Assembly (NCBI GenBank): GCA_963674595.2
Contig: CAXXFV010000029.1
Coordinates: 64,001-128,000 of the forward strand
From: a bacterium
GTDB lineage: Bacteria; Zhuqueibacterota; Zhuqueibacteria; Residuimicrobiales; Krinioviventaceae
Length of the DNA stretch: 64,000 nt
Direction of reading: 5' to 3'
Shown here: positions 1 to 64,000 of the stretch, in pieces
Layout: each line of letters starts with the position of its first letter
How positions within the stretch are numbered: position 1 is the stretch's first letter
Position numbers and translations under genes: made by a program
Notes under the pieces: model-generated
Databases searched by the model: none
What the model was told of the DNA's origin: nothing
Seen by the model: only the letters and a program-made list of their open reading frames with translations

Positions 1-335
1 GTCAAATGATTGATCTTGACGCCGATAAAGCAACCGGGAAATTGGGCGTGGCGGCCAGATTTGGAAATAGAGCGACAAGTTACATCTATATGATTGTACA
101 AATCGTATTATGTATAAATATTGTTATATTGTCAATCGTATTCTTAAAAAATGGTTGGCCTGTGTTAATAAGCCTTATTCCTTATATTATATTAATACCC
201 AAGATTTTTAAAATTATAATTCAAAATTATGATCACCCGGAATCCATAAAAATAGCAGCGCGGTTGAACGTTTTACTTCACATATTATTTTCCTTGTTAT
301 TTATTATAGGTTTAATTTTAATAATCGTTTTTTAG
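1..335 (+). CDS. UbiA/MenA-family prenyltransferase, C-terminal part (5' truncated by the window)
   Basis: DLDADKATGK Asp-rich motif followed by several hydrophobic helices. Confidence 0.75.
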   Translation, partial: QMIDLDADKATGKLGVAARFGNRATSYIYMIVQIVLCINIVILSIVFLKNGWPVLISLIPYIILIPKIFKIIIQNYDHPESIKIAARLNVLLHILFSLLFIIGLILIIVF

Positions 336-758
336 TATAAAAGACAATAGATACAAGCTTTAATATTAAGTAAAAACGGAAACAGATCAATAATAAACTG
401 AATATCCAGGCACACAAGTAACAGAAAAGTCTAAAAACACAGGTAACACTTTAACAAATAACAAAAAACTGCAATGGATTTTGCTCGCCCTGTGAATCTT
501 TCCCAGGGCGTAAATCAGGCGGTATAATTACCCCGATAAATTTAAGGTTTAATGATATGATCGCCCGAAAGTTCCTACCTCTGGCCGTAATAAAGTTTTA
601 ACGTATTATAGCTATAAATTTGGAATGTTTTATATAAAAGGGCAAAGCCCTTTCGTTAATCCGTCCAAGGGTATGAACCATTTGACGATAAAGTTTCCAT
701 CGGGGATATAATCCCGAATCCATTGGTTCCGCAAGGGATTTCAAATCCCCTGCGAGCG

Positions 759-1040
759 GTGACTGGATTCCTGCTTGCGCAGGAATGACAGGCTTCGATC
801 ACATTGTGTCCTTTGTGTGTTCTTTGTGTTCATTGTGGTAAAAAGATAACCATTAAAAAAAACCACAGCACAGAGCCGAAGGGTGACCGGATTCCTGCTC
901 TCGCAGGAATGACAGGTTTTGATCACATTGTGTCCTTTGTGTGTTCTTTGTGTTCATTGTGGTAAAAAGATAACCATTTAAAAAGCCTCAGCACAGAGCC
1001 GAAGGGTGACTGGATTCCTGCTTGCGCAGGAATGACAGGT
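759..1040. repeat. Tandem array (~124-bp period, about 2.3 units) of the GGATTCCTGC..GCAGGAATGAC palindrome plus the CTTTGTG-rich module
   Basis: Units start at ~759, ~883 and ~1006. Confidence 0.85.
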
Positions 1041-1144
1041 TTAGAATCCTCAGCGGTCCTCAGCGTTCTCTGCGCCTCTGCGTTTAAAGCATTTCTAAAT
1101 AGAACCACACCTTCCCCTCTCCCCCATTTTCCCGTATAAATAGC

Positions 1145-1173
1145 TTGCGCTAGTTCTGTATAATTTGTAATAT
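1145..1173 (+). promoter_or_regulatory. Repeated sigma70-like promoter, upstream of the DEAD helicase
   Basis: TTGCGC-17-TAATAT. Confidence 0.7.
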
Positions 1174-1295
1174 TCATGTGCCGCCATCTTTTAGGATCAG
1201 GTTATAACATTTACAGTCCAATTGATGACGCGGTGAAAATGAGCATCAAAAAACCAAAGAACAAAATTCTATATCTATAAAACAACGAGGTCCGA

Positions 1296-2759
1296 GTGAC
1301 AGATTCAAACAACAATGAAAATAAAGAACAACAGGAAAAACCGCCCGAGATAACGATCGAACAACTCCCCCCGGAACTGCGTGAAGCAGCAGGGCGCATA
1401 AAATGGTCAACCCTCACTCCTGTTCAGGCCCAGTCGATTCCACCCCTGCTTGAGAAAAAGAACATGATGATTCAGGCACGCACGGGCAGCGGCAAAACAG
1501 GGGCTTTTCTTCTCCCTATGCTCAAGGGGCTCGACGCGGAACAGAAGGTCTGCCAGGCCCTCATCCTGGTGCCGACCCGGGAGCTTGCGTCGCAGGTATG
1601 GCAGGAGGCCCAAATTCTATTCGGCGAAAACAGCTTGACGTGCACCGCTGTTTATGGCGGCGTGGGTTACGGCCAACAGATAGAGGCGTTGAAAAAAGGC
1701 GCCCAGATTGTTGTAGGAACTCCCGGCCGGGTGTTGGACCACTTGCTCAAACGTACCATGGATTTAAAACATTTAAAAGTGCTGATTTTTGATGAAGCGG
1801 ACCACATGTTGTCCATGGGGTTTTATCCTGATATGAAAAAACTCCAGACTCATTTGCCGAAACGCAAAATTCACACCTGCATGTTTTCAGCAACCTTTCC
1901 GTCTTTTGTAATGAGCGTTGCAAATCAGTTTATCCGCAACCCGGAATTCCTCAGTCTAAGCAGCGAACAGGTCCATGTTGCAGAGACGCAGCATGTTTAT
2001 TATATGGTTCCGGCAATGGACAAGGATCGCGGTCTGGTTCGTATTATCGAGGTGGAAAATCCGGCATCTGCTATTATTTTTTGCAACACCAAAGCCAACG
2101 TGGAATTTGTAACCATTGTGCTGCAACGTTTTGGTTATGATGCGGACGGCTTGACGTCCGACCTGACGCAACAAGCCCGCGAGCGGGTCTTGCAGCGTCT
2201 GCGAAAGGGCACACTGCGCTTTCTGGTGGCAACCGATGTCGCGGCCCGCGGCCTCGATATTCCGGAACTCTCCCATGTCATTCAATACGAAGCATCCGAT
2301 GACCTGGAGAGTTATATTCACCGGTCGGGCAGAACCGGACGCGCGGGGGCCAGCGGCACGGCAATAACCCTGGTGAGCCGATCTGAAATGCGGCTCATAA
2401 TTCGTATAGCAAACAAATATGACATTCCCCTGCAAGAGTGGCGCTTGCCTACAGACGATGACGTTGCAAAAATTGTCGCCCAGCGCCTGACCGCGCTTTT
2501 AGAGGCAAGACTCAGGGAACGCGATAAACTGCAAACGGAACGCAGTCTCAGGTTTTTGCCGCTCGCCAGGTCGCTTGCGGAAAATGAGGACGAGTCGGCG
2601 ATCATTACAATGCTTCTGGACGATTATTATCAGGAACAAATGCATGCCCCGCTGGTGCCGCTACAGGACATTCAACCGGCAGAAACAACATCGAATAAAA
2701 CCGGTCAGGGTCCGCGCAATAAAAAATACAGGCGCTATCGCCGCAAACCGAATCAATAG
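1296..2759 (+). CDS. DEAD-box ATP-dependent RNA helicase
   Basis: Q motif (TPVQ), ARTGSGKT, PTRELA, GG, TPGR, DEAD, SAT, ARGLD and HRSGRTGR motifs; basic C-terminal tail. Confidence 0.97.
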   Translation: MTDSNNNENKEQQEKPPEITIEQLPPELREAAGRIKWSTLTPVQAQSIPPLLEKKNMMIQARTGSGKTGAFLLPMLKGLDAEQKVCQALILVPTRELASQVWQEAQILFGENSLTCTAVYGGVGYGQQIEALKKGAQIVVGTPGRVLDHLLKRTMDLKHLKVLIFDEADHMLSMGFYPDMKKLQTHLPKRKIHTCMFSATFPSFVMSVANQFIRNPEFLSLSSEQVHVAETQHVYYMVPAMDKDRGLVRIIEVENPASAIIFCNTKANVEFVTIVLQRFGYDADGLTSDLTQQARERVLQRLRKGTLRFLVATDVAARGLDIPELSHVIQYEASDDLESYIHRSGRTGRAGASGTAITLVSRSEMRLIIRIANKYDIPLQEWRLPTDDDVAKIVAQRLTALLEARLRERDKLQTERSLRFLPLARSLAENEDESAIITMLLDDYYQEQMHAPLVPLQDIQPAETTSNKTGQGPRNKKYRRYRRKPNQ

Positions 2760-3229
2760 GTTCATGGCGTATGGAAAAGGAATTACCGGCTTGTTATGTT
2801 AAATAAGGAACATGCAAAGCCGTAGGGACCTGAGATGTCAAACTGCCCGGCCTTTCGACTCCGCTCAAGGCCCGGACTCTGTGGACGTTGAGCGAAGCCG
2901 AAGGGTGGCCTCATCCTGAGCGGAGTCGAAGGGTGACTGGATTCCTGCTTTCGCAGGAATGACGGGTTTCGATCACATTGTGTCCTTTGTGTATTCTTTG
3001 TGTCCGTTGTGGTAAAAAGATAACCATTTAAAAGTGATTCAATGCAGAGGTTGCAAAGGCGCGCAGAGGGAACCGGAAATTGCCCATCCTTAAAGCGGAC
3101 GCTGCCCGGCCTTTCGACTCCGTTCAAGGACCGGATTTTGCGGACGCTGAACGGAACCGAAGCGGGTGAACAGGGTAAAGCCCATTTTTATCTAGTATCC
3201 TGGAGAAAATTTTTAAGATGATCAAACCA

Positions 3230-3259
3230 TGTAGGGGTTAAAAATTTTTAACCCCTACA
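3230..3259. repeat. GTAG-footed REP palindrome TGTAGGGGTTAAAAATTTTTAACCCCTACA
   Basis: Perfect 30-bp palindrome; further copies at ~8112, ~52366, ~54472 and ~57005. Confidence 0.85.
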
Positions 3260-3320
3260 CATATCAATTGATCGCCCAAAGATTTCCGGGGCGAGCAAAA
3301 ATTAAAGGAAAGTAGCACAA

Positions 3321-4127
3321 ATGAATAAACGAATACTTTTTGTATTGATAGTGTGTTGTATGTTTTCATCTTTGTTGAATTCAATAAAAGCGCAAACGAA
3401 CTGCACATATTATTCAAAGAACAATTGTGATCAGGATCAGATTCTTGAATTACTTGATAGCTGTCCTTGTATTTATGATATAGATACAATCAAAGAATTT
3501 ATTATTAGATTATCAATTCCCGAAATAGAATTACCAAACTCTCTATTTGAAAATTCAATCGTTAGTAAAGTAATTATTGAAGAAAGTGGAGAAATAAATG
3601 CAATTTTATTAAGTAAATCAATCAATTCAAATGCAGATAGTCTACTTGTAAATTCAATATTAGAATCAAAATTTACTCAATATAAAGATACATCATATAC
3701 AAATACTAACTATTGTATTGCATTACCATATCATATACGAAACGGAAAAATCTTTTCATCCATTTATAGTCCAATAGATATAGTTCCATCACAAATGAAA
3801 AGATTAAAAGTAAATAGAAAAACATTTACCCAAACACAACTACCTGATGATACTCCACCTAAACCGATTGACGGTTTTGATGCTATTAAAAGAAATATTG
3901 AATATCCAATATCAGAAAGAGCAGCAGGAATTCAGGGAAAAGTTGTTATAAGAGTTGTTGTTGATGATATGGGAAATATAAGTTCATATCAAGTTTTAAA
4001 ATCTCCATCAAAGAAATTAGCAAAAGCTGCATACAAGGCAATTAAATCTGTAAAGTGGGTACCAGCAAAGCAGAATGGAAAGCCCATATCTGTGTGGGTA
4101 ACAATACCAATTTATTTTAAATTATAA
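3321..4127 (+). CDS. Energy transducer TonB C-terminal domain protein
   Basis: Signal peptide; C-terminal YP..ERAAGIQGKV...WVPAKQNGKPISVWVTIPIYFKL; very AT-rich. Confidence 0.85.
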   Translation: MNKRILFVLIVCCMFSSLLNSIKAQTNCTYYSKNNCDQDQILELLDSCPCIYDIDTIKEFIIRLSIPEIELPNSLFENSIVSKVIIEESGEINAILLSKSINSNADSLLVNSILESKFTQYKDTSYTNTNYCIALPYHIRNGKIFSSIYSPIDIVPSQMKRLKVNRKTFTQTQLPDDTPPKPIDGFDAIKRNIEYPISERAAGIQGKVVIRVVVDDMGNISSYQVLKSPSKKLAKAAYKAIKSVKWVPAKQNGKPISVWVTIPIYFKL

Positions 4128-4521
4128 TTGTTTAAAATATTGTTCACCTTGGGAATGTTTCCTGTGGCGCCAATCAGGCAAGGTATGTACACCGTTAAAT
4201 TTAAGGTTTTATAATTAATATGGACCCGTTATTTAAGAACGGATCAGGGCAATATGCCCTGTTTTATTTTACGGCCCGGAAAAGGAGTTCCGGGGCGAGC
4301 ATGGTTTTGCCGCACCATTGAGTATTTAATATATAAATAAATTCAGAGCCGTGTCACCCTGAGCGAAGTCGAAGGGTGACTGGATTCCTGCTTTCGCAGG
4401 AATGACGGGTTTTAAGCCCTTTGTGTGCTCTGTGACCTCTGTGAGAAAATATCCCTTCCCCATTTGCGTTTAAAGCATTTCTAAAAAAAATCACACCTTC
4501 CCCCATCTTTTTAAAAATCAT

Positions 4522-4550
4522 TTGCGCTAATACTGAATAATTTGTATTAT
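4522..4550 (+). promoter_or_regulatory. Repeated sigma70-like promoter, upstream of the first LVIVD gene
   Basis: TTGCGC-17-TATTAT followed by the conserved leader. Confidence 0.7.
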
Positions 4551-4916
4551 TCATTTATCAGCCACAAAAGACTATTTTCAGGACGATTGGATCGCGCATG
4601 GGAGTTCCTGATGTTCTTTTACTGGTTTTCCACTATCTATAAAAACGGGATTTAAAAGCATACACGAGGAAAAGATTGCGTCGGAGTCCATAGTACACTC
4701 TTGTTACTCCATGGTGTTAATTATTGGATCAGGTATGGTTTATTGAAAATAACAGGATGTCGGTTCTGCCAACCCACTCTGAAAAATATATAAAAAAAAA
4801 TTTCAATGGTGTGTTAAAAATCCATCCGAAAATCAGGAATTTAAAATCATAAAACAAGGGATCAAAAATATAAACTTGTAACTATCCGATTTATTATATA
4901 AAACAAGGAGAAAAGC

Positions 4917-7049
4917 TTGAAAAAGACATTTATTGTTCTATTTATTTATTTTTTAATTGCTCCACTATATAGTCAGGATGGCGATTTACAGCTTTTAAAC
5001 CATTGGCCGGATGGGCCTTGTTTCGCTGTTGCTAAATACAACGATATGATTTTAATAGGTAACGGAGCTTCATTAGACATTTTAGAAATTGACGATTCTC
5101 AACAAGTAAAATGTATCGGTAGAATGACAACACCGGGCGTTATTAAGAATATTGAAATTGCGGGGCAGTTTGCTTATGTCGCTGATTATGCTTCAGGGTT
5201 ACGGATCATATCGCTTGAAAATCCGCAAACGCCATTTGAAATCGGATTTTACAAGAGTTCCTGCAGGATAAATGATGTTGCAATTAAGGGAAATTATGCC
5301 TTTTTAGGCAGCGAATCGTTTGGTGTTAGAGTACTTGATATTAGCGACCCAGCTTCCCCAAAACAGGTTTCTACTTTTGAAACAGGGCAAACGTCGATGA
5401 ACACGTTAGAGATCGTTGGGGATTTTTTATATATTGCAGATGGTTTTTCCGGGATGAAAATATTTAATATTTCCAATCCGCTGTCTCTAACCCTGGTAAA
5501 AGAGTTTGCCACGCAACACAAAGCCATGGATATTTTCATTCAAGGGGATTATGCCTTTGTTGCCGATTATTTTAAAGGACTGCGAATTATAAATATAAAC
5601 GATCCGGCAAACCCTGAAGAAATTGGATTTTATGAAAAGAGTGAAATAATGACTTGGGGTGTTTCTGTATTTGGACACTATGCTTATCTGGCAAATTCTT
5701 ATAAAGGTATTTCTGTTTTAGATATTACAGATTTGCAAAATCCGGTAGAAATTGCAACTGCCGATACACCACATTTTGCTTATAACCTGGTTGTTGATGG
5801 ACAATATATATATGTTGCTGACTGGGATTCCGGTTTGAATATTTTTGAGGCTGGTGATTCTATCGGCTCCGCTCCTGTAGCCTCCTTTGCAACAAGCGGA
5901 CAAGTTGAAGATATAGTTGTTGAAAACGATATTGCATTTGTTGCCTATGGATATTCAGGATTACATATTATTGATGTCAGCAATCCATTTAATCTACAAG
6001 AACTATGTCGCGTGAAATTCCCGGTGCCTGTAACTCATGTGCAGGTGCAGGATAAACATGTTTTTGTTTCAAATTCAAATGGACTTTATATATATGACAT
6101 ATCCAATCCCAATAGTCCCAATGAAATTGGATGGATTGAGGCAAATTGTAATAATTTTACTATCAACAACAATCTTGTTTATCTATATAACGAGGGAGCC
6201 GGTCTTGAAATTTATGATATTTCCGATATAAATAGCCCTGTTTTTATTGCAGGCTATCCGATTAATGGATATTGGTGCCATGACATTAAATACCTTAATG
6301 GTCTCGTCCTGTTGTCCATAGGAGCACCTCCAAATTCCGGGCTGCATACGATTGATGTGCGCGATATTCACAATCCCACACTTTTGGATTTTTGGGACAT
6401 ATGTTATTACACAATCAGTATTTGGAATAATTCGGCTTATTTGTTAACGGCAAGCACACCCTCCAACTCTTTATATCGTCTTGATGCAAGCAATCCCGAT
6501 GCCTTAGAGAAATCCTGGGTATTTGAATGCGTGGGATCAGATTTTTTCATCAAAGATGATCTGGCCTACTTTACAAAGCGCGATATATATATATTTGATA
6601 TGAATCAGCCTGATGGACAACCAAATGAAATAGGATACTTGCCTGATTTATGGTACAATTCAAATGAGATTTATGTTGATGAAAGTCATGTTTATGTAAA
6701 TGATCAAAATGCTGGTTTTTTTATTTTTGACCATAGTACGATCAGTTGGGTACAAAAAGAGACCGGTCCCGAAAATTCTTGCACAATGAAAAGCTATCCA
6801 AATCCATTTAATTCCAGTGTAACAATGACTTTTCAAACAAGTAAAAGCAGTCCTGTAAATTGGGCTGTTTATAATTATATGGGACAAGAGGTTTTCAGCA
6901 AAGAATGTGGTGTTATGGCTGGGGGAATCCACCAGTTTAGATGGAATGGCGAAAACCATCATGGAACACCTGCCCCTTCAGGAGTATATTATATAAAAAT
7001 AGCGACCGACCATCAAATGGAAGTACAAAAAGTTACATTGATAAAATAA
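4917..7049 (+). CDS. Secreted LVIVD-repeat beta-propeller protein with YPNPFN/FlgD-Ig C-terminal domain
   Basis: Signal peptide; repeats of type AYVAD...GLRIIDISxP; YPNPFN...WNG...SGVYY C-terminus. Confidence 0.88.
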   Translation: MKKTFIVLFIYFLIAPLYSQDGDLQLLNHWPDGPCFAVAKYNDMILIGNGASLDILEIDDSQQVKCIGRMTTPGVIKNIEIAGQFAYVADYASGLRIISLENPQTPFEIGFYKSSCRINDVAIKGNYAFLGSESFGVRVLDISDPASPKQVSTFETGQTSMNTLEIVGDFLYIADGFSGMKIFNISNPLSLTLVKEFATQHKAMDIFIQGDYAFVADYFKGLRIININDPANPEEIGFYEKSEIMTWGVSVFGHYAYLANSYKGISVLDITDLQNPVEIATADTPHFAYNLVVDGQYIYVADWDSGLNIFEAGDSIGSAPVASFATSGQVEDIVVENDIAFVAYGYSGLHIIDVSNPFNLQELCRVKFPVPVTHVQVQDKHVFVSNSNGLYIYDISNPNSPNEIGWIEANCNNFTINNNLVYLYNEGAGLEIYDISDINSPVFIAGYPINGYWCHDIKYLNGLVLLSIGAPPNSGLHTIDVRDIHNPTLLDFWDICYYTISIWNNSAYLLTASTPSNSLYRLDASNPDALEKSWVFECVGSDFFIKDDLAYFTKRDIYIFDMNQPDGQPNEIGYLPDLWYNSNEIYVDESHVYVNDQNAGFFIFDHSTISWVQKETGPENSCTMKSYPNPFNSSVTMTFQTSKSSPVNWAVYNYMGQEVFSKECGVMAGGIHQFRWNGENHHGTPAPSGVYYIKIATDHQMEVQKVTLIK

Positions 7050-7210
7050 TTATAAACAATACGCTCGTCCCGGGATTCTACGTAAGGACGCATGAACACA
7101 AGGGCTGTGTCTTTTTACTTTATTCGAGGCAGGCGTCGAATCCAGTTTACCCAGTGGACTGACTTTACCTGTTAATTACATATAATTAATTATAACTTCC
7201 TGGAGGACTT

Positions 7211-7666
7211 TTGAATTATAAAACAAACCCGTATTACGCCAGAAAAATTTTTGCTACAATAATAGACTATGGATTATTTTTAATGGCCACTATTTTATAT
7301 ACAATGCTTATTGGGAGTCCAAATGACCAAGGCGTTTATTCTGTAAATGGGGTACCCGCTCTTATCATACCGACCCTTTGGTTTTTATATTTTATTATTA
7401 TAGAAGGAGAATACTCGAACACACTCGGACATTATTTTCTTAATTTAAAAGTAGTTCAAACAAATGGACAAAAAATTTCAATAAAACATTCCTTAAAAAG
7501 AAGATTATTGGATATTATAGATTTATTTTTTTATGGAATACCTGCACTAATTACAATTTCTAAAACGCCAAACAACCAAAGGTTAGGCGATCTTTGGGCA
7601 GAAACGCTGGTCGTCCATAAAGATGATGTCGAGCATATAAAAAAATATTTTAACAATGAAAAATAA
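7211..7666 (+). CDS. RDD family membrane protein
   Basis: R..A.IID, TLG...LKVV and QRLGDLWAET motifs. Confidence 0.88.
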   Translation: MNYKTNPYYARKIFATIIDYGLFLMATILYTMLIGSPNDQGVYSVNGVPALIIPTLWFLYFIIIEGEYSNTLGHYFLNLKVVQTNGQKISIKHSLKRRLLDIIDLFFYGIPALITISKTPNNQRLGDLWAETLVVHKDDVEHIKKYFNNEK

Positions 7667-7753
7667 TTATCTTGTAATAAATGTGTAATAATGCCAACCA
7701 GATTAATTCACAGGTCGAAACAATGTCATCTTGGGCGGAGCTAATGAGAACGT

Positions 7754-8576
7754 TGCCCGGCCTTTCGACTCCGCTCAAAGCCCGGACTCTGTGGACGTTG
7801 AGCGAAGCCGAAGGGTGGCTGGATTCCTGCTTTCGCAGGAATGACGGGTTTCGATCACATTGTGTCCTTTGTGTATTCTTTGTGTCCGTTGTGGTAAAAA
7901 GATAACCATTTAAAAGTGATTCAATGCAGAGGTTGCAAAGGCGCGCAGAGGGAACCGAAATTTGCCCATCCTTAAAGCGGACGCTGCCCGGCCTTTCGAC
8001 TCCGCTCAAGGACCGGACTTTGCGGACGCTGAACGGAATCGAAGCGGGTGAACAGGGTAAAGCCCATTTTTATCTAGTATCCCGGAAAAAATTTTTAAGA
8101 TGATCAAACCATGCAGGGGTTAAAAATCTTTAACCGCTACACATATCAACTGAACGCCCAAAGATTTTGCTGACGCTGCAACTTCCTGTGGCGCACATCA
8201 GGCAAGGTATGTACACCGTTAAATTTAAGGTTTTATAATTAATATGGACCCGTTATTTAAGAACGGATCAGGGCAATATGCCCTGTTTTATTTTACGGCC
8301 CGGAAAAGGAGTTCCGGGGCGAGCATGGTTTTGCCGCACCATTGAGTATTTAATATATAAATAAATTCAGAGCCGTGTCACCCTAAGCGGAGTCGAAGGG
8401 TGACTGGATTCCTGCTTTCGCAGGAATGACGGGTTTTAAGCCCTTTGTGTGCTCTGTGACCTCTGTGAGAAAATATCCCTTCCCCATTTGCGTTTAAAGC
8501 ATTTCTAAAAAAAAATCATACCTTCTCCCCATCTTTTTAAAAACCATTTGCGCTGGTTCTGTAGAATTTGTATTAT
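7754..8576 (+). repeat. Composite REP module, copy 2 (uninterrupted, ~820 bp)
   Basis: Near-identical to the two halves flanking tonB. Confidence 0.9.
8548..8576 (+). promoter_or_regulatory. Repeated sigma70-like promoter, upstream of dut
   Basis: TTGCGC-17-TATTAT. Confidence 0.7.
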
Positions 8577-8642
8577 GCATACTGTGAAATAAACAGTGCC
8601 TTTTGTGTTACATCTTAAAAACAAGGAAAAGAGAATTTTATC

Positions 8643-9077
8643 ATGCAAGTAAATATCAAAAATAATTCAAAACATCCATTGCCCCACTACTCAACCGAAC
8701 ATTCTGCCGGACTGGACCTGCGTGCAAATATCGACGAGCCCATCGTATTAAATCCCCTGGAGAGAGCGTTGGTCCCAACCGGACTGTTTATTGAGCTTCC
8801 CGAGGGATATGAAGCGCAAATTCGTCCCCGAAGCGGTTTGGCTTATAAACATGGATTATCTATATTAAATGCACCGGGAACAATCGATGCTGATTATCGG
8901 GGCGAGATTAAGGCGCTGTTGGTTAATTTGTCCAATGAACCATTCACCATACACGATGGCGATAGAGTCTGCCAAATGGTCATTGCAGCATACACAAAGG
9001 TTGATTTGATAAAAGTAGAGGAATTATCTGAAACGGTCAGGGGAGCCGGTGGATTCGGACATACCGGAAAAAAATAA
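8643..9077 (+). CDS. dut: dUTP diphosphatase
   Basis: [19 protein letters not shown] and [10 protein letters not shown] motifs. Confidence 0.97.
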
Positions 9078-9252
9078 CTATTTAAAACCGATTTAACAGA
9101 GATCACAAAGGCGTCACCCTGAGCGGCCTTTCGACTCCGCTCAAGGACCGAGTCGAAGCGGGAGCAGGAATGACAGGTTTCGAACGCTGCGTTTAAAGCA
9201 GTTCCGAAAAGAACCCCACCTTACCCACTCCCCTATTTTTCTTAAAAATCAT

Positions 9253-9281
9253 TTGCACCGGTTTTATTTAATTTGTATTAT
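9253..9281 (+). promoter_or_regulatory. Repeated sigma70-like promoter, upstream of hsdRSM
   Basis: TTGCAC-17-TATTAT followed by the conserved leader. Confidence 0.7.
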
Positions 9282-9481
9282 TCTTTTGATAGCCATATTA
9301 GACTTTTCAGGACAATTGGGGCGTGCATGGGAGTCCCTGATGTCCTTTTGCAGGTTTTCCATGATTATTAAAAACGGGATTTAATTACAAAATATATTGT
9401 ATTTATATTATTTACAAAACATTACCGAATTATGCTATGTGTTTAAATAATGATCTAAAATAAAATGAATGTGCATTAAAA

Positions 9482-12280
9482 ATGAAAAATAATATAAATC
9501 AAAATCCGGAACAAATCGCCAGAGACAAAATAGACAAGATGCTCATTGATGCCGGGTGGATAGTACAATCCAAATCAAAAGTAAATTTATCAGCAAAAAA
9601 AGGTGTGGCGGTACGAGAATATTTGACAGACATTGGACCTGCTGATTATGTATTATTTGTTGACCGAAAGCCCGTAGGTGTTATTGAAGCAAAGCGGGAA
9701 GAAGAAGGTGTTCGCTTAACAGTCCATGAAGATCAGGCCGAGTCCTATGCTAAAAGCAAACTCAAACATTTAAACAACGATCCACTGCCATTTGTATACG
9801 AAAGCACCGGCACTTTAACACGCTTTACCAATCACAGAGATCCCAAGCCACGCTCACGGCCTGTTTTTAGTTTTCATCAACCTTCAACGTTGGAAGAATG
9901 GATTAAAAGGCCGGATACGCTGAGAAGCAGGCTTCAAAGAATGCCCGGCCTAATTGAAGACGGATTACGCCCGGCACAAAAGGAGGCCATTAAAAAACTT
10001 GAGGTTTCCTTTAAAGACAATCGTCCAAAAGCATTAATTCAAATGGCAACAGGTTCAGGTAAAACATTTACGGCCTGCACGTTTGTCTATCGATTATTAA
10101 AACATGCGGATGCAAAGCGGATTTTGTTTCTGGTTGACACCAAAAATCTTGGCGAACAGGCAGAACAGGAATTTCTTAAATATCTGCCCAATGATGACAA
10201 TCGAAAATTTACAGAACTGTACAATGTTCAGAGACTCTGTTCAAGCTATATCGCTTCCGACAGTCAGGTTTGCATCAGCACAATTCAACGGCTTTATTCC
10301 ATCCTTCAGGGCAAAGAGCTGGATGAAAAGCTTGAGCAGGAAAACCCGAATGAAAAATTCTGGCAGAAAAAGGAACCGATGCCGGTTGCATACAGTCCCA
10401 AAAACCCTGTAGAACAATTTGATTTTATTATTGTTGATGAATGCCACCGTTCCATTTATAATTTATGGAAACAGGTGCTGGAATATTATGATGCCTTTTT
10501 GATCGGGCTTACAGCAACCCCGGATAAACGAACGTTTGGATTCTTTGATGAAAACGTGGTCAGCGAATACACCTATGAAGACTCTGTTACGGATGGTGTG
10601 AATGTCCCTTATGATGTTTTTACCATTGAAACCAAAATCACAAAAAACGGCGCAAAGATTAAAGCCAAAGAATATGTGGACAAGAGAGAAAAACTGTCAC
10701 GCAGAAAACGTTGGGAACGGCTTGATGACGATTATGAATATACAGCGAAAAAATTGGATAACGATGTTGTCAATCCAAGCCAAATTAGAAACATAATCAA
10801 AGCGTTTAAAGATTGTTTGCCCACGATCTTTCCGGACCGGTTTGATGAAAATGGAGAGTTTGAAATCCCTAAATCATTGATATTTGCCAAAACAGACAGC
10901 CATGCGGATGATATCATCCAAATAGCCCGGGAAGAATTTGCCGAAGGCAATGATTTTTGTAAAAAAATAACCTATAAAATTGATGATGACCCCAAATCTA
11001 TCTTGAACCGGTTCCGCAATAGCTGGGCACCGCGAATTGCCGTAACAGTGGATATGATTGCCACCGGCACGGATGTAAAACCATTAGAAGTCCTGCTTTT
11101 TATGCGGGATGTAAAAAGTATCAACTATTTTGAGCAAATGAAAGGACGCGGTACAAGGACCATCAGTTTTGATGATTTGAAACGCGTCACCCGGACAGCC
11201 AAACATCAAAAAACACATTTTGTAATTATTGATGCCGTTGGTGTTGTCGAATCTAAAAAGACAGACAGCCGCCCGCTTGAGCGCAAGCGGTCTGTTCCTT
11301 TAAAAGATTTATTAGACGCTGTGGCAATCGGCGCACAGGATGAAGACCTGTTTTTATCACTTGCAAACCGGTTGATTCGCCTGGATAAACAGCTTACCAA
11401 AGATGAAAAAATAAAATTTATGGAAATGTCTGACGGCAAACAAATAAACCAGGTGGTAAAAGCGCTGTTAAACGCATACAATCCCGACATTATTGAATAT
11501 AAATCAAAAGAATTGATTAATAACAAACCAAAGCTGGACAGAACACCGGCTTTTGAAGATGCCTGCCGACAACAGGCGCAGGAAGAACTGGCAACACTGG
11601 CTGCCTCCGCCTTTAATGGTGAAATAAACGAGTATCTTGAAAATGTGCGCAAAGTTCATGAGCAGATTATTGATATGATAAATCAGGACAAGGTAACCAA
11701 AGCCGAATGGAACAGTTACACCAAAGACACAGCAAAAAAAGTGGTTAAAGACTTTGGTGAATATCTGCAAAAGCACAAAGATGAAATTAAGGCGCTCTCT
11801 ATTTTTTACAGCCAGCCCTATCAACTGCGGCAGCTTACTTTTAAAATGATTAAAGAGGTTTTGGAAAAACTGAAACTCGATAAACCGTTACTGGCGCCAA
11901 ATTATGTGTGGGATGCCTATGCACAGTTGGAAGCAGTAAAAGGAAACAGCCCCAAAAATGAACTGGCGGCATTGGTTTCTCTTATTCGCCGGGTAACAGG
12001 TCTGGATGAAACATTAACATCATACGACAGCACGGTAAACAGAAATTTTCAAACCTGGGTATTTAAAAAGCATTCTGGTGCAGGGGATAAATTCACAGAA
12101 GAACAGATGGAATGGCTGCGAATGTTAAAAGACCATATTGCCACCAGTTTTCATATTGAAGTGGATGATCTGGATTATACGCCATTTGATGCACAGGGCG
12201 GCAGGGGCAAAATGTACCAGTTGTTTGGAGATGATATGAATATTATAATTGATGAACTGAATGAGGCATTGGCGGCGTAG
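9482..12280 (+). CDS. hsdR: Type I restriction enzyme R subunit (EcoAI/EcoEI-like)
   Basis: ADYVL...IEAK nuclease motif, MATGSGKT, DECH, LTATP, QMKGRGTR; EcoEI-type C-terminus. Confidence 0.95.
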   Translation: MKNNINQNPEQIARDKIDKMLIDAGWIVQSKSKVNLSAKKGVAVREYLTDIGPADYVLFVDRKPVGVIEAKREEEGVRLTVHEDQAESYAKSKLKHLNNDPLPFVYESTGTLTRFTNHRDPKPRSRPVFSFHQPSTLEEWIKRPDTLRSRLQRMPGLIEDGLRPAQKEAIKKLEVSFKDNRPKALIQMATGSGKTFTACTFVYRLLKHADAKRILFLVDTKNLGEQAEQEFLKYLPNDDNRKFTELYNVQRLCSSYIASDSQVCISTIQRLYSILQGKELDEKLEQENPNEKFWQKKEPMPVAYSPKNPVEQFDFIIVDECHRSIYNLWKQVLEYYDAFLIGLTATPDKRTFGFFDENVVSEYTYEDSVTDGVNVPYDVFTIETKITKNGAKIKAKEYVDKREKLSRRKRWERLDDDYEYTAKKLDNDVVNPSQIRNIIKAFKDCLPTIFPDRFDENGEFEIPKSLIFAKTDSHADDIIQIAREEFAEGNDFCKKITYKIDDDPKSILNRFRNSWAPRIAVTVDMIATGTDVKPLEVLLFMRDVKSINYFEQMKGRGTRTISFDDLKRVTRTAKHQKTHFVIIDAVGVVESKKTDSRPLERKRSVPLKDLLDAVAIGAQDEDLFLSLANRLIRLDKQLTKDEKIKFMEMSDGKQINQVVKALLNAYNPDIIEYKSKELINNKPKLDRTPAFEDACRQQAQEELATLAASAFNGEINEYLENVRKVHEQIIDMINQDKVTKAEWNSYTKDTAKKVVKDFGEYLQKHKDEIKALSIFYSQPYQLRQLTFKMIKEVLEKLKLDKPLLAPNYVWDAYAQLEAVKGNSPKNELAALVSLIRRVTGLDETLTSYDSTVNRNFQTWVFKKHSGAGDKFTEEQMEWLRMLKDHIATSFHIEVDDLDYTPFDAQGGRGKMYQLFGDDMNIIIDELNEALAA

Positions 12281-13546
12281 ATGAGAGAAGATTGGATTGA
12301 AGCAGAATTAGGGGAAATTTGTAATATAAATATGGGGCAGTCTCCTCCATCAACAACATATAATGATAGGGGTGATGGACTTCCATTTTTTCAAGGAAAA
12401 GCTGAATTTACTTTACTTCACCCAAAAGTTAAAAAATGGTGCAATAAACCAAAGAAGATTGCTGAAGTTGAAGATATTCTTTTATCTGTTAGAGCGCCTG
12501 TTGGAGCGACTAATATAGCAAATGTGAAATGCGCAATTGGTCGGGGATTAGCCGCGATATCATATAAGCCCTGTATGCTTTTTGTTCTCTACTTTTTAAA
12601 ATTGATAGAAAAAAAATTAGATGAACAAGGTACAGGAACAACTTTTAGAGCAATATCGGGTGCTATACTTAAATCCCAAAAAATTCCTCTGCCCCCTCTC
12701 CCTGAACAACGCGCCATCGTCGCCAAAATAGAAGAATTATTTAGTGAGTTAGACAACGGCATTGCCAACCTGAAAGCGGCCAAAGACAAACTGGAAATCT
12801 ACCGCCAGGCTGTTTTAAAAAAAGCGTTTGAAGGAGAATTGACAAATACAAAAAATATTGAATGGATTACTCTCGGTGAAGTTTGCGATAATGTAGAATA
12901 TGGGACTTCTTCTAAATCAGATAAGGAAGGACAAGTTCCTGTATTACGAATGGGTAATATTCAAAACGGTAAGTTTGATTGGCAAGATTTGGTTTTTACA
13001 AGTGATAAAGAAGAAATTAAAAAATATAAATTACACAAGGATGATGTTTTATTCAACAGAACAAATAGTCCTGAATGGGTCGGAAAAACAGCAATATATA
13101 AAGGTGAAAGGCCAGCAATCTTTGCTGGCTACTTGATTAGAGTTAATTATAAGAAAGATTTAATTGATGGTGATTACCTAAACTATTATTTGAATTCACA
13201 TACAGCTAAAAAATGGGGTAATAAAGTAAAAAGTTTTGGAGTCAATCAAGCAAATATCAATGGTACTAAATTAAAAAAATATCCATTTCCACAGACATCT
13301 TTACAAGATCAAAAAGAAATTGTCATTGAAATCGAAACCCGTCTCTCTGTCTGCGACAATATCCAAAAAAGCATTGATGAAAATTTACAAAAAGCTAAAG
13401 CCCTGCGCCAAAGCATATTAAAAAAAGCATTTGAAGGCAGGTTGCTGAATGAAGAGGAATTAAAAGCCTGCCGCCTGGAACCGGACTGGGAACCGGCAGA
13501 AGAACTGTTGAAACGAATTAAAGATGAAAAGAAAGCCAAAGCATGA
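12281..13546 (+). CDS. hsdS: Type I R-M specificity subunit
   Basis: Two target recognition domains separated by PLPPLPEQ...LKKAFEG conserved regions. Confidence 0.95.
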   Translation: MREDWIEAELGEICNINMGQSPPSTTYNDRGDGLPFFQGKAEFTLLHPKVKKWCNKPKKIAEVEDILLSVRAPVGATNIANVKCAIGRGLAAISYKPCMLFVLYFLKLIEKKLDEQGTGTTFRAISGAILKSQKIPLPPLPEQRAIVAKIEELFSELDNGIANLKAAKDKLEIYRQAVLKKAFEGELTNTKNIEWITLGEVCDNVEYGTSSKSDKEGQVPVLRMGNIQNGKFDWQDLVFTSDKEEIKKYKLHKDDVLFNRTNSPEWVGKTAIYKGERPAIFAGYLIRVNYKKDLIDGDYLNYYLNSHTAKKWGNKVKSFGVNQANINGTKLKKYPFPQTSLQDQKEIVIEIETRLSVCDNIQKSIDENLQKAKALRQSILKKAFEGRLLNEEELKACRLEPDWEPAEELLKRIKDEKKAKA

Positions 13547-15030
13547 GTAACGAATCGAGTATTATATCAAAAGTGTGGAGTTTTGCCCACGTATTGAGAG
13601 ATGATGGTGTGGGGTATGGAGATTATCTGGAACAGATTACCTATTTACTGTTCCTAAAAATGATCGACGAATTTGCCAAACCGCCCTATAACAGAAAAAT
13701 TGCCGTGCCTGAAGGATATGGCTGGGAAAGCCTGAGAAATAAAAAAGGGGCAGAACTAGAACTTCACTATACAACCATGCTCCGAACACTGGCAAAAACC
13801 AAAGGCATTTTGGGACAGATTTTCACAAAGTCACAAAACAAAATTCAAGATCCTGCCAAACTTTATCGCATCATCGATATGGTGGATAAAGAAAAATGGA
13901 GCATGCTGGGAACCGACCTGAAAGGAAAAATTTATGAAGATTTGCTGGAAAAAACCGCCGAAGATACCAAAAGCGGCGCCGGCCAATATTTTACCCCCAG
14001 GCCCCTCATTAAAGCCATGATCGAGTGTGTGCGTCCCGAACCAAACAGAACAATATGTGATCCGGCATGTGGAACAGGCGGGTTCTTTCTGGCCAGTTTT
14101 GATTTTATTGATAAACACCATCCGTTAAATATCGATCAAAAGAAATTCCTGAAAAACGAAACGTTTTACGGCAACGAAATTGTTGCCAACACCCGCCGAT
14201 TGTGCCTGATGAACATGTTCCTGCATAACATCGGTGAACTGGATGGCGGCACCTTTATTTCTTCCACGGATGCTCTTGTTGCGGATGAAGGAAACAGATA
14301 CGACTATGTGCTGACAAATCCCCCATTTGGTAAAAAAAGCAGTATGACCATTACCAATGAAGAAGGCTTGCAGGAAAAACAAGACCTCACATACAATCGT
14401 CAGGATTTTTGGAAAACAACGTCCAACAAGCAGCTTAATTTTTTACAACACATCAAAACATTATTAAAAACCACCGGCGAGGCAGCCGTTGTTCTGCCTG
14501 ATAATGTATTATTTGAAGGCGGTGCCGGTGAAACAATCCGTAAAGAGCTGATGAAAACAACCGATTTGCACACCATATTAAGGCTGCCTACAGGTATATT
14601 CTATGCTCAGGGCGTTAAAGCAAACGTGCTGTTTTTCGATAACAAGGCCGCTTCAAAACATCCCTGGACTAAAGAGGTTTGGGTGTATGACTACCGGACC
14701 AACATCCATCACACCCTCAAGAAAAAACCACTAAATCTGGAAGACCTGAGAGATTTCATTACACTTTATAATCCGTCCAATCGAAACAACAGAACCGAAA
14801 CCTGGTCTGAAGAAAATCCCGAAGGCAGATGGCGTAAATTTACGTATGAAGAAATCATCGCCAGAGATAAAACCAATCTGGACATCTTTTGGCTCAAAGA
14901 TAAAAGTCTGGCAGACCTGGATAACCTCCCTGATCCGGACGTCCTCGCAAGCGAAATTATTGACGATATAGAAGCCGGTTTGGAGAATTTTAAATCGATC
15001 ATGGAGACGCTTAACGGAGAGCGGGTTTAG
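13543..15030 (+). CDS. hsdM: Type I R-M methyltransferase subunit
   Basis: GQYFTP, DPACGTGGF and NPPF motifs; ATGA overlap with hsdS. Confidence 0.96.
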   Translation: MSNESSIISKVWSFAHVLRDDGVGYGDYLEQITYLLFLKMIDEFAKPPYNRKIAVPEGYGWESLRNKKGAELELHYTTMLRTLAKTKGILGQIFTKSQNKIQDPAKLYRIIDMVDKEKWSMLGTDLKGKIYEDLLEKTAEDTKSGAGQYFTPRPLIKAMIECVRPEPNRTICDPACGTGGFFLASFDFIDKHHPLNIDQKKFLKNETFYGNEIVANTRRLCLMNMFLHNIGELDGGTFISSTDALVADEGNRYDYVLTNPPFGKKSSMTITNEEGLQEKQDLTYNRQDFWKTTSNKQLNFLQHIKTLLKTTGEAAVVLPDNVLFEGGAGETIRKELMKTTDLHTILRLPTGIFYAQGVKANVLFFDNKAASKHPWTKEVWVYDYRTNIHHTLKKKPLNLEDLRDFITLYNPSNRNNRTETWSEENPEGRWRKFTYEEIIARDKTNLDIFWLKDKSLADLDNLPDPDVLASEIIDDIEAGLENFKSIMETLNGERV

Positions 15031-15184
15031 CCGCAGGTTGCGCTTCTACCGCACCATTATGTAAAAAACAAATTCAAAGCCGTGTCACCCTGATCGGCCT
15101 TTCGACTCCGCTCAAGGACCAAGTCGAAGGATGACCGGAAAACAGGTTTTTAACAAGATCGTAACTCTAACCGGAGCCATTAAC

Positions 15185-16681
15185 ATGGAATTTAACAGAC
15201 GCAATTTTATCAAAACGGTCGGTATGGGCGCCCTGTCATCAGGATTAGCAGGATTTCTGCAGTCGTGCGCTAAACAATCGTCCCCGCCCAATGTGATATT
15301 CATCCTGTCCGATGACCTCGGCTATGGCGACTTGGGCTGCTATGGGGCCACACATTTTGAAACACCCGCCTGCGACCGTCTTGCCAATGAGGGCATGCGC
15401 TTTACGGACGCCCATTCAGCCTCTGCCGTTTGCAGTCCCACCCGTTACTCTGTGCTGACCGGGCGTTATAGCTGGCGCAGTTGGCTTAAAAACTGGGTGC
15501 TTATGGAAAACCATCCCCTGTTGATTGATACGGACCGGCTCACCATGGGTAAAATGTTCCAAAAGGCCGGTTACACAACCGGATGTATCGGTAAATGGCA
15601 CCTGGGCTGGGGCACGGACCTGAATACCGATTTCAGCGGCGAGGTCAGTCCCGGACCATTAGAAGTGGGATTTGACTCGTTTTATGGTGTTCCATTCAGC
15701 CACAACAGTTCCAAACCGCTGCAGGTATTTATACGCGACCGGCATATCGAGAACCTGAAAAACGGACTCAAGTATAACAGCGAAGAGGCCATGAAAGATA
15801 CGGTCCGCGAGCTGGAGGACACGGCCATTGATCTTTCCAAAGAGGCTGTTGCATTTGTAGAGCGGAACAAAGACAAACCGTTCTTTCTCTATTATCCCAC
15901 CACCAACATACACTTTCCCCTGACGCCCAACAGCCGTTTCAAGGGCGCTTCAAACGCCGGCGTTTACGGTGACTTTGTCGTCGAGTTTGACTGGGCGGTG
16001 GGTCAGCTTCTCGATGCACTGGACCGCAACAACCTCACCGACAATACAATAGTCGTGCTCACCAGTGACAACGGCGGACGGCCCGACCCGGACATGCACG
16101 GCCACAAATGTAACGGGCCCTGGCGCGGCACCAAAAGGCAGATATACGAAGGCGGCCACCGGATACCCCTGATTGTGCGCTGGCCGGGTAAAGTTGAAAA
16201 AGGCTCCACCTCTAACGAGACGGTCTGTCTCACAGATTTTTTTGCCACTTTTGCCAATTTGCTTGACCAGCAGCTTCCTGAAAATGCCGGTGAAGACAGT
16301 TATGACCTGACGAACCTGTTGCAGGGCAAACGTTATGAACAGCCGCTGCGTGAGGCCACGGTTCATCACTCTGTGTCCGGGCAATTCGCCATACGCAAAG
16401 GCGACTGGAAACTGATAGAAGGCAGCGGCAACGGTGATTTTCCCAGGGATGCGGAAAACCACATCGATATAAAAGTGAGGAATCCCGAAAAGGACCCGGA
16501 AACCGGTAAATGGAGCAAAATGGATTACTTTTTGTTAAAGCCCGACGGAGAATTCCAGCTTTATGACCTGAAAAATGATCCTGCGGAGGAACACAATCTC
16601 GCTGAAAAGCGCCCCGACAAAGTTAAGGAATTATATGCCCTGTTGAACCATTACCGTTCAGGTAAAAGATCAGCGTCATAA
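15185..16681 (+). CDS. Arylsulfatase-family sulfatase with Tat signal (probable lipoprotein)
   Basis: NRRNF Tat motif, DDLGYGD, CSPTR, GKWHLG, SDNG; start placed at ATG 15185 after GGAG. Confidence 0.93.
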   Translation: MEFNRRNFIKTVGMGALSSGLAGFLQSCAKQSSPPNVIFILSDDLGYGDLGCYGATHFETPACDRLANEGMRFTDAHSASAVCSPTRYSVLTGRYSWRSWLKNWVLMENHPLLIDTDRLTMGKMFQKAGYTTGCIGKWHLGWGTDLNTDFSGEVSPGPLEVGFDSFYGVPFSHNSSKPLQVFIRDRHIENLKNGLKYNSEEAMKDTVRELEDTAIDLSKEAVAFVERNKDKPFFLYYPTTNIHFPLTPNSRFKGASNAGVYGDFVVEFDWAVGQLLDALDRNNLTDNTIVVLTSDNGGRPDPDMHGHKCNGPWRGTKRQIYEGGHRIPLIVRWPGKVEKGSTSNETVCLTDFFATFANLLDQQLPENAGEDSYDLTNLLQGKRYEQPLREATVHHSVSGQFAIRKGDWKLIEGSGNGDFPRDAENHIDIKVRNPEKDPETGKWSKMDYFLLKPDGEFQLYDLKNDPAEEHNLAEKRPDKVKELYALLNHYRSGKRSAS

Positions 16682-16771
16682 AAGGGCCAAGCCCTTTCGG
16701 TAATCCGTATAAGGGTAGAGAACATTTGGACGATCAAAATGAATCTAATAAATAGGGAGGATAATTACATT

Positions 16772-17236
16772 TTGAAAAGACAAAAACATACAATAGGCGC
16801 TATTGTAAAAATAAAAATTGACCATGAGTTTCAGACTTATGCCAGGATTCTCAATAATGCAAGTTATGCATTTTACGATTGTCGAACAAAAAATGATATT
16901 AAAGACTTAAATTTAATAGCATCAAAACCTATTTTATTTATTTTATCAGTTTATAAAAGCGCAATTACAAAAGGAAGGTGGTTAAAAATTGGTACTCTTC
17001 CTTTAGAAGAAAAATTAAAAAGCCTTCCTTTGACATTTATTCAAGATGACTTGAATCCAAATATTTTTCAAATATACGATCCTAATACAGGTGAATTTAG
17101 AAAAGCTTTAAAAGAAGAGTGTTTGGACTTGGAATGTGCATCTGTATGGGAAGCTGAACATGTAGAAGAACGTTTAAGAGATCATTACGATGGGAAACCA
17201 AATGTGTGGGTAGAACAATTAAGAATAAAATTGTAG
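16772..17236 (+). CDS. Imm26-like immunity protein
   Basis: G.IVKI, FYD, W..IG and ASVWEAEHVEERLRDHY.GKPN pattern; probable TTG start after GGGAGG (the ORF is open from 16739). Confidence 0.75.
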   Translation: MKRQKHTIGAIVKIKIDHEFQTYARILNNASYAFYDCRTKNDIKDLNLIASKPILFILSVYKSAITKGRWLKIGTLPLEEKLKSLPLTFIQDDLNPNIFQIYDPNTGEFRKALKEECLDLECASVWEAEHVEERLRDHYDGKPNVWVEQLRIKL

Positions 17237-17362
17237 AATGGGCCATTTAAGCCCATCATTTAACCGATACTTAAATTTGTAATTATTTGTATAAATATTT
17301 TCCCTACGGTTATCTTTTTGCCGGGTTCCACAAAAGAATCCGACCTACAACTTGGAAGATCA

Positions 17363-17420
17363 AGGGATGAAATCCCGAATTCATTGGTTCCGCAGGGGAT
17401 TGCATATCCCCTGCGAGCGG
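17363..17420 (-). repeat. CGCTCG-footed two-hairpin unit (CAGGGGAT..ATCCCCTG subfamily)
   Basis: Copies at 701-759 and 21976-22032; partial at ~45355 and ~47427. Confidence 0.8.
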
Positions 17421-17465
17421 AGAATTGCCCAAATGTAAAAGAATGGAAAGTAAAGGTTTAAGCTT

Positions 17466-17975
17466 TTGGATAAATATAATAGAAAATTAAATGAGAGTCT
17501 TTTTCTAGCTGAATTTTACAATCATATCAAACTATTTGGATTCAAAAAAACTGGTAAAACGTTTTGGAAAAATAAAAACGATATAAAATTTTTAATTAAT
17601 TTTCAAAAATCTCAATGGGATACTTTATTTTATATAAATATCGGTTTTTACTTTGAATCACTAAAACCTTTAGAAAAAAAAGTACCCAAAGATTACGAAT
17701 GGCATTTTTGTAACAGGATTAATTCATTAATAGAAATGCCTAAAGTTAGTCTTGAAAAATTAACTAATTACAATCTCCCAGAAGAAAAAATCGTAATATC
17801 CGTGAATGAACTATTTAGCTATTTTAAAAATGACATTATTCCATTAATGGATAAAATTGGTAATTATTCCTATTTAAAAAATAATTTTAGTGATTCTGCA
17901 ACATTTAAAGGATTTATAATTCAAAATTTAAAATCATCGGATTTTCTTAATTTTTTTCAAAAAAATTCTAATTGA
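17466..17975 (+). CDS. DUF4304 domain protein
   Basis: GFKKTGKTF...INFQKSQW...FYINIG pattern. Confidence 0.75.
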   Translation: MDKYNRKLNESLFLAEFYNHIKLFGFKKTGKTFWKNKNDIKFLINFQKSQWDTLFYINIGFYFESLKPLEKKVPKDYEWHFCNRINSLIEMPKVSLEKLTNYNLPEEKIVISVNELFSYFKNDIIPLMDKIGNYSYLKNNFSDSATFKGFIIQNLKSSDFLNFFQKNSN

Positions 17976-18562
17976 TAAATTTTTTATCGCCCAAAAATTC
18001 TGCCACATCTGGAACTTCCCTGGGCGCAAATCAGGCGGGGTATTTACCGGGATAAACCCAAGGTTTAATAATATAAGCATTAATATAGGCCCGTTATTTG
18101 AGAACAGATCAGGGCAGATGCCCTGGTTTATTTAAAGGGCAAAGCCCTTTCGTTAACCCGTCCAGGGGTAGAGAACCCCTGGACGATCAAACAATCAGCA
18201 GCAGGGGCCTTTCGACTTCGCTCAAGGACCGCAAATTACCCAACCTTGAAGCGGACGCTGAGCGGAGTCGAAGCGGGAGCAGAGTAACCATGTCATCCTG
18301 AGCGGAGTTAAAGGGTGGGCGTGGGGTAACACCAAATGGTTTTGCAGCTTTAAATTAAACATCAAATTCATTCAATAATAATGTTATGAGTAAGAAAATA
18401 TCTTGTAAAGAAGATAAAAAAGTATTATCTATTGTTATTATATATAGGTCTAACCAAGGTTGATGGATTTGAACAATAGAACATATACAATCGTTAGGCA
18501 GCACCTGATAATGGAGGTTCAGTATATTACATTTTTGATGTGATTTTCTGTATATTAATTGC

Positions 18563-19546
18563 ATGAACATGATTGACAAAAAAATTAAAGAGTTTCAAAT
18601 TTGGTACAAAAATGAATTACCTCATCATGAAGAGGCGATAAGCTTTTTTTCTAACCTGATTATCGAAATTCCAAAAGTAGAATCTGTCAGTAGCAGGGTT
18701 AAAACTTTGGATGAATGTATTAATAAATTCAAACGAAAATATTTATCCTCTTTAGAACAGGAAAACAAAGAATATAAAATTAATAATTACATTACCGATT
18801 TAATAGGAATACGTGCAATCTGTTTATATTCTGAAGATGTCTATAAAATAAGGCAAAAACTGAAAAAATATTTTCAAGAAGTTGAAATAACAGATAAATC
18901 AGGCCAATTAGAAAAAACCGATGATAAATTCGGTTATAAAGGGGTGCACCTGCAATTGGCCCTGAAGAATCGATTAAAGGGGATTCCGGATCAGGCAAAA
19001 TTCAAAAAAATTACATTTGAGCTTCAAATTCATACGATTATACAGGATGCATGGAGTATACTGGATCACAAAATAAAATACAAAAAAAGTATACCTCAAA
19101 ATCTTAAGCGAAGAATTAACCGTTTATCAGCTCTATTTGAAATTGCTGATGATGAGTTTTTAAGCATCCAGAAAGAAATTTCCCTGGAAGAACTAAAAAT
19201 TAATAAAAGGCTCCAAAGGGGCGGAAAAATTGAACGAACAAAAGCCCTTGATGTATTCCGGTTTTTGTTCATTTCATTGAAATATTTCCCTGATTACTAC
19301 TTTGTAGAGTCTAAAATTGATGGATTTGTTCAAGAAATTTTAACGCTCAATAGCAACTTTACAGAAGGAGAATTAAATGAAGCATTAAAATTGCATCTCT
19401 CTTTTGTAAATAAAATAGAAATAAAAATAAAACAAAATTTGAATCCATATACAAAAATCCGATACTGTTTATACAAGTTCGATTTTAAAAACTTTGAATC
19501 ATTATTGTCTAAACATCAGCAGGGCATAATAAATAGTTACACTTAG
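18563..19546 (+). CDS. RelA/SpoT-domain protein (small alarmone synthetase-like)
   Basis: RVK....I.K, DLIGIR, GYKGVH, ELQIHT..QDAW..LDH...YK; no hydrolase domain. Confidence 0.88.
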   Translation: MNMIDKKIKEFQIWYKNELPHHEEAISFFSNLIIEIPKVESVSSRVKTLDECINKFKRKYLSSLEQENKEYKINNYITDLIGIRAICLYSEDVYKIRQKLKKYFQEVEITDKSGQLEKTDDKFGYKGVHLQLALKNRLKGIPDQAKFKKITFELQIHTIIQDAWSILDHKIKYKKSIPQNLKRRINRLSALFEIADDEFLSIQKEISLEELKINKRLQRGGKIERTKALDVFRFLFISLKYFPDYYFVESKIDGFVQEILTLNSNFTEGELNEALKLHLSFVNKIEIKIKQNLNPYTKIRYCLYKFDFKNFESLLSKHQQGIINSYT

Positions 19547-19942
19547 TGGGTGGGTTAAATAATAATTACTATTTCCAAATCGATGTATAATAATAGATGT
19601 GATGCAGTAAATTCAATAGTGCGGACAGGAAGCTTGAACGTTGCGTATTCTATACGCCAGGTTACAAGTTGCAGGCCGGCATACAATTTTAAACCATGTC
19701 ATTTTTATATTTAAAGCGGACCCTGAGCGGCCTTTCGACTTCGCTCAAGGACCGAGCCGAAGCGGGAGCATGAATGACAGGTTTCGAACCTTCTGCGATC
19801 TCTCCGCCTTTGCGTTAAAAGCAATTTTTAAAAAAAACCACCATCACCCCGGGTAAACCGTCATTTTCCTTTAAATTCAATAAAAATGAGTCAATCCGTT
19901 GCAGAATAATATATAATTCTATATATTATTACAACGAGTTGA

Positions 19943-21895
19943 ATGAATAACCAGGATAAAGCTATGAATTTAAAGTTCACCAAACGTTTTTTAATTTCAT
20001 GTCTCTCCCTGATCATATCCGGTATGGGATGCACTCAACAAAAACATGATATTGAAAAATATCCCTACCCGGGATATTCCAATCTGTCAGAAAAGGCCGG
20101 CTGGCTGCAACAAGACCTGCGTAAAAACAACCTGCAATACGGCCTTGTTATGCCCAGGGTCCTGCTCCCGCCCGAGGGAAACGCTGATCTCTCTTCTGCC
20201 CATCAGGAAGACGGCGGCAACCGTACCGGTCCATATCTGGCAACGCTCAGTTTTCAATATGCGGTAACCAAGGACAGTTTGGTTAAAAAGTGGGCAAACG
20301 AATCCTTTGAGGCTATTGAAATACTAGAAAAAGTAACAGGCGTAGAGGGCAGTATTGCCCGAAGTTTTAATAAATCAACTGTTAAACAACGTCACGAAGA
20401 CTGGTTCTTTTATCCCATGGAGTGGCACCAGTCCACCAGTATGCCCGGTTATCGTTTTCTTGGCGATCCCAGTTCCGACACCTATTCAAACCTGATGTAT
20501 GGCCTGGCGAATTATTATGACTTGGCGGCTGATGATGCTTACAAAAAACGTGTGCAGGATTGGGTTCGCAAAGTTACAGACAGAATGATTGAAAACGATA
20601 TGCGCATTGTGGATATTGACGGCAAAATGACGCTGTGGGGAAATTACAGTCCTTCGCTGGACAAGGAAAAATTAAACTTTTTGCTGGCTCTGTATCATCT
20701 TAAAATCGCTTATCACATTACCGGCGATGAAAAATACCAGGATACATACCTTGAGCTTGTTAACAAACATTTGTATGCCGATAATGCCATATTGGCGGCG
20801 TCTTTTAAACCGCCGTACGTTCCCTGGGATACCTACCATTTTATGAAAGGCGCTTACCTGCTGTTAAAGTATGAAACAGACGGGTATTTAAGGAATAAAT
20901 ATCTGGCAGCGCTTGAACGGTTTTGGCTCAAAGAATATCCCTGCAAAAACATGACACTGCAGCTTGTTTATAATCATTATGTGCCGGACCAGGGCGGTTT
21001 TGATGAAAAGTCCATCAAACAAATGGTTGACTGGCATGGCGCAAGACGATGGACGAGCGACGACATGATGCGCAAGGGCAACGGCGTGGAGCGTATAAAA
21101 GGCACCTGGATTGAGCCGTCGCATTTTTACCTGCTTGTATATTGGAAAGCGCGTTACCTGCAATTGTTAACAGCCGACGGCAACATCGGCAAAGGCAATC
21201 CGCCTGAATGGGCCGTGCCCAAACCTGATAAATATAAAGGTATGGTGTATGTCCCGGCAGGAGAATTTACAATGGGCAGTAATACCGGTGATCAGGATGA
21301 ATCGCCGCAGCGTACGGTTTATGTCGATGGATTTTATATTGATCGATTTGAAGTGACCCAGGCGCAGTATGCAAAGTTTAAAAAAGGTTATAAATACGAT
21401 GAAAAAATTGTGGATGAAACGGTTCTTAAACAAGAGTGGATGGATAATAACAAGCCGGTTGTAAATATAAACTGGTACGAGGCTGTTGAATATTGTAAAT
21501 GGGCCGGGAAACGTCTGCCCACAGAAGCAGAATGGGAAAAAGCGTCGCGAGGTGTTGATGGACGAAAATATCCCTGGGGCGAAATACATGATATGAGTTT
21601 TGGCGAACCCGACGGTATTGCCAAAACAGCGGCATGGCGGGCCGGCAAAAGTCCCTATGGCGCCTATTGGATGGCCGGGGGACCGTGGGAATGGACGGCC
21701 GACTGGTACCAGCCCTATCCCGGTAACACCGTTGAAAGCCCGGCCTATGGCGAAAAATACAAGGTCATCAGAGGGGCATACCGCATTGCCGATCCCAGTA
21801 TGCAGCGATGTGCACACCGCTATTACCTTGATCCGAATATGAAACAGAGCGGTTATCCGGTTGGATTTAGATGCGTCATTTCTGCGGACGAATAG
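19943..21895 (+). CDS. Lipoprotein with uncharacterised N-terminal domain and C-terminal FGE-sulfatase (SUMF1-like) domain
   Basis: Lipobox GMGC; F.MGS, EVT, RLPTEAEWEKA.RG, WEW and GFRC motifs. Confidence 0.82.
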   Translation: MNNQDKAMNLKFTKRFLISCLSLIISGMGCTQQKHDIEKYPYPGYSNLSEKAGWLQQDLRKNNLQYGLVMPRVLLPPEGNADLSSAHQEDGGNRTGPYLATLSFQYAVTKDSLVKKWANESFEAIEILEKVTGVEGSIARSFNKSTVKQRHEDWFFYPMEWHQSTSMPGYRFLGDPSSDTYSNLMYGLANYYDLAADDAYKKRVQDWVRKVTDRMIENDMRIVDIDGKMTLWGNYSPSLDKEKLNFLLALYHLKIAYHITGDEKYQDTYLELVNKHLYADNAILAASFKPPYVPWDTYHFMKGAYLLLKYETDGYLRNKYLAALERFWLKEYPCKNMTLQLVYNHYVPDQGGFDEKSIKQMVDWHGARRWTSDDMMRKGNGVERIKGTWIEPSHFYLLVYWKARYLQLLTADGNIGKGNPPEWAVPKPDKYKGMVYVPAGEFTMGSNTGDQDESPQRTVYVDGFYIDRFEVTQAQYAKFKKGYKYDEKIVDETVLKQEWMDNNKPVVNINWYEAVEYCKWAGKRLPTEAEWEKASRGVDGRKYPWGEIHDMSFGEPDGIAKTAAWRAGKSPYGAYWMAGGPWEWTADWYQPYPGNTVESPAYGEKYKVIRGAYRIADPSMQRCAHRYYLDPNMKQSGYPVGFRCVISADE

Positions 21896-21934
21896 GATGA
21901 CAGTTGCTTTTTATAAGCGGGAAAGTCGACCTAG

Positions 21935-21963
21935 TGTCACCCTGAGCGGAGTCGAAGGGGGAC
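21935..21963. repeat. GTCACCCTGAGCGGAGTCGAAGGG REP-like family (example copy)
   Basis: Many copies, e.g. 4353, 8376, 9113, 15084, 18292, 25898, 32650, 45320, 47389, 52480, 60490. Confidence 0.85.
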
Positions 21964-22119
21964 ACTTTTGGGATAGGGGATGAAATCCCGGTTTTATTGG
22001 TTCCGCAGGGGATTTCCAATCCTCTGCGAGCGGAGGCGTTTAGGCGGTTTTTGATGCCCTGCTGTTTTTATTAATTATCAACCTCTGCCCTACCCTCACC
22101 TATTTTTCTCAAAAACCAC

Positions 22120-22148
22120 TTGCGCTAATACTGTAGAATTTGTAATAT
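22120..22148 (+). promoter_or_regulatory. Repeated sigma70-like promoter, upstream of DUF262
   Basis: TTGCGC-17-TAATAT followed by the conserved leader. Confidence 0.7.
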
Positions 22149-22428
22149 TCTTTGTCAGCCATACAGGACTGTTTTGGGGACGATTGGTCGTGCATGGGAG
22201 TTCCTGAGGTCTTTTTGCTGGTTTACCATTATTATTAAAAACGGGATTTAAGGGTACAATATATTGTATTTATATTATTTACAGAACATTGTTGGTATAT
22301 ATTATATAATATATTTATAAAATTTATTATAGGTAGTTATCAGATTTGTTTAACACTATGCTATGTGCTTTAGAAATAAGTTAATCAATAATAAAATTTT
22401 CATATAACGATAGAAAAGGAATTTTAGC

Positions 22429-24174
22429 ATGTCATATGAGACTGCATTGAAAATTGTAGATGTAATTAGTGACATTCACAAAAAAAGATACCTTCTTCCA
22501 GCAATACAAAGAGAATTAGTATGGGATACTGAACAAATTGAAAAATTATTCGATAGCCTTATGAGAGATTATCCAATTAGTTCTTTTTTATTTTGGAAAG
22601 TCGAAAAAGATAAAGTGAATGAATATGAATTTTATGAATTTATAAGAGATTATCATGAGAGAGATAAACAACATAATCCAAAAGCAAATGTGACAGGAGA
22701 TGATGAAATAACCGCAGTGTTGGATGGCCAACAAAGATTGACATCATTATATATAGCATTAAAAGGGACATATGCTTATAAATTGCCACGGAAAAGATGG
22801 GATAATGATCAAGCATATCCAAAAAGAAAGCTATATTTAAATCTGGTAAAAATGTCAGACGAAGCTGATTGTGAATATGATTTTAAATTTTTGACTAAAG
22901 AAGAGTCTCAAAAAAACAATGATAACAATTACTGGTTTTCTGTTGGAAAAATTCTAAATTTAAAAGAGCCTGGTGACGTTAGTGAATATTTAAGTGAAAA
23001 TGTATTTGATGATTATTCCAAAGAAAAACGAAAATTTGCTAATAAAGCACTATTCAAATTACATAACGTTATTCATGAAAGGGGTTCCATCAGCTATTAC
23101 CTCGAAAAAAGTCAAATATTAGATAAAGTTTTAAATATTTTTATTAGAATAAATAGCGGTGGAACTGAACTAAATTATTCAGATTTATTGCTTTCAATAG
23201 CTTCGGCTCAATGGAAAAAAAGAGATGCAAGAGAAGAAATAATAAATTTTGTTGATGAATTAAATAATATTGATGGTGGTTTTAATTTTAATAAAGACTT
23301 TATTTTAAAATCTTGCTTGATTTTAAACGACTTTAAGGATATAGCATTTAAAGTTGATAATTTTAATAAAAAAAATATGGTTAAAATTGAGGATAATTGG
23401 GAAAAAGTTACTAATGCAATTAGATTGTCAGTACATCTTGTTTCAAGTTTTGGTTATAACAGAGAAACACTTACATCAAATAATGCTTTAATTCCAATTG
23501 CTTACTATTTACAAAAAATTAATGCTCAAGAAACTTATATAAATTCCTCACGAAATTTAAGTGACAAATCGGATATTAAAAGGTGGTTAATTTTATCGCT
23601 TATTAAAAGAACTTTTAGCGGTCAACCAGATAATGTGCTTCGCCCAATTCGAAATATAATAAAAGATTCAAATTCCAGTTTTCCATTGAAGCAAATAATA
23701 AATAAATTTAAAGGAACAAATAAGTCACTAATATTTTCTGATGAAGATATTGAAAATTTAACACTTTACAAATATGGACAGGGCTTTACTTTTTCTGTCC
23801 TTTCATTGATATATCCAAATTTGGATTATAAAAATCAATTTCATATTGACCATATACATCCCAAGAGTTTTTTTACTAAATCACAACTTAGAAAAAAGGG
23901 AATACTTGACGAAGATATAGAAAATTATCAAGATTATGTTAATTATATTAGTAATCTTCAAATATTAGAAGCGACACCGAATATAGAAAAACTAAACAAA
24001 GATTTTGAAACTTGGCTGGATAATATTTGTCCTGATGAAGACTCAAGAAATGAATACATAAAAACTCATTTAATTCCAAATGTTAATTTAAACTTCAAAA
24101 ATTTCATCGAATTTAGTGATAAAAGAGACAAATTGCTAATACATAGATTAAAAAAGATGTTACAAGCAGATTAA
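22429..24174 (+). CDS. DUF262 / GmrSD-like type IV restriction endonuclease
   Basis: QRELVW, DGQQR, FIRINSGG and C-terminal DHIHP...NL...N HNH-type motif. Confidence 0.88.
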   Translation: MSYETALKIVDVISDIHKKRYLLPAIQRELVWDTEQIEKLFDSLMRDYPISSFLFWKVEKDKVNEYEFYEFIRDYHERDKQHNPKANVTGDDEITAVLDGQQRLTSLYIALKGTYAYKLPRKRWDNDQAYPKRKLYLNLVKMSDEADCEYDFKFLTKEESQKNNDNNYWFSVGKILNLKEPGDVSEYLSENVFDDYSKEKRKFANKALFKLHNVIHERGSISYYLEKSQILDKVLNIFIRINSGGTELNYSDLLLSIASAQWKKRDAREEIINFVDELNNIDGGFNFNKDFILKSCLILNDFKDIAFKVDNFNKKNMVKIEDNWEKVTNAIRLSVHLVSSFGYNRETLTSNNALIPIAYYLQKINAQETYINSSRNLSDKSDIKRWLILSLIKRTFSGQPDNVLRPIRNIIKDSNSSFPLKQIINKFKGTNKSLIFSDEDIENLTLYKYGQGFTFSVLSLIYPNLDYKNQFHIDHIHPKSFFTKSQLRKKGILDEDIENYQDYVNYISNLQILEATPNIEKLNKDFETWLDNICPDEDSRNEYIKTHLIPNVNLNFKNFIEFSDKRDKLLIHRLKKMLQAD

Positions 24175-24261
24175 ATGAAAGAAGGATTGATCGTCCCGGG
24201 ATTCTACCCTGGAACGTAATAACATAAGGGCTTGGTTCTTTAAATGTGCCAGAGAAAAATC

Positions 24262-24810
24262 ATGAAAAAAAACACTGTTATATTTTTTTTAACGCTTTTA
24301 ATTACCTTCTATTTCCATACCAATGCTACGGCTGATGATATCTTTCCTGATCATAATGGAACTTTTATCAACGACTTTGCGAATTTAATAGATCAAAAGG
24401 ATGAAAATATCATAAAATCCCTTTGTGCTGATATTTTTAAAGATGAATTGGCTGTTATTGTTGTATGTACTATTGAATCCTTACCGAAAGTAAAGAAAGA
24501 GTATAATGATCCTCTTCTTTATGGAACTGATTTATTTAATTACTGGGGTATCGGTCGAAAAGGTATTAATGATGGATTACTGATATTAATAAGCAAGGGT
24601 GATAGCAAAGCTGCAATTTGCACAGGCTATTTAATTGAGTATTATTTACCTGATCCTGATGCAGACATTGTATTAAAGTCGTATATGTTTCCTCATTTCA
24701 AACAAGGTAATTATGGCAAGGGTATTATAGAAGGTATTATTGAAGCAAGAAAAGTGATGGAGAAAAACCGCAGATTATTATCTCATGAGAAAAATGGGGA
24801 AAGAAAATAA
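24262..24810 (+). CDS. TPM domain protein
   Basis: Signal peptide; INDFANLI, WGIGRKGINDGLLILI, TGY..E motifs. Confidence 0.85.
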   Translation: MKKNTVIFFLTLLITFYFHTNATADDIFPDHNGTFINDFANLIDQKDENIIKSLCADIFKDELAVIVVCTIESLPKVKKEYNDPLLYGTDLFNYWGIGRKGINDGLLILISKGDSKAAICTGYLIEYYLPDPDADIVLKSYMFPHFKQGNYGKGIIEGIIEARKVMEKNRRLLSHEKNGERK

Positions 24811-24916
24811 AGCTTACTTTTCGTTGCTTTGCCAAGTTTGATCGTCCCGGAATTTTATCCCTGGACTCCAAATAAATCAGGGCTTACTGCCCTCCCCCAT
24901 TTTTCTCAAAAACCAC

Positions 24917-24945
24917 TTGCGCTAAAACTGTAGAATTTGTAATAT
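24917..24945 (+). promoter_or_regulatory. Repeated sigma70-like promoter, upstream of ygiD
   Basis: TTGCGC-17-TAATAT; leader cut off at GGACGATCA. Confidence 0.7.
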
Positions 24946-25051
24946 TCTTTGTCAGCCATAAAGGACTGTTTTTTCAGGACGATCAAATCAAGTTAGCCGA
25001 CCAGCTCGTTTCATTCTCTGTTAGATAAAAGTCTTGTACGTGAGGAGAAAT

Positions 25052-25804
25052 ATGAAAACACTTTTTATTGGACATGGATCACCGTTAAATGCCATAAAAG
25101 AAAATTCATATACACGTTACCTGACGCAATTGGGTAAAGAATTAAAAAAACCGGAATGTATTATGGTTTTTTCTGCGCATTGGCTGACCCGGGGAACGTT
25201 CATCACCGGCAATCCCAAACCGGAACAAATTTATGATTTTTATGGCTTTCCTAAAGAATTATATCAGGTCCGATACCAGCCTGCCGGCATGCAAAACCTT
25301 GCAGAAAAAATCAGTCAGGAAATAACAGAGATACAAGTTGATTATAATAGAGGGATTGATCATGCCGCATGGGCCGTTATTAAACACATGTATCCTGATC
25401 AAAGCATTCCGGTCATTGAGATGAGCCTTGATGTTGAACTGACAGAATCGGCTCATTTCCAGCTCGGGAAAAAGATTTCAGCGCTGAATCTCGATAACGT
25501 ACTATATATCGGAAGCGGAAATTTGGTGCATAATTTATACGAGATTAATTTTGATGATGCTGCCAAACCATTTGATTGGTCAACAGAAACAAACAAGTGG
25601 ATAGAAGACAAGGTGAACAGTAAAAACATTGATGAATTAATACATGCCCAAAAATATATGCCGAACTATAAAAAAGCCGTCCCGACAGATGATCATTATT
25701 TGCCTTTGTTTTACATACTTGCAATGATGAAAGAAAAGATGAATATTGAATATAATGAAATACAAAATGGCTCCATTTCCATGATGAGTATTTCAGTAGA
25801 ATAG
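25052..25804 (+). CDS. ygiD: 4,5-DOPA extradiol dioxygenase (YgiD/LigB family)
   Basis: FIGHGSP, SAHW, DFYGFP, DHAAW, GSGNLVHNL and PTDDHYLPL motifs. Confidence 0.9.
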   Translation: MKTLFIGHGSPLNAIKENSYTRYLTQLGKELKKPECIMVFSAHWLTRGTFITGNPKPEQIYDFYGFPKELYQVRYQPAGMQNLAEKISQEITEIQVDYNRGIDHAAWAVIKHMYPDQSIPVIEMSLDVELTESAHFQLGKKISALNLDNVLYIGSGNLVHNLYEINFDDAAKPFDWSTETNKWIEDKVNSKNIDELIHAQKYMPNYKKAVPTDDHYLPLFYILAMMKEKMNIEYNEIQNGSISMMSISVE

Positions 25805-26023
25805 CCGTAGGGTGCGGTTCTACCGCACATCAAGTAACTAAAATAAATAATCTATACAATGTTTCGAAACCGGTCTCAACGCAAAGGCCGCAAAAGTGCC
25901 ACCCTTCGACTCCGCTCAGGGTGACCAAAAGATATATCTTAAAAGTTGTCCGGATTCCTGTTTCACAGGAATACCAAATGTTGATATAAAATAAATATTA
26001 TTCCTTAAAAAAAAGAGTTTTAA

Positions 26024-26671
26024 ATGAAACTAGAATTATCCAACCATGACCGCAGCCGTCTGGACCTGCGGGTCGCTGAAACGGAAAAGCGCACCCAAAT
26101 CCAGATTGTTTTGTCACTCATCCGGCGCAGTGACTCTTATGATGAACTGCCCTGGAAAGCTTTTGCATTGGGCGCGTCCGTTGCCGGCCTGCTGCTCCTT
26201 GTGCTGGAATGGCGGCTGTACAACTGGTATTCGCCTGTAACAACGCTCATCGCGGTGTTGGGCATATTGGGGTGCGGCGCTTTGCCGGCATTGTTGACGG
26301 TTATTTTTCCCCGATTCGCCAAATGCTTTTTATCCGTTCACCGCGCTGAGGTGGAAGTGCAGCAATATGCAAAATCCTTATTCCTGGATAGGGAACTGTT
26401 TGCCACCCAAAAAAGAACAGGCATTCTTGTCCTCATCAGCTTGTTTGAGCGGCGCATTGTTATCTTGCCGGACAAGGGATTAGCCGACCGGTTAAAACAA
26501 GAGGATGTGCAAAACATGATCGCGGCCATGACGCCGCTTTTGAAACGTAAACAAATCAGCCGGGCCTTTGATGTTGCTTTGGACGAACTGTCCCGCATAA
26601 TGGCAGCCACCGGGCCATCCGCTAGTGAGAATGAACTGCCCAATCAAATTATCGAGGAGGACGGCGAATGA
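26024..26671 (+). CDS. TPM domain membrane protein
   Basis: EKRT..QIV, RTGILVLISLFER...DKG and NELPN motifs. Confidence 0.85.
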   Translation: MKLELSNHDRSRLDLRVAETEKRTQIQIVLSLIRRSDSYDELPWKAFALGASVAGLLLLVLEWRLYNWYSPVTTLIAVLGILGCGALPALLTVIFPRFAKCFLSVHRAEVEVQQYAKSLFLDRELFATQKRTGILVLISLFERRIVILPDKGLADRLKQEDVQNMIAAMTPLLKRKQISRAFDVALDELSRIMAATGPSASENELPNQIIEEDGE

Positions 26672-27615
26672 AAACACGATCAATATTCCTGTTGCTCCCG
26701 CTGGTGCTGTTAACGGGCGTTTTGCTGTTTGCTGCGGATGTTCCCTATCTCACCGGACGCATCACGGACAACGCACAGCTTTTATCCCCGGAGGTCAGCC
26801 GGTCATTAACGGAAACCATGAAAGCGCATGAAGACCGCACCGGAAACCAGATCGCCGTGCTGACGGTCCCCACAATCGGAGACGAGAGCATTGAAGAATA
26901 TGCGTCCGAGGTTTTTGAAGCATGGAAACTCGGACAAAAAGGCCAAGATAACGGCCTTTTAATTGTGGTGGTCCCCAACGACCGGCGAATGCGCATTGAA
27001 GTAGGCTATGGCCTGGAGCCGATACTCACGGACGGCATGGCCGGGCAGATTATCCGCACGGAAATGACCCCCAAATTTAAAAACGGGGACTATAACAGCG
27101 GCATTGCTGACGGCGTTGGTGCTGTTATTCAGGTGCTTGAAGGCGGGGTGTTGCCAGAAGAAACGGTCGACAGCGGGTCTAAAAAATCATCCGGATTATT
27201 TCAGATGGAGGGGCCTGACCTTCCTATCAAAGAGCGTATTCTCATGGGGGCATTTATTTTCGGAATTATCGGATTATTTACGGCCATTGCCCTGTTCGGG
27301 GCCGGTATCGGCTGGTTTCTCTACTTTTTCCTCATACCGTTCTGGGCCACATTTCCGATTGTAATTTTGGGGTCCACCGGTGCGTTTTATCTGTTTCTCA
27401 CCTATCTGATCGGGTTCCCGGTGGCAAAGCTGTTTATACGAAAGACCGCCTGGTACAAAAAAGCGAATAAAAATTTGCGCACCAAAGGTCATACTTCCAT
27501 CGGCGGGTTCACGGTGCGGTCCGGCAGTTCCGGCGGATCGTGGTCATCAGGCGGATCAAGTTTTTCCGGCGGTGGAGGATCATCCGGAGGCGGCGGTGCG
27601 TCGGGAAGCTGGTAG
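26668..27615 (+). CDS. TPM domain protein (YgcG-like) with Gly/Ser-rich tail
   Basis: WKLGQKGQDNG, RIEVGYGLE and FSGGGGSSGGGGASGSW. Confidence 0.92.
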   Translation: MKTRSIFLLLPLVLLTGVLLFAADVPYLTGRITDNAQLLSPEVSRSLTETMKAHEDRTGNQIAVLTVPTIGDESIEEYASEVFEAWKLGQKGQDNGLLIVVVPNDRRMRIEVGYGLEPILTDGMAGQIIRTEMTPKFKNGDYNSGIADGVGAVIQVLEGGVLPEETVDSGSKKSSGLFQMEGPDLPIKERILMGAFIFGIIGLFTAIALFGAGIGWFLYFFLIPFWATFPIVILGSTGAFYLFLTYLIGFPVAKLFIRKTAWYKKANKNLRTKGHTSIGGFTVRSGSSGGSWSSGGSSFSGGGGSSGGGGASGSW

Positions 27616-27921
27616 GTGACAAGATTTTACATAAATTTTGAAATATTCTCCCATTAATATCGGTTAACAAGTAAAAGAATGACAACCTTTGAAAATCAAT
27701 TAAAAAACCGGTTCTGATATATCGTTTTTATTCAAGCCGGGTCGGCACGTGTTTAGAAAAAAGATTATTGATTTGGGTCCATCCCGGAAAAAGTTGCCGC
27801 TTATTACTGAATAATGTTATAACATTTTAAGGAACACTGACACCGTAACACGTGTCAGGTTTCGAACGGCAGAAAAGGTGAATTGTTATAAACGATATTA
27901 ATTCTTTTGGGAGATTTTGAT

Positions 27922-28734
27922 ATGAAGCACAAGATAAAATACCTGTATTTTTTAATCGTTACAGCACTTGTTTTTCAATACTGTGCGACTGTCCCAGTCA
28001 CAGGAAGAAAACAGTTAAATCTGGTTCCTGCCTCTACCATGTTATCGATGAGTTTCCAGCAATATGCTGACTTTTTGGATTCCAACAAGGTGAGCCAAAA
28101 TCAGCAACAAACAGCGATGGTTAAACGGGTGGGCGCCAGAATTGAAAAGGCGGTGGAACAATATTTCATAGAAAAAAATATGGCGGATGAGCTTAAAAAT
28201 TACGCCTGGGAATTTAACCTCGTGGAGAGCAATGAAGTGAATGCCTGGTGTATGCCCGGCGGCAAGGTTGTGGTTTACACCGGAATTTTACCTGTCACCA
28301 AGGATGAATCAGGGTTAGCGGTAGTCATGGGACACGAAATTGCCCATGCCATTGCCGGACACGGGAATGAGCGCATGAGTCAGGGATTGCTGACAGAAAT
28401 GGGCGGTATGGCGCTGATGAAAGCGCTGGAACAAAAACCCGCACAGACTCAACAATTATGGCAGACTGCGTTTGGAGTTGGTGCTCAGTTTGGGGTCCTC
28501 CTCCCTTTTAGCCGGCTGCATGAAAGTGAGGCTGATCATCTGGGACTCATTTTTATGGCAATGGCCGGTTATGATCCCAATAAGGCAGTCGAGTTTTGGC
28601 AGCGAATGGCAGCGAATAGTTCAGGACAAAAACCGCCTGAATTTATGAGCACTCATCCATCGGATGAAACAAGAATTAGAAAGATACAAGCTGAACTGCC
28701 TGAAGCAATGAAATATTACAAAAAATCGGGCTGA
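27922..28734 (+). CDS. M48 family zinc metallopeptidase (lipoprotein)
   Basis: NAWCMPGG, HEIAH, ESEAD and STHP motifs. Confidence 0.93.
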   Translation: MKHKIKYLYFLIVTALVFQYCATVPVTGRKQLNLVPASTMLSMSFQQYADFLDSNKVSQNQQQTAMVKRVGARIEKAVEQYFIEKNMADELKNYAWEFNLVESNEVNAWCMPGGKVVVYTGILPVTKDESGLAVVMGHEIAHAIAGHGNERMSQGLLTEMGGMALMKALEQKPAQTQQLWQTAFGVGAQFGVLLPFSRLHESEADHLGLIFMAMAGYDPNKAVEFWQRMAANSSGQKPPEFMSTHPSDETRIRKIQAELPEAMKYYKKSG

Positions 28735-28943
28735 GAAATCAGCAATTTTATCTAAAACATAAAGTTGTCCGGAAGGACTTTTTAAAGCCGAATTTTATGG
28801 GCACTGTAACCTTGGGCAATTTAACGAAACCTTTTGTTTATTGAAATAACTGTCTGCAATATATCGTTAACATTTTAAGAAATTATAATTCTATATTTTT
28901 GATAATAGAAAAAACATGAGTTTCAACCAAGAAAAGGAGATAG

Positions 28944-31121
<2,178 letters not shown>

Positions 31122-31131
31122 TATTACAAGT

Positions 31132-31184
31132 TGATCGTTCCGGGGTTCTGCCCCGGAACGGATTAACAAGAGGGCTTGGCCCTC
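31132..31184 (+). repeat. TGATCG-footed two-hairpin unit (example copy)
   Basis: TGATCGTTCCGGGG-TTCTG-CCCCGGAACG, linker, AGGGC-TTG-GCCCT; copies at 558, 7061, 24188, 24838, 32670, 45111 and reversed at 639-690, 16682-16736, 18135-18189, 50417-50469, 60102-60154. Confidence 0.85.
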
Positions 31185-31265
31185 CGACTTGTTCTTTGAA
31201 TAATTGTAAACTGGATTCTTGTTTTCGCAGGAATAACAGGTTTCAATCTTTGATATTATAAAAAT

Positions 31266-31296
31266 AAAAAAGGCCGGTCAAACAACCGGCCTTTTT
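31266..31296. terminator. Bidirectional intrinsic terminator
   Basis: AAAAAGGCCGGT-CAAACA-ACCGGCCTTTTT between convergent katG and serine hydrolase. Confidence 0.8.
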
Positions 31297-31374
31297 CTAT
31301 TTTGGGTAAAATCCGTATGTTCTTGCTGTTAATTGCGGACATTACGTGAAAGGGTCAGAACTTGTTTACGTCAT

Positions 31375-32406
31375 TCAATTTTTAATGGCAGGTATAACTT
31401 TTAAAAGAATTTCTTTAACCTTTGCTCTATCACCTGTCATAACAACAACACATTTTAAATGAGGAATTATATATATTTTTTGTTCGGCTGCTCCCGACGC
31501 AAAAAAGACATCATTCTTTTCAAGCAATTGAGCAACCGCTGAGGTTGGTAAAAATTGCCACAGATGATAACCATAACTGCGATCCTCCTTGGAGAACGCA
31601 ACATGCACCTTGACAGATTCGTCGATCCATTCCTTTGAAACTATTTGCTTGCCTTTCCACTCTCCATTCTGAAGGTATAATTGACCGAATAACGCCATAT
31701 CCAGGGGACGCAAATCCAGGCCGCCTGCTGTGTTGGTCAGGTCATGCGGACCTTTGGCCCAATACCAGTCGGTAATTCCCAGTGGTGTAAATAAATATTT
31801 TTTCGCATAATCTTCAGCAGACATTCCCGTTCGATTTTTTATAATTCCCGAAAGCAAACAGGAACTGCCGCTGCTGTAACTCCATACTTTTCCCGGTTCA
31901 AAAGCTACGGGCCTGTTTAACATATACTCTACATAATCGTCACTGGACCCGAGACTGTCTTCACTTTCAAATCCGGCTGTCATAGCCAAAAGATGATGTA
32001 GCGTAATTGCTTTTTTTAATGAATCATTATTTAATATAGTGTTATATTCCGGAAAAAAATCAAGCATACGCTCATTAACCCCTTTTATTTTCCCCTGGTC
32101 TATGGCAATTCCAATTAAAGCGGATGTGAATGTTTTTGAAATAGAATAAATGTGATGCTTGCGATTTCTGTCATACTCTTTATAATATTTTTCAAAAACA
32201 AGGTGTCCGTTGCGTACAACCAGTACACTGTGAACATCGCCGTAATTATTATCGAGTATTGCCGAGTCCAGTTGTGCAAGTACCCCGGCATTTATATTTT
32301 GTTCTTCAGGATTTGAAACAGGAAACGGCATATCACTTTTGGTACTATTATTTTGGCAATGAAGTGATAATGCAATCAAGATCGATAATACATACATAAT
32401 TCTCAT
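31375..32406 (-). CDS. Serine hydrolase, beta-lactamase class C-like
   Basis: SISK (SxxK), HLLAMTAG and YSS motifs; signal peptide. Confidence 0.9.
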   Translation of the reverse strand: MRIMYVLSILIALSLHCQNNSTKSDMPFPVSNPEEQNINAGVLAQLDSAILDNNYGDVHSVLVVRNGHLVFEKYYKEYDRNRKHHIYSISKTFTSALIGIAIDQGKIKGVNERMLDFFPEYNTILNNDSLKKAITLHHLLAMTAGFESEDSLGSSDDYVEYMLNRPVAFEPGKVWSYSSGSSCLLSGIIKNRTGMSAEDYAKKYLFTPLGITDWYWAKGPHDLTNTAGGLDLRPLDMALFGQLYLQNGEWKGKQIVSKEWIDESVKVHVAFSKEDRSYGYHLWQFLPTSAVAQLLEKNDVFFASGAAEQKIYIIPHLKCVVVMTGDRAKVKEILLKVIPAIKN

Positions 32407-32556
32407 ACAGACTCCTTGTTTTCAGCTAGCATGGTTTTCTTAATTAAAATTTTTGATTGTTCAAGGATTAATACCTTAATGGCGGTAAATCAGCTAAATG
32501 ACATCAGGAGTTCCCCTGCTCAACCTGAATAACAATCTTTTGAGGCTGACAGCATA

Positions 32557-32585
32557 ACGATACAGACTTTTCTAAACTAGTGCAA
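32557..32585 (-). promoter_or_regulatory. Repeated sigma70-like promoter, upstream of the serine hydrolase
   Basis: On the minus strand: TTGCAC-17-TATCGT followed by a diverged leader. Confidence 0.6.
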
Positions 32586-32753
32586 GTATTTTTTGAGAAA
32601 TATTCTGGATGTTTTAAGAGGCGTCATCCTGTGCGGCTCCAAAGCGGACGCTGAGCGGAGTCGAAGGATTGATCATTCCGGGATTCTACCCCGGTACGGA
32701 TTAAAAAGAGGGCTTGGCCCTCCATAAAAACCCTCATTTTCCTTATAAAACAC

Positions 32754-32782
32754 TTGCGCCAATTCCATAGAATTTGTATTAT
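32754..32782 (+). promoter_or_regulatory. Repeated sigma70-like promoter, upstream of the second LVIVD gene
   Basis: TTGCGC-17-TATTAT followed by the conserved leader. Confidence 0.7.
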
Positions 32783-33163
32783 TCGTTTATCAGCCATAAA
32801 GGACTGTTTTCAGGACAATTGGTCGCGCACGGGAGTTCCTGATGTCCTTTTGCTGATTTACCAGCTTTTTCTTTAATATGGGATTCAAAAGCGCACACGA
32901 TAAAGAGATTGCGTCGGTCACAAAATCACGTTCCTGTTATTTCACGGTCGATATTATTGGATGTATGTGGTTTGTCGTTAATAAATTGGAAAATTTATTA
33001 CAGGGAAATCAGCTATCTATTCGTTGTTGTATAACATATATTTGGACAAATTATTTTGAAATCTATCACAAGTTATCAAACTCTTTCAACACTATATTAG
33101 GCATAATAATATTATAATTAATTGTTCCACTCTTTTGAATAGTTTTTTAATATTAAAGGAGGA

Positions 33164-35482
33164 ATGATGAATTTTATAACTTTCTCTAAAACAAATAGGA
33201 TAAAGAAATTTATATTTTGTTTTTCTGCCTACATATTTTTATTTCTCACAAATTCTATAATATCACAAACTATTGAACCAATAAATGAAAGTTTTATGTA
33301 TGGGGAATATGACAATGTTAAAGTAGTAGGAACGAAATTATATTCTACAAATGGTTATGGTTTAAAGATATTTGATATTTCTTCTCCAGATACTCTTATT
33401 CCAATTAGTAATTTTAGAACCGAAGGTATATCTAAAAGACTTTCCAATATAGGGAATAATTATATTGTACTTTCTAATGAAATTGAGGGATCAAAAGGTA
33501 TAGAAATTATTGATGTTCAAAATCCAATAAATCCAAAGGGAGTATGGAGTTATGAGATTCAATGTTATGATCATATTGTAAGAGAAAACAGACTTTATGC
33601 TGCTTGTGAGGGGAGTATAAAAATATTTGATATTAACGATCCAACAAATCCCATATTAATATCAAGCTTTATTCTAAAATCGGCAAGACGCATTTGTTTA
33701 AATGATAATATGTTATACGCTATAATTCCCAATCAGCTATTTGTTATCAATATTAGTGACGAAATTAATCCTGTGACTGTTGGAAGATTGATATTGGATT
33801 ATAATGGTGAAATTAGATATTTAACTTATAATAATTTCCGTCTTTATACTAACAAAAATTATGACATTAGTATAAGTATTAGTGTGTACAATCCATCAAA
33901 TCCTTACATTATAAATGAATTAGATTTGGGTCCTATAGAGATTAGGGACTTTAAATTTTCAAATGATTATTTTTATACGATTGGCAGAATTTCTAATCAA
34001 GTTTATCCTTATCAGGGAATCCTGAAGATTGGTTCAATCAGCAATACAGATCATCCACAAGTTATTGCAGAATATGAATTACCACGTTGGACTGATTTTA
34101 AAGCAATCGATATCAATAATGATTACGCTTACGTTTCTCTTAGTGGTTCAGGTATTCAAGTGATCGACTGTTCGAATCTTGAGCAACCGACTGAAATTTC
34201 ATGGTGGACAGAATCGATTACTCCTGTTATGGATATTTCTTTGGGTGATAATTATGCAATAACAGCTTGTAGTTATGGTATTAAAATTTATGATCTCTCA
34301 ACTCCGCAAAATCCAAGTTTAGTTAGTTCTTTGTACGGTGTGGGATATTATGAATTGTTTTATAGTGAATTAGTAGTTACAAAAATTTTTATAATTAATA
34401 AAAACTCTGCGCTTGCAATTCAACCATATATTGATAATGTGTCACAACTTGTTTTGGATGCTGTTTTAATTGAAACTTCTGACCTTGCTAACCCTGTTGT
34501 TGTTGGCGCACTAGAACACACCGCTGGTTCAAGAGATTTTTTCGTAAATGGAGATTTTTTATATTGTGTCGGTGAGGATTGTGGTTTTACAATCTATAAT
34601 ATTTCTGATCCTTTTTCCCCAAAATTAATTTTGAATACATTTGAAAGTAATTTTCATGGTTGGGGGGTTTCTGTTGTTGGTAAATATGCATACATTACTG
34701 TATCCCATTATATGGGTTATAATAGAGGTCTCTATATTTTTGATATTTCTGACCCAGATAACTTAATAGAAATTGGTCATTGCAAGATGCGGCATGGTGA
34801 CATTGAAATTAAAGAAGATTTTGCTTTTATCGTGACGGATTACTCAGATTTGTACTTTACTAAGTCGGGTGTATTTTTACAAGTTGTTAGTATTACAGAT
34901 CCTTCTAATCCATATCTCATAAAAACAGTTGAAATAGATGATAAATATAAAGAGTATCGTCAATTAAAAATAACAATTAAAGGTAATTATGCATATATCT
35001 CTATGGATGAATTAGGTTTTAAGATAGTTGATATTTCAGACCCACATAATCCGAATATAGTTGCAAAATATGATACCCCTGGATATACTTTAGGGCTTGA
35101 TATTAATAATGATTATATATACACAGCAGATTATTATGATTTAGGAGTATATAAATTTGAACCAGCGGCCGGAGTATCAACTCCTATGAATTCCTTTATT
35201 CCAGATAAATTCTATCTATCTCAAAATTATCCTAATCCTTTTAATCCGACAACTAAAATCCAATATCAATTACCTGAAGCTTGTCATACGAGTGTTAAAA
35301 TCTATAATATTTACGGACAAGAAATAAAAGCTCTTGTTGATCAGAATCAACAATCAGGTATTTATTCTATAGTTTGGGATGGAAAAAATAATGAAGGTAT
35401 GGATGTAAGCTCTGGTTGTTATATTTATACAATACAAGCTGGTGATTTTCGTGCATCGAAAAAAGCTATATTTTTGCATTAA
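33164..35482 (+). CDS. Secreted LVIVD-repeat protein with YPNPFN/FlgD-Ig C-terminal domain
   Basis: Repeats of type IFDISxPxNP; QNYPNPFNP...WDGKN...SSG.Y. Confidence 0.88.
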   Translation: MMNFITFSKTNRIKKFIFCFSAYIFLFLTNSIISQTIEPINESFMYGEYDNVKVVGTKLYSTNGYGLKIFDISSPDTLIPISNFRTEGISKRLSNIGNNYIVLSNEIEGSKGIEIIDVQNPINPKGVWSYEIQCYDHIVRENRLYAACEGSIKIFDINDPTNPILISSFILKSARRICLNDNMLYAIIPNQLFVINISDEINPVTVGRLILDYNGEIRYLTYNNFRLYTNKNYDISISISVYNPSNPYIINELDLGPIEIRDFKFSNDYFYTIGRISNQVYPYQGILKIGSISNTDHPQVIAEYELPRWTDFKAIDINNDYAYVSLSGSGIQVIDCSNLEQPTEISWWTESITPVMDISLGDNYAITACSYGIKIYDLSTPQNPSLVSSLYGVGYYELFYSELVVTKIFIINKNSALAIQPYIDNVSQLVLDAVLIETSDLANPVVVGALEHTAGSRDFFVNGDFLYCVGEDCGFTIYNISDPFSPKLILNTFESNFHGWGVSVVGKYAYITVSHYMGYNRGLYIFDISDPDNLIEIGHCKMRHGDIEIKEDFAFIVTDYSDLYFTKSGVFLQVVSITDPSNPYLIKTVEIDDKYKEYRQLKITIKGNYAYISMDELGFKIVDISDPHNPNIVAKYDTPGYTLGLDINNDYIYTADYYDLGVYKFEPAAGVSTPMNSFIPDKFYLSQNYPNPFNPTTKIQYQLPEACHTSVKIYNIYGQEIKALVDQNQQSGIYSIVWDGKNNEGMDVSSGCYIYTIQAGDFRASKKAIFLH

Positions 35483-35805
35483 TAAAATATAAAATTTAAT
35501 ATCATTAAGTATATGATTCTTTACTAGTCGTTTGCTCCATCGGGAAATCTTCATAGGGGCGGAATTAGGCGGGATAATTACCCAGATAAACGAAAGGTTT
35601 AATGTTGTAAATATTAATATGGGTCCATTATTTAAGAATTGAACAGGGTATATGCCCTGGTTTATTAAATCTCAGAGAATACCCCGGTTCCGCTCGGGAT
35701 GACGTGTAGATGGATTAAAAGCGGTGTTACCCTGAAGCGAAGACAAAGAGTGCCTGGATTCCTGCTTTCCCCCAAATAACAGGCTTCGATCTATATTGAT
35801 ATTAT

Positions 35806-35834
35806 AAAAAAGGCCGGTCAAATAACCGGCCTTT
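35806..35834. terminator. Intrinsic terminator (same hairpin as 31266)
   Basis: AAAAAAGGCCGGT-CAAATA-ACCGGCCTTT immediately after the rhamnosidase stop codon. Confidence 0.75.
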
Positions 35835-35837
35835 GTC

Positions 35838-38800
35838 TTATCTCACACTAAACTCAAAAGTCCCGGATGTCAGCTTCAAATGCGTATACGCCGGGGTTTG
35901 CCCTGCCAGTGTTATTCCTTCCGCAGTGCCCGCCATTTGACCGTTTTCGATGATTTTTTCTCCCGATTCAAATATAACGGGTTTTTCTGTGCCGATATGC
36001 GGCATATAAAAATCCGAGGTGGTGTTGGCCGGAATCACCAGAAAAATCTGAAATCCCTTGTCCTTGTTCTCCCAGGAAATTTTCACATCGCCGTATCCGG
36101 TAGCCAGACTGTAATTGACATAATCCAACCCTTTTACCGGATAGGGCCTGATAATGGAGTTTTTAAATCCCGGTTTATCGGCATCCGGTTTCAGTCCGGC
36201 CAGGTATCCGTAAAACCATTCACCGACAGACCCCAGGGCAAAATGGTTGCGGGAGTTCATACTCGGACCTTCGGTGTCGCTGTTCCACAACTCCCAGATG
36301 GTGGTGGCGCCCTTTTCAACCATATATCCCCAGGAGGGATAGGTGTGCTGGTCGGCAACTTTATAGGCCAGCGCATTGTGACCGTAATCGCTCAGCATGG
36401 GCAGCAAATAGGCGGTCCCTAAAAATCCGGTTGTGAGATGGTTGTCGTGCTTTTTCACGTTATCAACCAGACTGTTAACCACGGCCGCTGTTTCCTGTTC
36501 CGGGGTAATGCCGAATGCCAAAGGCAGCAACTGCGCGGCCTGGGTTTCTCCTTCATAATATCCGGTGGATTTGTTGTAATATTTTTCCTGAAAAGCTTTT
36601 TGGATTTTTTCCGCCAGGGCGTGTAATTCCTGCGCCTCTTGTTTTCTGTCGATAATGTCGGCCATGTGCGCGAGGAGTTTGGTGCTGTAATAAAAATAGG
36701 CCGCGCCGATGGGTTTGGACGGCGATTTTTCAACAGCAATCCAGTCGCCGTAACCCTCCCGGTCATAAATATAATTTTTGCTGTTGTTTTGCATGTATTT
36801 GATCCAGTTATACATGCCGTCAAACTGCTCTTCTATAATACGTTTGTCGCCGTAAAAGCGGTAAATCGTCCAGGGGATGGTGACAACCGCATCACCCCAG
36901 CCCGGTTTGGCCGGTCCTTTAACAGCCAGCGTGGGACTGACATTGTGCACGGCGCCGTCCTCGTCCTGACAATCGGTAATGTCCCGCTGCCATTTTGTAA
37001 AAAAGAGGGCCATGTTGCGGTTATAACAGGCCGTGGGCGCAAATATCTGCGCATCACCCATCCAGCCCAGGCGTTCGTCGCGCTGGGGACAGTCGGTGGG
37101 AACGCTGTGCAGGTTGCCGATCAGGCCCCAGTTGATGTTATGGTGGATGGCATTTATCAGGTCATTGGAACAGGAAAAATCCCCGCTCTGCGGCGCATTG
37201 GAATGCAGCACCATGCCGGTAATCATGTCCTTGTTTGGTTTTTCCGAAATACCGGTCACTTCCACATAACGAAATCCGCGATAGGTAAAATGGGGCATCC
37301 AGGTTTCGGTGCCTGTGCCTTTTAATGTATAAAAATCTGTTGTGCGGGCGTTGCGCAGATTGTCCCGGTACAGTGTACCGTCCGGTTTGAGCAGTTCGGC
37401 AAAACGCAGTTTAACCTGATCACCGGCTTTGCCTTTTACTTTCAGTTCTGCAAATCCCACCATATTTTGACCCATGTCAAATATATAAACACCGGGTTTG
37501 GGTTCGGATATGGAAACCGGCTTGAGCTGATTGGTAATCTGGATGGTCTGCGTCTGTTGACAAACGCGTTTGGCGCCGTTGTCCGGATAAACCGTTGCCG
37601 CTTCCCAGGACGCGTCGTCAAAACCGCCCTTGTCCCAGTCTTTTTGCTCCATACGCGCGTCATATACTTCGCCGTGGTAGACCGTGTTTTCAAGAATGGG
37701 AGAATTTGTAACGCGCCAGGTTTCATCCGTAACAACGGTCTTTTTGGTGCCGTCGGCAAACTCTATTTCAGCCTGCATTAAAAACCGCAGCGGGCCTTCG
37801 CTGTAAATGGCGGCATTGCGTCCGCCCATACCGCTGCTCCACCACATGTTGCCGAGCAGCGCGCCGAATGCGTTTTCGCCTTTTTTGAGAACAGACGTAA
37901 TATCATAGGTCTGGTATTGTATTTTTTGGGGATAATCGGTCCAGCCGGGGGTAAACAGATCGCTGCCGATACGCTGACCGTTTATATAAAGAATATAAGA
38001 ACCGAGTCCGGTCACATAGACACGGGCGCGGGCAATTTTTTTGTCCAGATGTGTTGATTTTCGCACCATGGTTGAACGGGCCGGGGTATGGTGGCCTTCG
38101 AGTACACCCCATTCCGGACCGCCGTAGGGTTCCAGAACTTTAACGGACTGCCAGTTGGTTGTCCGGGTCTGCCAGTCCTGCGATGATGTGGAACATAACC
38201 AGGAACCGTCCGTGTTAACAGCCGATTCTGTGCCGTCGTTATGGGTTATTTTGGCGCTAAAAATCAATCCGCAAATATCACCGGCTGTGTTGGCTGCCTG
38301 AATGGCTATTTTGTTTTCCCCGGATACCAGTTTATCGGTAATATCAAATTCATAAATTTTTGCCCAATGCTTGCCCGAACCGATTTCCCGGCCGTTTATG
38401 TAAAGAGTGAATTTATTGTCCGCTGTTACTTTAACAACAGCCATTTGCACCTGTTTATCCAGGCTAAACGTTTTTTGATAATAAACGGGCGTGTTAATGC
38501 CGATTTCTGTGGGGTGCCAAATCCAGAATCCCCAGGGCCATTTTTTTATTTCCGGTTTGGGCTGCTGTTTTGCACCGACCCACTTTGCCTGCCAGTCATC
38601 AGGGTCCAGCAGACCCGTTTCCCAGCACGCCGGGGCGCTGAATGACAGGGGCTGTCCCTTTTCGTCCCATATTTTTACCTTCCAGAAATATTTTTTCCCG
38701 GAACGCAGTTTTTTGCCTTTACAGGGAACATGCACCGACTGGTCTGATTCGACTTTGCCGCTGTCCCATACATCTCCATCATCGTTTTGCAGTTGCTCCA

Positions 38801-39053
38801 GTGAACCGGCAACGAGAATATGATAAGCGGATTGGCCGCTTCCTCGGTGAACATGAGGCACGTGCCAGGACAGTCTCGGGGAGGGGCTGTCAATTCCCAG
38901 CGGGTCAGTTTGATATTCACATTTCAGTTCATAGGCTTTATCCGGCATTTGTTTTTCCTTTACGCAGCTAGGGTGAAAAAGGCAAAAAATAATTATTAAA
39001 ATACTCGCTGATAAAATTTTGTTGAAAAATCCGGGCATTTTTTCCTCCTGCAC
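35838..39053 (-). CDS. Alpha-L-rhamnosidase (GH78)
   Basis: PTDCPQRDERLGWMGDA, GATTIWELW and SRNH motifs. Confidence 0.93.
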   Translation of the reverse strand: MQEEKMPGFFNKILSASILIIIFCLFHPSCVKEKQMPDKAYELKCEYQTDPLGIDSPSPRLSWHVPHVHRGSGQSAYHILVAGSLEQLQNDDGDVWDSGKVESDQSVHVPCKGKKLRSGKKYFWKVKIWDEKGQPLSFSAPACWETGLLDPDDWQAKWVGAKQQPKPEIKKWPWGFWIWHPTEIGINTPVYYQKTFSLDKQVQMAVVKVTADNKFTLYINGREIGSGKHWAKIYEFDITDKLVSGENKIAIQAANTAGDICGLIFSAKITHNDGTESAVNTDGSWLCSTSSQDWQTRTTNWQSVKVLEPYGGPEWGVLEGHHTPARSTMVRKSTHLDKKIARARVYVTGLGSYILYINGQRIGSDLFTPGWTDYPQKIQYQTYDITSVLKKGENAFGALLGNMWWSSGMGGRNAAIYSEGPLRFLMQAEIEFADGTKKTVVTDETWRVTNSPILENTVYHGEVYDARMEQKDWDKGGFDDASWEAATVYPDNGAKRVCQQTQTIQITNQLKPVSISEPKPGVYIFDMGQNMVGFAELKVKGKAGDQVKLRFAELLKPDGTLYRDNLRNARTTDFYTLKGTGTETWMPHFTYRGFRYVEVTGISEKPNKDMITGMVLHSNAPQSGDFSCSNDLINAIHHNINWGLIGNLHSVPTDCPQRDERLGWMGDAQIFAPTACYNRNMALFFTKWQRDITDCQDEDGAVHNVSPTLAVKGPAKPGWGDAVVTIPWTIYRFYGDKRIIEEQFDGMYNWIKYMQNNSKNYIYDREGYGDWIAVEKSPSKPIGAAYFYYSTKLLAHMADIIDRKQEAQELHALAEKIQKAFQEKYYNKSTGYYEGETQAAQLLPLAFGITPEQETAAVVNSLVDNVKKHDNHLTTGFLGTAYLLPMLSDYGHNALAYKVADQHTYPSWGYMVEKGATTIWELWNSDTEGPSMNSRNHFALGSVGEWFYGYLAGLKPDADKPGFKNSIIRPYPVKGLDYVNYSLATGYGDVKISWENKDKGFQIFLVIPANTTSDFYMPHIGTEKPVIFESGEKIIENGQMAGTAEGITLAGQTPAYTHLKLTSGTFEFSVR

Positions 39054-39452
39054 TTTTTTATTAAAAACGAATCCAACAAATTTTCAATGGTATTTAAACA
39101 ATGGTTCAATGTGAAAGGATATTATATTAAAATTTTATGTAATGGAATAAACCTCCATGTTAATTTTTTTCTGCAATTCTTTATGTGAAAAATTTAAGTA
39201 ATCCTGTTTATTATTCCGGTTCTTCTTAAACGCAGAGCCGCAAAGGTCGCAGAGGAATAACCAAGTCATCTGGATTCCTGCTTTCGCAGGAATGACGTAT
39301 CACGATTATTTGAACTGAATCAAATGAATGTATCATTATCTATTTTTTCTTTGTGTTCCTTTGTGTGCTTTGTGGTTCAAAATATAAGGGATTCTACTTT
39401 TTATCTAATCTCATTCAACGTAAAGGTCACAATAATTAAAGCACACACTTTT

Positions 39453-40484
39453 TTATAACGGCAAAGAAACCGTTTTACCGGTCTTAATACTGTCCATAAC
39501 CGCCTGGGTAAATTCCATATACTTGCAGGCGTCTTCAAATGTTGTGTGTTTGATCATTTCCATACCGCGAATGGCGTTGATAAACTCTTCCTCAACCCGC
39601 CAGACACCGATCATTTCAGGCGGAATTTTTATTTCTTTAAATTTGGCCGTCTTTTTCTGGGCGCCATAAATTCTGTTGCCTGAAAATTTCAAGGTACCAT
39701 TGTCGCCGTAAATACAAACACCGCTTTCCCCGGCCAAACCCGTTACTTTGGAAATATGAAAATGGGCCTGTGCCCCGCATGCCATGTCGGCAATGACGTT
39801 GAGGTGGTCGGGTATTTGAATGGACTGGAGTTCCTCATTTTCGTTTTGCCGGGTTTTCACAAATATTTTCCCCATGGCCGTCACCCGAACCGCCGGTCCC
39901 AGCCAGCGCATGACGGTTTCATACCAGATCCCCAGGGACATGGTGTTGTACCCGCTTTTATTAATATCTTCGCGCCAGGTTATTTTTTGTTCCCTGTTTA
40001 TAAAATCATTGCCGTCATGGACCGTTACCACCAAAGGCGTACCGATATGCCCCTCGGCGAGAATGCGTTTTATCGCATCATCATGGGAAAGAGAAAAGGG
40101 GGCCGGAACGATCTGTGTAACCAGATGCGGTTTTTGCCGGGCCGTATCCCGCATAATCTGCGCTTCTTTGGCGTTCATGGCCATTCGTGCTTCGCACAGG
40201 ACATGCTTGTCCGCATTCAGGGCCGCCATGGTCGCGGGAAAATGCATGTTCGGCCAGGTGCCGATAACCACTGCCTGAATGTCCGGGGAGGCAACAAGCT
40301 CGGACCAATGGTTGAATGCCAGGGGAATTCTCAATGCTCTGGTGGCTTTTTGTGTGGATTCCGGTGTGCTGTTGCAAATCGCCGCTATTTCAACGTTTTT
40401 TATCTTTTTAAATCCGGGGATATGTCTGCTTTTTGTGTTTTCACCTGCACCGATTATGCCGATACGAATCGGTTTTTCTGTCAT
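39453..40484 (-). CDS. Gfo/Idh/MocA oxidoreductase
   Basis: IGIIGAG Rossmann fold; KHVLCEARMA. Confidence 0.9.
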   Translation of the reverse strand: MTEKPIRIGIIGAGENTKSRHIPGFKKIKNVEIAAICNSTPESTQKATRALRIPLAFNHWSELVASPDIQAVVIGTWPNMHFPATMAALNADKHVLCEARMAMNAKEAQIMRDTARQKPHLVTQIVPAPFSLSHDDAIKRILAEGHIGTPLVVTVHDGNDFINREQKITWREDINKSGYNTMSLGIWYETVMRWLGPAVRVTAMGKIFVKTRQNENEELQSIQIPDHLNVIADMACGAQAHFHISKVTGLAGESGVCIYGDNGTLKFSGNRIYGAQKKTAKFKEIKIPPEMIGVWRVEEEFINAIRGMEMIKHTTFEDACKYMEFTQAVMDSIKTGKTVSLPL

Positions 40485-40802
40485 GGTTTCACTCCTGTGA
40501 ATAATATAAAATAATCCTGAATCAATAATATAAAAAAGATAATTTTAAATTACAAATTATCTCAGGGATTTTCAAAACCGGTCCTTGTGTATAATGAACG
40601 CTGTTATGAGTGTTAAAAATATAAAAAATTATACATGTAAATTGTGATCTGATTCAAACAAGACCACAAGTAATAAAAAAAATTTTATATGTTCTTTGTG
40701 TGCACTCAAAGAGATTCAACGCAGAACCGCCGAGTTCGCCAAGGTTCGCAGAGGAATACCTGAAAATATCCCGATTCCTGATTTCTATATATATAACAAA
40801 AA

Positions 40803-40873
40803 TGTCATGCCGGAGGCATCTTTCCTGACGTTGAATCGGGTCTTTATTCCGGCAAGATTCATACAGAATGACA
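40803..40873. repeat. TGTCAT...ATGACA-bounded ~70-bp element
   Basis: Copies at 43021-43090 and reversed at 52110-52180, 59702-59772 and 59955-60025. Confidence 0.85.
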
Positions 40874-41138
40874 TGTTTAGATTTGTGTTGAAATGAAAAG
40901 TATTATTCTTTGTGTCCTTAATCTATGCTCCGTGTCCGTTGTGTTAGAAAAATAATCATCAAAAAATGATTCAACGCAGAGCCGCAATGGTCACAGTGTT
41001 CTTTACAAATCCATATCCCCTCTGCGTTCCTCAGCGAGCTCTGAGCCTTTGCGTTTTAAGCGTTTCTGATACGTCGTAATTTTGAGTAATTACCAATCCT
41101 TATAGTAAAGTACCACTCCCATTTTTCTCAAATATCAC

Positions 41139-41167
41139 TTGCGCTCATTTTATAGAATTTGTAATAT
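41139..41167 (+). promoter_or_regulatory. Repeated sigma70-like promoter, upstream of the STAS-like and Gfo genes
   Basis: TTGCGC-17-TAATAT followed by the leader. Confidence 0.7.
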
Positions 41168-41431
41168 TCGTTTACAAGCCATAAAGGACTCTTTTTCAGG
41201 TCGAGTTCGGGCGTACCTGATGTCCTTTAGCCGGTTTTCTTTACATTAAAATGGAATTCAAAAGCACATCCGAGAAAGATATTGCATCGGTCACAGAATT
41301 ATATTGCTGTTATTTCACAGTCAATATTATTGTATATGGTGTGCCCGGCAGTCATAAATTTGAATCTATGGTTTTACAATCCATAGTTAGTTGGCAGGCT
41401 TGTTCAATACTTGATCATCCGGAGAATATCC

Positions 41432-41800
41432 ATGAACTATCATATCGATATTGATAATAAGAATAAGGTTGTTCTGTGTACCTGCAGCGGAGTGCTTGAT
41501 GTGACATCGACAACATTAATGACCAGAGATGTTCGCAAAAGGGCCTTTGATTTGGGTTATGTCTCGCTTTATGACGTAACGAATGTCTCTCTGGATGTTG
41601 GCATTATAGATGCCTATTCCTTCCCGCGAGATATAAAAAAAATATATGAAAAATCCCAGCACCGTTTTGGTAAAGCAGCAGTTGTTTATAAAAACGATGT
41701 AAATTTCTGGAAATTTTTCGAAAACACATCACGAAATACCGGACTGGATATTATGGTCTTTGATGAGAGAGAACAGGCCTTAAAATGGTTGTCTGAATAG
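41432..41800 (+). CDS. Small STAS/SpoIIAA-like hypothetical protein
   Basis: About 122 aa; K.AVV...FFE...N.G..I.VF....A..WL pattern. Confidence 0.6.
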   Translation: MNYHIDIDNKNKVVLCTCSGVLDVTSTTLMTRDVRKRAFDLGYVSLYDVTNVSLDVGIIDAYSFPRDIKKIYEKSQHRFGKAAVVYKNDVNFWKFFENTSRNTGLDIMVFDEREQALKWLSE

Positions 41801-41962
41801 TAAATCATCAACCAATTTAATAAACCGGAATTAAAAAACCATGCAAAATAGCTGGCTGGGTCCCAAAAAATGAAAACAGCCGCCAACTCGTTCGGTTTTG
41901 TTATACATAATTATCAAACTCGATCAATTTCAGGTTATACAAAAATAATTGGATAAACAGAT

Positions 41963-42952
41963 ATGGCAAAAATATCCTGGGGCGTCCTAAGTACGGCGAA
42001 TATTGGAACTGAAAAGGTAATCCCTGCCATGCAAAAGGGGAAATACTCGAAAATTAGTGCCATCGCCTCGCGCCGTCAAGCCAAAGCAGAACAAGCTGCT
42101 CAGGCACTCGGCATTCCAAAAGCCTATGGTTCCTATGAGGCATTGCTGGATGACCCTGAAATTGATGCTGTTTATATACCCCTCCCGAATCATCTGCATG
42201 TTGAATGGGCTGTAAAATCTTTAAAAGCCGGAAAACACGTTTTATGTGAAAAGCCGATCGCCTTAAATTTTGAACAGGCTGAATATTTAAGCAGAAAAAT
42301 TAAGGAATTTCCTGAATTAAAAATAATGGAAGCATTTATGTATCGCTTTCATCCCAGATGGCAGACTGTGAAAAAGTTAATTGCCGATGGAACAATCGGC
42401 ACGGTAAAGCATATTTATTCAATCTTTTCATTTTATGAGGATGATCCGGCCCATATTTGTAATCAGCCTGAACTTGGAGGCGGCGGTTTATTGGACGTCG
42501 GTTGTTATTGTATATCCCTGGCCCGTTTTATATTTAACAAAGAACCTGTTCGTGTTATGGGGGCTATGGAGAACGATCCCAAAATGAAAATAGATCGTCT
42601 TGTATCGGCAATATTGGATTTTGAAGATGGAACCTCCACATTTACCTGTTCAACTCAACTGGCAGATCGTGAATATGCGGACATATTGGGAACTGACGGC
42701 AGAATAGAAATTGAAAATCCGTTTGCGCCTTCACCCGATAGTACAAGCAAAATAATTCATCAGGCAGGACCGGAAACAAGGGAAATAGTTTTTGACGCCT
42801 GTAATCAATATACATTGCAGGGCGATTTGTTTTCTCAGGCAATATTGTCAGATTCAGATGTACCAACTCCTATAGATGATGGCGTTGCAAACATGAAAGT
42901 TTTGGACAACATAAAAAAAAGCTGCCAAAAAGGCAAGTGGATTGAAATGTAA
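41963..42952 (+). CDS. Gfo/Idh/MocA oxidoreductase
   Basis: WGVLSTANIG, GKHVLCEKP and GGGGLLDVGCY. Confidence 0.92.
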   Translation: MAKISWGVLSTANIGTEKVIPAMQKGKYSKISAIASRRQAKAEQAAQALGIPKAYGSYEALLDDPEIDAVYIPLPNHLHVEWAVKSLKAGKHVLCEKPIALNFEQAEYLSRKIKEFPELKIMEAFMYRFHPRWQTVKKLIADGTIGTVKHIYSIFSFYEDDPAHICNQPELGGGGLLDVGCYCISLARFIFNKEPVRVMGAMENDPKMKIDRLVSAILDFEDGTSTFTCSTQLADREYADILGTDGRIEIENPFAPSPDSTSKIIHQAGPETREIVFDACNQYTLQGDLFSQAILSDSDVPTPIDDGVANMKVLDNIKKSCQKGKWIEM

Positions 42953-43139
42953 AATCGTTAATATATTTTATTTCAAAGATATTTTCAGATTCCTGCTATA
43001 TATATAACAAAAAACAAAAATGTCATGCCGGAGGCATCTTTCTGACGTTGATTAGGATATTTATTCCGGAAAGATTCTTACAGAATGACACTCTAATTTG
43101 CAGTGACCGTTTTCACAGGAATGAGGTGTCTCGAAAAAT

Positions 43140-43437
43140 TAGGGCTTGATTTTTTTTAAATTATCCGTTACAATAAAGTATAATTGTTGTTTGGCAACTT
43201 TATGCAGGTCGAAGAGGTCCATAAAGTGGTTTTTTTGTAGCAAACCAAATGCCGGAAATTTACGGCACTTTTTAACAGGGGTAACGGACTTGTGGCTAAC
43301 TACTTATTTATCAGTAAAATAGTTGTGATAAAAAGGGACTGAAAAGTGAAAAAATCGTCTCTGAAAATTCTTTTTTATGGGGGTAACGGTATTCGCCTTT
43401 GTAACATACTGAATATTCATGGTTTGCAAAGCAGGCA
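43140..43437 (+). promoter_or_regulatory. Putative CRISPR leader
   Basis: AT-rich, non-coding, abuts the first perfect repeat; GGGGTAACGG occurs twice (43278, 43380). Confidence 0.65.
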
Positions 43438-43891
43438 GTAGAAATAGACCTAATCACCACGGAGGGATTGAGACATTTAACCACATTGCCATCATTTTTG
43501 AAAGCAAAAACTTCATGTAGAAATAGACCTAATCACCACGGAGGGATTGAGACAGTATCCACTTTGTTTGTTGTATAAGGACGTGGCACTTGCCGTAGAA
43601 ATAGACCTAATCACCACGGAGGGATTGAGACGTAAATACGAGCATCTGATAACAGATTAAGCCTTAATCTATGTGGAAATAGACCTAATCACCACGGAGG
43701 GGCCGTTTGCGGCAGGTTCGAAAATATTGTTCTTTATAAAGTGTTTTGCAATGTTACAGAAGCCATAACCTATGGTAAGCGTCCTTGCGTCGCTATGCTC
43801 CGCTGAGATTGAGAACTAATAAAAACGAATCAAAGAAAGACCTGATCACCACGGAGGGGCCGTTTGCGGCAGGTTCGGGAGTATTGTTCTT
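43438..43891 (+). CRISPR. Orphan CRISPR array: 3 perfect 37-bp repeats, 3 spacers of 41-42 bp, 2 degenerate terminal repeats
   Basis: GTAGAAATAGACCTAATCACCACGGAGGGATTGAGAC at 43438, 43517 and 43595; partial copies at 43673 and ~43835; unique spacers; no cas genes in the window. Confidence 0.93.
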
Positions 43892-44062
43892 CTGCTCTAC
43901 TTGGGAATCTTTCCCAAGGCGCAAATTAACCGGGGTATTTACCCCGATAAACCCAAGGTTTATTGATGTAAATAATAATATGGGCCCGTTATTTGAGAAC
44001 TGATCAGGGCAAAATGCCCTGGTTTATTTAACGCCCCGGAAAAGGAATTCCGGGGCGAGCAA
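43892..44062. mobile_element. ~170-bp REPIN/MITE-like doublet made of two inverted two-hairpin units
   Basis: Starts (C/T)TGCTC.. hairpin and ends hairpin ..GGGGCGAGCAA; copies at 4140-4301, 8165-8324, ~18000-18135, 35531-35667, and reversed at 52202-52350 and 54279-54460. Confidence 0.75.
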
Positions 44063-44139
44063 AGAGTTATAAAATATATACTATGTCATCAAACTCGTTT
44101 AATCCTATGTTATACAAGTAATTAATTATAATATCAGGA

Positions 44140-45087
44140 GTGAGGATGTTAATGATTGATAAGTTGATAGCTGTTGATTTGAGAGAAATTTGGAGGAATG
44201 AAGCTCGAAATTTTACTACTTGGTTATTCAATAATTTAGATATTTTAAATGAGCAGATAGGACTTGATTTGAGTTCTTTGGAAACTGAAAAATCCGCAGG
44301 TGTTTTTTCAGTTGATATATTAGCAGAAGATAGGAGTGGCAGATTAGTAATAATTGAAAATCAGCTTGAAAAAACTGATCATGACCATCTTGGTAAAGTA
44401 TTAACATATTTAGCAAATTTAAGTGCCAAGATTGGGATATGGATTTCTCCTGATCCACGTCCTGAGCACGCGAAGACAATTGATTATTTAAATGAAATCG
44501 CACCTGACGACACTCATTTTTTCTTAATAAAAATACAAGCATTCAAAATAGGGGAATCTAAGCCTGCTCCTTTTTTTTCTATAATTGCAGGACCAAATCC
44601 TGAAGTTACTGCTGGAGGGAAAATAAAAAAAGAATTAGCGGAAAGTGGTCAAAAGAGGTATATGTTTTTTGAACAATTACTGACCTTATCAAATAAAAAA
44701 ACAAATCTATTTAATAATATATCTCCTAATGCATATCAGGGGTGGGTTGGAGCAGGAGCAGGTAAATTTGGCCTTGCGTGGAATTATGTTATCATGTTAT
44801 CAAAAAGTAGGATTGAATTTTTTATTTGTTCTCCAGATGCTGAACTAAACAAAAAAAGGTTTGAATATTTCTTTTCTCATAAAAATGAAATTGAAAATGA
44901 TTTTGGTGGTAAAATAGATTGGGATTTTAAGGAAGGTCGAAAACAACATTACATAAAATCATGGTCAAATACTGGTGGTCTCCAAGATGAAGAAAAATGG
45001 TTAAAAATACAAGAAGATCTTATAGATAAAATGGTTAGACTAGAAAGGGTTTTACATAAATACATATTAAAAATTAATAATATATAA
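44140..45087 (+). CDS. DUF4268 domain protein with N-terminal NucS-like PD-(D/E)xK domain
   Basis: W.NEAR.FT.WL, VDILA...IIENQL..TDHDHLGK.LTY. Confidence 0.82.
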   Translation: MRMLMIDKLIAVDLREIWRNEARNFTTWLFNNLDILNEQIGLDLSSLETEKSAGVFSVDILAEDRSGRLVIIENQLEKTDHDHLGKVLTYLANLSAKIGIWISPDPRPEHAKTIDYLNEIAPDDTHFFLIKIQAFKIGESKPAPFFSIIAGPNPEVTAGGKIKKELAESGQKRYMFFEQLLTLSNKKTNLFNNISPNAYQGWVGAGAGKFGLAWNYVIMLSKSRIEFFICSPDAELNKKRFEYFFSHKNEIENDFGGKIDWDFKEGRKQHYIKSWSNTGGLQDEEKWLKIQEDLIDKMVRLERVLHKYILKINNI

Positions 45088-45580
45088 ATTTTTATATGAT
45101 AATAAAAAACTGATCATCCCGGGGCTTTACCCTGGGACGTAATAAACCGAGGGTTTGGCCCTCCAACTTGGTGAACGATTATAGTCTGTGCCCATTTTCA
45201 GCCTTAAGCTGTTGTTCTACCGCACCATTGTGTGATTAATTCAAAAATCAATTCAGCTTTAACGCAGAGGCCGCAAAGGTGCGCAGAGGAAACCGGGAAC
45301 AAAATAAACTTAAAGCGGACACTGAGCGGAGTAAAAGCGAGGTACTTTTGGGATGGGGGATAAAATCCCGGTTTTATTGAGCGGAAAAATATTTTATATG
45401 TAAAGTTAAAAAAATAATGTAAATTCTATATGGATTCCTTATTCGTCAAGTGACAAGGTAAACAGAATTTAATTGTTTATCCAAATTCTCTTACTTTCAT
45501 TGTCGGCCCGGTTAAATGCTAAATGATGCATAAAATAAACCCTAATATTTTTTCACAATTAAAAAGTAGCGAGGTGAAAA

Positions 45581-46174
45581 ATGGCCAATTCTCAACATCC
45601 AAAAACGAGTGCAAAGGTACAACCCCTGCTTACTGAGGAAGAACGAACTGCATGTGAAAACATAAGCTTATCTGAAGACTTTGGAAAACATGCAAAGGCT
45701 TTGCTTGCTTTAGACCAGGGACTTACACAAGCTCAGGCTGCTGAAAAAAGCGGTCTCTCTGCCGGGCAGGTGCGTTACTGGATTGCAAAATTTAAAAAAG
45801 AGAGATTGAATATTTTTCCAGAGCCAACCCTGTCACAACTCTCTGTAAAAAGTGAGCCTCTCGTTCAAGAAAAATCCGAGACGGAAAATAAAACAGATGA
45901 GGCTAAAGAACAAAAAGTCCCTAAAAAAAGTTCAAAGCCGAAAAAGAAAGATTCTAAAAAACAGGAAAAAACAAAGGCAAAATCTCAAAAAGATAAAAAG
46001 AAATCCAAAAAAAATAAAGAAAAGGATTCTCCCAAGAAAAACAAGAAAGATTCTTCTAAAAAAAGTAAAAAAAAGGATTCACCCAAAAAAGAAAAAAAAG
46101 GGGATAAAAAGAATAAATCATCAAAGAAAAAGGACAAAAAAGTAAAAAAGAGCAAAAAGACCAGGAAAAAATAA
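45581..46174 (+). CDS. HTH domain protein with Lys-rich C-terminal tail
   Basis: GLTQAQAAEKSGLSAGQVRYW helix-turn-helix; about 85 aa of KK(D/S/K)-rich tail; GAGGTG RBS. Confidence 0.75.
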   Translation: MANSQHPKTSAKVQPLLTEEERTACENISLSEDFGKHAKALLALDQGLTQAQAAEKSGLSAGQVRYWIAKFKKERLNIFPEPTLSQLSVKSEPLVQEKSETENKTDEAKEQKVPKKSSKPKKKDSKKQEKTKAKSQKDKKKSKKNKEKDSPKKNKKDSSKKSKKKDSPKKEKKGDKKNKSSKKKDKKVKKSKKTRKK

Positions 46175-46444
46175 GTATGTTTAGTTGGTCACCCTGTCCG
46201 GCAAGCCTGCAGCAAAAGTTGATTCTGGTGGTACTTTCGTCCTTAAGCCCTACACTGTGACGTAATAAACTGAGGGCCAGGCCCTCCAACTTTTTGAATA
46301 ATTGCAGGCTGTGCCCATTTTTAGGTCCCGGCAACAGACTAAAATTTGGTACAGAAAAGTTGGGTTTAATGGAATGAACAACTTACAACTGAATGCAGTC
46401 ACTGTAAATATAACTAAAATAAAACCATGTTAGAGTTTTAGAAT

Positions 46445-47296
46445 ATGAAAAAAAATCAAATATTTTGGATATTAGGAATTGTTATTTTATGCAGTATAAA
46501 ATTATTTTCTCAAGGTAATAATGAAAGAGATATAATTTTATTTGAAAAATCTTTTGAAAACAATGATATTGAAATGTTGGATCATTTTTTTGAAACTTGG
46601 GAAAATCAATCAACCCCAATATCAAAAAATGAACTCTCAAAACTATCTAAAATTAAAAAATATACTTATTCTCTTTTTCAAACATTTTATTATCCTTTCG
46701 GAATTCATGAAAGAGATATTCCAAAAGAATTTCGCAAAAAAAACTCTGATCCTGATTCTTTGGAAAAGTTATTTTTACCATATAAAAAACCAGAGTATAT
46801 TATTTTACAGAATAATATTTATATGGGAATAGTAAATGATTTTAAAAAAATAATAGATACAAATGAGTTTAATGTAGATCAATTTATTGTTTCTAAGGAT
46901 AGCATTTTAAATTTTCGCCCGACTGTTGATGTAAAAAATAAAAAAGGATTATTTATAAAAGAAAAATATTATGATATTTTTTATGATTTTGTGATGGATA
47001 GTTTAGAATATTTGGCTCGCGGAGATGAAAAAGATCATGAAATGTATTTAGATCTATGTAAAGTTGCTGATAGAAAAATGGATTTTTTAAAATCAAAAAT
47101 TGGTATACAATATGGCCATTGGGGAGGAATTCATGTCGAAACATTGCCATTTGTACATCTAATCTTGTTTAATAAAGGAATGTGGTTGGCAAAAGTTTAT
47201 TTTAGAGAAACCTGGTGGACTGGTGGAGAGGCTTATTATATTCGAATAGGAAATATATGGATCAAATTATACAGAGGGCAAACCTGGATTCAATAA
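46445..47296 (+). CDS. Hypothetical exported protein
   Basis: 283-aa AT-rich ORF with signal peptide; conserved-looking GHWGG.HVETLP C-terminus. Confidence 0.65.
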   Translation: MKKNQIFWILGIVILCSIKLFSQGNNERDIILFEKSFENNDIEMLDHFFETWENQSTPISKNELSKLSKIKKYTYSLFQTFYYPFGIHERDIPKEFRKKNSDPDSLEKLFLPYKKPEYIILQNNIYMGIVNDFKKIIDTNEFNVDQFIVSKDSILNFRPTVDVKNKKGLFIKEKYYDIFYDFVMDSLEYLARGDEKDHEMYLDLCKVADRKMDFLKSKIGIQYGHWGGIHVETLPFVHLILFNKGMWLAKVYFRETWWTGGEAYYIRIGNIWIKLYRGQTWIQ

Positions 47297-47675
47297 ATTA
47301 GACAAAAGTTACTCGCAGGCTGCGCCCATTTTCAGCCGCAGGGTTTGGTTCTACTGCACCATTGTGTTAAAATTAAATTCAAAAAAGTGTCACCTTGAGC
47401 GGAGTAGAAGGGTGATACTTTTGGGATGGGGATGAAATTTCGGTTTTATTGGTTCTGCGGGCTATGCCTTCCTATATGCACAAAACTGGCATGTCATACA
47501 CTGACATAAAATAGCATTTTTCCCTTCTTTGTGATCTCCGTGCCCTTTGTGAGAAAAAAGTTACACCGTTCCTCAAATTTCACCCCCCCTTTCCCAAAAT
47601 CCAACAATAAATTGGGTTGCATTCCAGCTTAAAATCTTTTATTTTATTTAAATTTTTTAAGAGGAGGATGCAACG

Positions 47676-49253
47676 ATGGAACTGTTCGCCGGAATTGACA
47701 GCTCGACCCAGGGCACAAAACTGATCATACTTGACGTTAAAGAAGAGAAAGTTGTCTATCTGGATGCTGTTAATTACGATAAAGATTTACCCCACTATAA
47801 AACCCGTGACGGTGTTGTCACCGGACTCGAAGAAGGCGTTTCCGAGTCTGACCCCATGATGTGGATCGAGGCCCTTGAGGTTTTGTTCACACGTTTGCAA
47901 AAATCCGATATACCCCGGCAGTACATCAAGGCAATATCTGTTTCCGGGCAGCAGCACGGCCTGGTAACGCTGGATGAAAACGGCGAATTGACCCGCTGCC
48001 GAAGCAAGCTGTGGAACGATTTCAGTACCGGTAAAGAGTGTCAATTAATGACCGACGCCCTCGGCGGTATGAATGAGATGGTCCTGGCTGTGGGCAACAG
48101 TCAGCGCACCGGTTATACGGCCGCCAAAATATATTCCATGGCGCGTAACCAACCGGAGGGTTTTGCCAAAACCACCACCTGTTTTTTGGTGCATAATTTT
48201 ATAAACTGGTATCTCACCGGCGGCAAAAACGGCGGTGTGCGGGTGATGGAACCCGGCGATACCTCGGGCATGGCCCTGTGGAACCCGGAAACCGGCACGT
48301 GGTCTGAAAAGCTGATGGATTTTATTTCACCGGATTTAAAAAACAAAATCCCGCCGTTGAAACCAAGTGACGAAATGATCGGCAAAATCGGTAAAAACCT
48401 CGCGGAGAAATACGGATTTTCCCCGGACTGCTGGATCGATGCGGGCAGCGGCGACAATATGTACGGCGCGGTGGGTACCGGTAACGTGGAGCCGGGCATT
48501 GTTACCATCAGCCTGGGCACCAGCGGAACGGCCTATACGTTTTTAAACGAACCCTATGTTGACCCCAATGGTGAAATTGCCGCTTTTTGTGACAGCACCG
48601 GCCATTATTTGCCGCTGCTGTGTGTGTCCAATCTGGCCAACGGATACAATGCGGTGTTGAATAATTACAACATGTCCCATGAAGAATTTGTGCAGGTGGT
48701 TGACCAGACGCCGGTGGGCAATGAGGGCCGGATGCTGATTCCCTGGTACATGGGCGAACGCACCCCGGACGTCCCCATGGCGAGTCCGGTTTATTTTGGA
48801 TTTGGTCTGGATGATTTTACCAAAGAAAAACTGTGCCGTGCGGTTCTCGAAGGCCATATTTTGAATTTGTACGACGGCTTTCAAAAAATGCCGGTAAAAC
48901 CCAAAGAAATCCGGTTGACCGGCGGACTGGCACAGTCCAATGCATGGCGGCAGACCATTGCCGATGTGTTTAATGCCGAAGCAGTCCCTGTGGAAGGCGA
49001 AGGCGCGGCCCTGGGCGCAGCGCTGCACGCGGCCTGGGTCTATTCCAAACAGATTGGACAGCCAAAGCCGCTGACTGAAATGAGTGCGCCTTTTGTGATT
49101 TTGAACAACAAAAAACGAAACAAACCCGTGCCGGAACATGTAAATATTTATAACAAACAAAAGGACATGTTTCATGCCCTGAGCGCGCGTGTGAGAGGAC
49201 TGCAAACCCATCAGGATCCCTTTGCGGCACGCATGGAGATGCTGGCAGATTAG
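47676..49253 (+). CDS. xylB: Xylulokinase (FGGY family)
   Basis: GIDSSTQGTK, SGQQHG, GDN, SLGTSGT and GERTP motifs. Confidence 0.85.
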   Translation: MELFAGIDSSTQGTKLIILDVKEEKVVYLDAVNYDKDLPHYKTRDGVVTGLEEGVSESDPMMWIEALEVLFTRLQKSDIPRQYIKAISVSGQQHGLVTLDENGELTRCRSKLWNDFSTGKECQLMTDALGGMNEMVLAVGNSQRTGYTAAKIYSMARNQPEGFAKTTTCFLVHNFINWYLTGGKNGGVRVMEPGDTSGMALWNPETGTWSEKLMDFISPDLKNKIPPLKPSDEMIGKIGKNLAEKYGFSPDCWIDAGSGDNMYGAVGTGNVEPGIVTISLGTSGTAYTFLNEPYVDPNGEIAAFCDSTGHYLPLLCVSNLANGYNAVLNNYNMSHEEFVQVVDQTPVGNEGRMLIPWYMGERTPDVPMASPVYFGFGLDDFTKEKLCRAVLEGHILNLYDGFQKMPVKPKEIRLTGGLAQSNAWRQTIADVFNAEAVPVEGEGAALGAALHAAWVYSKQIGQPKPLTEMSAPFVILNNKKRNKPVPEHVNIYNKQKDMFHALSARVRGLQTHQDPFAARMEMLAD

Positions 49254-49549
49254 CAGGTATTTTATTCTTCACACAAAGAACACAAAGTGAAAATGAATAT
49301 TTTCTTCTTTGTGACAATTATGTTAAACGAGATACAGATTAAAAAGTAGACTTTTTTAACCACAAAGGACACAGAGATTACACAAAGAACACAAAGAAGG
49401 AACAATATCTATTTAATTTCAAAGACCGAGTCCTGCCATTGCTGTGAATGCAGGAATCCGGATATTTTTTCAGTTTTCTTTGTGAACCTTGTGTTAAACG
49501 AGATACAGATTAAAAAGTAAGATTATTTTATTTAAGAGGAGATATTATT

Positions 49550-50320
49550 ATGGCTGATGTCATTGATTACAAAATAATCGGCGACGATATGCAGTTGGTG
49601 GAAATTGAACTGGACCCCGGTGAAGGCGTTCGCGCAGAAGCCGGCGCCATGACATATATGGAGCAGGGTATTGAAATGCAAACCGGTGCAGACGGCGGCC
49701 TTTTTAAAGGATTCAAACGTATGCTGACCGGTGAGAGTTTTTTCATCACCACGTTTATGTATAACGGACGCGGTAAGGGTCATGTTGCATTTGGCGCACC
49801 CTATCCCGGAAAAATCATTCCCCTGGAAATAGGCCAACTCGGCGGACAGTTTTTGTGTCAAAAAGACGCGTTCCTGTGCGCTGCCAAAGGTGTGGACATA
49901 GAAATTGCGTTTACCAAACGCATCGGCGCAGGTTTGTTCGGCGGTGAAGGTTTTATCTTACAGCGTTTGGAAGGCGACGGCCTGGCCTTTGTTCATGCCG
50001 GCGGTACTATTGTAAAAAAAGAGCTGGCTTCCGGCGAACGTTTACGTGTGGATACCGGCTGTTTGGTGGCGTTTTCACCCACAGTCGATTATGACATTCA
50101 ATTCATCGGCGGATTTAAAAACGCCCTGTTTGGCGGTGAAGGTGTTTTTCTCGCCAATTTGACCGGCCCCGGAACGGTTTATCTGCAAAGTCTGCCGTTC
50201 TCCAGACTCGCGGACCGCATTTTTGCCGCATCAAGATCCAATCGCGGTGAAAGCAAAGGTGTTGCCGGTATTGGCGGTGATCTGCTGGGCGGATTACTCG
50301 GCGGTGACAAAAATTTTTAG
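49550..50320 (+). CDS. TIGR00266 / AIM24 family protein
   Basis: [38 protein letters not shown]. Confidence 0.92.
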
Positions 50321-50331
50321 TATATGCACAG

Positions 50332-50361
50332 CCCCTGTTTTTAACAGGGGTTTTGTTTTTT
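50332..50361 (+). terminator. Intrinsic terminator
   Basis: CCCCTGTT-TTT-AACAGGGG plus T-tract after the AIM24 gene. Confidence 0.7.
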
Positions 50362-50525
50362 GTATTTTTAACCACAAAGGTCAGAGCATACACTATGGAC
50401 ACAAAGAAGAAATAAAAGGGCACAGCCCTTGAATTAATTCGTCCACCAGTAGGATCCCATAGACGATCGATTTATTTCGGAAGGCACTAACTTACATTTG
50501 TCCTTTCTTAAGGAGGTTATTTATC

Positions 50526-51923
50526 ATGAACAGAAGGACCTTTCACAAAAGTTTACTTTCCCTGGTCGGCACGACCCTGTTTTGCGGGACAGGCGCTGAA
50601 AAGAAACCCAATATTTTGTTTCTGTTGTCCGATGACCATCGCTGGAACGCCATGGGCTGTATGGGAAATTCCATTGTAAAAACGCCCAATCTGGATAGGC
50701 TCGCGTCCCAGGGTTTTACCTTTACCAACCATTTTTGTACAACATCTATATGTATGACAAGCCGGGCCGGCATATTCAGCGGACTTTATGCACGCGCGCA
50801 TACCATCAACCGTTTTGATGTGCCTTTTACCCCGGAACAGTTTTCCAAAACCTATCCTGCTTTGTTGAAAAAAGCCGGATACCGTACCGGGTTTGTGGGC
50901 AAATGGGGCCTGGGCGGTGACCGGCCGGAAAGCGAATTTGATTATTTTAACGGGTTCTCGGGACAGGGGCATTATTTCCCGGAAGGCGAAGGCACGGGAA
51001 AACATTTGACAACCGTTATTTCCGATAATGCCGTCGAGTTTATGGAATCCTGCACCGGCGATCAGCCCTTTTGTTTATCTGTCAGCTTTAAATCACCGCA
51101 CGTACAGGACGAAGACCCGCGCCAGTTTTTATATGACCCCCAATATGAGGATTTGTATAAAACAGACGAAATACCGGTCCCGGAAACAGGTACGGAGGAA
51201 GCATTTGCCAATCTGCCGAAAAAGCTGCAAACATCCGAAGCCAGACGACGCTGGAAAATGCGTTTTTCCACACCGGAAAAATATCAGGAATCCGTTAAAA
51301 GCTATTACCGGCTCATCACCGGCATGGACCGGCAGGTCGGCCGTATGCGGGATGTTTTGAAAAAACTCGGACTCGATAAAAATACCGTCATAATTTATAC
51401 ATCTGATAACGGCTTTTACCTGGGTGAACACGGACTGGCCGGCAAATGGTTTATGCACGAAGAATCGGTGCGGCTGCCGCTTATCATTTATGATCCCAGA
51501 CGCTCCGACGGCGGCAAACAAATTGATAAAATGACCCTGAATATCGACATGGCCCCGACCATGCTCGACATCGCCGGTGTGCCCATACCGGTTGACAGAC
51601 AGGGTAAAAGCGCCATGCCCCTTATTAAGGACCCCGATACTAAAGGGCGCAGCGAATGGTTTTATGAACACACTTTTGATCATGGACGGATTCCCAAAAG
51701 CGAAGGCGTTTATACTAAAGAGTGGAAATATATTCGTTATATTGACGAGGACCCTGTTGTTGAGGAGCTTTACAACCTGGCCAAAGATCCCCATGAGAAG
51801 CGCAACCTGGCGAACGAACATTATTATGAGCCGGTGTTGATTGAAATGCGCGGGAAATGGCGGGCCTGGCGGGATGGTCTTGAAGACTGGCGTCCGAATG
51901 TGAAATGGCAGAATCCGGCCTAG
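50526..51923 (+). CDS. Sulfatase with Tat signal
   Basis: NRRTF, PNILFLLSDD, CMTSR, GKW, SDNG, GEH. Confidence 0.92.
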   Translation: MNRRTFHKSLLSLVGTTLFCGTGAEKKPNILFLLSDDHRWNAMGCMGNSIVKTPNLDRLASQGFTFTNHFCTTSICMTSRAGIFSGLYARAHTINRFDVPFTPEQFSKTYPALLKKAGYRTGFVGKWGLGGDRPESEFDYFNGFSGQGHYFPEGEGTGKHLTTVISDNAVEFMESCTGDQPFCLSVSFKSPHVQDEDPRQFLYDPQYEDLYKTDEIPVPETGTEEAFANLPKKLQTSEARRRWKMRFSTPEKYQESVKSYYRLITGMDRQVGRMRDVLKKLGLDKNTVIIYTSDNGFYLGEHGLAGKWFMHEESVRLPLIIYDPRRSDGGKQIDKMTLNIDMAPTMLDIAGVPIPVDRQGKSAMPLIKDPDTKGRSEWFYEHTFDHGRIPKSEGVYTKEWKYIRYIDEDPVVEELYNLAKDPHEKRNLANEHYYEPVLIEMRGKWRAWRDGLEDWRPNVKWQNPA

Positions 51924-51928
51924 TGTGA

Positions 51929-51959
51929 GGGGTCCATATTTTGGACCCTTTTGTTTTTT
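51929..51959 (+). terminator. Intrinsic terminator
   Basis: GGGTCCA-TATTT-TGGACCC plus T-tract after the sulfatase. Confidence 0.7.
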
Positions 51960-52201
51960 CTCGTCCTTCGGGATTTGATACGGCTGATATTTCAGTTATA
52001 GCTTGTCTCAATCTCAACAAAACACATCGATTTTAAAAAAGAGCATAATGTCATCTCATCAAAGATCGAGACATATTATTCCTGCTAAAACGATGGATAT
52101 AAAATAGAGTGTCATTCTGTAAGAATCTTTCCTGGATATAGAGCAGATTATAAGTCAGGGAAGATGCCTCCGGCATGACATTTTTGTTATATCTAGAAAA
52201 A

Positions 52202-52630
52202 GTTAAATAAACCGGGACATTTTGGCCCGATCAGTTCTTAAATAACGGGCCTATATTAATATTGACATTATAAAACCTTAAATTTATCGGGGTAAATACC
52301 CTGCCTGATTTGCGCCCTGAAAAAATTTTAGGGTCAGTAAAATCTTTGGGCGATTAATTGATATGTGTAGGGATTAAAAATTTTTAACCCCTACATGGGT
52401 TGATCGTCTTGTAAATTTCATCCAGGATACTAGATAAAAATGGGCTTTACCCTGCTCCCGCTTCGGCTTCGCTCCCGCTTCGACTCCGCTCAGCGTCCGC
52501 TTCAAGTATGGGCCTTGAGCAGAGCCGAAAGAGGTCCTTGAGCGGAGCCGAAAGGCAGATCAGGGTGACACCGGTCTGACTTTTTTTAGATTAATCTCAA
52601 TATGGTATGGTAGAACAGCCCCCTTACGGC
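52202..52630 (+). repeat. ~430-bp direct repeat, left copy
   Basis: Near-identical to 54308-54741. Confidence 0.92.
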
Positions 52631-52886
52631 ATTAATACTTGACACGTATTGCGATTATCTTTACATTAAATCATAATATTAGAGATACATGGGATTTTAA
52701 ACATGGGAACTCGGTTAAGGATATAAGGAGCCAAAATTTTACAAGCTCCATCCCCATGTAAACGTATTCTATCTGTTCTTTTAAACAAACATTTCGGGCC
52801 ATTAGAAGTAAAGTCTGTAAAAGCAGTCACTATATATAAAAGTTATTTTAACAGCTTGGTTTATATCATTTTTAGAGGGAAAAATA

Positions 52887-54191
52887 ATGATAAAACGAAA
52901 AATCTTTATTATCCTTTTAATAATATGGTGTTCTGCTCTCAGGGCAGATGAAATAGATTGGACGGTTTATACCGAAGAAAACAGCGGTTTGGGATGTAAT
53001 TATGTTTTTGTTATTGCCCACGATAAACTGCAAAATGTGTGGTTTGCAACATACGATGGTCTCTATCTCTTTGACGGTCAACACTGGACAACCTATGATA
53101 CCACAAATTGCGACATAATTTCAAACAGAGTCAATGCAATGGCAATCGATTCCAACGATGTCAAATGGCTTGGATTTACGGCTAACATTAAATGTGGTAT
53201 TTCAAGTTTTGACGACCAGAATTGGAAAAATTACTATAAAGCTGAAAATCAGCTATATCCAACAACGGTTATGACGATTGCCGTAGACAGGGAAAATAAA
53301 AAATGGTTTGGTCAGTATGGTGCCGGCCTTACATCATTTGATGAAAACTCGTGGCATTTCTATCATCCCTTCACTTCTGAAATTGGATGGGGAACTATTT
53401 TATGTATGGTTCCGGATTCAAAAAATAAACTGTGGGTTTGTACATCAGACGTTGGAGATGCTGTTTGTGCCGGTGTAAATATTTTGGATGGCGAAAACTG
53501 GTCACAGATTGATAAATCCAACAGTGATCTTGTTTCAAACAGTGTATATGCCATGGCCATTGACAAGAATGGGGTAAAATGGTTTGGTACAAACAAAGGT
53601 GTCTGCTCATTTGACGGTGAACACTGGCAAACATTCGATAGCGGAAACAGTGATTTAATTTCTAACAATGTTGTTACGATAGCTGTTGACAGTGCTAATA
53701 GAAAATGGTTTGGCACATATAATCATGGATTAATGCAATTTAACGAGAACAACTGGACGCTTTACAACACGGCTAACAGTCCCCTGCCCGGTAATGAAAT
53801 TCAACATATTTCTGCTGACAAAAAGGGAAATATTTGGGTGGCAACGGATAAAGGTGTTGCAACCACCGCAACAAGTGTATCGGTAAAAAATAAAATCCCT
53901 GATTCCAGTGTATTTTTCAAATTATTCCCCAATTATCCTAATCCATTTAATAACCAAACCTGTATTACATATAATTTACAAACCAGGTCGATTATAAAAA
54001 TTCAGATTTTTGATATTTTAGGCAAAAATATTATGACGTTAATTGATAATATGCAATCACCCGGATCACATAAAATATATTGGAACGGTAAGGACTCATC
54101 AAGAAATAGTGTTCCAAGCGGTCTTTATTTTGTTAAATTTTACATAAACAATACGGAGCAGCAAATCCAAAAAATAATGCTGATAAAATAA
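52887..54191 (+). CDS. Secreted beta-propeller (two-component-regulator propeller repeats) with YPNPFN/FlgD-Ig domain
   Basis: Repeats of type SN.V..IA.D....WFGT..G...FDG..W; YPNPFN...WNGKD...SGLYF. Confidence 0.85.
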   Translation: MIKRKIFIILLIIWCSALRADEIDWTVYTEENSGLGCNYVFVIAHDKLQNVWFATYDGLYLFDGQHWTTYDTTNCDIISNRVNAMAIDSNDVKWLGFTANIKCGISSFDDQNWKNYYKAENQLYPTTVMTIAVDRENKKWFGQYGAGLTSFDENSWHFYHPFTSEIGWGTILCMVPDSKNKLWVCTSDVGDAVCAGVNILDGENWSQIDKSNSDLVSNSVYAMAIDKNGVKWFGTNKGVCSFDGEHWQTFDSGNSDLISNNVVTIAVDSANRKWFGTYNHGLMQFNENNWTLYNTANSPLPGNEIQHISADKKGNIWVATDKGVATTATSVSVKNKIPDSSVFFKLFPNYPNPFNNQTCITYNLQTRSIIKIQIFDILGKNIMTLIDNMQSPGSHKIYWNGKDSSRNSVPSGLYFVKFYINNTEQQIQKIMLIK

Positions 54192-54219
54192 TATTACAAA
54201 TTCTAAAAAATTAGCGCAG
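54191..54219 (-). promoter_or_regulatory. Repeated promoter copy in antisense orientation with an altered -35 box
   Basis: On the minus strand: CTGCGC-17-TAATAT, pointing into the 3' end of 52887-54191. Confidence 0.55.
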
Positions 54220-54307
54220 GTGGTTTATCAGAAAATGGGCAGGTGTTTATTGGGGGTAAAAGCCCTGACTATTTGGCTTTGCTCGCACTGGAAATATTTT
54301 CCAGTGC

Positions 54308-54741
54308 GTTAAATAAACCGGGACATTTTGGCCCGATCAGTTCTTAAATAACGGGCCTATATTAATATTGACATTATAAAACCTTAAATTTATCGGGGTA
54401 AATACCCTGCCTGATTTGCGCCCTGAAAAAATTTCAGGGTCAGTAAAATCTTTGGGCGATTAATTGACATGTGTAGGGATTAAAAATTTTTAACCCCTAC
54501 ATGGGTTGATCGTCTTGTAAATTTCATCCAGGATACTAGATAAAAATGGGCTTTACCCTGCTCTGCTCACCCTTCGGCTTCGCTCCCGCTTCGACTCCGC
54601 TCAGCGTCCGCTTCAAGTATGGGCCTTGAGCAGAGCCGAAAGAGGTCCTTGAGCGGAGCCGAAAGGCAGATCAGGGTGACACCGGTCTGCTTTTTTTTAG
54701 ATTAATCTCAGAATGGTATGGTAGAACAGCCCACTTACGGC
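54308..54741 (+). repeat. ~430-bp direct repeat, right copy
   Basis: Near-identical to 52202-52630. Confidence 0.92.
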
Positions 54742-54755
54742 TGTATCCTGTTTTT

Positions 54756-55796
54756 TTAATAACTGCTTTGGGTCAAATTAATTTTGTTACTGCCGTCCGG
54801 ATTCATAACAATAATATCCCAATTCCCGTTATTCTCGCAGTGGTACGCTATTTTTGTCCCGTCAGGAGAAAATACTGGAAACAGATCGGAACCCGGATTA
54901 TGAGTCAATCGTTTTTGATCACTGCCGTCCGATTTCATAATATACAATTCCGAATTGCCGTCTCTTTCCGAATAAAAGAGGATTTTTTTGCCATCCGGGG
55001 AAAATAATGGTGAAAAATTAGTACCAGCGTTATCAGTCAGTTTGGCTTTATTTTTTCCATTACTATCCATTGTATAAATATTCCAGTTTTGATTAAAATC
55101 CACATAAACAATTTTTGAACCATCCGGTGAAAATGATGCATAGTAACCGCGTTCGTTTTCCTGCATCAGGTTTACAATATCATTGTTATATAAATCCAGT
55201 ATAAAAATTTTTGTTTCACAGGATAAAACCACTTTGGAACCGTCAGGAGAGAATTTTGCCGTTTCTTCAAAATCTGCATTATTTGTCAGACGTTTTAAAT
55301 TATTTCCGTCATAATCCATTATAAAAATGTCGCCATTGCCGTCTCTTTCAGAATGGAACAAAACTTTTGAACCATCTTTGGAAACATCATATATAATATC
55401 TGATGAATTATGGTTTGTTAACCGTTTATTTTGACTTCCGTCGATATTTATTCTATAAATTTCAATGTTATCATCTCTCTTTAAATGATAAAAAATAAAA
55501 GAACCATTTGATGAACAAACAGGCTTGTAGCAATTTGCCTCGGTAAAAGTTATCCTTTTCGTGTTGTTCCCAAAAACATCGACCAGAAATATTGCAGAAA
55601 GACTTGTTATTTTTCCCCTACCCGGTATTTCTTTCAATGTGCGCGAATAAGCTATTTGGGAACCGCTAATAGTAAAGGATGCTCCGGAACATTTCCTTGA
55701 ATGACCTGTATATACGCTGCTCATTGTGTTGTCTCTTTTACAGCCAATGCCTGAGAGAAATGTAAAGAGAACAAGGTAATACATGATTTTTTTCAT
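54756..55796 (-). CDS. TolB-like PD40 beta-propeller lipoprotein
   Basis: Lipobox GIGC; repeated FSPDG.KI...SERDGN..I..M..DGS. Confidence 0.88.
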   Translation of the reverse strand: MKKIMYYLVLFTFLSGIGCKRDNTMSSVYTGHSRKCSGASFTISGSQIAYSRTLKEIPGRGKITSLSAIFLVDVFGNNTKRITFTEANCYKPVCSSNGSFIFYHLKRDDNIEIYRINIDGSQNKRLTNHNSSDIIYDVSKDGSKVLFHSERDGNGDIFIMDYDGNNLKRLTNNADFEETAKFSPDGSKVVLSCETKIFILDLYNNDIVNLMQENERGYYASFSPDGSKIVYVDFNQNWNIYTMDSNGKNKAKLTDNAGTNFSPLFSPDGKKILFYSERDGNSELYIMKSDGSDQKRLTHNPGSDLFPVFSPDGTKIAYHCENNGNWDIIVMNPDGSNKINLTQSSY

Positions 55797-55866
55797 AATA
55801 AATCCCCTATTTTTTTAAAACGGGCCAATGATAAATTAACAATAAAACATAATTGTTTAATATAGA

Positions 55867-56880
55867 TTAATGGTATTTATTAACATACTCTATTATTTTG
55901 TTTAATTCTTCTTCAGGCAAGAGTAAAAGAGCAGCCGCATTTTGGGGGGCCGCAATTTCATAATAAAAAAATGGTTCAAAATAACCCTCTTTAACTATTT
56001 TTTTAAGGCGCTCATGTCCATGTTTTTGTGAAACAAGTGATAAAACAGCTTCTGATTCCTCCAATAAATTAATAGAATTTTCATCTGGTTTATAGCCAAG
56101 CATTTGTTCCGCATAGCCGGGTTCATATTTCCAAAGTGCCTTGACAAACACATAACCCATCCATTCTTTTTTCATTTTAATTGTTACCTTGTTTCCTTCT
56201 TTGCTGAGGGTATATTGCGGATCAAATGACCACTCTTGCCAGTCTCTGCCGTTTTCATCCCGATGAAATTCCAGTCTTTCCAAAAGTCTTGGATTATATT
56301 TATTTAAAACATGGGCCCTGGTAACATGATCCAGCGCTAATTTTAATTGACCCTTTTTCCAAAAAGTATCGCCCAAAAACCAGTATGCCGTATAATCAAT
56401 AGGATTTTTTGCGATAGCTTGTTTAAAATAATAGACAGCACTGTCTAGTTGATTTGTCATAAAATGGACGTCTCCGCACATTGTTAACGCGTAATAAAAA
56501 TCCGGCTGATCATGATATACTTTACGATAAAGTTCCAGTGCTTTATTATATTCTTCGTTGTGAAAGTGTTCCTCTGCCTGATCAAACATTTTTTGTACAG
56601 AATCTTTTAATTCATACTCCTTGAGCACAATTTTATCGTCTTGTTTGGCAAGATAGAATTGATTGTGTAAAACCTGTGGTGACTCTACCGGCACAGTTTC
56701 GTTAGAATCCAAAAGATTTAAACTATAAGTTAATTTAGACTGTTCCATAATTTTAAAAATTTCTGCAGGTGAATGAAGTGTTTTTTTGGTATTTTTTTGC
56801 GTTAAACCCTGATTACTGCTGCATAAGATTAACAAACCAATTGACAATACAAATGTTGAAAATCTAGTTAAAAAAGTCAT
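55867..56880 (-). CDS. Tetratricopeptide repeat protein
   Basis: Signal peptide; about 3 TPR units in the central region. Confidence 0.75.
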   Translation of the reverse strand: MTFLTRFSTFVLSIGLLILCSSNQGLTQKNTKKTLHSPAEIFKIMEQSKLTYSLNLLDSNETVPVESPQVLHNQFYLAKQDDKIVLKEYELKDSVQKMFDQAEEHFHNEEYNKALELYRKVYHDQPDFYYALTMCGDVHFMTNQLDSAVYYFKQAIAKNPIDYTAYWFLGDTFWKKGQLKLALDHVTRAHVLNKYNPRLLERLEFHRDENGRDWQEWSFDPQYTLSKEGNKVTIKMKKEWMGYVFVKALWKYEPGYAEQMLGYKPDENSINLLEESEAVLSLVSQKHGHERLKKIVKEGYFEPFFYYEIAAPQNAAALLLLPEEELNKIIEYVNKYH

Positions 56881-57095
56881 AACCTATCCTTTTTTGTCTG
56901 AATTTTGATGAATGAATTGTTTGTATCATGTTCCGGTTGAAAATATTTGCTCGCCCTGGAAAAGTTCCAGGTTCAGCAAAATCTTTGGGCGATTAATTAA
57001 CATGTGTAGGGGTTAAAAATTTTTAACCCCTACATGGTTTGATCGTCTTGTAAATTTCATCCGGAATACTAGATAAAAATGGACTTTACCCTGCT

Positions 57096-57248
57096 CACCC
57101 TTCGGCTTCGCTCAGGATGAGGACACCCTTCGGCTTCGCTCAGGATGAGGACACCCTTCGGCTTCGCTCAGGATGAGGACACCCTTCGGCTTCGCTCAGG
57201 ATGAGGACACCCTTCGGCTTCGCTCAGGATGAGGGCACCCTTCGACTC
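57096..57248. repeat. Tandem repeat, 28 bp x 5 plus a partial unit
   Basis: CACCCTTCGGCTTCGCTCAGGATGAGGA at 57096, 57124, 57152, 57180 and 57208. Confidence 0.95.
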
Positions 57249-57353
57249 GGTCCTTGAGCGGAGTCGAAAGGCCGCTCAGCGTCCGCCTGTAATCCGATCA
57301 TATAAATGAATCTATCACAGGTCAGAACCCGGGACGATCAGCTTTTCTTTTAA

Positions 57354-58454
57354 TCACTCATAGGCGCCAAATTGATCAACCAATTCTCTGACTCTTTTAA
57401 CGCGATATTCCAGAGCATCCGGCGGTACCTGATCGGCAACACCCAATACATAGCGCGGATTTTTGCGCATAACCGCCAAAACCGCCCTCACATGTCGATC
57501 AAATTCATGGTCCGTAACATTGGCGGTAAAATAACTGCCGGGCATTCCGCCCCAAAAAATAGTTTTAGGATTATTTGCCACGCTCTCCCACTCTTCTATA
57601 GCAAGGTCTCCCACGGGAAAAGGTGTCATCGCTTCTATGACAGTAAAACCTGTTGATGCCTCCCGCGCCAGCAATCCTTTTAAGGTGCCGTCCATGTGAA
57701 GAAAAGAAAATTTGCCGGCCTTTTTCATTTTCTCAACCCATTCTGTTTGGGTGTTTCTCATATATTTTTCAAAATTATCCGGCCCAACCATTTCCGAAGA
57801 CAAATTTTCCGGAATCATTAATGTCTCGGTGGGTCCGTCTATAGCAATTTGGGCAGCATGATCAAAAGACTTTTTCATGGATTGCAGGGTTTCCGCCAGC
57901 TCGTCCGGTTCGTCCATGGCACAATATGTAACGGCTTCAACACCTGCTTCTATTACCAATAGCTGCATATATGGGGTGTGCGGCAGGTAAAGAAGAGAAA
58001 TTCCCATATCACCAATTTGGTCGATGCGTTCTAAAGCAAAATCATAATCCGGTTCCCACTCTATGTTTTCATAAAAGTATCGAAGGGCAGCCAAATCTTT
58101 AACCGATTTGACCAAATGCTCTCTCGGGGCTTCAGAACAGGTATCCGGCACATATTCCCAGCATTCTTTTAAATTTCCTTTTGGAGTAATAATCTCTCTG
58201 AATTTCAGGTTGCCATTATACCAGGTATTTTCCTGAAAATGATTTTTTGCTTTATAGGGGAAATATCCCTGAAGATAGTATCCCACTCCCAAATCACGAT
58301 GCCAATCTATATATTCGGGACTTTTTTGAAAATTTTTCGGTTTTTTCCCATTTGCTACGAGTGCGGTTGCCCAATAATCCAAATCACCAAACCAGGGTAC
58401 TTTGTCCGGTTTTTCACCGTTTAAAATCTTGAGGATTTGTTCTCTGTTTGTCAT
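57354..58454 (-). CDS. Uroporphyrinogen decarboxylase / MtaA-CmuA-family protein
   Basis: MTNREQIL...GEKPDKVPW, HMDG, WGG.P and DQVPP motifs. Confidence 0.78.
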   Translation of the reverse strand: MTNREQILKILNGEKPDKVPWFGDLDYWATALVANGKKPKNFQKSPEYIDWHRDLGVGYYLQGYFPYKAKNHFQENTWYNGNLKFREIITPKGNLKECWEYVPDTCSEAPREHLVKSVKDLAALRYFYENIEWEPDYDFALERIDQIGDMGISLLYLPHTPYMQLLVIEAGVEAVTYCAMDEPDELAETLQSMKKSFDHAAQIAIDGPTETLMIPENLSSEMVGPDNFEKYMRNTQTEWVEKMKKAGKFSFLHMDGTLKGLLAREASTGFTVIEAMTPFPVGDLAIEEWESVANNPKTIFWGGMPGSYFTANVTDHEFDRHVRAVLAVMRKNPRYVLGVADQVPPDALEYRVKRVRELVDQFGAYE

Positions 58455-58791
58455 AATTTCCTTTTCCGTATTTTTAAAAATCTCCAGCTTAACATTTACA
58501 GGTTTGAAAAGACAAATTTTCAGAGGGATTTAATTCCATCAACCTCCTTATTTTTTTAAGCATCGGTGAAATAAAATTTTTCGGTTTTATTACAAGGAAA
58601 TATGGCGGAATATAATAAAATCAAAAATAAAACAAAACGGAATATTATACTTGTTTTCAAAATAGATTGAACTATTGATATTATAACTTTGGTATATTTT
58701 CGATGAGTTGGTTTCGTTCGAGGTGTACACCCCCCTTTCACCGGCAGCCAGGGCCAAGTTTACAAAGATATGCAGCCGATAGTTTGCACCA

Positions 58792-59400
58792 TCATTGCAT
58801 TGGCTGACGAAGGACGGTTTTCCAGTTTTTGGGATCCGCCTTTCTGATGTCGCTCAAATAAATTTCGTGATGTTTACCAATCAGCCTACTTTTGGTATTT
58901 ATGAATTCATGTATTTTCTCAATGTTGGGTCTTTCTTCTGAAAACGGTCCGATATGAAGTATCTGAGCGCACTTTCCCTCTGAAAATGATTCGAAACGAA
59001 TTTTCGAAATGGCAGCCGGGTTTTTCTTTTTTGTCACTTCTGAAACAGAGGTATCAATCATTTCACGGGTAACAAAATCAGGCTGCATTATCATGAGTGT
59101 CCATTTCCAATTGGATTTATCATGTATCGAAAATTTGGACATGTCGTCTGCCCACCATAGTCCTTCAAGGGGCATCACTCCGTAATCCAAAGCCATCTCC
59201 CCTTTTTTTATTTTAAATTTGACTGTGTAGGAAACGGCAAACAATGCCGCAACAGCATCGGAAAATTCTTTGGAATTGTTTGGATCGCCTTTGCCGTCCA
59301 CCATTAAATAATTCATCGTCGGAACATCGACCTGACTGACCTTTTTTGCTGATGGCTTGTATAAATGTTTCAACTCTTTTTTAAAATCGATTTTATTCAT
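58792..59400 (-). CDS. GyrI-like small-molecule-binding domain protein
   Basis: KIDFKKELK.LY, G.GDPN, PLEGLWW, HIGPF and HHEIYLSD; start after GGAG. Confidence 0.88.
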   Translation of the reverse strand: MNKIDFKKELKHLYKPSAKKVSQVDVPTMNYLMVDGKGDPNNSKEFSDAVAALFAVSYTVKFKIKKGEMALDYGVMPLEGLWWADDMSKFSIHDKSNWKWTLMIMQPDFVTREMIDTSVSEVTKKKNPAAISKIRFESFSEGKCAQILHIGPFSEERPNIEKIHEFINTKSRLIGKHHEIYLSDIRKADPKNWKTVLRQPMQ

Positions 59401-59595
59401 ATCTTCTCTCCTTTTTAAGGCCGCCGACATGGTTTTAATATATTCATAGGGTAATAATTTCAACGACCAAATTTAGTTACTTGTTCCTGAATTTAGTCAC
59501 TATTCGCCCCGGACGGGTAATTCTTCGGCTTTGCTTTGCTCAGGATGACACAGATCGACTTAACACAGGAACCCAGATGACCAAGGCATATCACT

Positions 59596-60042
59596 GCGGC
59601 TCTGCGTTGAATAAGAAAATTATAAACGAAAATTATCTTATAATTTTTAACCACAAAGGTCACAAAGAATAATAATTTACATATCAACACAAATTTAAAC
59701 GTGTCATTCTTTAAGAATCCTGCCGGGATAAAGACCCGATTCAACGTCAGGAAAGATGCCTCCAGCATGACATGTTGGTTTTTTTGTTGTAAAAAAGTCA
59801 GAAATTAGATTATTTTCAGAAATTCCTTTGCGGCTCTGCGTTAAATAAGAAAATTATAAATGAGAATTATCTTATATTTTTAACCACAAAGGTCACAAAG
59901 AATACACAAAGGACACAAAGAATAATACTTTTTATTTCAACACAAATTTAAACGTGTCATTCTGTAAGAACCTTGCCGGGATAAAGACCCGATTCAACGT
60001 CAGGAAAGATGCCTCCGGCATGACATGTTGGTTTTTTTGTTT
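59596..60042. repeat. Tandem duplication (~200-bp units, ~234-253-bp offset) of a REP mosaic
   Basis: 59596-59790 versus 59830-60042. Confidence 0.85.
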
Positions 60043-60159
60043 AAATACATAACAGTCTGAAAAACCGGAATCCAGCTTACAATTATTTAAAGGAAAAGTC
60101 GAAGGGCCAAGCCCTCCTGTTAATCCGTTCCGGGGTAGAATCCCGGAACGATCAAACAA

Positions 60160-60450
<291 letters not shown>

Positions 60451-60591
60451 TTAATTGTAAAAATTTCTCATGGCTGTCTATGCTCCCGCTTCGACTCCGC
60501 TCAGCGTCCGCTCAACTTACGGGCTTTGAGCAGAGCCAGGTTGAATCCATATATCATCCCTTCGGGATTTGTTTCGGCTGATATTTGAATC

Positions 60592-61827
60592 TCAACAAAA
60601 AGACAATATAAACGTCCCGAGGAAAAACACCAAAATAAAAATCAGTACCAAATTGGTAAGGGGTTTGTTTTTAAATTCTTGTCCGATGAATTTTTCCCGG
60701 CCCAGCACAAGCAGGACAATGGTGAGCAATGGAATAAACAGCGCGCCGACAAAGGCATACACCTTTTGCATGGACGCAAATCCCACGTACAATCCGGTCA
60801 TGGGGACAAGGCTCAATCCGATTAAAAAATATCGGTACAGTTTTGTGCGGCTCAGGTCCTCACTGTCCCGAACATCGGATTTTTGCATAATGGTTACCGC
60901 ATCGGCGAAAATATAAGGCACGCTCTGCCACACGCCCAGCAGACTGCTGAAAATGGCGCTCCACCCTCCTGCCAAAAAAATCCATTTACCCAGCGCGCCG
61001 GTTTCCAAAACCAGTCGCTCGCCGAGTTTTATAATCAGCGTGGTGCCTTTGCCTTCAGGGTGAACATGGCTGCCGATGATCACCATACCCAGACCAAACA
61101 GGGCCGTCATAATATAACCGATGCCGAGATCAACCCGGCAGGCAAACAGGTCGCTTTTGGACACCAGTCCTTTTTCCCTAATCCAGTAGCCGTAACATAA
61201 AATCGTAACTGTCCCGCCGACGCCGCCGATAAGGGCAACCACCCACATCAGTTCCGCCGCAGACAAATGCCAGATATTCGGCCACACCAGGCTTTTTATG
61301 ATAACCAGCCAGTCCGAAGAAAGGCGCCAGGCCGTATACACCACCGCAAAAAACATGACGACAATGCAAACCTTCATGATCTTTTCAAACAGTTGGAAGC
61401 CGCCGAAATAGACAATAACAAATCCGAGAATACTTTGCAGCACGCCGTAAATTATTTTGCCGTAATAGGGGTCCTGACAAACCGGCAAGATCGCATACAG
61501 GGCCGCACCGGCCGCGCTCATCAGGGCGGCAGCCACCAGATAGCTCCACAGAAAAAAATAGGCCAGAAAAATCCATTGGGAAAAAAGGCCGCCGTGGGTC
61601 AGGGCGCCCTTTAAAATCGTGGTGCCGGTTGACAACTGCCAGCGTGTGAGTCCCTCATTTAAAACAAATTTGAAAAAAGCGCCCAGCAGCACTGCCCATA
61701 AAACCGCCACGCCCAGTTTAGAACCGGCAAAGGCCGCTGTTGCCAGGTCCCCGGCGCCCACACCGGTGGCCGCTACCAGCAATCCGGGACCGGCAATTTG
61801 AAAAAACCGTTTAAACCGCATCATCAC
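60592..61827 (-). CDS. Nramp-family divalent metal transporter
   Basis: GPGLLVAATGVGAGDL and about 11 TM helices. Confidence 0.85.
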   Translation of the reverse strand: MMMRFKRFFQIAGPGLLVAATGVGAGDLATAAFAGSKLGVAVLWAVLLGAFFKFVLNEGLTRWQLSTGTTILKGALTHGGLFSQWIFLAYFFLWSYLVAAALMSAAGAALYAILPVCQDPYYGKIIYGVLQSILGFVIVYFGGFQLFEKIMKVCIVVMFFAVVYTAWRLSSDWLVIIKSLVWPNIWHLSAAELMWVVALIGGVGGTVTILCYGYWIREKGLVSKSDLFACRVDLGIGYIMTALFGLGMVIIGSHVHPEGKGTTLIIKLGERLVLETGALGKWIFLAGGWSAIFSSLLGVWQSVPYIFADAVTIMQKSDVRDSEDLSRTKLYRYFLIGLSLVPMTGLYVGFASMQKVYAFVGALFIPLLTIVLLVLGREKFIGQEFKNKPLTNLVLIFILVFFLGTFILSFC

Positions 61828-61972
61828 ATCCGTTTTTGTATTTTTTAATTGACCGCTTTAATAAAGAATTGTATTTTAAATAAAAATCAGCATATATTCA
61901 AATAAAATTAAAAATATTTATGTTTAAAAAGAACAATCGTAACAGACCCTGTATCATAATCGGGAGCAGATT

Positions 61973-63034
61973 ATGCTAAAAAGATTGAAAAAGAAAGCCA
62001 AAAAGCCGGGACTCGCCCCGGGCGTTATTGTTCATATCGGTGAAAAAAAAATTGAAACAGCCCAACTGTCCCTTATATCATATAATGAGGGCAACTATAC
62101 GCGAAATCAAATCGATTCTGTCGGCGACCTTGCTGACCTGGACCCCAACAGCATACACTGGATTAATCTGTACGGCCTGCATGACACCAAAAAACTGACT
62201 GATCTGGGAGACATGTTTAATCTTCACCCCCTGGTGCTTGAAGACATTTGCAACACAGACCATCAGCCAAAACATGAAACTTTTGATGATTATCTCTTTG
62301 TCATTATGAAAATGATTTCCTATGACAAACAAGCAGGCGCCATAAATGTGGAACAGATGAGTTTTATATTAAAGAACAATTACATTATCTCTTTTCAGGA
62401 ACGCGTGGGTGATGTTTTTGAACCGGTGCGCGACCGTATCAAAGCCGGCAAGGGACGGCTGCGAAAAAGAAACGCTGATTATCTTTTATATGCCCTGATT
62501 GATATTCTGGTGGACCACTATTTTGTGGTGCTTGAAAAAGCGGGTGATCAACTGGAAATGTTGGAAGATAAAGTCATTGATTCGCCGGAACAATCCATTA
62601 TTTCGGAAATCCATCGACTTAAAAACGAGCTGTTGTTTATGCGAAAATCGGTATGGCCGGTCAGGGAACTTGTGTCCGCTTTAACGCGTGAAGAAAATCC
62701 GCTTATCGAAGAAAAAACAATCCCCTTTTTGCGGGATATATATGATCATGTCATTCAGGTCATTGATACCATCGAAACCTACCGCGACATGGTGGCGGGT
62801 TTGCTGGACGTTTATCTGTCGAGCATCAGCAATAAAATGAACGAGGTCATGAAAGTGCTGACCATCATCGCAACAATCTTTATTCCGCTGACATTTATTG
62901 CCGGAGTTTACGGGATGAATTTTGAAAACATGCCGGAACTAAAATGGCCATGGGGATACCCGGTGGTCTGGATTATCATGCTGGTGTTGGGTATCATCAT
63001 GGTCATTTACTTTAAAAGAAAAAAGTGGTTATAA
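61973..63034 (+). CDS. corA: Magnesium/cobalt transporter CorA
   Basis: LHPLVLEDI, YGMNF and MPEL motifs. Confidence 0.95.
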   Translation: MLKRLKKKAKKPGLAPGVIVHIGEKKIETAQLSLISYNEGNYTRNQIDSVGDLADLDPNSIHWINLYGLHDTKKLTDLGDMFNLHPLVLEDICNTDHQPKHETFDDYLFVIMKMISYDKQAGAINVEQMSFILKNNYIISFQERVGDVFEPVRDRIKAGKGRLRKRNADYLLYALIDILVDHYFVVLEKAGDQLEMLEDKVIDSPEQSIISEIHRLKNELLFMRKSVWPVRELVSALTREENPLIEEKTIPFLRDIYDHVIQVIDTIETYRDMVAGLLDVYLSSISNKMNEVMKVLTIIATIFIPLTFIAGVYGMNFENMPELKWPWGYPVVWIIMLVLGIIMVIYFKRKKWL

Positions 63035-63037
63035 AAT

Positions 63038-64000
63038 TTACTTTTTAATCTTGATAATATTTTGCGTAAAGGGCGCTTTGATTACACCTTTTTCCGTAAT
63101 AATGGCTGTTACCAGTTCATTGGGTGTAACATCAAAAGCGGGATTATAAACGGGAATTTCCTCAAGCGCAACAGAGCATTCGCCAAACTTGCGCACCTCG
63201 TCTGCTTCCCGCTCCTCTATGGGAATGTCGGCCCCGGTTTTTATATTAAAATCAAACGTGGATAACGGCGCTGCAACATAAAACGGAATGTTATGGTGTT
63301 TGGCCAGCACAGCCAGTCCATAGGTACCGATTTTGTTGGCCACATCACCATTGGCGGCAATACGGTCCGCACCGACAATAACCGTGTTGACAAGGCCCTG
63401 TTTCATAACATAGGCGGCCATGTTATCGCAAATCAGCGTTACATCAATATCGTCTTCATACAGTTCAAAGGTCGTTAGTCTGGCGCCCTGTAACAGGGGC
63501 CGGGTTTCATCGGCAAAAACCTTGACCTTTTTACCGGCTTCTTTGGCCGCGCGAATAACGCCCAAAGCCGTTCCGTAACCGCCGGTTGCCAGAGCCCCGG
63601 CATTACAATGGGTCAAAATATTGGCACGATTGGGCAGCAGTTCCGCACCGAACCGGCCCATGGTTTTACAACGTTTAATATCATCTTCAAGTATATAATT
63701 AGCTTCTCTTAACAGGGCCAGTTTAATTTCTTTTAAAGGCCTGCTCAAATTTTTTGACAACGCGCCTCTCATACGGTCGAGTGCCCAGAACAAATTCACA
63801 GCCGTGGGACGGGTTACTTTTAATGCTTCAATGGCCTCATTGGCCTTTTCCAGAAACTTCGTTCGGTCCGAACTATCTTCATACCACACACCCAGCACAA
63901 CGCCATAGGCCGCTGCAACGCCGATAGCCGGCGCACCCCTTACAGCCAGTCTTTTAATGGCATTGGCAACGCCGTGATAGTCTGATATTTCCAAAAGAAC
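63038..64000 (-). CDS. mtnA: S-methyl-5-thioribose-1-phosphate isomerase (5' truncated)
   Basis: VRGAPAIG, RPTAVNL, THCNAGALA, DETRP, NKIGT, NPAFDVTP. Confidence 0.93.
   Translation of the reverse strand, partial: VLLEISDYHGVANAIKRLAVRGAPAIGVAAAYGVVLGVWYEDSSDRTKFLEKANEAIEALKVTRPTAVNLFWALDRMRGALSKNLSRPLKEIKLALLREANYILEDDIKRCKTMGRFGAELLPNRANILTHCNAGALATGGYGTALGVIRAAKEAGKKVKVFADETRPLLQGARLTTFELYEDDIDVTLICDNMAAYVMKQGLVNTVIVGADRIAANGDVANKIGTYGLAVLAKHHNIPFYVAAPLSTFDFNIKTGADIPIEEREADEVRKFGECSVALEEIPVYNPAFDVTPNELVTAIITEKGVIKAPFTQNIIKIKK

Follow-up and report, generated by a model that had tools for sequence, protein, structure and literature searches.

The window analyzed here, a 64,000-nt stretch of contig CAXXFV010000029.1, contains intergenic repeat units in which a short foot is followed by two hairpins (hairpins 1 and 2). 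Together with decayed copies, half units, and copies reduced to hairpin 2, the units make up 37 entries, all intergenic, which were chosen by eye, mainly out of 71 BLAST clusters, leaving out opposite-strand echoes and weak matches. The >30 copies given in the initial annotation are reached only with these degraded forms, whereas a strict scan for the foot and hairpin 1 finds 11. The entries are divided between the plus (18) and minus (19) strands, and a replication-strand bias was therefore rejected. Since ~37 units would cover ~3% of the window if each were full length, the family shapes the intergenic space of this genome. The units, assigned to subfamilies A to D and an E type, are as follows (bits are model scores).

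480..538, plus: D unit with GCTC foot, hairpin 1, and weak hairpin 2 (9/10 pairs; model R1, 20.4 bits)
635..693, minus: B unit, decayed in hairpin 1 but intact in hairpin 2 (BLAST cluster; R1, 26.4 bits)
703..757, minus: C unit with GCTC foot, GGGAT-type stems, and 14-nt linker (pairing scans; missed by R1)
3270..3296: double-foot hairpin, a central deletion in a composite block that joins a half unit to the outer arm of an A end (alignment)
4142..4300: inverted doublet D(+)...A(-) of 159 bp without a gene, feet pointing outward, D decayed (A, 22.5 bits)
7060..7117, plus: B unit, decayed, foot 14 nt past a stop codon (13.2 bits; E, 0.11)
8052..8106, minus: E-type unit, decayed, within a five-copy composite block, ends approximate (BLAST cluster, alignment)
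8166..8324: doublet D(+, partial)...A(-), near-identical to 4142..4300 (BLAST cluster, R1)
16679..16738, minus: B unit occupying a 57-bp intergenic gap, hairpin 1 decayed (28.5 bits)
17364..17418, minus: C unit, intact (pairing scan, folding)
17999..18135: doublet D(+, partial)...A(-, hairpin 2 only) (BLAST cluster)
18132..18191, minus: B unit, intact, abutting a truncated A end (57.3 bits; folding)
21977..22031, minus: C unit (pairing scans, descriptor)
24186..24243, plus: B unit, foot 15 nt past a stop codon (38.7 bits)
24837..24897, plus: A/B hybrid, partly decayed (26.2 bits)
31130..31187, plus: B unit, intact, foot 12 nt past the stop codon of a peroxidase (katG-like) gene (65.1 bits; folding)
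32668..32725, plus: B unit (42.1 bits)
35534..35669: doublet D(+, decayed)...A(-, hairpin 2 only) (BLAST cluster)
43894..44060: gene-less doublet D(+)...A(-), best preserved, 167 bp (16.1 and 31.8 bits)
45109..45166, plus: B unit, foot 25 nt past a stop codon (45.9 bits)
45350..45379, minus: C remnant, hairpin 2 only (BLAST cluster)
46232..46289, plus: B unit, decayed, hairpin 2 intact (8.5 bits, not significant)
47422..47461, minus: C remnant (BLAST cluster)
50413..50471, minus: B unit, hairpin 1 decayed (28.9 bits)
52202..52338: doublet A(+, hairpin 2 only)...D(-) (BLAST cluster, alignment)
54281..54444: doublet A(+, intact)...D(-), 164 bp (A, 24.8 bits; alignment)
56949..56977: second double-foot hairpin, D hairpin 1 fused directly to an A-type foot (alignment)
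57315..57339, minus: B unit reduced to foot and left arm, 15 nt past a stop codon (BLAST cluster)
60099..60156, minus: B unit, intact, foot 7 nt past the stop codon of a 93-aa ORF (53 bits)

The five stems quoted in the initial annotation were located (foot G at 31133 and 54281 on the plus strand and at 18188, 44060, and 17418 on the minus strand), and the geometry that it described is largely borne out. Hairpin 1 has the form CG-N21-23-CG (25 to 27 nt) and hairpin 2 is short (5 to 7 bp, with only 4 bp in one D copy); the linker, given as ~10 to 14 nt, measures 8 to 14 nt. The 23 footed copies agree with the proposed foot (T/C)G(A/C)T: a pyrimidine at position -1 (23/23), G (22/23), A or C (23/23), and T (23/23). 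The consensus foot is YG[AC]TC, and the canonical REP tetranucleotide GT[AG]G is absent from it. The strict scan (foot plus CG..CG, at least 9 of 10 Watson-Crick pairs) found its 11 matches against a mean of 0.05 and a maximum of 1 in 20 order-1 Markov sequences. A descriptor that left both sequence and foot free (9-bp stem, 7 to 16 nt, 5-bp stem) gave 13 matches, every one on these units, versus 0 to 1 in five null sequences; nine were foot oriented, each preceded by YG[AC]T, and four came from the opposite strand. DNA folding of five window units gave z scores of -3.7 to -7.2.

Further palindromic families are also present in the window. An exact match to an Rfam family, which the initial annotation had wanted checked, was not found: the Rfam scan of the window gave no match above the gathering threshold, and only the A unit at 44060 overlapped a weak, unrelated subthreshold match. 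Scans of the window for tRNA and tmRNA returned nothing, and BLASTN against plasmids gave no real match for a unit of B or C or for a D-A doublet.

Elsewhere, the unit was found next to a transposase gene. A GTDB scan with a pattern derived from the B unit gave 12 loci in 10 contigs, four of which (L004, L009, L011, and L012) were dropped as GC-rich chance matches within long ORFs. Three of the six kept contigs are labeled KSB1. In two of the six (L001 and L006) the unit precedes a Y1 tnpA (three genes), and a second, inverted unit, outside the scan pattern, lies at the 3' end of each gene. The initial suggestion of a link to HUH Y1 enzymes is thereby supported: copies of the unit lie inverted on either side of a gene for a REP-associated tyrosine transposase. 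The element spans 680 to 682 bp from GATC to GATC, its sole gene encodes an HUH Y1 transposase of 183 to 184 aa, and its order is foot, hairpin 1, hairpin 2, tnpA, hairpin 2, hairpin 1, foot, the right-hand set being inverted. The left hairpin 2 lies ~30 nt ahead of the tnpA ATG, and the loop of the right one holds the stop codon. These flanking units recur elsewhere, both in L006 and in the window. The elements of L001 and L006 share 75% identity, and homology stops sharply at the foot. No conserved base was seen outside the ends beyond the pyrimidine bias at -1. GATC as a target site duplication was rejected, because GCTC-footed ends read GCTC...GAGC, inverted and not direct; a related L006 region without the left end is also without the foot. 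The guide-based cleavage rule of Marinomonas (A|T or A|C beside a TGAT foot) fits one L006 junction and was not accepted; A at position -2 shows no enrichment (2/23 in the window, 4/14 outside).

The L001 and L006 enzymes scored 96.5 to 104.2 bits with the NCBIfam model for REP-associated tyrosine transposases (NF047646; cutoff, 80) and at most 25.2 bits with the IS200 TnpA model (NF033573; cutoff, 55), and they do not have the class 1 Y---Q motif. Pfam identified only Y1_Tnp, with no C-terminal HTH. The L001 enzyme (184 aa) carries THMH/WQ/YMHDNP/WKYSS, and enzyme P0022 (181 aa; 61 to 64% identical to the L001 and L006 enzymes) has intact motifs (THIH/WK/YLHNNP/WKYSS); the same pattern, with variants, extends across 113 homologues, most of which have 19 to 23 residues beyond the SS motif. 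This is the motif signature of subclass 2.6 (NH[LIV]H, WQ, YIH[QN]NP, and SS tail; median, 179 aa), with clade-level replacement of N by T and of Q by H or K. Subclass 2.6 is also marked by ~21 additional residues, predicted to be helical, that are inserted between helix C and strand 4 (PMC6006769); aligned with E. coli RayT, the element enzymes likewise show an insertion, and the AlphaFold model of P0022 predicts an extra helix at 98 to 107 (pLDDT 94). With this model, the top Foldseek match was E. coli TnpA-REP (4ER8; E, 1e-7). Residues E100, H101, and R104, which contact GTAG, are not conserved. In a FastTree phylogeny, the L001 and L006 enzymes group in a clade of their own (support, 0.978); they are 34 to 39% identical to their closest Bacteroidota homologues. 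A Bernardetia plasmid enzyme is 34% identical to them (E, 1e-35), compared with 21 to 23% for E. coli RayT; both ends of its tnpA consist of a foot, 10 bp, 11 nt, and 5 bp, and its hairpin matches a Table S1 row for subclass 2.6. The two-hairpin design was seen in two of five plasmid homologues (L014 and L015, both missed by the strict descriptor); L013, L016, and L017 carry other repeats. TBLASTN against phages with the transposase gave no match.

Compensatory changes in the stems, as claimed initially, were supported both by the outside ends and by the window. In 14 ends from outside the window, 93% of stem cells are paired (slid controls, 42 to 55%), and 25 cells changed on both sides versus 10.1 after shuffling (0/500 shuffles); pair-count measures gave no gain over shuffles (279/500 and 314/500). 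Across 10 distinct window stems, 84/90 cells are Watson-Crick pairs, compared with 60.4 after shuffling; the shuffle P values overstate the covariation, because the copies were partly picked by pairing and are related to each other. Stem bases thus vary while foot, stem length, and linker stay constant, which would be consistent with recognition of the unit by structure. A covariance model trained only on the 14 outside ends (R1) recovered 16 window units at E < 0.03, from subfamilies B, A, and D, but none of the three full C copies; it also missed the Bacteroidota ends in L013 to L017. The claim of a single architecture therefore stands for the geometry but not for one model. We infer that the L001/L006 clade includes A, B, and D, and subfamily C probably has another enzyme of subclass 2.6.

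Within the window, neither tnpA nor a remnant was detected (Pfam; best HMM E value, 0.84). P0022 would be a candidate for the cognate enzyme in the same genome, its entry and that of window protein P0266 giving an equal figure for the longest contig, 248,599. The 93-aa ORF beside the last unit (60160 to 60441), which we take by eye to be GIY-YIG-like, had no Pfam or NCBIfam match; it was rejected as the cognate enzyme, because it adjoins only 1 of 37 units and no comparable gene was seen at the outside loci that were kept. What the window does contain is seven D-A inverted pairs, some partial, the best of which are 159 to 167 bp long and gene-less; in the pair at 43894 to 44060, both hairpins fold at the A end, and hairpin 1 is kept at the D end. 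Gene-less inverted doublets also occur in L003, L005, and L010, and GATC and GCTC feet stand side by side in L005. A tnpA tail in the D-A spacer was considered on the basis of a suggestive I/N-x-x-x-L-F-E spacing; the search was not significant, ranking the spacers of three of the seven pairs 126th to 148th of 127,922 positions and the other four far lower. The two double-foot hairpins arose by independent central deletions, a product type already described for REPs; that at 3270 to 3296 folds at z = -3.5, while its pattern alone is not significant (1 found versus 1.06 expected).

The initial annotation could not assign the repeats to a described family, but a placement is possible, since the enzyme bears the signature of subclass 2.6 and Table S1 of Quentin et al. 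2018 (PMC6006769) lists similar feet and hairpins. The units are very probably the REP-type ends of a subclass 2.6 TnpA-REP (RAYT group 5) element, and the window holds its gene-less derivatives. These would comprise single units next to inverted doublets, decayed remnants, and the double-foot products of deletion. By analogy with the TnpA-REP proteins of E. coli, Stenotrophomonas, and Marinomonas (PMC8266576), a TnpA supplied in trans would bind the foot and hairpin 1 when the DNA is single stranded, nick near the unit through a 5'-phosphotyrosine link, and rejoin the nicked end to other nicked single-stranded DNA, so that units could be copied, moved, or deleted. Hairpin 2, at a fixed spacing of 7 to 11 nt in A, B, D, and the outside ends, may be a second recognition determinant, perhaps read by the 2.6-specific extra helix; alternatively, its positions relative to the tnpA start and stop codons suggest that it might tune tnpA expression.

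A doubtful but serious alternative is that the 680-bp element is a self-mobile insertion sequence, the window doublets being MITE-like deletion derivatives and not REPINs of a sedentary RAYT. Its near-constant length in two genomes and the end of homology at the foot would fit, as would the two L006 copies, 96% identical (tnpA, 96.7%), whose ends match at 28 to 29 of 30 nt inside and 8 to 9 of 30 outside. However, a distance of 1.46 kb separates these copies on one contig of a metagenome assembly, and the surrounding region also carries a ~250-nt segmental repeat and orphan ends; they could therefore reflect local recombination or an assembly error. In L001 the left end truncates the upstream gene ~20 codons short of three homologues, but the cut gene does not resume beyond the right end in any frame, and there is thus no clean empty site. 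Five doublets folded on both strands formed local hairpins and no single long REPIN hairpin, as this alternative would have it; against it, the tnpA remnant in the spacer is not significant, the literature describes RAYTs as unable to replicate themselves, and group 5 is described as lacking a high duplication rate. If the unit does move itself, it is an exception to that view. A broader version, which we consider unlikely, makes the clade a still-mobile intermediate between IS200/IS605 and domesticated RAYTs, in which the insertion sequence moves itself and spawns gene-less doublets, with bipartite foot-hairpin-hairpin ends whose hairpin 2 is required across part of subclass 2.6; it would then be the first REP-type system with defined ends whose full transposition cycle could be reconstituted.

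It is improbable that unrelated families converged on the two-hairpin shape. Palindrome self-correction is a known mutational route, and the paired changes could also come from template-switch repair instead of selection by one recognizer; the position of C outside R1 and the other palindromic families in the window agree with this. Nevertheless, one externally trained model fits A, B, and D, the two feet coexist in L005, and foot, stem length, and linker are constant despite changing stem bases. Least probable of all is that the repeats persist chiefly because they act as RNA elements (terminators or 3'-untranslated-region stabilizers) spread by general recombination, with covariation reflecting RNA structure: their intergenic placement and the position of the feet (of 30 footed units, 11 have the foot no more than 30 nt from a gene, against 4.3 expected, P ~1.5e-4; 11 of the 15 within 65 nt at 3' ends) would suit it, but in the part of the window from 15 to 33 kb no hairpin 1 was called terminator-like, the five hairpin 2 calls have mixed orientations (27 sites versus 17.9 ± 4.5), a separate classic terminator follows the B unit at 31133, no Rfam family matches, and the link to tnpA ends is left unexplained. 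Co-option as RNA elements after insertion is possible.

Overall, we regard the repeats as REP/REPIN-like and as belonging to a transposase subclass already known, with a foot other than GTAG and with hairpin 2 in addition. The enzymes share [TNS]H[LIVM]H, W[QH], Y[MI]HxNP, the YSS tail, and a length of ~180 aa with subclass 2.6/RAYT group 5 (PMC6006769, PMC5581495). Table S1 gives subclass 2.6 REPs likewise non-GTAG feet (GCTC, GCTA, GCTG, and GTTC), with "atypical" hairpins flanking the gene; by eye, its Flavobacterium indicum row resembles subfamily A, and its Runella row, as the reverse complement, resembles C. None of the subclass 2.6 rows examined records a foot, hairpin, linker, and second hairpin, and we found no record of a second hairpin for subclass 2.6 in the literature searched; if hairpin 2 is needed, REP definitions for this subclass are incomplete. 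The lineage here, as judged from one homologue search, is KSB1-like and not Bacteroidota, and the parent element has sharp ends and a near-identical duplicate.

With GTAG REPs, REPINs, and TnpA-REP (PMC8266576, PMC3337134) the family shares the foot 5' of a hairpin, outward-footed inverted doublets, intergenic placement, composite clusters, double-foot or long-palindrome deletion products, and the enzyme fold (4ER8), but the foot is G[AC]TC instead of GT[AG]G. Of the REPIN features of Bertels and Rainey, two inverted REPs with a spacer are present, but one long hairpin is not. CGTC feet, cited initially as a precedent for Y1 recognition, provide none, since PMC3733652 reports CGTC repeats without a link to transposase genes. 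TIRtrons/TIRYTs (Di Nocera et al. 2013, PMC3733652) also have a tyrosine transposase gene between inverted ends, as well as gene-less repeats, and some ends there are "double palindromic" or overlap the gene end; TIRYTs are mostly subclass 2.1 with a C-terminal HTH, absent from the 183-aa proteins here, and the likeness drawn here is one of layout. IS200/IS605 elements (IS608, ISDra2) share the HUH Y1 fold, subterminal hairpins with a 5' tetranucleotide, and a compact multicopy element, but have Y---Q where the present enzymes have the class 2 Y-x-H-x-N-P and no tnpB; the ends here are inverted, with two hairpins each. The copying of REPs and REPINs is still called poorly understood in PMC8266576, and biochemistry in the literature searched covers only groups 2 and 3 (GTAG). 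The family offers a matched non-GTAG set, in which a 183-aa enzyme comes with gene-less doublets, deletion products, and two ends that show natural compensatory variation, and a compact parent element with which the spread of such repeats could be tested.

The window has a GC content of 40% and 42 predicted genes, is ~75% coding, and has intergenic regions filled with repeats; one of its housekeeping proteins (a single marker) has its nearest named homologues in Calditrichaeota and candidate division KSB1, with 66% to 74% identity. The hairpin stems quoted in the initial annotation were present at their positions. A scan for a G[AC][TA]C foot and a CG..CG hairpin in which 9 or more of the 10 pairs are Watson-Crick found 11 copies, compared with 0.05 in Markov nulls, and a sequence-free two-hairpin descriptor gave 13 matches, every one on these units, versus 0 to 1 in five nulls. 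BLAST with intact copies yielded 71 clusters, and from these and the intergenic sequences 37 entries, all of them intergenic, were chosen by eye. Because this set mixes full, decayed, and partial units, the annotated count of more than 30 copies stands with remnants included (37 entries) but not for near-perfect copies alone (11). There are four subfamilies: A and D with a GCTC foot, B with a GATC foot, and C with a GCTC foot, GGGAT stems, and a 14-nt linker. In four B units (635 to 693, 16679 to 16738, 46232 to 46289, and 50413 to 50471), the pairing of hairpin 1 is lost and hairpin 2 is intact, an asymmetry between the two hairpins.

A single GTDB scan with a pattern derived from subfamily B gave 12 loci on 10 contigs. 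Four contigs were discarded as GC-rich matches within long ORFs; three of the six kept are titled KSB1 and three "bacterium." Gene-less inverted pairs of ~109 to 135 bp are found in L003, L005, and L010, and L002 has a solo unit. In the remaining two contigs, once in L001 and twice in L006, a unit lies directly upstream of an ORF of 183 to 184 amino acids and a second unit is inverted over the stop codon. This full element extends from GATC to GATC over 680 to 682 bp; the two L006 copies are 96% identical, and their flanks match at 8 to 9 of 30 positions. The ends are sharp, with homology extending no farther than the G of the foot; the preceding base is a pyrimidine in all 23 window copies and in 10 of the 14 outside ends. 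In L001, the match of a gene of no known function (3635 to 4057) to three homologues ends within 1 to 2 codons of the left foot of the element, and its final ~20 codons are missing. Self-mobility of the 680-bp unit would fit the sharp ends, the L006 duplicate, and the cut gene in L001, but the duplicate is surrounded by a local segmental repeat and no empty site was found for the L001 element, and we regard self-mobility as rather unlikely.

The ORFs between the inverted ends link the units to tnpA, scoring above the NCBIfam cut-off for REP-associated tyrosine transposases and below that for IS200. There were 113 homologues at an E value of ≤1e-20 among 136 candidates and 5,260 representatives at ≤0.001. 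The L001 and L006 enzymes fall in a clade of 29 (support, 0.978) in a FastTree phylogeny of 142 sequences, comprising 25 close homologues, 108 more distant ones, and 9 locus proteins. P0022, a homologue 61% to 64% identical to these enzymes, has intact motifs and a confident structural model, which matches 4ER8 first and then the TnpA proteins of ISDra2 and IS608. No tnpA was identified in the window with Pfam and HMM searches; the candidate cognate gene, P0022, would be located elsewhere on the same contig. At the right end, hairpin 2 carries the tnpA stop codon inside its loop (L001, 4627 to 4639; L006, 4626 to 4637 and 6086 to 6097). Several tnpA homologues have C termini reading EG or GAEAP/RAKP, and these protein ends would be compatible with read-through into the right-end hairpin 2.

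The stems covary. Among 10 distinct intact stems in the window, 84 of 90 cells were Watson-Crick pairs, versus 60.4 after column shuffling, a significance that is overstated since the window copies are related and were partly picked for pairing; alternative pairs occur at stem positions 3, 4, 5, 6, and 9. In the 14 outside ends, 93% of the cells were paired (42% to 55% in slid controls), and both-side changes were seen in 25 cells versus 10.1 in shuffles (0 of 500); neither of two pair-count measures exceeded the shuffles for these ends. Hairpin 2 has a single compensatory pair, G-C in left ends and mostly A-T in right ends. A covariance model built from the outside ends only (R1) recovered 16 window units at an E value of <0.03, of which nine belong to B, five to A, and two to D; A, B, and D are thus one family. 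The model recovered no C units in the window and no Bacteroidota ends. The single architecture proposed for several of the families accordingly stands as one model for A, B, and D, and C has only geometry in common with them.

D and A units form inverted pairs of 159 to 167 bp with their feet outward (seven occurrences, including partial pairs), and folding of these doublets gives local hairpins. A larger block, in which a D-A pair is accompanied by a decayed unit and a GTAG palindrome, is present in five copies in the window; the centre is gone in two of them, and the deletion products left over are double-foot hairpins (3270 to 3296 and 56949 to 56977). The GTAG double-foot palindromes of this block (3231, 52367, 54473, and 57006, plus a decayed copy near 8110) are located between the facing feet of two two-hairpin units.

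The foot side lies within 30 nt of a gene in 11 of 30 footed units, versus 4.3 expected from uniform placement (p ~1.5e-4), and the tail side does so in only two; feet-out doublets at cluster edges may account for part of this bias. Genes 3321 to 4127, 17466 to 17975, and 44140 to 45087 and L006 gene 4728 to 5456 each lie between two feet that point toward the gene, in a cassette-like manner. Defence- or mobility-type genes are placed singly between repeat clusters (9482 to 15030, 16739 to 19546, 22429 to 24174, and 44140 to 45087), with Pfam assignments to type I restriction-modification, Imm26, DUF4304, RelA/SpoT-domain, GmrSD, and DUF4268 proteins.

It is highly probable that the doublets, singlets, and deletions result from a subclass 2.6 TnpA acting in trans, which would bind the foot and hairpin 1 on single-stranded DNA, nick it through the catalytic tyrosine (Y140 in P0022), and rejoin the ends. 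Hairpin 2 could act as a second recognition element; alternatively, it could control tnpA. A role of the units at the RNA level is unsupported as their origin and may be secondary.

Further palindromic families share the same gaps throughout the window (e.g., 2866 to 2918, 18223 to 18260, and 57068 to 57275). The additional repeats and one ORF are as follows.

GAGCGGAGTCGAA-type motif: 29 matches, including a 28-nt tandem of six
GCAGGAATGAC-type motif: 10 matches
GTCATGCCGGAGGC-type motif: 4 matches
CACAAAG-type repeats: 15 matches
60160 to 60441, minus strand: ORF of 93 amino acids

We take the first three types to resemble CGTC-type repeats. The ORF has a GIY-YIG-like start, as judged by eye, and had no match in Pfam or NCBIfam. 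A repeat of 66 to 86 nt (1145, 4522, 8548, 22120, 24917, 32754, and 41139, all on the plus strand) lies 5' of unrelated genes and frequently has a ~150-nt extension; judged by eye, its core is promoter-like, with -35/-10-like spacing. This repeat may act as a portable promoter or mark where another element ends. A mini CRISPR-like array (43438 to 43700 and ~43836; three 37-nt repeats, spacers of 41 to 42 nt, a degenerate fourth repeat, and a fifth remnant) stops immediately to the left of the D43894-A44060 doublet. Its Rfam CRISPR-DR8 score (24.7 bits) is under the cut-off of 39, and Pfam identified no cas genes in the window.

According to the available parts of Quentin et al. 2018 (PMC6006769), subclass 2.6 has the motifs NH[LIV]H, WQ, and YIH[QN]NP, an SS tail, and a 21-amino-acid insertion, and its genes are flanked by "atypical" structures. 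The enzymes described here have these motifs with small deviations and lack the GTAG-contacting residues E100, H101, and R104. In Table S1 of that study, subclass 2.6 feet include GCTC, GCTA, GCTG, and GTTC, and the subclass 2.6 rows are single hairpins except for a small number of long multi-stem entries; judged by eye, subfamily A is similar to the F. indicum row and subfamily C to the reversed Runella row. The Bernardetia plasmid tnpA of L015 has a foot, 10 bp, 11 nt, and 5 bp at both ends, with a hairpin matching the F. litoralis row, and L014 has a similar foot and two-hairpin unit upstream; the design is absent from three of the five plasmid homologues. Two different such units are found near subclass 2.6-type tnpA genes on Bernardetia plasmids (L014, 1335 to 1385; L015, 1247 to 1290 and 1346 to 1400).

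From the parts available, Bertels et al. 2017 (PMC5581495) report group 5 to be without a high duplication rate, Bertels and Rainey 2011 define REPINs and long-palindrome excision products, a preprint (bioRxiv 10.1101/2021.07.10.451892) describes RAYTs as unable to self-replicate, and Corneloup et al. 2021 set out the chemistry of cleavage in groups 2 and 3, with no mention of group 5 or 2.6. The literature searched, mostly outside subscription journals, yielded no account of this two-hairpin family, no report on KSB1 repeats, and no record of subclass 2.6 REPs with a second hairpin. Two-hairpin ends have a precedent in the double-palindromic terminal inverted repeats (TIRs) that the accessible text of Di Nocera et al. 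2013 (PMC3733652) places beside tyrosine transposases. The repeat family is real and well supported, of the subclass 2.6 REP/REPtron type in a poorly studied lineage, and with an IS-like parent element, REP mobility becomes testable.

Follow-up and report, generated by a model that had tools for sequence, protein, structure and literature searches.

Ten homologous copies of a promoter-like module, here called P, lie in the intergenic spacers of the window, the 64-kb stretch of bacterial DNA that was analysed as a whole. In its sequence context P forms the constant 3' part of spacers assembled as REP-like mosaics, and it probably activates genes that are unrelated to one another and in part imported. 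The best explanation overall, and one that we regard as reasonably probable, is that P is a host promoter that was duplicated by a recombination of spacers that brings in genes, and was then kept by selection.

A profile HMM built from the ten copies finds each of them with nhmmer E ≤ 6e-14, a score that is circular since the profile was made from its own copies; the gap to the next match across the window (E 0.37) is not circular. A first-pass annotation of this DNA had placed all ten copies correctly, and had described them by the strict pattern TTGC(G/A)C-N17-TA(A/T)TAT, which is exact in eight copies, where a Markov-1 model expects 0.06 matches per window, but not at 32585 (-10 TATCGT) or 54219 (-35 CTGCGC). 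On the plus strand, the copy at 1117..1186 (-35 1145-1150, -10 1168-1173), its hairpin mostly lost, faces a DEAD-box helicase (1296-2759); 4494..4728 (-35 4522, -10 4545-4550) consists of P, a hairpin leader H (~4557-4627) and an extension E, and faces an LVIVD/FlgD gene (4917-7049); and 8520..8577 (-35 8548, -10 8571-8576) is P alone, with homology ending just past the -10 box, before dut (8643-9077). P, H and a common AT-rich extension are found at 9225..9422 (-35 9253, -10 9276-9281), facing type I R-M genes (9482-15030), and at 22092..22289 (-35 22120, -10 22143-22148), facing a GmrSD/DUF262 gene (22429-24174). At 24889..24982 (-35 24917, -10 24940-24945), before a ygiD-like dioxygenase (25052-25804), H is cut at an inverted REP-like tag. 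P, H and E recur at 32726..32961 (-35 32754, -10 32777-32782), facing a second LVIVD/FlgD gene (33164-35482), and, with a short-loop H, at 41111..41334 (-35 41139, -10 41162-41167), facing a STAS/SpoIIAA-like gene (41432-41800). On the minus strand, the most diverged copy, also with a short-loop H (32468..32613; -35 32585-32580, -10 32562-32557), faces a serine hydrolase (31375-32406), and the copy at 54179..54247, with its -35 box broken (54219-54214), faces a gene end, its -10 and start region overlapping the last codons of the plus-strand gene 52887-54191.

The claim that the hexamers are conserved while the first half of the spacer drifts is borne out by the column counts: non-consensus cells make up 10 of 120 in the hexamers and 30 of 110 at spacer positions 1-11 (Fisher p 2e-4), and the spacing is 17 nt in 10/10 copies. 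The best conserved part of P is the AATTTG block at spacer positions 12-17 (2 of 60 cells non-consensus). Among the key cells, -35 TTG and -10 TAnnnT, 59 of 60 match, and the sole mismatch belongs to the 54219 copy, the only one that faces a gene end. A purine stands 6-7 nt past the -10 box in nine of the ten copies, suggestive of a start site and no more; the copies being homologous, neither this purine nor the column counts are independent observations. The same grammar is present at non-homologous sites, at 61849 (+) before corA and 40575 (-) before an oxidoreductase, and in Caldithrix sp. (L001:2280). Nine of the ten -10 boxes match the TA[ATC][ATC][AT]T box described for Chlorobaculum RpoD (10.1101/172254), and the Bacteroidetes-type -7 box TAnnTTTG occurs in 0/10 copies. 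A generic sigma-70 scan, which returned 64 sites vs 57 expected in positions 1-20000, left most P copies under its threshold. Conservation of the hexamers above the proximal spacer, the invariant spacing and the shared grammar at unrelated sites in the window and in the Caldithrix genome make it likely that P is a housekeeping-sigma (RpoD-type) promoter.

Repeats occupy 8,931 of the 15,861 non-coding nucleotides in the window vs 235 coding nucleotides, and form mosaics whose modules follow a recurring order. Block A, made of REP-like hairpins (2844..3285, +), is a direct repeat of 7754-8167, and block B (4159..4528, +) is near-identical to 8183-8554 as far as the -35 box, where identity falls. 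In the second copy the two blocks are contiguous (A'+B', 7754..8554, +), an empty version of the site; in the first copy a TonB_C gene (3321..4127, +) fills it, placed within the first of the hairpins of a REP-doublet-like unit, and three other copies have this site empty. Block R' (52202..52630, -) is a 97% direct repeat of block R (54308..54741, -), which lies upstream of the 54219 copy, and the pair flanks the gene 52887-54191. Gene order across such 97% repeats could still be an assembly misjoin. An assembly artefact as the source of the P copies themselves was rejected, these being 55-97% alike in their core.

Breakpoints of the mosaic fall within P as well as around it. The 4522 and 8548 copies differ at 8-9 of ~370 nt upstream, counted by eye, whereas five of the ten spacer positions that follow differ (Fisher 7e-6 vs the upstream tract), indicating a crossover inside P. 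The 22120 and 24917 copies are 94% identical over 86 nt, while the DNA upstream is unrelated (48% identity, background 47%). Several further pairs of copies share 80-86% identity, and the nearest neighbour of a copy changes from segment to segment. Other modules have near-identical inverted copies ~50 kb apart (90-92%), so their spread was not only local. Repeat identity correlates negatively with distance (Spearman -0.38 over 71 direct pairs, which are non-independent), and the 0/28 inverted pairs at 90% given by this distance test is contradicted by shorter ungapped inverted pairs. No recombinase or transposase was found among the 41 ORFs and 88 further frames of the window.

We envisage P as the RpoD-type promoter of a Calditrichota/KSB1-like host, with H as its original structured 5' leader, that would have become the constant 3' end of a composite intergenic spacer family made of REP-like hairpins. 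P itself would not move; instead the spacers would recombine with one another, by a route and enzyme that we infer, giving local duplication, gene conversion and integration of repeat-flanked genes. Crossovers would often lie within or just past P, so that P is duplicated and new genes arrive behind it, H being kept whole, in part or not at all; at copies followed by a gene, selection would retain the -35 box, AATTTG/-10 and the 17-nt spacing. Of the proposal that P is a mobile promoter spread by the repeat system, what stands is a homologous promoter-like module before unrelated genes that spreads with the repeats; the discrete mobile element does not, since all ten copies lack terminal inverted repeats and target duplications and their right ends vary.

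Two of the genes behind P were examined for foreign origin. The suggestion that housekeeping genes had recruited P is doubtful: dut seems to have been imported and to have come to lie behind the promoter, since the organism-labelled homologues (6/6, among 120 listed) are all Bacteroidia, whereas mtnA in the same window points to Calditrichota/KSB1. The helicase can be read either way; among the 80 GTDB matches kept, the best is a Caldithrix sp. locus at 79% that lacks the P module. For most of the downstream genes a foreign origin is presumed. HMMs of P and H gave best E values of 4.7 and 1.7 on the best 80 of 536 helicase loci (1,238,435 nt), an exact scan of GTDB with a promoter+GCCA pattern, which covers 7/10 window copies and which diverged relatives would escape, gave 0 matches, and plasmids and phages yielded no blastn match to 32720-33000. 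From these searches the P sequence family seems lineage-restricted; a description of such spacers in KSB1/Calditrichota was not found in the open-access literature. A bolder reading, which we think rather unlikely, makes the spacers an integrase-free gene-capture platform, in which a dedicated enzyme, with its gene elsewhere, would process REP-like hairpins, and single genes from other phyla would be inserted as cassettes behind a built-in host promoter. The filled and empty forms of the TonB_C site, a REP-like tag after 10/42 stop codons (vs 3.6% of random windows) and the Bacteroidia-like dut all fit it; if true, inserts would be expressible at once and the barrier of promoter incompatibility removed, for example for Bacteroidetes genes.

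P had been described as often the last module of the mosaic, but usually it is not: 7/10 copies run on into the common hairpin, with common sequence to ~+130 in five copies and to ~+200 in three. The predicted +1 marks the start of H, whose two ends pair with each other; a short U run comes after H, and H-bearing copies have long leaders. These features would suit a multicopy small-RNA gene, with an ~80-nt hairpin RNA made from P and the downstream genes incidental, as would the pairing of 94 of 108 cells under a three-helix model over six copies, an analysis in which the inner helix of one copy is anchored off register and whose binomial test is not relied on, its 1/6 null ignoring transition bias. 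The remaining 14 cells are broken, however, and only one change is clearly compensatory; fold z-scores range from -2.4 to +1.8, with 1/7 below -2, the RNAalifold consensus is weak, and P is kept in three copies without H and in one with H cut. Rfam gave 0 matches to H at the gathering threshold, with chance-level matches only in two regions, and an ARAGORN scan found nothing. We consider a small-RNA gene unlikely. A coding origin of H and E was rejected: the frame of 79 codons at 32878 matches nothing in NCBIfam or Pfam and is broken or shorter in other copies.

Nine copies do point toward a gene start, as had been stated, at distances of 67-382 nt, and the gene labels hold. The genes behind P belong to different Pfam families and have no common function. 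The two LVIVD proteins are 22% identical while their leaders are 77% identical, and co-duplication of the genes was rejected as the source of the shared leaders. P recurs in front of one gene at a time, and gaps elsewhere carry promoter-like sites of their own; the leaders are AT-rich and up to 382 nt long, so second promoters could serve the P-led genes. Orientation is testable only in the six P copies that lie in tandem gaps, all co-oriented (6/6, p = 1/64). Neighbouring repeats without a promoter share this bias (7:1, 5:1, 4:2, 5:3 and 3:1). Together with the decay of H and the copy that faces a gene end, the shared bias would suit P as a neutral passenger of growing REP mosaics, promoter-like by descent and mostly not under selection. 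Against this, conservation is specific to the boxes, the spacing is invariant although both flanks vary in length, and the lone TTG break sits in the copy that has no downstream gene (a chance of ~1 in 10); neutral descent seems quite unlikely to us.

We think it improbable that the conserved core is the binding site of a regulator or site-specific recombinase rather than a promoter. The strong conservation of AATTTG, a breakpoint within the core and a perfect 8-bp dyad in the 4522 copy would agree with such a site, but the best mean dyad, 4.9 of 8, is attained in 13% of column shuffles, the breakpoints are not at a single fixed base, the AATTTG/ATTTG-TA grammar is shared with unrelated promoter-like sites, and no function unites the downstream genes. 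Least likely of all is a non-autonomous transposon with an outward promoter, made of P with H and E like the Neisseria Correia elements: P is multicopy, intergenic, upstream of genes and accompanied by a hairpin, and inverted 11-nt tags (24838+, 24977-) flank the 24917 copy, but these tags come from a different repeat family, terminal inverted repeats above shuffle level and target-site duplications are each found in 0/10 copies, right ends vary from +30 to +208, and the 88 frames scanned hold no transposase remnant. Lacking terminal repeats, target duplications and fixed ends, P is, as far as its sequence tells, not a transposon.

Integrons have one Pc promoter, co-oriented unrelated single genes, including defence-like ones, and a hairpin after many stop codons. 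The window resembles such cassette arrays in its co-oriented runs of unrelated single genes, some of them defence-like, with a hairpin just past many stops, but the analogy with Pc that had been drawn fails: no tyrosine integrase IntI with attI is found in the same 41 ORFs and 88 further frames, attC-like sites (RYYYAAC...GTTRRRY) lie at 0/42 gene ends in a simple pattern test, and there is a promoter per gene instead of one Pc. Correia repeat-enclosed elements are described as giving neighbouring genes sigma-70 promoters and a hairpin in the mRNA, and P with H is likewise a repeat with a predicted sigma-70 promoter and hairpin next to genes; unlike P, those elements are reported to be of fixed lengths, to end in inverted repeats and to duplicate their target, and to contribute part of a promoter where P carries a whole one (PMC2649163). 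The modules neighbouring P fit the layout given for CGTC-1 REPs, an 8-bp stem starting AT, a 4-nt loop and a CCA tail, and include GTAG-ended palindromes, also described there (PMC3733652); P, unlike these tagged REPs, is not palindromic, and no RAYT gene is present in the window (41 ORFs and 88 further frames).

Closer parallels are the NIME arrays of Neisseria, intergenic mosaics of dRS3 and RS with a 20-bp palindrome that are proposed to aid recombination and gene insertion, and that Bentley et al. 2007 report not to have seen outside Neisseria (PMC1797815). The spacers here are also intergenic mosaics with a dRS3-like 20-bp palindrome, but they mix several REP-like families in a polar, often promoter-ended array, and they adjoin unrelated genes, not alleles of surface antigens. 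The dRS3-like unit is one pair off the dRS3 palindrome ATTCCC-N8-GGGAAT, and regular alternation, a mark of the RS arrays, occurs only at 758-1045, so that the spacers work like a NIME array and are none. Putative mobile promoters (PMPs) are presented as homologous upstream sequences before unrelated genes that match no known element and mostly form pairs, with their route of movement stated to be unknown (PMC3575422). P shares the homologous upstream sequence before unrelated genes and likewise matches no known element, and differs from such pairs in having ten copies in 64 kb within a stereotyped repeat mosaic with visible crossovers. The definition of PMPs asks for an upstream match of 50 nt or more at 80% identity or higher, which the 22120/24917 pair exceeds, and for coding sequences dissimilar at the nucleotide level, as here, where the Pfam families differ and repeats hold 235 coding nucleotides. 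Relative to the PMP interval of -150 to -50 from the start codon, four P copies lie within ~150 nt and five 201-382 nt away, and the 8548/24917 pair (82% over 51 nt) exceeds it by ~7 nt. On the favoured reading P is a variant of the known putative mobile promoters and of NIME-like arrays; reused promoters are already known, the density and packaging of P are unusual, and on present evidence there is no new element class. The window offers a candidate for the PMP route, namely spacer recombination with crossovers inside the promoter, and, if the copies are active, it also shows how a cell can equip imported genes, those for restriction and other defence-like functions among them, with a promoter of its own.

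All ten copies of the promoter-like module P lie at the positions assigned to them in the first-pass annotation (-35 boxes at 1145, 4522, 8548, 9253, 22120, 24917, 32754 and 41139 on the plus strand, 32585 and 54219 on the minus strand). The pattern given there, TTGC(G/A)C-N17-TA(A/T)TAT, is exact in eight of them and fails in two, as 32585 has the -10 box TATCGT and 54219 the -35 box CTGCGC. These eight exact matches compare with a chance expectation of 0.06 per window under a Markov-1 model, and a profile built from the ten copies recovers all ten at E ≤ 6e-14, with the next match at 0.37. Homology reaches upstream to about -28 in every copy; downstream, the shared hairpin leader H is common to seven, five copies stay homologous to about +130, and three do so as far as about +200. 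Because homology runs on past the boxes, and into H in 7/10 copies, P usually forms the leading part of a 100-240 bp unit, rather than the last module of a repeat mosaic as had been supposed.

Judged from its sequence, P is likely to be a functional promoter. The copies are homologous and hence non-independent, which limits the weight of the conservation counts: non-consensus cells number 10/120 in the hexamers vs 30/110 at spacer positions 1-11, bearing out the reported drift of the proximal spacer between conserved hexamers, and 2/60 in the AATTTG block preceding the -10 box; the six key positions (TTG of the -35, TA...T of the -10) match in 59 of 60 cells, the sole exception being copy 54219, the only one facing a gene end; and the 17-bp spacing is exact throughout, although the flanks on both sides differ in length. 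Nine of the ten -10 boxes fit the RpoD -10 box reported for Chlorobaculum tepidum in 10.1101/172254, none of the ten copies has a Bacteroidetes -7 box, and a purine stands 6-7 nt past the -10 in nine. Two intergenic sites of the window that are not homologous to P, one preceding corA and the other an oxidoreductase, share the grammar TTGnnn-N15-TG-TAnnnT, which also turns up once within a gene and at position 2280 of L001, the Caldithrix sp. helicase locus from GTDB, with an ORF about 60 nt downstream. A generic promoter scan of 1-20000 did not single out P (64 sites found vs 57 expected). Orientation is weak evidence for a promoter role: P is co-oriented in 6/6 tandem gaps (p = 1/64), only six copies sit in such gaps, and the repeats beside P show a similar bias.

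Promoter-like sites that share the 17-nt grammar but are unrelated to P stand at 19899, 43146, 47617, 52639 and 61849 (+) and at 40575 and 61901 (-). Site 19899 occupies the slot behind the same upstream repeat where P stands elsewhere; 43146 is near an orphan CRISPR-like array (43438-43709; 37-nt repeats, three of them full and a fourth degenerate), and no cas gene was found in the window.

H, beginning at the predicted +1, resembles the leader of an ancestral promoter in decay. Three helices are possible, and the three-helix model of six copies has 94 of 108 cells paired, 14 broken and one clearly compensatory change; the fold z-score is below -2 in only one of seven copies. A competing, less probable reading is that P and H together form a multicopy small-RNA gene; H has no Rfam match. 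The extension past H contains a 79-codon open frame at 32878-33117 (+), without a family match; copy 41139 keeps the first 28 codons of this frame intact.

Repeats cover 8,931 of the 15,861 non-coding bases of the window and 235 coding bases. Along the gene strand, many spacers share an order in which the stop codon is followed by a tagged REP-like hairpin or doublet, next by CGTC-type palindromes, then by short tandem units and finally by P, H and the gene. The tag lies within 55 nt downstream of 10/42 stop codons, vs 3.6% of random windows. At these gene ends, tagged hairpins with a bulged base begin 5-34 nt past the stop (e.g. at 7061, 24187, 31131, 45110, 57332 and 60146), and a CGTC-type palindrome forms five 28-nt tandem copies at 57096-57247. 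The CGTC and GTAG labels follow the description in the text of PMC3733652.

The 93-aa ORF at 60160-60441 (-), followed by a tagged hairpin, resembles GIY-YIG proteins on visual inspection; it matched nothing in Pfam, NCBIfam or PADLOC.

P probably spread as the end piece of these recombining spacers. The ten copies lack terminal inverted repeats, target duplications and fixed ends, and neither a transposase nor an integrase was found among 41 ORFs and 88 further frames of the window. The copies bear marks of recombination. Upstream, 4522 and 8548 show 8-9 differences over about 370 nt, counted by eye; directly after the -35 they differ at 5/10 positions, a jump which argues for a recent duplication or conversion tract terminating inside P. 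Copies 22120 and 24917 share 94% identity across 86 nt and only background identity upstream; further downstream the copy most similar to 22120 is 9253, and in 24917 H is truncated precisely at an inverted tag. Direct repeats flank LVIVD+RDD (2844-4528 vs 7754-8554) and the gene at 52887-54191 (97% over 434 nt). A TonB_C gene fills the REP-doublet-like hairpin at 3268-4165, whose counterparts are empty at 8150-8200, 17983-18030 and 52300-52357. The -10 and start region of copy 54219 overlap the final codons of the adjoining gene, which suggests a microhomology join. Higher similarity of direct repeat pairs tends to go with shorter distance, and inverted copies at 90-92% identity also lie about 50 kb apart.

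The closest organism-labelled mtnA homologues are from Calditrichaeota and KSB1 (66-74% identity). Window genes are mostly singletons, span GC contents of 0.22 to 0.53 and include a type I R-M system and HEC-05/GmrSD-like and PDC-S11-like genes. Long co-oriented runs of unrelated genes, of very uneven GC, occupy 6-31121 (+), 41432-54191 (+) and 54756-61827 (-), and contain defence-like genes as well as an orphan Imm26 immunity gene. All six labelled dut homologues among 120 matches listed are from Bacteroidia, suggesting that dut, behind copy 8548, was imported. For the helicase behind copy 1145, labelled homologues are Anaerolineae (5) or unassigned (2); the best GTDB match among the best 80 of 536 is L001 (79% identity), where nucleotide similarity starts 19 nt upstream of the start codon and no P module was found. 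From this single comparison, either the upstream region was replaced by the P module or L001 differs otherwise. Profiles of P and H gave no match at helicase loci (best 80 of 536), an exact-pattern scan of GTDB found no copy of P, and a blastn search with 32720-33000 found none in plasmids or phages. That the spacers constitute an integrase-free gene-capture platform with a built-in promoter seems to us unlikely.

The suggested analogy with the integron Pc promoter does not hold: no integrase was found among those ORFs and frames of the window, and the tagged hairpins, similar to attC in placement at gene 3' ends, lack the attC consensus. Searches of literature listings yielded no account of such spacers in the KSB1/Calditrichota lineage. 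The spacers work in the way that PMC1797815 proposes for the Neisseria NIME array, with a promoter added, and P resembles Correia elements in providing promoters (PMC2649163), while belonging to neither family. By the criteria of PMC3575422 on upstream identity and on dissimilar downstream coding sequences, P is a putative mobile promoter family; four copies lie within about 150 nt of the start codon and five 201-382 nt from it, where that paper asks for -150 to -50. Such families are there usually a pair, and that of P is bigger and denser.

Follow-up and report, generated by a model that had tools for sequence, protein, structure and literature searches.

How did a single AT-rich gene come to stand inside a palindrome of an intergenic block, when a second copy of that block, 4.9 kb away, carries the same palindrome empty? 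This question is raised by the window, which is the whole stretch of 64,000 nucleotides analysed here, and which contains two local copies of an intergenic block of ~820 bp that are ~97% alike. A BLAST comparison of block B (7754-8576) with block A (2844-4550) returned two collinear matches, B 1-414 versus A 1-442 with 90.7% identity, where the difference is mostly one 28-nt indel, and B 430-823 versus A 1316-1707 with 96.7% identity. Between these matches, 873 nt of A (3286-4158) stand in place of 15 nt of B (8168-8182), and the segment present only in A contains the open reading frame 3321-4127. The region is composed as follows, the element E1, its left hairpin H1 and the unit LM being described further below:

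2844-3285, + strand: left mosaic block of copy A, made up of several repeat families
3268-3298, + strand: left-junction hairpin, formed between LM's L-type end, TTGATCGCCC (3268-3277), and the right arm of the insert, GGGCGAGCAA (within 3284-3298); -9.1 kcal/mol
3286-4158, + strand: segment only in copy A, 873 nt
3321-4127, + strand: AT-rich gene with a TonB_C domain (Pfam E-value 1.6e-20), 268 aa, GC 0.28
4140-4301, + strand: E1 copy A; its left arm 4140-4155 came with the insert, and the part from 4159 onwards shares 98.6% identity with copy B
4245-4261, + strand: terminator-like hairpin with T-run within E1, derived from the terminal part of the RAYT gene unit
4302-4550, + strand: right mosaic block of copy A, with a promoter-like box at its end (TTGCGC, 17 nt, TAATAT family)
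4917-7666, + strand: LVIVD/T9SS-tail gene (4917-7049) and RDD gene (7211-7666), between the block copies
7754-8167, + strand: left mosaic block of copy B
8168-8182, + strand: 15 nt without counterpart in copy A, forming the resident left arm of H1
8168-8325, + strand: E1 copy B, the intact "empty" site
8326-8576, + strand: right mosaic block of copy B, upstream of dut

The initial annotation had proposed that a circle carrying one gene and one palindrome recombined into the resident hairpin in the manner of an integron-like capture system. Its reading of the letters could be followed directly: the empty site is TTGCTGACGCTGCAA-C-TTCCTGTGGCGC at 8167-8194, the filled one is bounded by TTCCGGGGCGAGCAA at 3284-3298 on the left and by TTGTTCACCTTGGGAA-TGT-TTCCTGTGGCGC at 4140-4170 on the right, the half-site TTCC.G.GGCG is duplicated and present at both ends (3284 and 4159), and the segment lies between two imperfect inverted arms, with breakpoints in or at palindrome arms. 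Of the overall interpretation, the insertion at a palindrome and the ancestral empty form stand, whereas the integron-like capture, the plain circle and the single module are not supported. The filled copy has lost the 15-nt resident left arm, so that the event was a replacement and not a plain insertion of the attL/attR type. Since, moreover, the arms around the gene match different partners, a segment cut between two separate hairpins fits better than a circle with one palindrome.

One breakpoint is exact at 4158|4159 and the other falls inside TTT at 3283-3286. All four breakpoints lie between a left-type arm (3' of it) and the TTCC of a right-type arm (5' of it), and E1 copies are repeatedly broken at these positions too. 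At the cuts the bases read T|T or C|T, which make up no single motif, and the junctions show microhomologies of 2-5 nt, namely TT(T) at 3283-3285 and TTCC at 4159-4162. The segment reads right-type arm, 5' leader, gene, left-type arm and loop TGT, i.e., an E1 right-end arm comes first and an E1 left-end arm last; the upstream arm is of the CCCCGGAA/TTCCGGGG type and the downstream arm of the CCTTGGGAA/TTCCCAAGG type. The new left junction folds with LM's own L-type end (z -3.25; 1 of 200 shuffles is as good). The hairpin at the right junction is weak (-2.2 kcal/mol, z +0.56), and as the H1 energies of E1 copies range from -13.4 to 0 with H1 of copy A being no outlier, a "chimeric hairpin" is statistically not demonstrable. 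The 15-mer right arm occurs 12 times in the genome at ≤1 mismatch versus once in a reversed-sequence control; the 10-mer arms, counted across the genome with ≤2 mismatches, stood at chance level.

The gene within the segment had been named tonB. It does encode a TonB C-terminal domain behind a signal-peptide-like N-terminus, but it is not a canonical tonB. No relative was found at E≤1e-10 among 5.8 billion proteins, where the query alone was returned; the genomes of 19 family members held no full-length match above 38% identity, and metagenome contigs nothing above 43%. The gene is an AT-rich accessory orphan.

The site that received the gene is H1, the hairpin at the left end of the ~168-nt non-autonomous element E1. 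E1 is present in 29 copies at E≤1.3e-15, 26 of which are located on the contig of the window (C29) and on contig C13; the copies are clustered on ~5% of the genome, beside AT-rich accessory genes. Besides copies A and B, the window contains, among others:

482-560, + strand: left half of E1, profile positions 2-78
18008-18136, + strand: E1 starting 25 nt past the stop of an AT-rich DUF4304 gene, right hairpin replaced
35547-35676, + strand: E1 starting 51 nt past the stop of an AT-rich LVIVD gene
43893-44061, + strand: best full-length E1 of the window, between a CRISPR-like mini-array and a DUF4268 gene

The ends of E1 read TTGCTCGCC...GGCGAGCAA, and compensatory changes (4 of 11 and 4 of 10 pairs) speak for two hairpins formed locally at the termini; this structure was assigned by hand, RNAalifold having predicted none on the E1 alignment. 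Twelve of the 29 copies end at profile positions 137-149, which is the 5' foot of the right hairpin, and two begin at TTCC with the left arm absent. Counted in alignment columns, one of these recurrent boundaries precedes the inner hairpin by 19-20 nt, and the other comes 10 nt after the last inner hairpin. The only biased base is the one preceding TTCC, a T in 23 of 28 copies, and the left flank there consists of a hairpin arm. Most copies are 76-86% alike and therefore give no sign of recent transposition. BLAST found 27 matches of E1 in this genome and marginal partial ones in only 2 of 30 relatives. GC skew, compared with the orientation of E1, tracks the gene strand and changes sign within contigs, and is thus uninformative on replication. 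Rfam and tRNA scans of the window returned nothing.

As had been stated, no integrase, resolvase or transposase domain is present among the 41 open reading frames of at least 110 aa scanned in the window; a HTH_23/HTH_28 protein at 45581-46174 is ambiguous. Outside the window, the initial annotation had recommended searching for a Y1 HUH gene with the same hairpins on its flanks, and such a gene is found on the same contig: a single intact RAYT gene unit at 188.77-189.46 kb of C29, 117 kb downstream. Its protein reaches 108.8 bits on the model NF047646 "REP-associated tyrosine transposase" (cut-off 80) and 20.6 bits on the IS200 model NF033573 (cut-off 55), and its HUH motif (H-x-H) and tyrosine (YI..NPV) align with E. 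coli TnpA-REP (4ER8). The flanks of the gene match E1, profile positions 3-77 upstream and 69-167 downstream, as inverted palindromes, and in the alignment the match includes the last codons of the gene. By its sequence, E1 is an internal-deletion derivative of this gene unit, the two halves of E1 corresponding to the 5' and the 3' end of the unit. The arms of E1 start with CTCGCC and lack a GTAG tag at the hairpin foot. The paralogous family of RAYT-2 starts with GATCGTCC, which is a CGTC-like tag, and the flanks of the paralogue at C19:1574-2299 have no E1 arms.

The surrounding ~820 bp, taken originally as one module, are a mosaic resembling a BIME, assembled from several families of palindromic repeats, with sub-blocks of 2 to 24 copies each. 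The last ~135 nt of the left mosaic block constitute LM, which carries the hairpin GGGGTTAAAAATTTTTAACCCC and occurs in nine copies. A left arm of the TTGCTG type follows LM in eight of them, copy A being the sole LM without it; E1 follows contiguously in five, and in two further copies the sequence switches after the left arm. The third copy noted earlier on the reverse strand is confirmed, with left block, complete palindrome and the 5' region of the TPR gene in this order. On the minus strand of the window the following copies are found:

52202-52630, - strand: LM and an E1 that breaks off at the right hairpin's 5' foot; one direct repeat flanking the Reg_prop gene
54280-54741, - strand: LM and a full E1; the other direct repeat flanking the Reg_prop gene
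56947-57115, - strand: third LM copy, then a bare palindrome 56947-56979 (left arm plus right-end arm; -10.2 kcal/mol, z -3.6), then the leader of the TPR gene

The two direct repeats flanking the Reg_prop gene are 96.8% identical over 434 nt. Elsewhere, a bare palindrome at C13:27859 looks like the arm-to-arm joint that was predicted; it was rejected as such, since it merely follows an ordinary gene of GC 0.48.

To which known system does this arrangement belong? The attC sites of integrons carry the boxes R''/L''...L'/R' (RYYYAAC ... GTTRRRY) and fold as one long imperfect hairpin. Integron cassettes, which recombine by attC x attI or attC x attC through IntI, resemble the present case in the co-oriented single genes each with a structured repeat, in a junction within a palindrome and in the coexistence of empty and filled forms, but it is a resemblance only: by inspection the ends of E1 do not contain the attC boxes, no IntI-like recombinase is found in the neighbourhood of the arrays described below, none of the eight genomic PF00589 matches lies on the E1-rich contigs, and the catalyst, if there is any, would be a HUH enzyme. 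In the pdif modules of Acinetobacter, genes between short palindromic sites are moved by a recombinase of the housekeeping type, but those sites are described as XerC/D sites (PMC12907356). A further counterpart is the REPtron (REP/BIME together with RAYT/TnpA-REP), with which the locus shares a single-copy Y1 HUH gene flanked by inverted palindromes and dozens of extragenic copies in mosaic clusters with other motifs. RAYT enzymes are reported to cleave and join single-stranded REP hairpin DNA in vitro, the characterised ones requiring a GTAG tag and cutting at CT dinucleotides on the 5' or the 3' side of the hairpin (PMC8266576). Unlike REPtrons, E1 has no GTAG, it is a 168-nt unit that keeps pieces of the transposase gene instead of a REP of 20-40 nt, its copies are clustered, and a gene-sized segment stands between half-hairpins. 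REPINs are non-autonomous as well; each comprises a pair of inverted REPs and is considered to be mobilised by a RAYT (Bertels and Rainey; PMC3116915, PMC3337134), whereas E1 has a spacer of ~110 nt with inner hairpins and a remnant of the RAYT C-terminus, and its ends fold locally instead of forming a single long hairpin. The families with long terminal inverted repeats that flank RAYT genes share the longer inverted repeats and a moderate abundance with E1, and REP dimers inserted inside other palindromes are described as well (Di Nocera et al., 2013; PMC3733652); here, however, the inserted thing is a protein-coding gene, and in the available excerpt of that description a link to AT-rich genes does not appear. 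Finally, IS200/IS605 elements such as IS608, considered here with their miniature derivatives, have a Y1 transposase, subterminal hairpins and single-strand "peel and paste" transposition. TnpA of IS608 is described to cut 19 nt upstream of the left hairpin and 10 nt downstream of the right one (PMC3201880), to which the recurrent E1 boundaries at 19-20 nt and 10 nt correspond as a resemblance only. In contrast to this group, the protein scores below the IS200 cut-off. As for a conserved target tetranucleotide, none is apparent beyond the biased base before TTCC.

We therefore read the locus as the product of a cut-and-rejoin event at REP hairpins and not of an integron-like system. A segment would have been cut from between two E1/REP hairpins elsewhere in the genome of this lineage, as is suggested by its beginning with an E1 right-end arm and ending with a left-end arm, and pasted in, whereby the 15-nt left arm of H1 in one mosaic copy would have been replaced by 873 bp, with the TonB_C gene as a passenger between two cut sites. 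We infer from the distribution of the sequences that the move probably took place within the lineage, as E1 is present in this genome and marginal in relatives, and the gene is without a relative. The most likely single mechanism, favoured tentatively, is that the cognate RAYT cleaved hairpin DNA in its single-stranded state and carried out the strand transfer; the agreement of the recurrent E1 boundary spacing with the cleavage geometry of IS608 TnpA speaks for this. Against it stand that it is a single event, that the cuts map to loop positions and GTAG is absent, that cut-and-paste into a loop would retain the resident left arm, which is gone, and that microhomologies of 2-5 nt are typical of host illegitimate recombination.

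Host illegitimate recombination without any transposase has to be considered, and it is nearly as likely as catalysis by RAYT. Palindromes are known to be fragile sites that undergo cleavage within the loop. It is quite possible that extruded REP hairpins were broken, e.g., by a nuclease of the SbcCD type, or that template switching occurred, and a fragment ending in two hairpin loops may, with about the same plausibility, have been joined by microhomology, one arm being lost by resection. Both junctions carry short microhomology, and the loss of exactly one recipient arm is natural for resection but awkward for transposition; furthermore, other block boundaries in the region coincide with hairpin feet as well, and most E1 copies are old and diverged. 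However, three of the donor and recipient ends are intact to the base beside the arm, without resection, the same two positions recur as boundaries of the E1 family in 12 plus 2 copies, and the distances that separate them from the inner hairpins are those described for a Y1 transposase (PMC3201880).

Fifteen of 25 left-ended E1 copies trail a co-oriented open reading frame of at least 110 aa with GC 0.22-0.39, whose stop lies 4-51 nt upstream. The 500 nt upstream of E1 are AT-rich (GC 0.335 versus a genome mean of 0.388; Mann-Whitney p 3e-5), the 500 nt downstream are not, and at C13:58-85 kb there is a run of eight co-oriented single genes, each followed by E1 and many without a Pfam family. 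It is conceivable, but rather unlikely, that RAYT nicks single-stranded DNA immediately before the right arm (TTCC.GGGCG), on its 5' side, and mobilises whatever lies between two successive nicks, the E1-trailed AT-rich arrays then being a HUH-driven, integrase-free cassette system; in this reading the ~140-nt E1 core and single accessory genes such as the TonB_C gene would be the same kind of unit. A dedicated platform for recurrent gene capture, by which AT-rich single genes enter resident hairpins as half-hairpin cassettes and which built the arrays on C13 and in the window, appears less probable still. The arrays and their AT-richness speak for it, the latter being opposite to Pseudomonas, where atypical strain-specific regions are described as REP deserts (PMC3390384). 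But only one filled/empty pair was found, and the 5' flanks of the other 14 genes have no consistent right arm. As E1 carries a terminator, its position behind genes and in their orientation is explicable by selection. No recombinase lies beside the arrays, and a circle or excision junction joining ~4155 to ~3284 is not among the joints listed, which come from contigs, where rare forms are dropped. A search of the whole genome for filled/empty pairs yielded 148 chains, most of them artefacts of tandem repeats. The tonB pair was recovered by this search, and the few others that were inspected turned out to be mosaic units with differing neighbours rather than insertions.

The reverse order of events, in which the filled form with the gene between two full E1 elements is ancestral, the empty copy arose by recombination and A lost most of the upstream E1, is improbable to a high degree. 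Inverted and direct repeats do delete, and local blocks have clearly been duplicated and recombined, but two deletions would be needed, each ending exactly at arm boundaries, and at 3278-3284 there is no trace of an upstream E1 core. The left arm of copy B is of the LM type and carries the signature TTGCTGAC of the left block, yet it is unique in sequence, and the flanks of copy B are 97-98.6% identical to those of A. Together with the five of nine left-block copies that run into E1, this signature bears out the earlier view that the empty form is the older one. In 30 relatives, none of them of the same genus, the DEAD-box helicase gene alone of the orthologous locus was matched, with 66-70%. 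Independent Logan contigs bridge the filled form (X3 3235-4202 and X6 3233-3618 with 0 differences, X6 3611-4301 with 5) and the empty form (X3 8053-8226 with 0, X4 8065-8420 with 2 and X5 8117-8415 with 6), where X3 and X4 are possibly the source sample and X6 and X5 are labelled as other organisms. X5 does not cover 3388-3909 and X6 almost nothing of 4954-7563, but no contig joins across, so this does not indicate absence. An assembly artefact, one form being a mis-join of repeats, can practically be dismissed, as separate contigs from runs of three studies bridge each junction with 0-6 differences, even though the region is rich in repeats and many run contigs break there.

The role of RAYTs in cells, in the spread of REPs and in the shaping of genomes is unsettled. 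To our knowledge, their biochemistry has been worked out in vitro only and products formed in vivo are scarce; a literature search returned nothing on point for REP-flanked gene acquisition. The locus described here offers a natural product, a gene-sized segment between two half-hairpins of a RAYT-linked family, and since the empty site is kept 4.9 kb away and an intact enzyme gene is present on the contig, the exact substrates and the predicted cut positions are at hand. If the RAYT makes these joints, REP systems would move passenger genes, and the link of E1 to AT-rich genes would gain a mechanism. If it does not, the locus would be a clean case of palindromic repeats serving as breakpoints of gene gain, and of a transposase-derived repeat acting as a portable terminator.

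The compared copies and the segment that distinguishes them are as follows.

2844-4550, copy A, the filled form
3286-4158, 873-nt segment in copy A
3321-4127, TonB_C gene, the single ORF within the segment
7754-8576, copy B, the empty form
8168-8182, the 15 nt of copy B whose place the segment occupies
~56947-57115, minus strand, third copy, upstream of a TPR gene

Alignment of copy B with copy A gave two collinear matches flanking the segment. The left match (B 1-414 versus A 1-442) has 90.7% identity, and the bulk of the difference, the sole large one between the left blocks, is a single 28-nt indel, i.e., one additional unit of a 28-nt repeat; the right match (B 430-823 versus A 1316-1707) has 96.7% identity. 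The 28-nt unit is a small hairpin of the GTCACCC...GGGTGAC type, which occurs in 5.3 tandem repeats at 57096-57244 and is also present at 2888. All motifs quoted in the initial annotation were recovered at their coordinates when the sequence was read directly. The ORF of the segment has a GC content of 0.28 and encodes a protein of 268 aa with a C-terminal TonB_C domain (Pfam 1.6e-20; also TIGR01352) and an N-terminus that, by eye, resembles a signal peptide. The assembly contains no second copy of this gene, and its only paralogue has 38% identity and no arms in its flanks.

The module had been described as one unit of 820 bp. However, when copy B was searched with BLAST against the whole genome, its sub-blocks differed widely in copy number, from ~2 to ~24, with low-copy linkers between them, and a repeat finder distinguished at least six families there, an architecture shared with bacterial interspersed mosaic elements. 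One of the constituents is LM, a unit of ~135 nt that carries the hairpin GGGGTTAAAAATTTTTAACCCC, terminates in TTGATCGCCCAAAGATT and is followed in the module by a second repeat, E1. LM is present nine times in the genome, not counting a spurious tenth hit of 30 nt on C20. A left arm with the signature TTGCTG directly follows eight of the nine LM copies; five of these eight continue into an uninterrupted E1, two have other sequence after the arm, and in the third copy the left arm is immediately followed by a right-end arm and then by the leader of the TPR gene. The bare palindrome formed there is strong (-10.2 kcal/mol, z -3.6).

E1 has a length of ~168 nt, and a profile search of the genome found 29 copies at E<=1.3e-15, of which 14 are located on contig C13, 12 on C29, which contains the window, and one each on C26, C18, and C6. 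Thus, 26 of 29 copies lie on two contigs comprising ~5% of the 6.6-Mb assembly. BLAST returned 27 matches in this genome, and in 30 relatives nothing except marginal partial hits in two. E1 ends in two terminal hairpins in inverted orientation, H1 on the left and H2 on the right, with outer extensions TTGCT...AGCAA, and has inner hairpins besides, including a terminator-like hairpin with a T-run (4245-4261 in copy A). In a 17-sequence alignment 81% of cells pair in the supplied structure versus at most 50% with the partners slid, and both-sided changes are found in 4 of 11 H1 pairs and 4 of 10 H2 pairs. The palindrome originally noticed is H1, with its left arm at 8167-8181 in copy B and its right arm starting from TTCC at 8183.

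An HUH enzyme gene flanked by the same hairpins had been suggested as a target for a search, and such a gene is indeed present on C29. Among eight Y1_Tnp matches in the genome, a 183-aa ORF (C29:188857-189408) is flanked upstream by the left part of E1 (profile 3-77) and downstream by its right part (profile 69-167). Its product scores 108.8 bits on the NCBI equivalog model for REP-associated tyrosine transposases (RAYTs; cut-off 80) and 20.6 bits on the IS200 model, below the cut-off of 55, and it can be aligned with E. coli TnpA-REP (4ER8) at the H-x-H motif and the tyrosine. The middle of E1 corresponds to the final codons of this intact RAYT gene and the fourth hairpin of E1 to its terminator hairpin. 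As flanks, last codons, and terminator all match, E1 is, judged by sequence, an internal-deletion derivative of the RAYT gene unit. Two paralogues (50 and 47% identity), the second of which has a stop codon, each have their own hairpin family, one of which is also represented in the window (7061, 24187, 31131, 32669, and 45110). A search of 30 relatives found RAYT homologues in 13. The palindromes flanking a second RAYT paralogue of the genome (C29:40582-41121, minus strand) start with GATCGTCC, a CGTC-type tag, as do those of the best homologue in a relative (locus L045 of G018); CGTC-tagged REPs have been reported without a dedicated transposase (Di Nocera et al. 2013, PMC3733652).

The segment begins with TTCCGGGGCGAGCAA, of which 14 nt are shared exactly with the E1 right ends of copies A and B and 17 nt with that of the E1 copy at 43893-44061, and it ends with TTGTTCACCTTGGGAA-TGT, the left arm of a subfamily found at C13:67214 and elsewhere. 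The upstream arm pairs with arms of the CCCCGGAA type and the downstream arm with arms of the TTCCCAAGG type. Since the two arms have different partner types, the segment looks like DNA from between two separate E1/REP hairpins, which speaks against the proposed capture of a circle with one gene and one palindrome. The right arm has 12 genomic matches at <=1 mismatch, and only the copy of the segment lacks a cognate left arm just upstream; there, the end of LM, TTGATCGCCC (3268-3277), is an L-type arm that pairs with the incoming right arm (-9.1 kcal/mol, z -3.25). The right junction can be placed exactly, at 4158|4159, and the left one lies somewhere within TTT (3283-3286). As had been predicted, the breakpoints fall within the palindromes: in all four cases a left-type arm stands immediately on the 5' side and the TTCC of a right-type arm on the 3' side. 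Since the gene has no known relatives and its flanking arms are repeats specific to this lineage, we infer that the segment moved inside the lineage, with no naked arrival from outside.

A RAYT-derived repeat hairpin is established as the site, as are the half-hairpin ends of the segment, the intact gene of the cognate enzyme and, as argued below, the greater age of the empty form; the catalyst is inferred. Tentatively, and by a small margin, RAYT-mediated cut-and-paste at the hairpins is favoured as the process that moved the segment. In vitro, RAYTs cut single-stranded REP DNA and carry out strand transfer (PMC8266576). However, the cuts described fall at CT dinucleotides, either 5' or 3' of the hairpin, and a GTAG tag is involved (PMC8266576); both features are absent here. 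The breakpoint positions of the segment recur as boundaries within the E1 family. Twelve of the 29 E1 copies stop at profile 137-149, immediately after TTTATTTAA at the 5' foot of H2, and run on into differing sequences, and two others (C13:65928, C29:213173) start at TTCC with no recognisable left arm. In alignment columns, 19-20 nt separate the TTCC start from the first inner hairpin downstream of it, and the TTTATTTAA end comes 10 nt after the last one. In IS608, cleavage by the Y1 transposase falls 19 nt before the left hairpin, on its 5' side, and 10 nt past the right one, on its 3' side (PMC3201880), a similar spacing, although this is a resemblance only and may be coincidence. Illegitimate recombination by the host at fragile hairpins is a possible, if somewhat doubtful, explanation, with which the missing resident arm and the short junction microhomologies (2-5 nt) agree about equally well.

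By GC content, the genes of the window form two classes, which alternate gene by gene with long repeat-filled spacers between them. The low class (~0.22-0.31) includes Imm26, DUF4304, RelA_SpoT, GmrSD, TPM, RDD, and the TonB_C gene, and the high class (~0.45-0.53) the helicase, sulfatases, katG, and FGGY. The 500 nt upstream of E1 have a mean GC content of 0.335 versus 0.388 for 500-nt windows of the genome (28 copies, Mann-Whitney p 3e-5), whereas the 500 nt downstream (0.375) do not differ from the genome mean (p 0.26). Out of 25 E1 copies with a left end, 15 have a co-oriented ORF of at least 110 aa (GC 0.22-0.39) upstream, with its stop 4-51 nt away, and two have such an ORF at 91 and 119 nt; the remaining ones follow LM (five), a CRISPR-like array (one) or short ORFs (two). 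At C13:58001-85260 (loci L031 and L032), ~27 kb consist of co-oriented single genes, eight of them each trailed by E1. Among the products of the run are a TIR protein of the CAP12/Pycsar type, an RHS fragment, an RDD protein, an ankyrin protein, and many proteins without Pfam family. The run also contains one DDE transposase, encoded on the other strand. For Pseudomonas the reverse pattern is described, with atypical strain-specific regions being REP deserts (PMC3390384). AT-rich, co-oriented genes trailed by E1 look like a cassette array, but a dedicated, recurrent cassette system is rather unlikely, since the terminator-like hairpin of E1 means that selection could account for orientation and position, the other genes have no consistent upstream arm, and no recombinase lies near the E1 gene arrays. 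The integron analogy does not hold.

The sequences indicate that the empty form is ancestral and that copy A is derived through arm replacement. The proposed relation of empty and filled site is borne out, as A is the only LM copy without the left arm. The left arm of B is of the LM type, yet its sequence is unique, and its flanks are 97-98.6% identical to those of A, so repair from another paralogue did not produce B; an ancestral filled form with later deletions is therefore very unlikely. That either form is an assembly artefact is extremely improbable, because the filled junctions as well as the empty one are spanned by contigs of public runs, at 0-6 differences.

Larger local blocks recombine as well: LVIVD-RDD sits between the two block copies of ~97% identity and a T9SS-tailed Reg_prop gene (52887-54191) between direct LM-E1 repeats (52202-52630 and 54280-54741; 434 nt, 96.8% identity), the pattern left by a single circle crossover or by local duplication. 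A repeat of ~1.1 kb is present in at least five copies (C16, C19, C23, C29, and C25:54077-55124), four of which share a 339-nt insertion that the C25 copy lacks. Defence-type genes (hsdR, hsdS, and hsdM of type I restriction-modification, Imm26, a RelA_SpoT-domain gene, GmrSD) occupy the plus strand at 9482-24174, interleaved with sulfatase and FGE genes. A CRISPR-like mini-array at 43431-43709 has four repeats of ~37 nt spaced 78-79 nt, with an E1 copy directly downstream; none of the window ORFs scanned has a Cas domain. Moreover, a promoter-like box (TTGCGC, 17 nt, TAATAT), followed in most copies by a conserved leader of ~100 nt, precedes unrelated genes, namely a DEAD helicase, LVIVD, dut, hsdR, GmrSD, LigB, a second LVIVD, and a 129-aa ORF:

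1122-1187, promoter-like box
4497-4694, promoter-like box
8523-8602, promoter-like box
9228-9423, promoter-like box
22095-22290, promoter-like box
24892-24972, promoter-like box
32729-32863, promoter-like box
41114-41241, promoter-like box

Box and leader have no Rfam match; one possibility is that they act as a portable promoter/5' UTR, another that they form a small RNA.

Overall, this is a REP/RAYT system of a known kind with two unusual features: a RAYT-derived miniature element that is tied to AT-rich accessory genes, and a segment the size of a gene with E1 half-hairpins at its ends.
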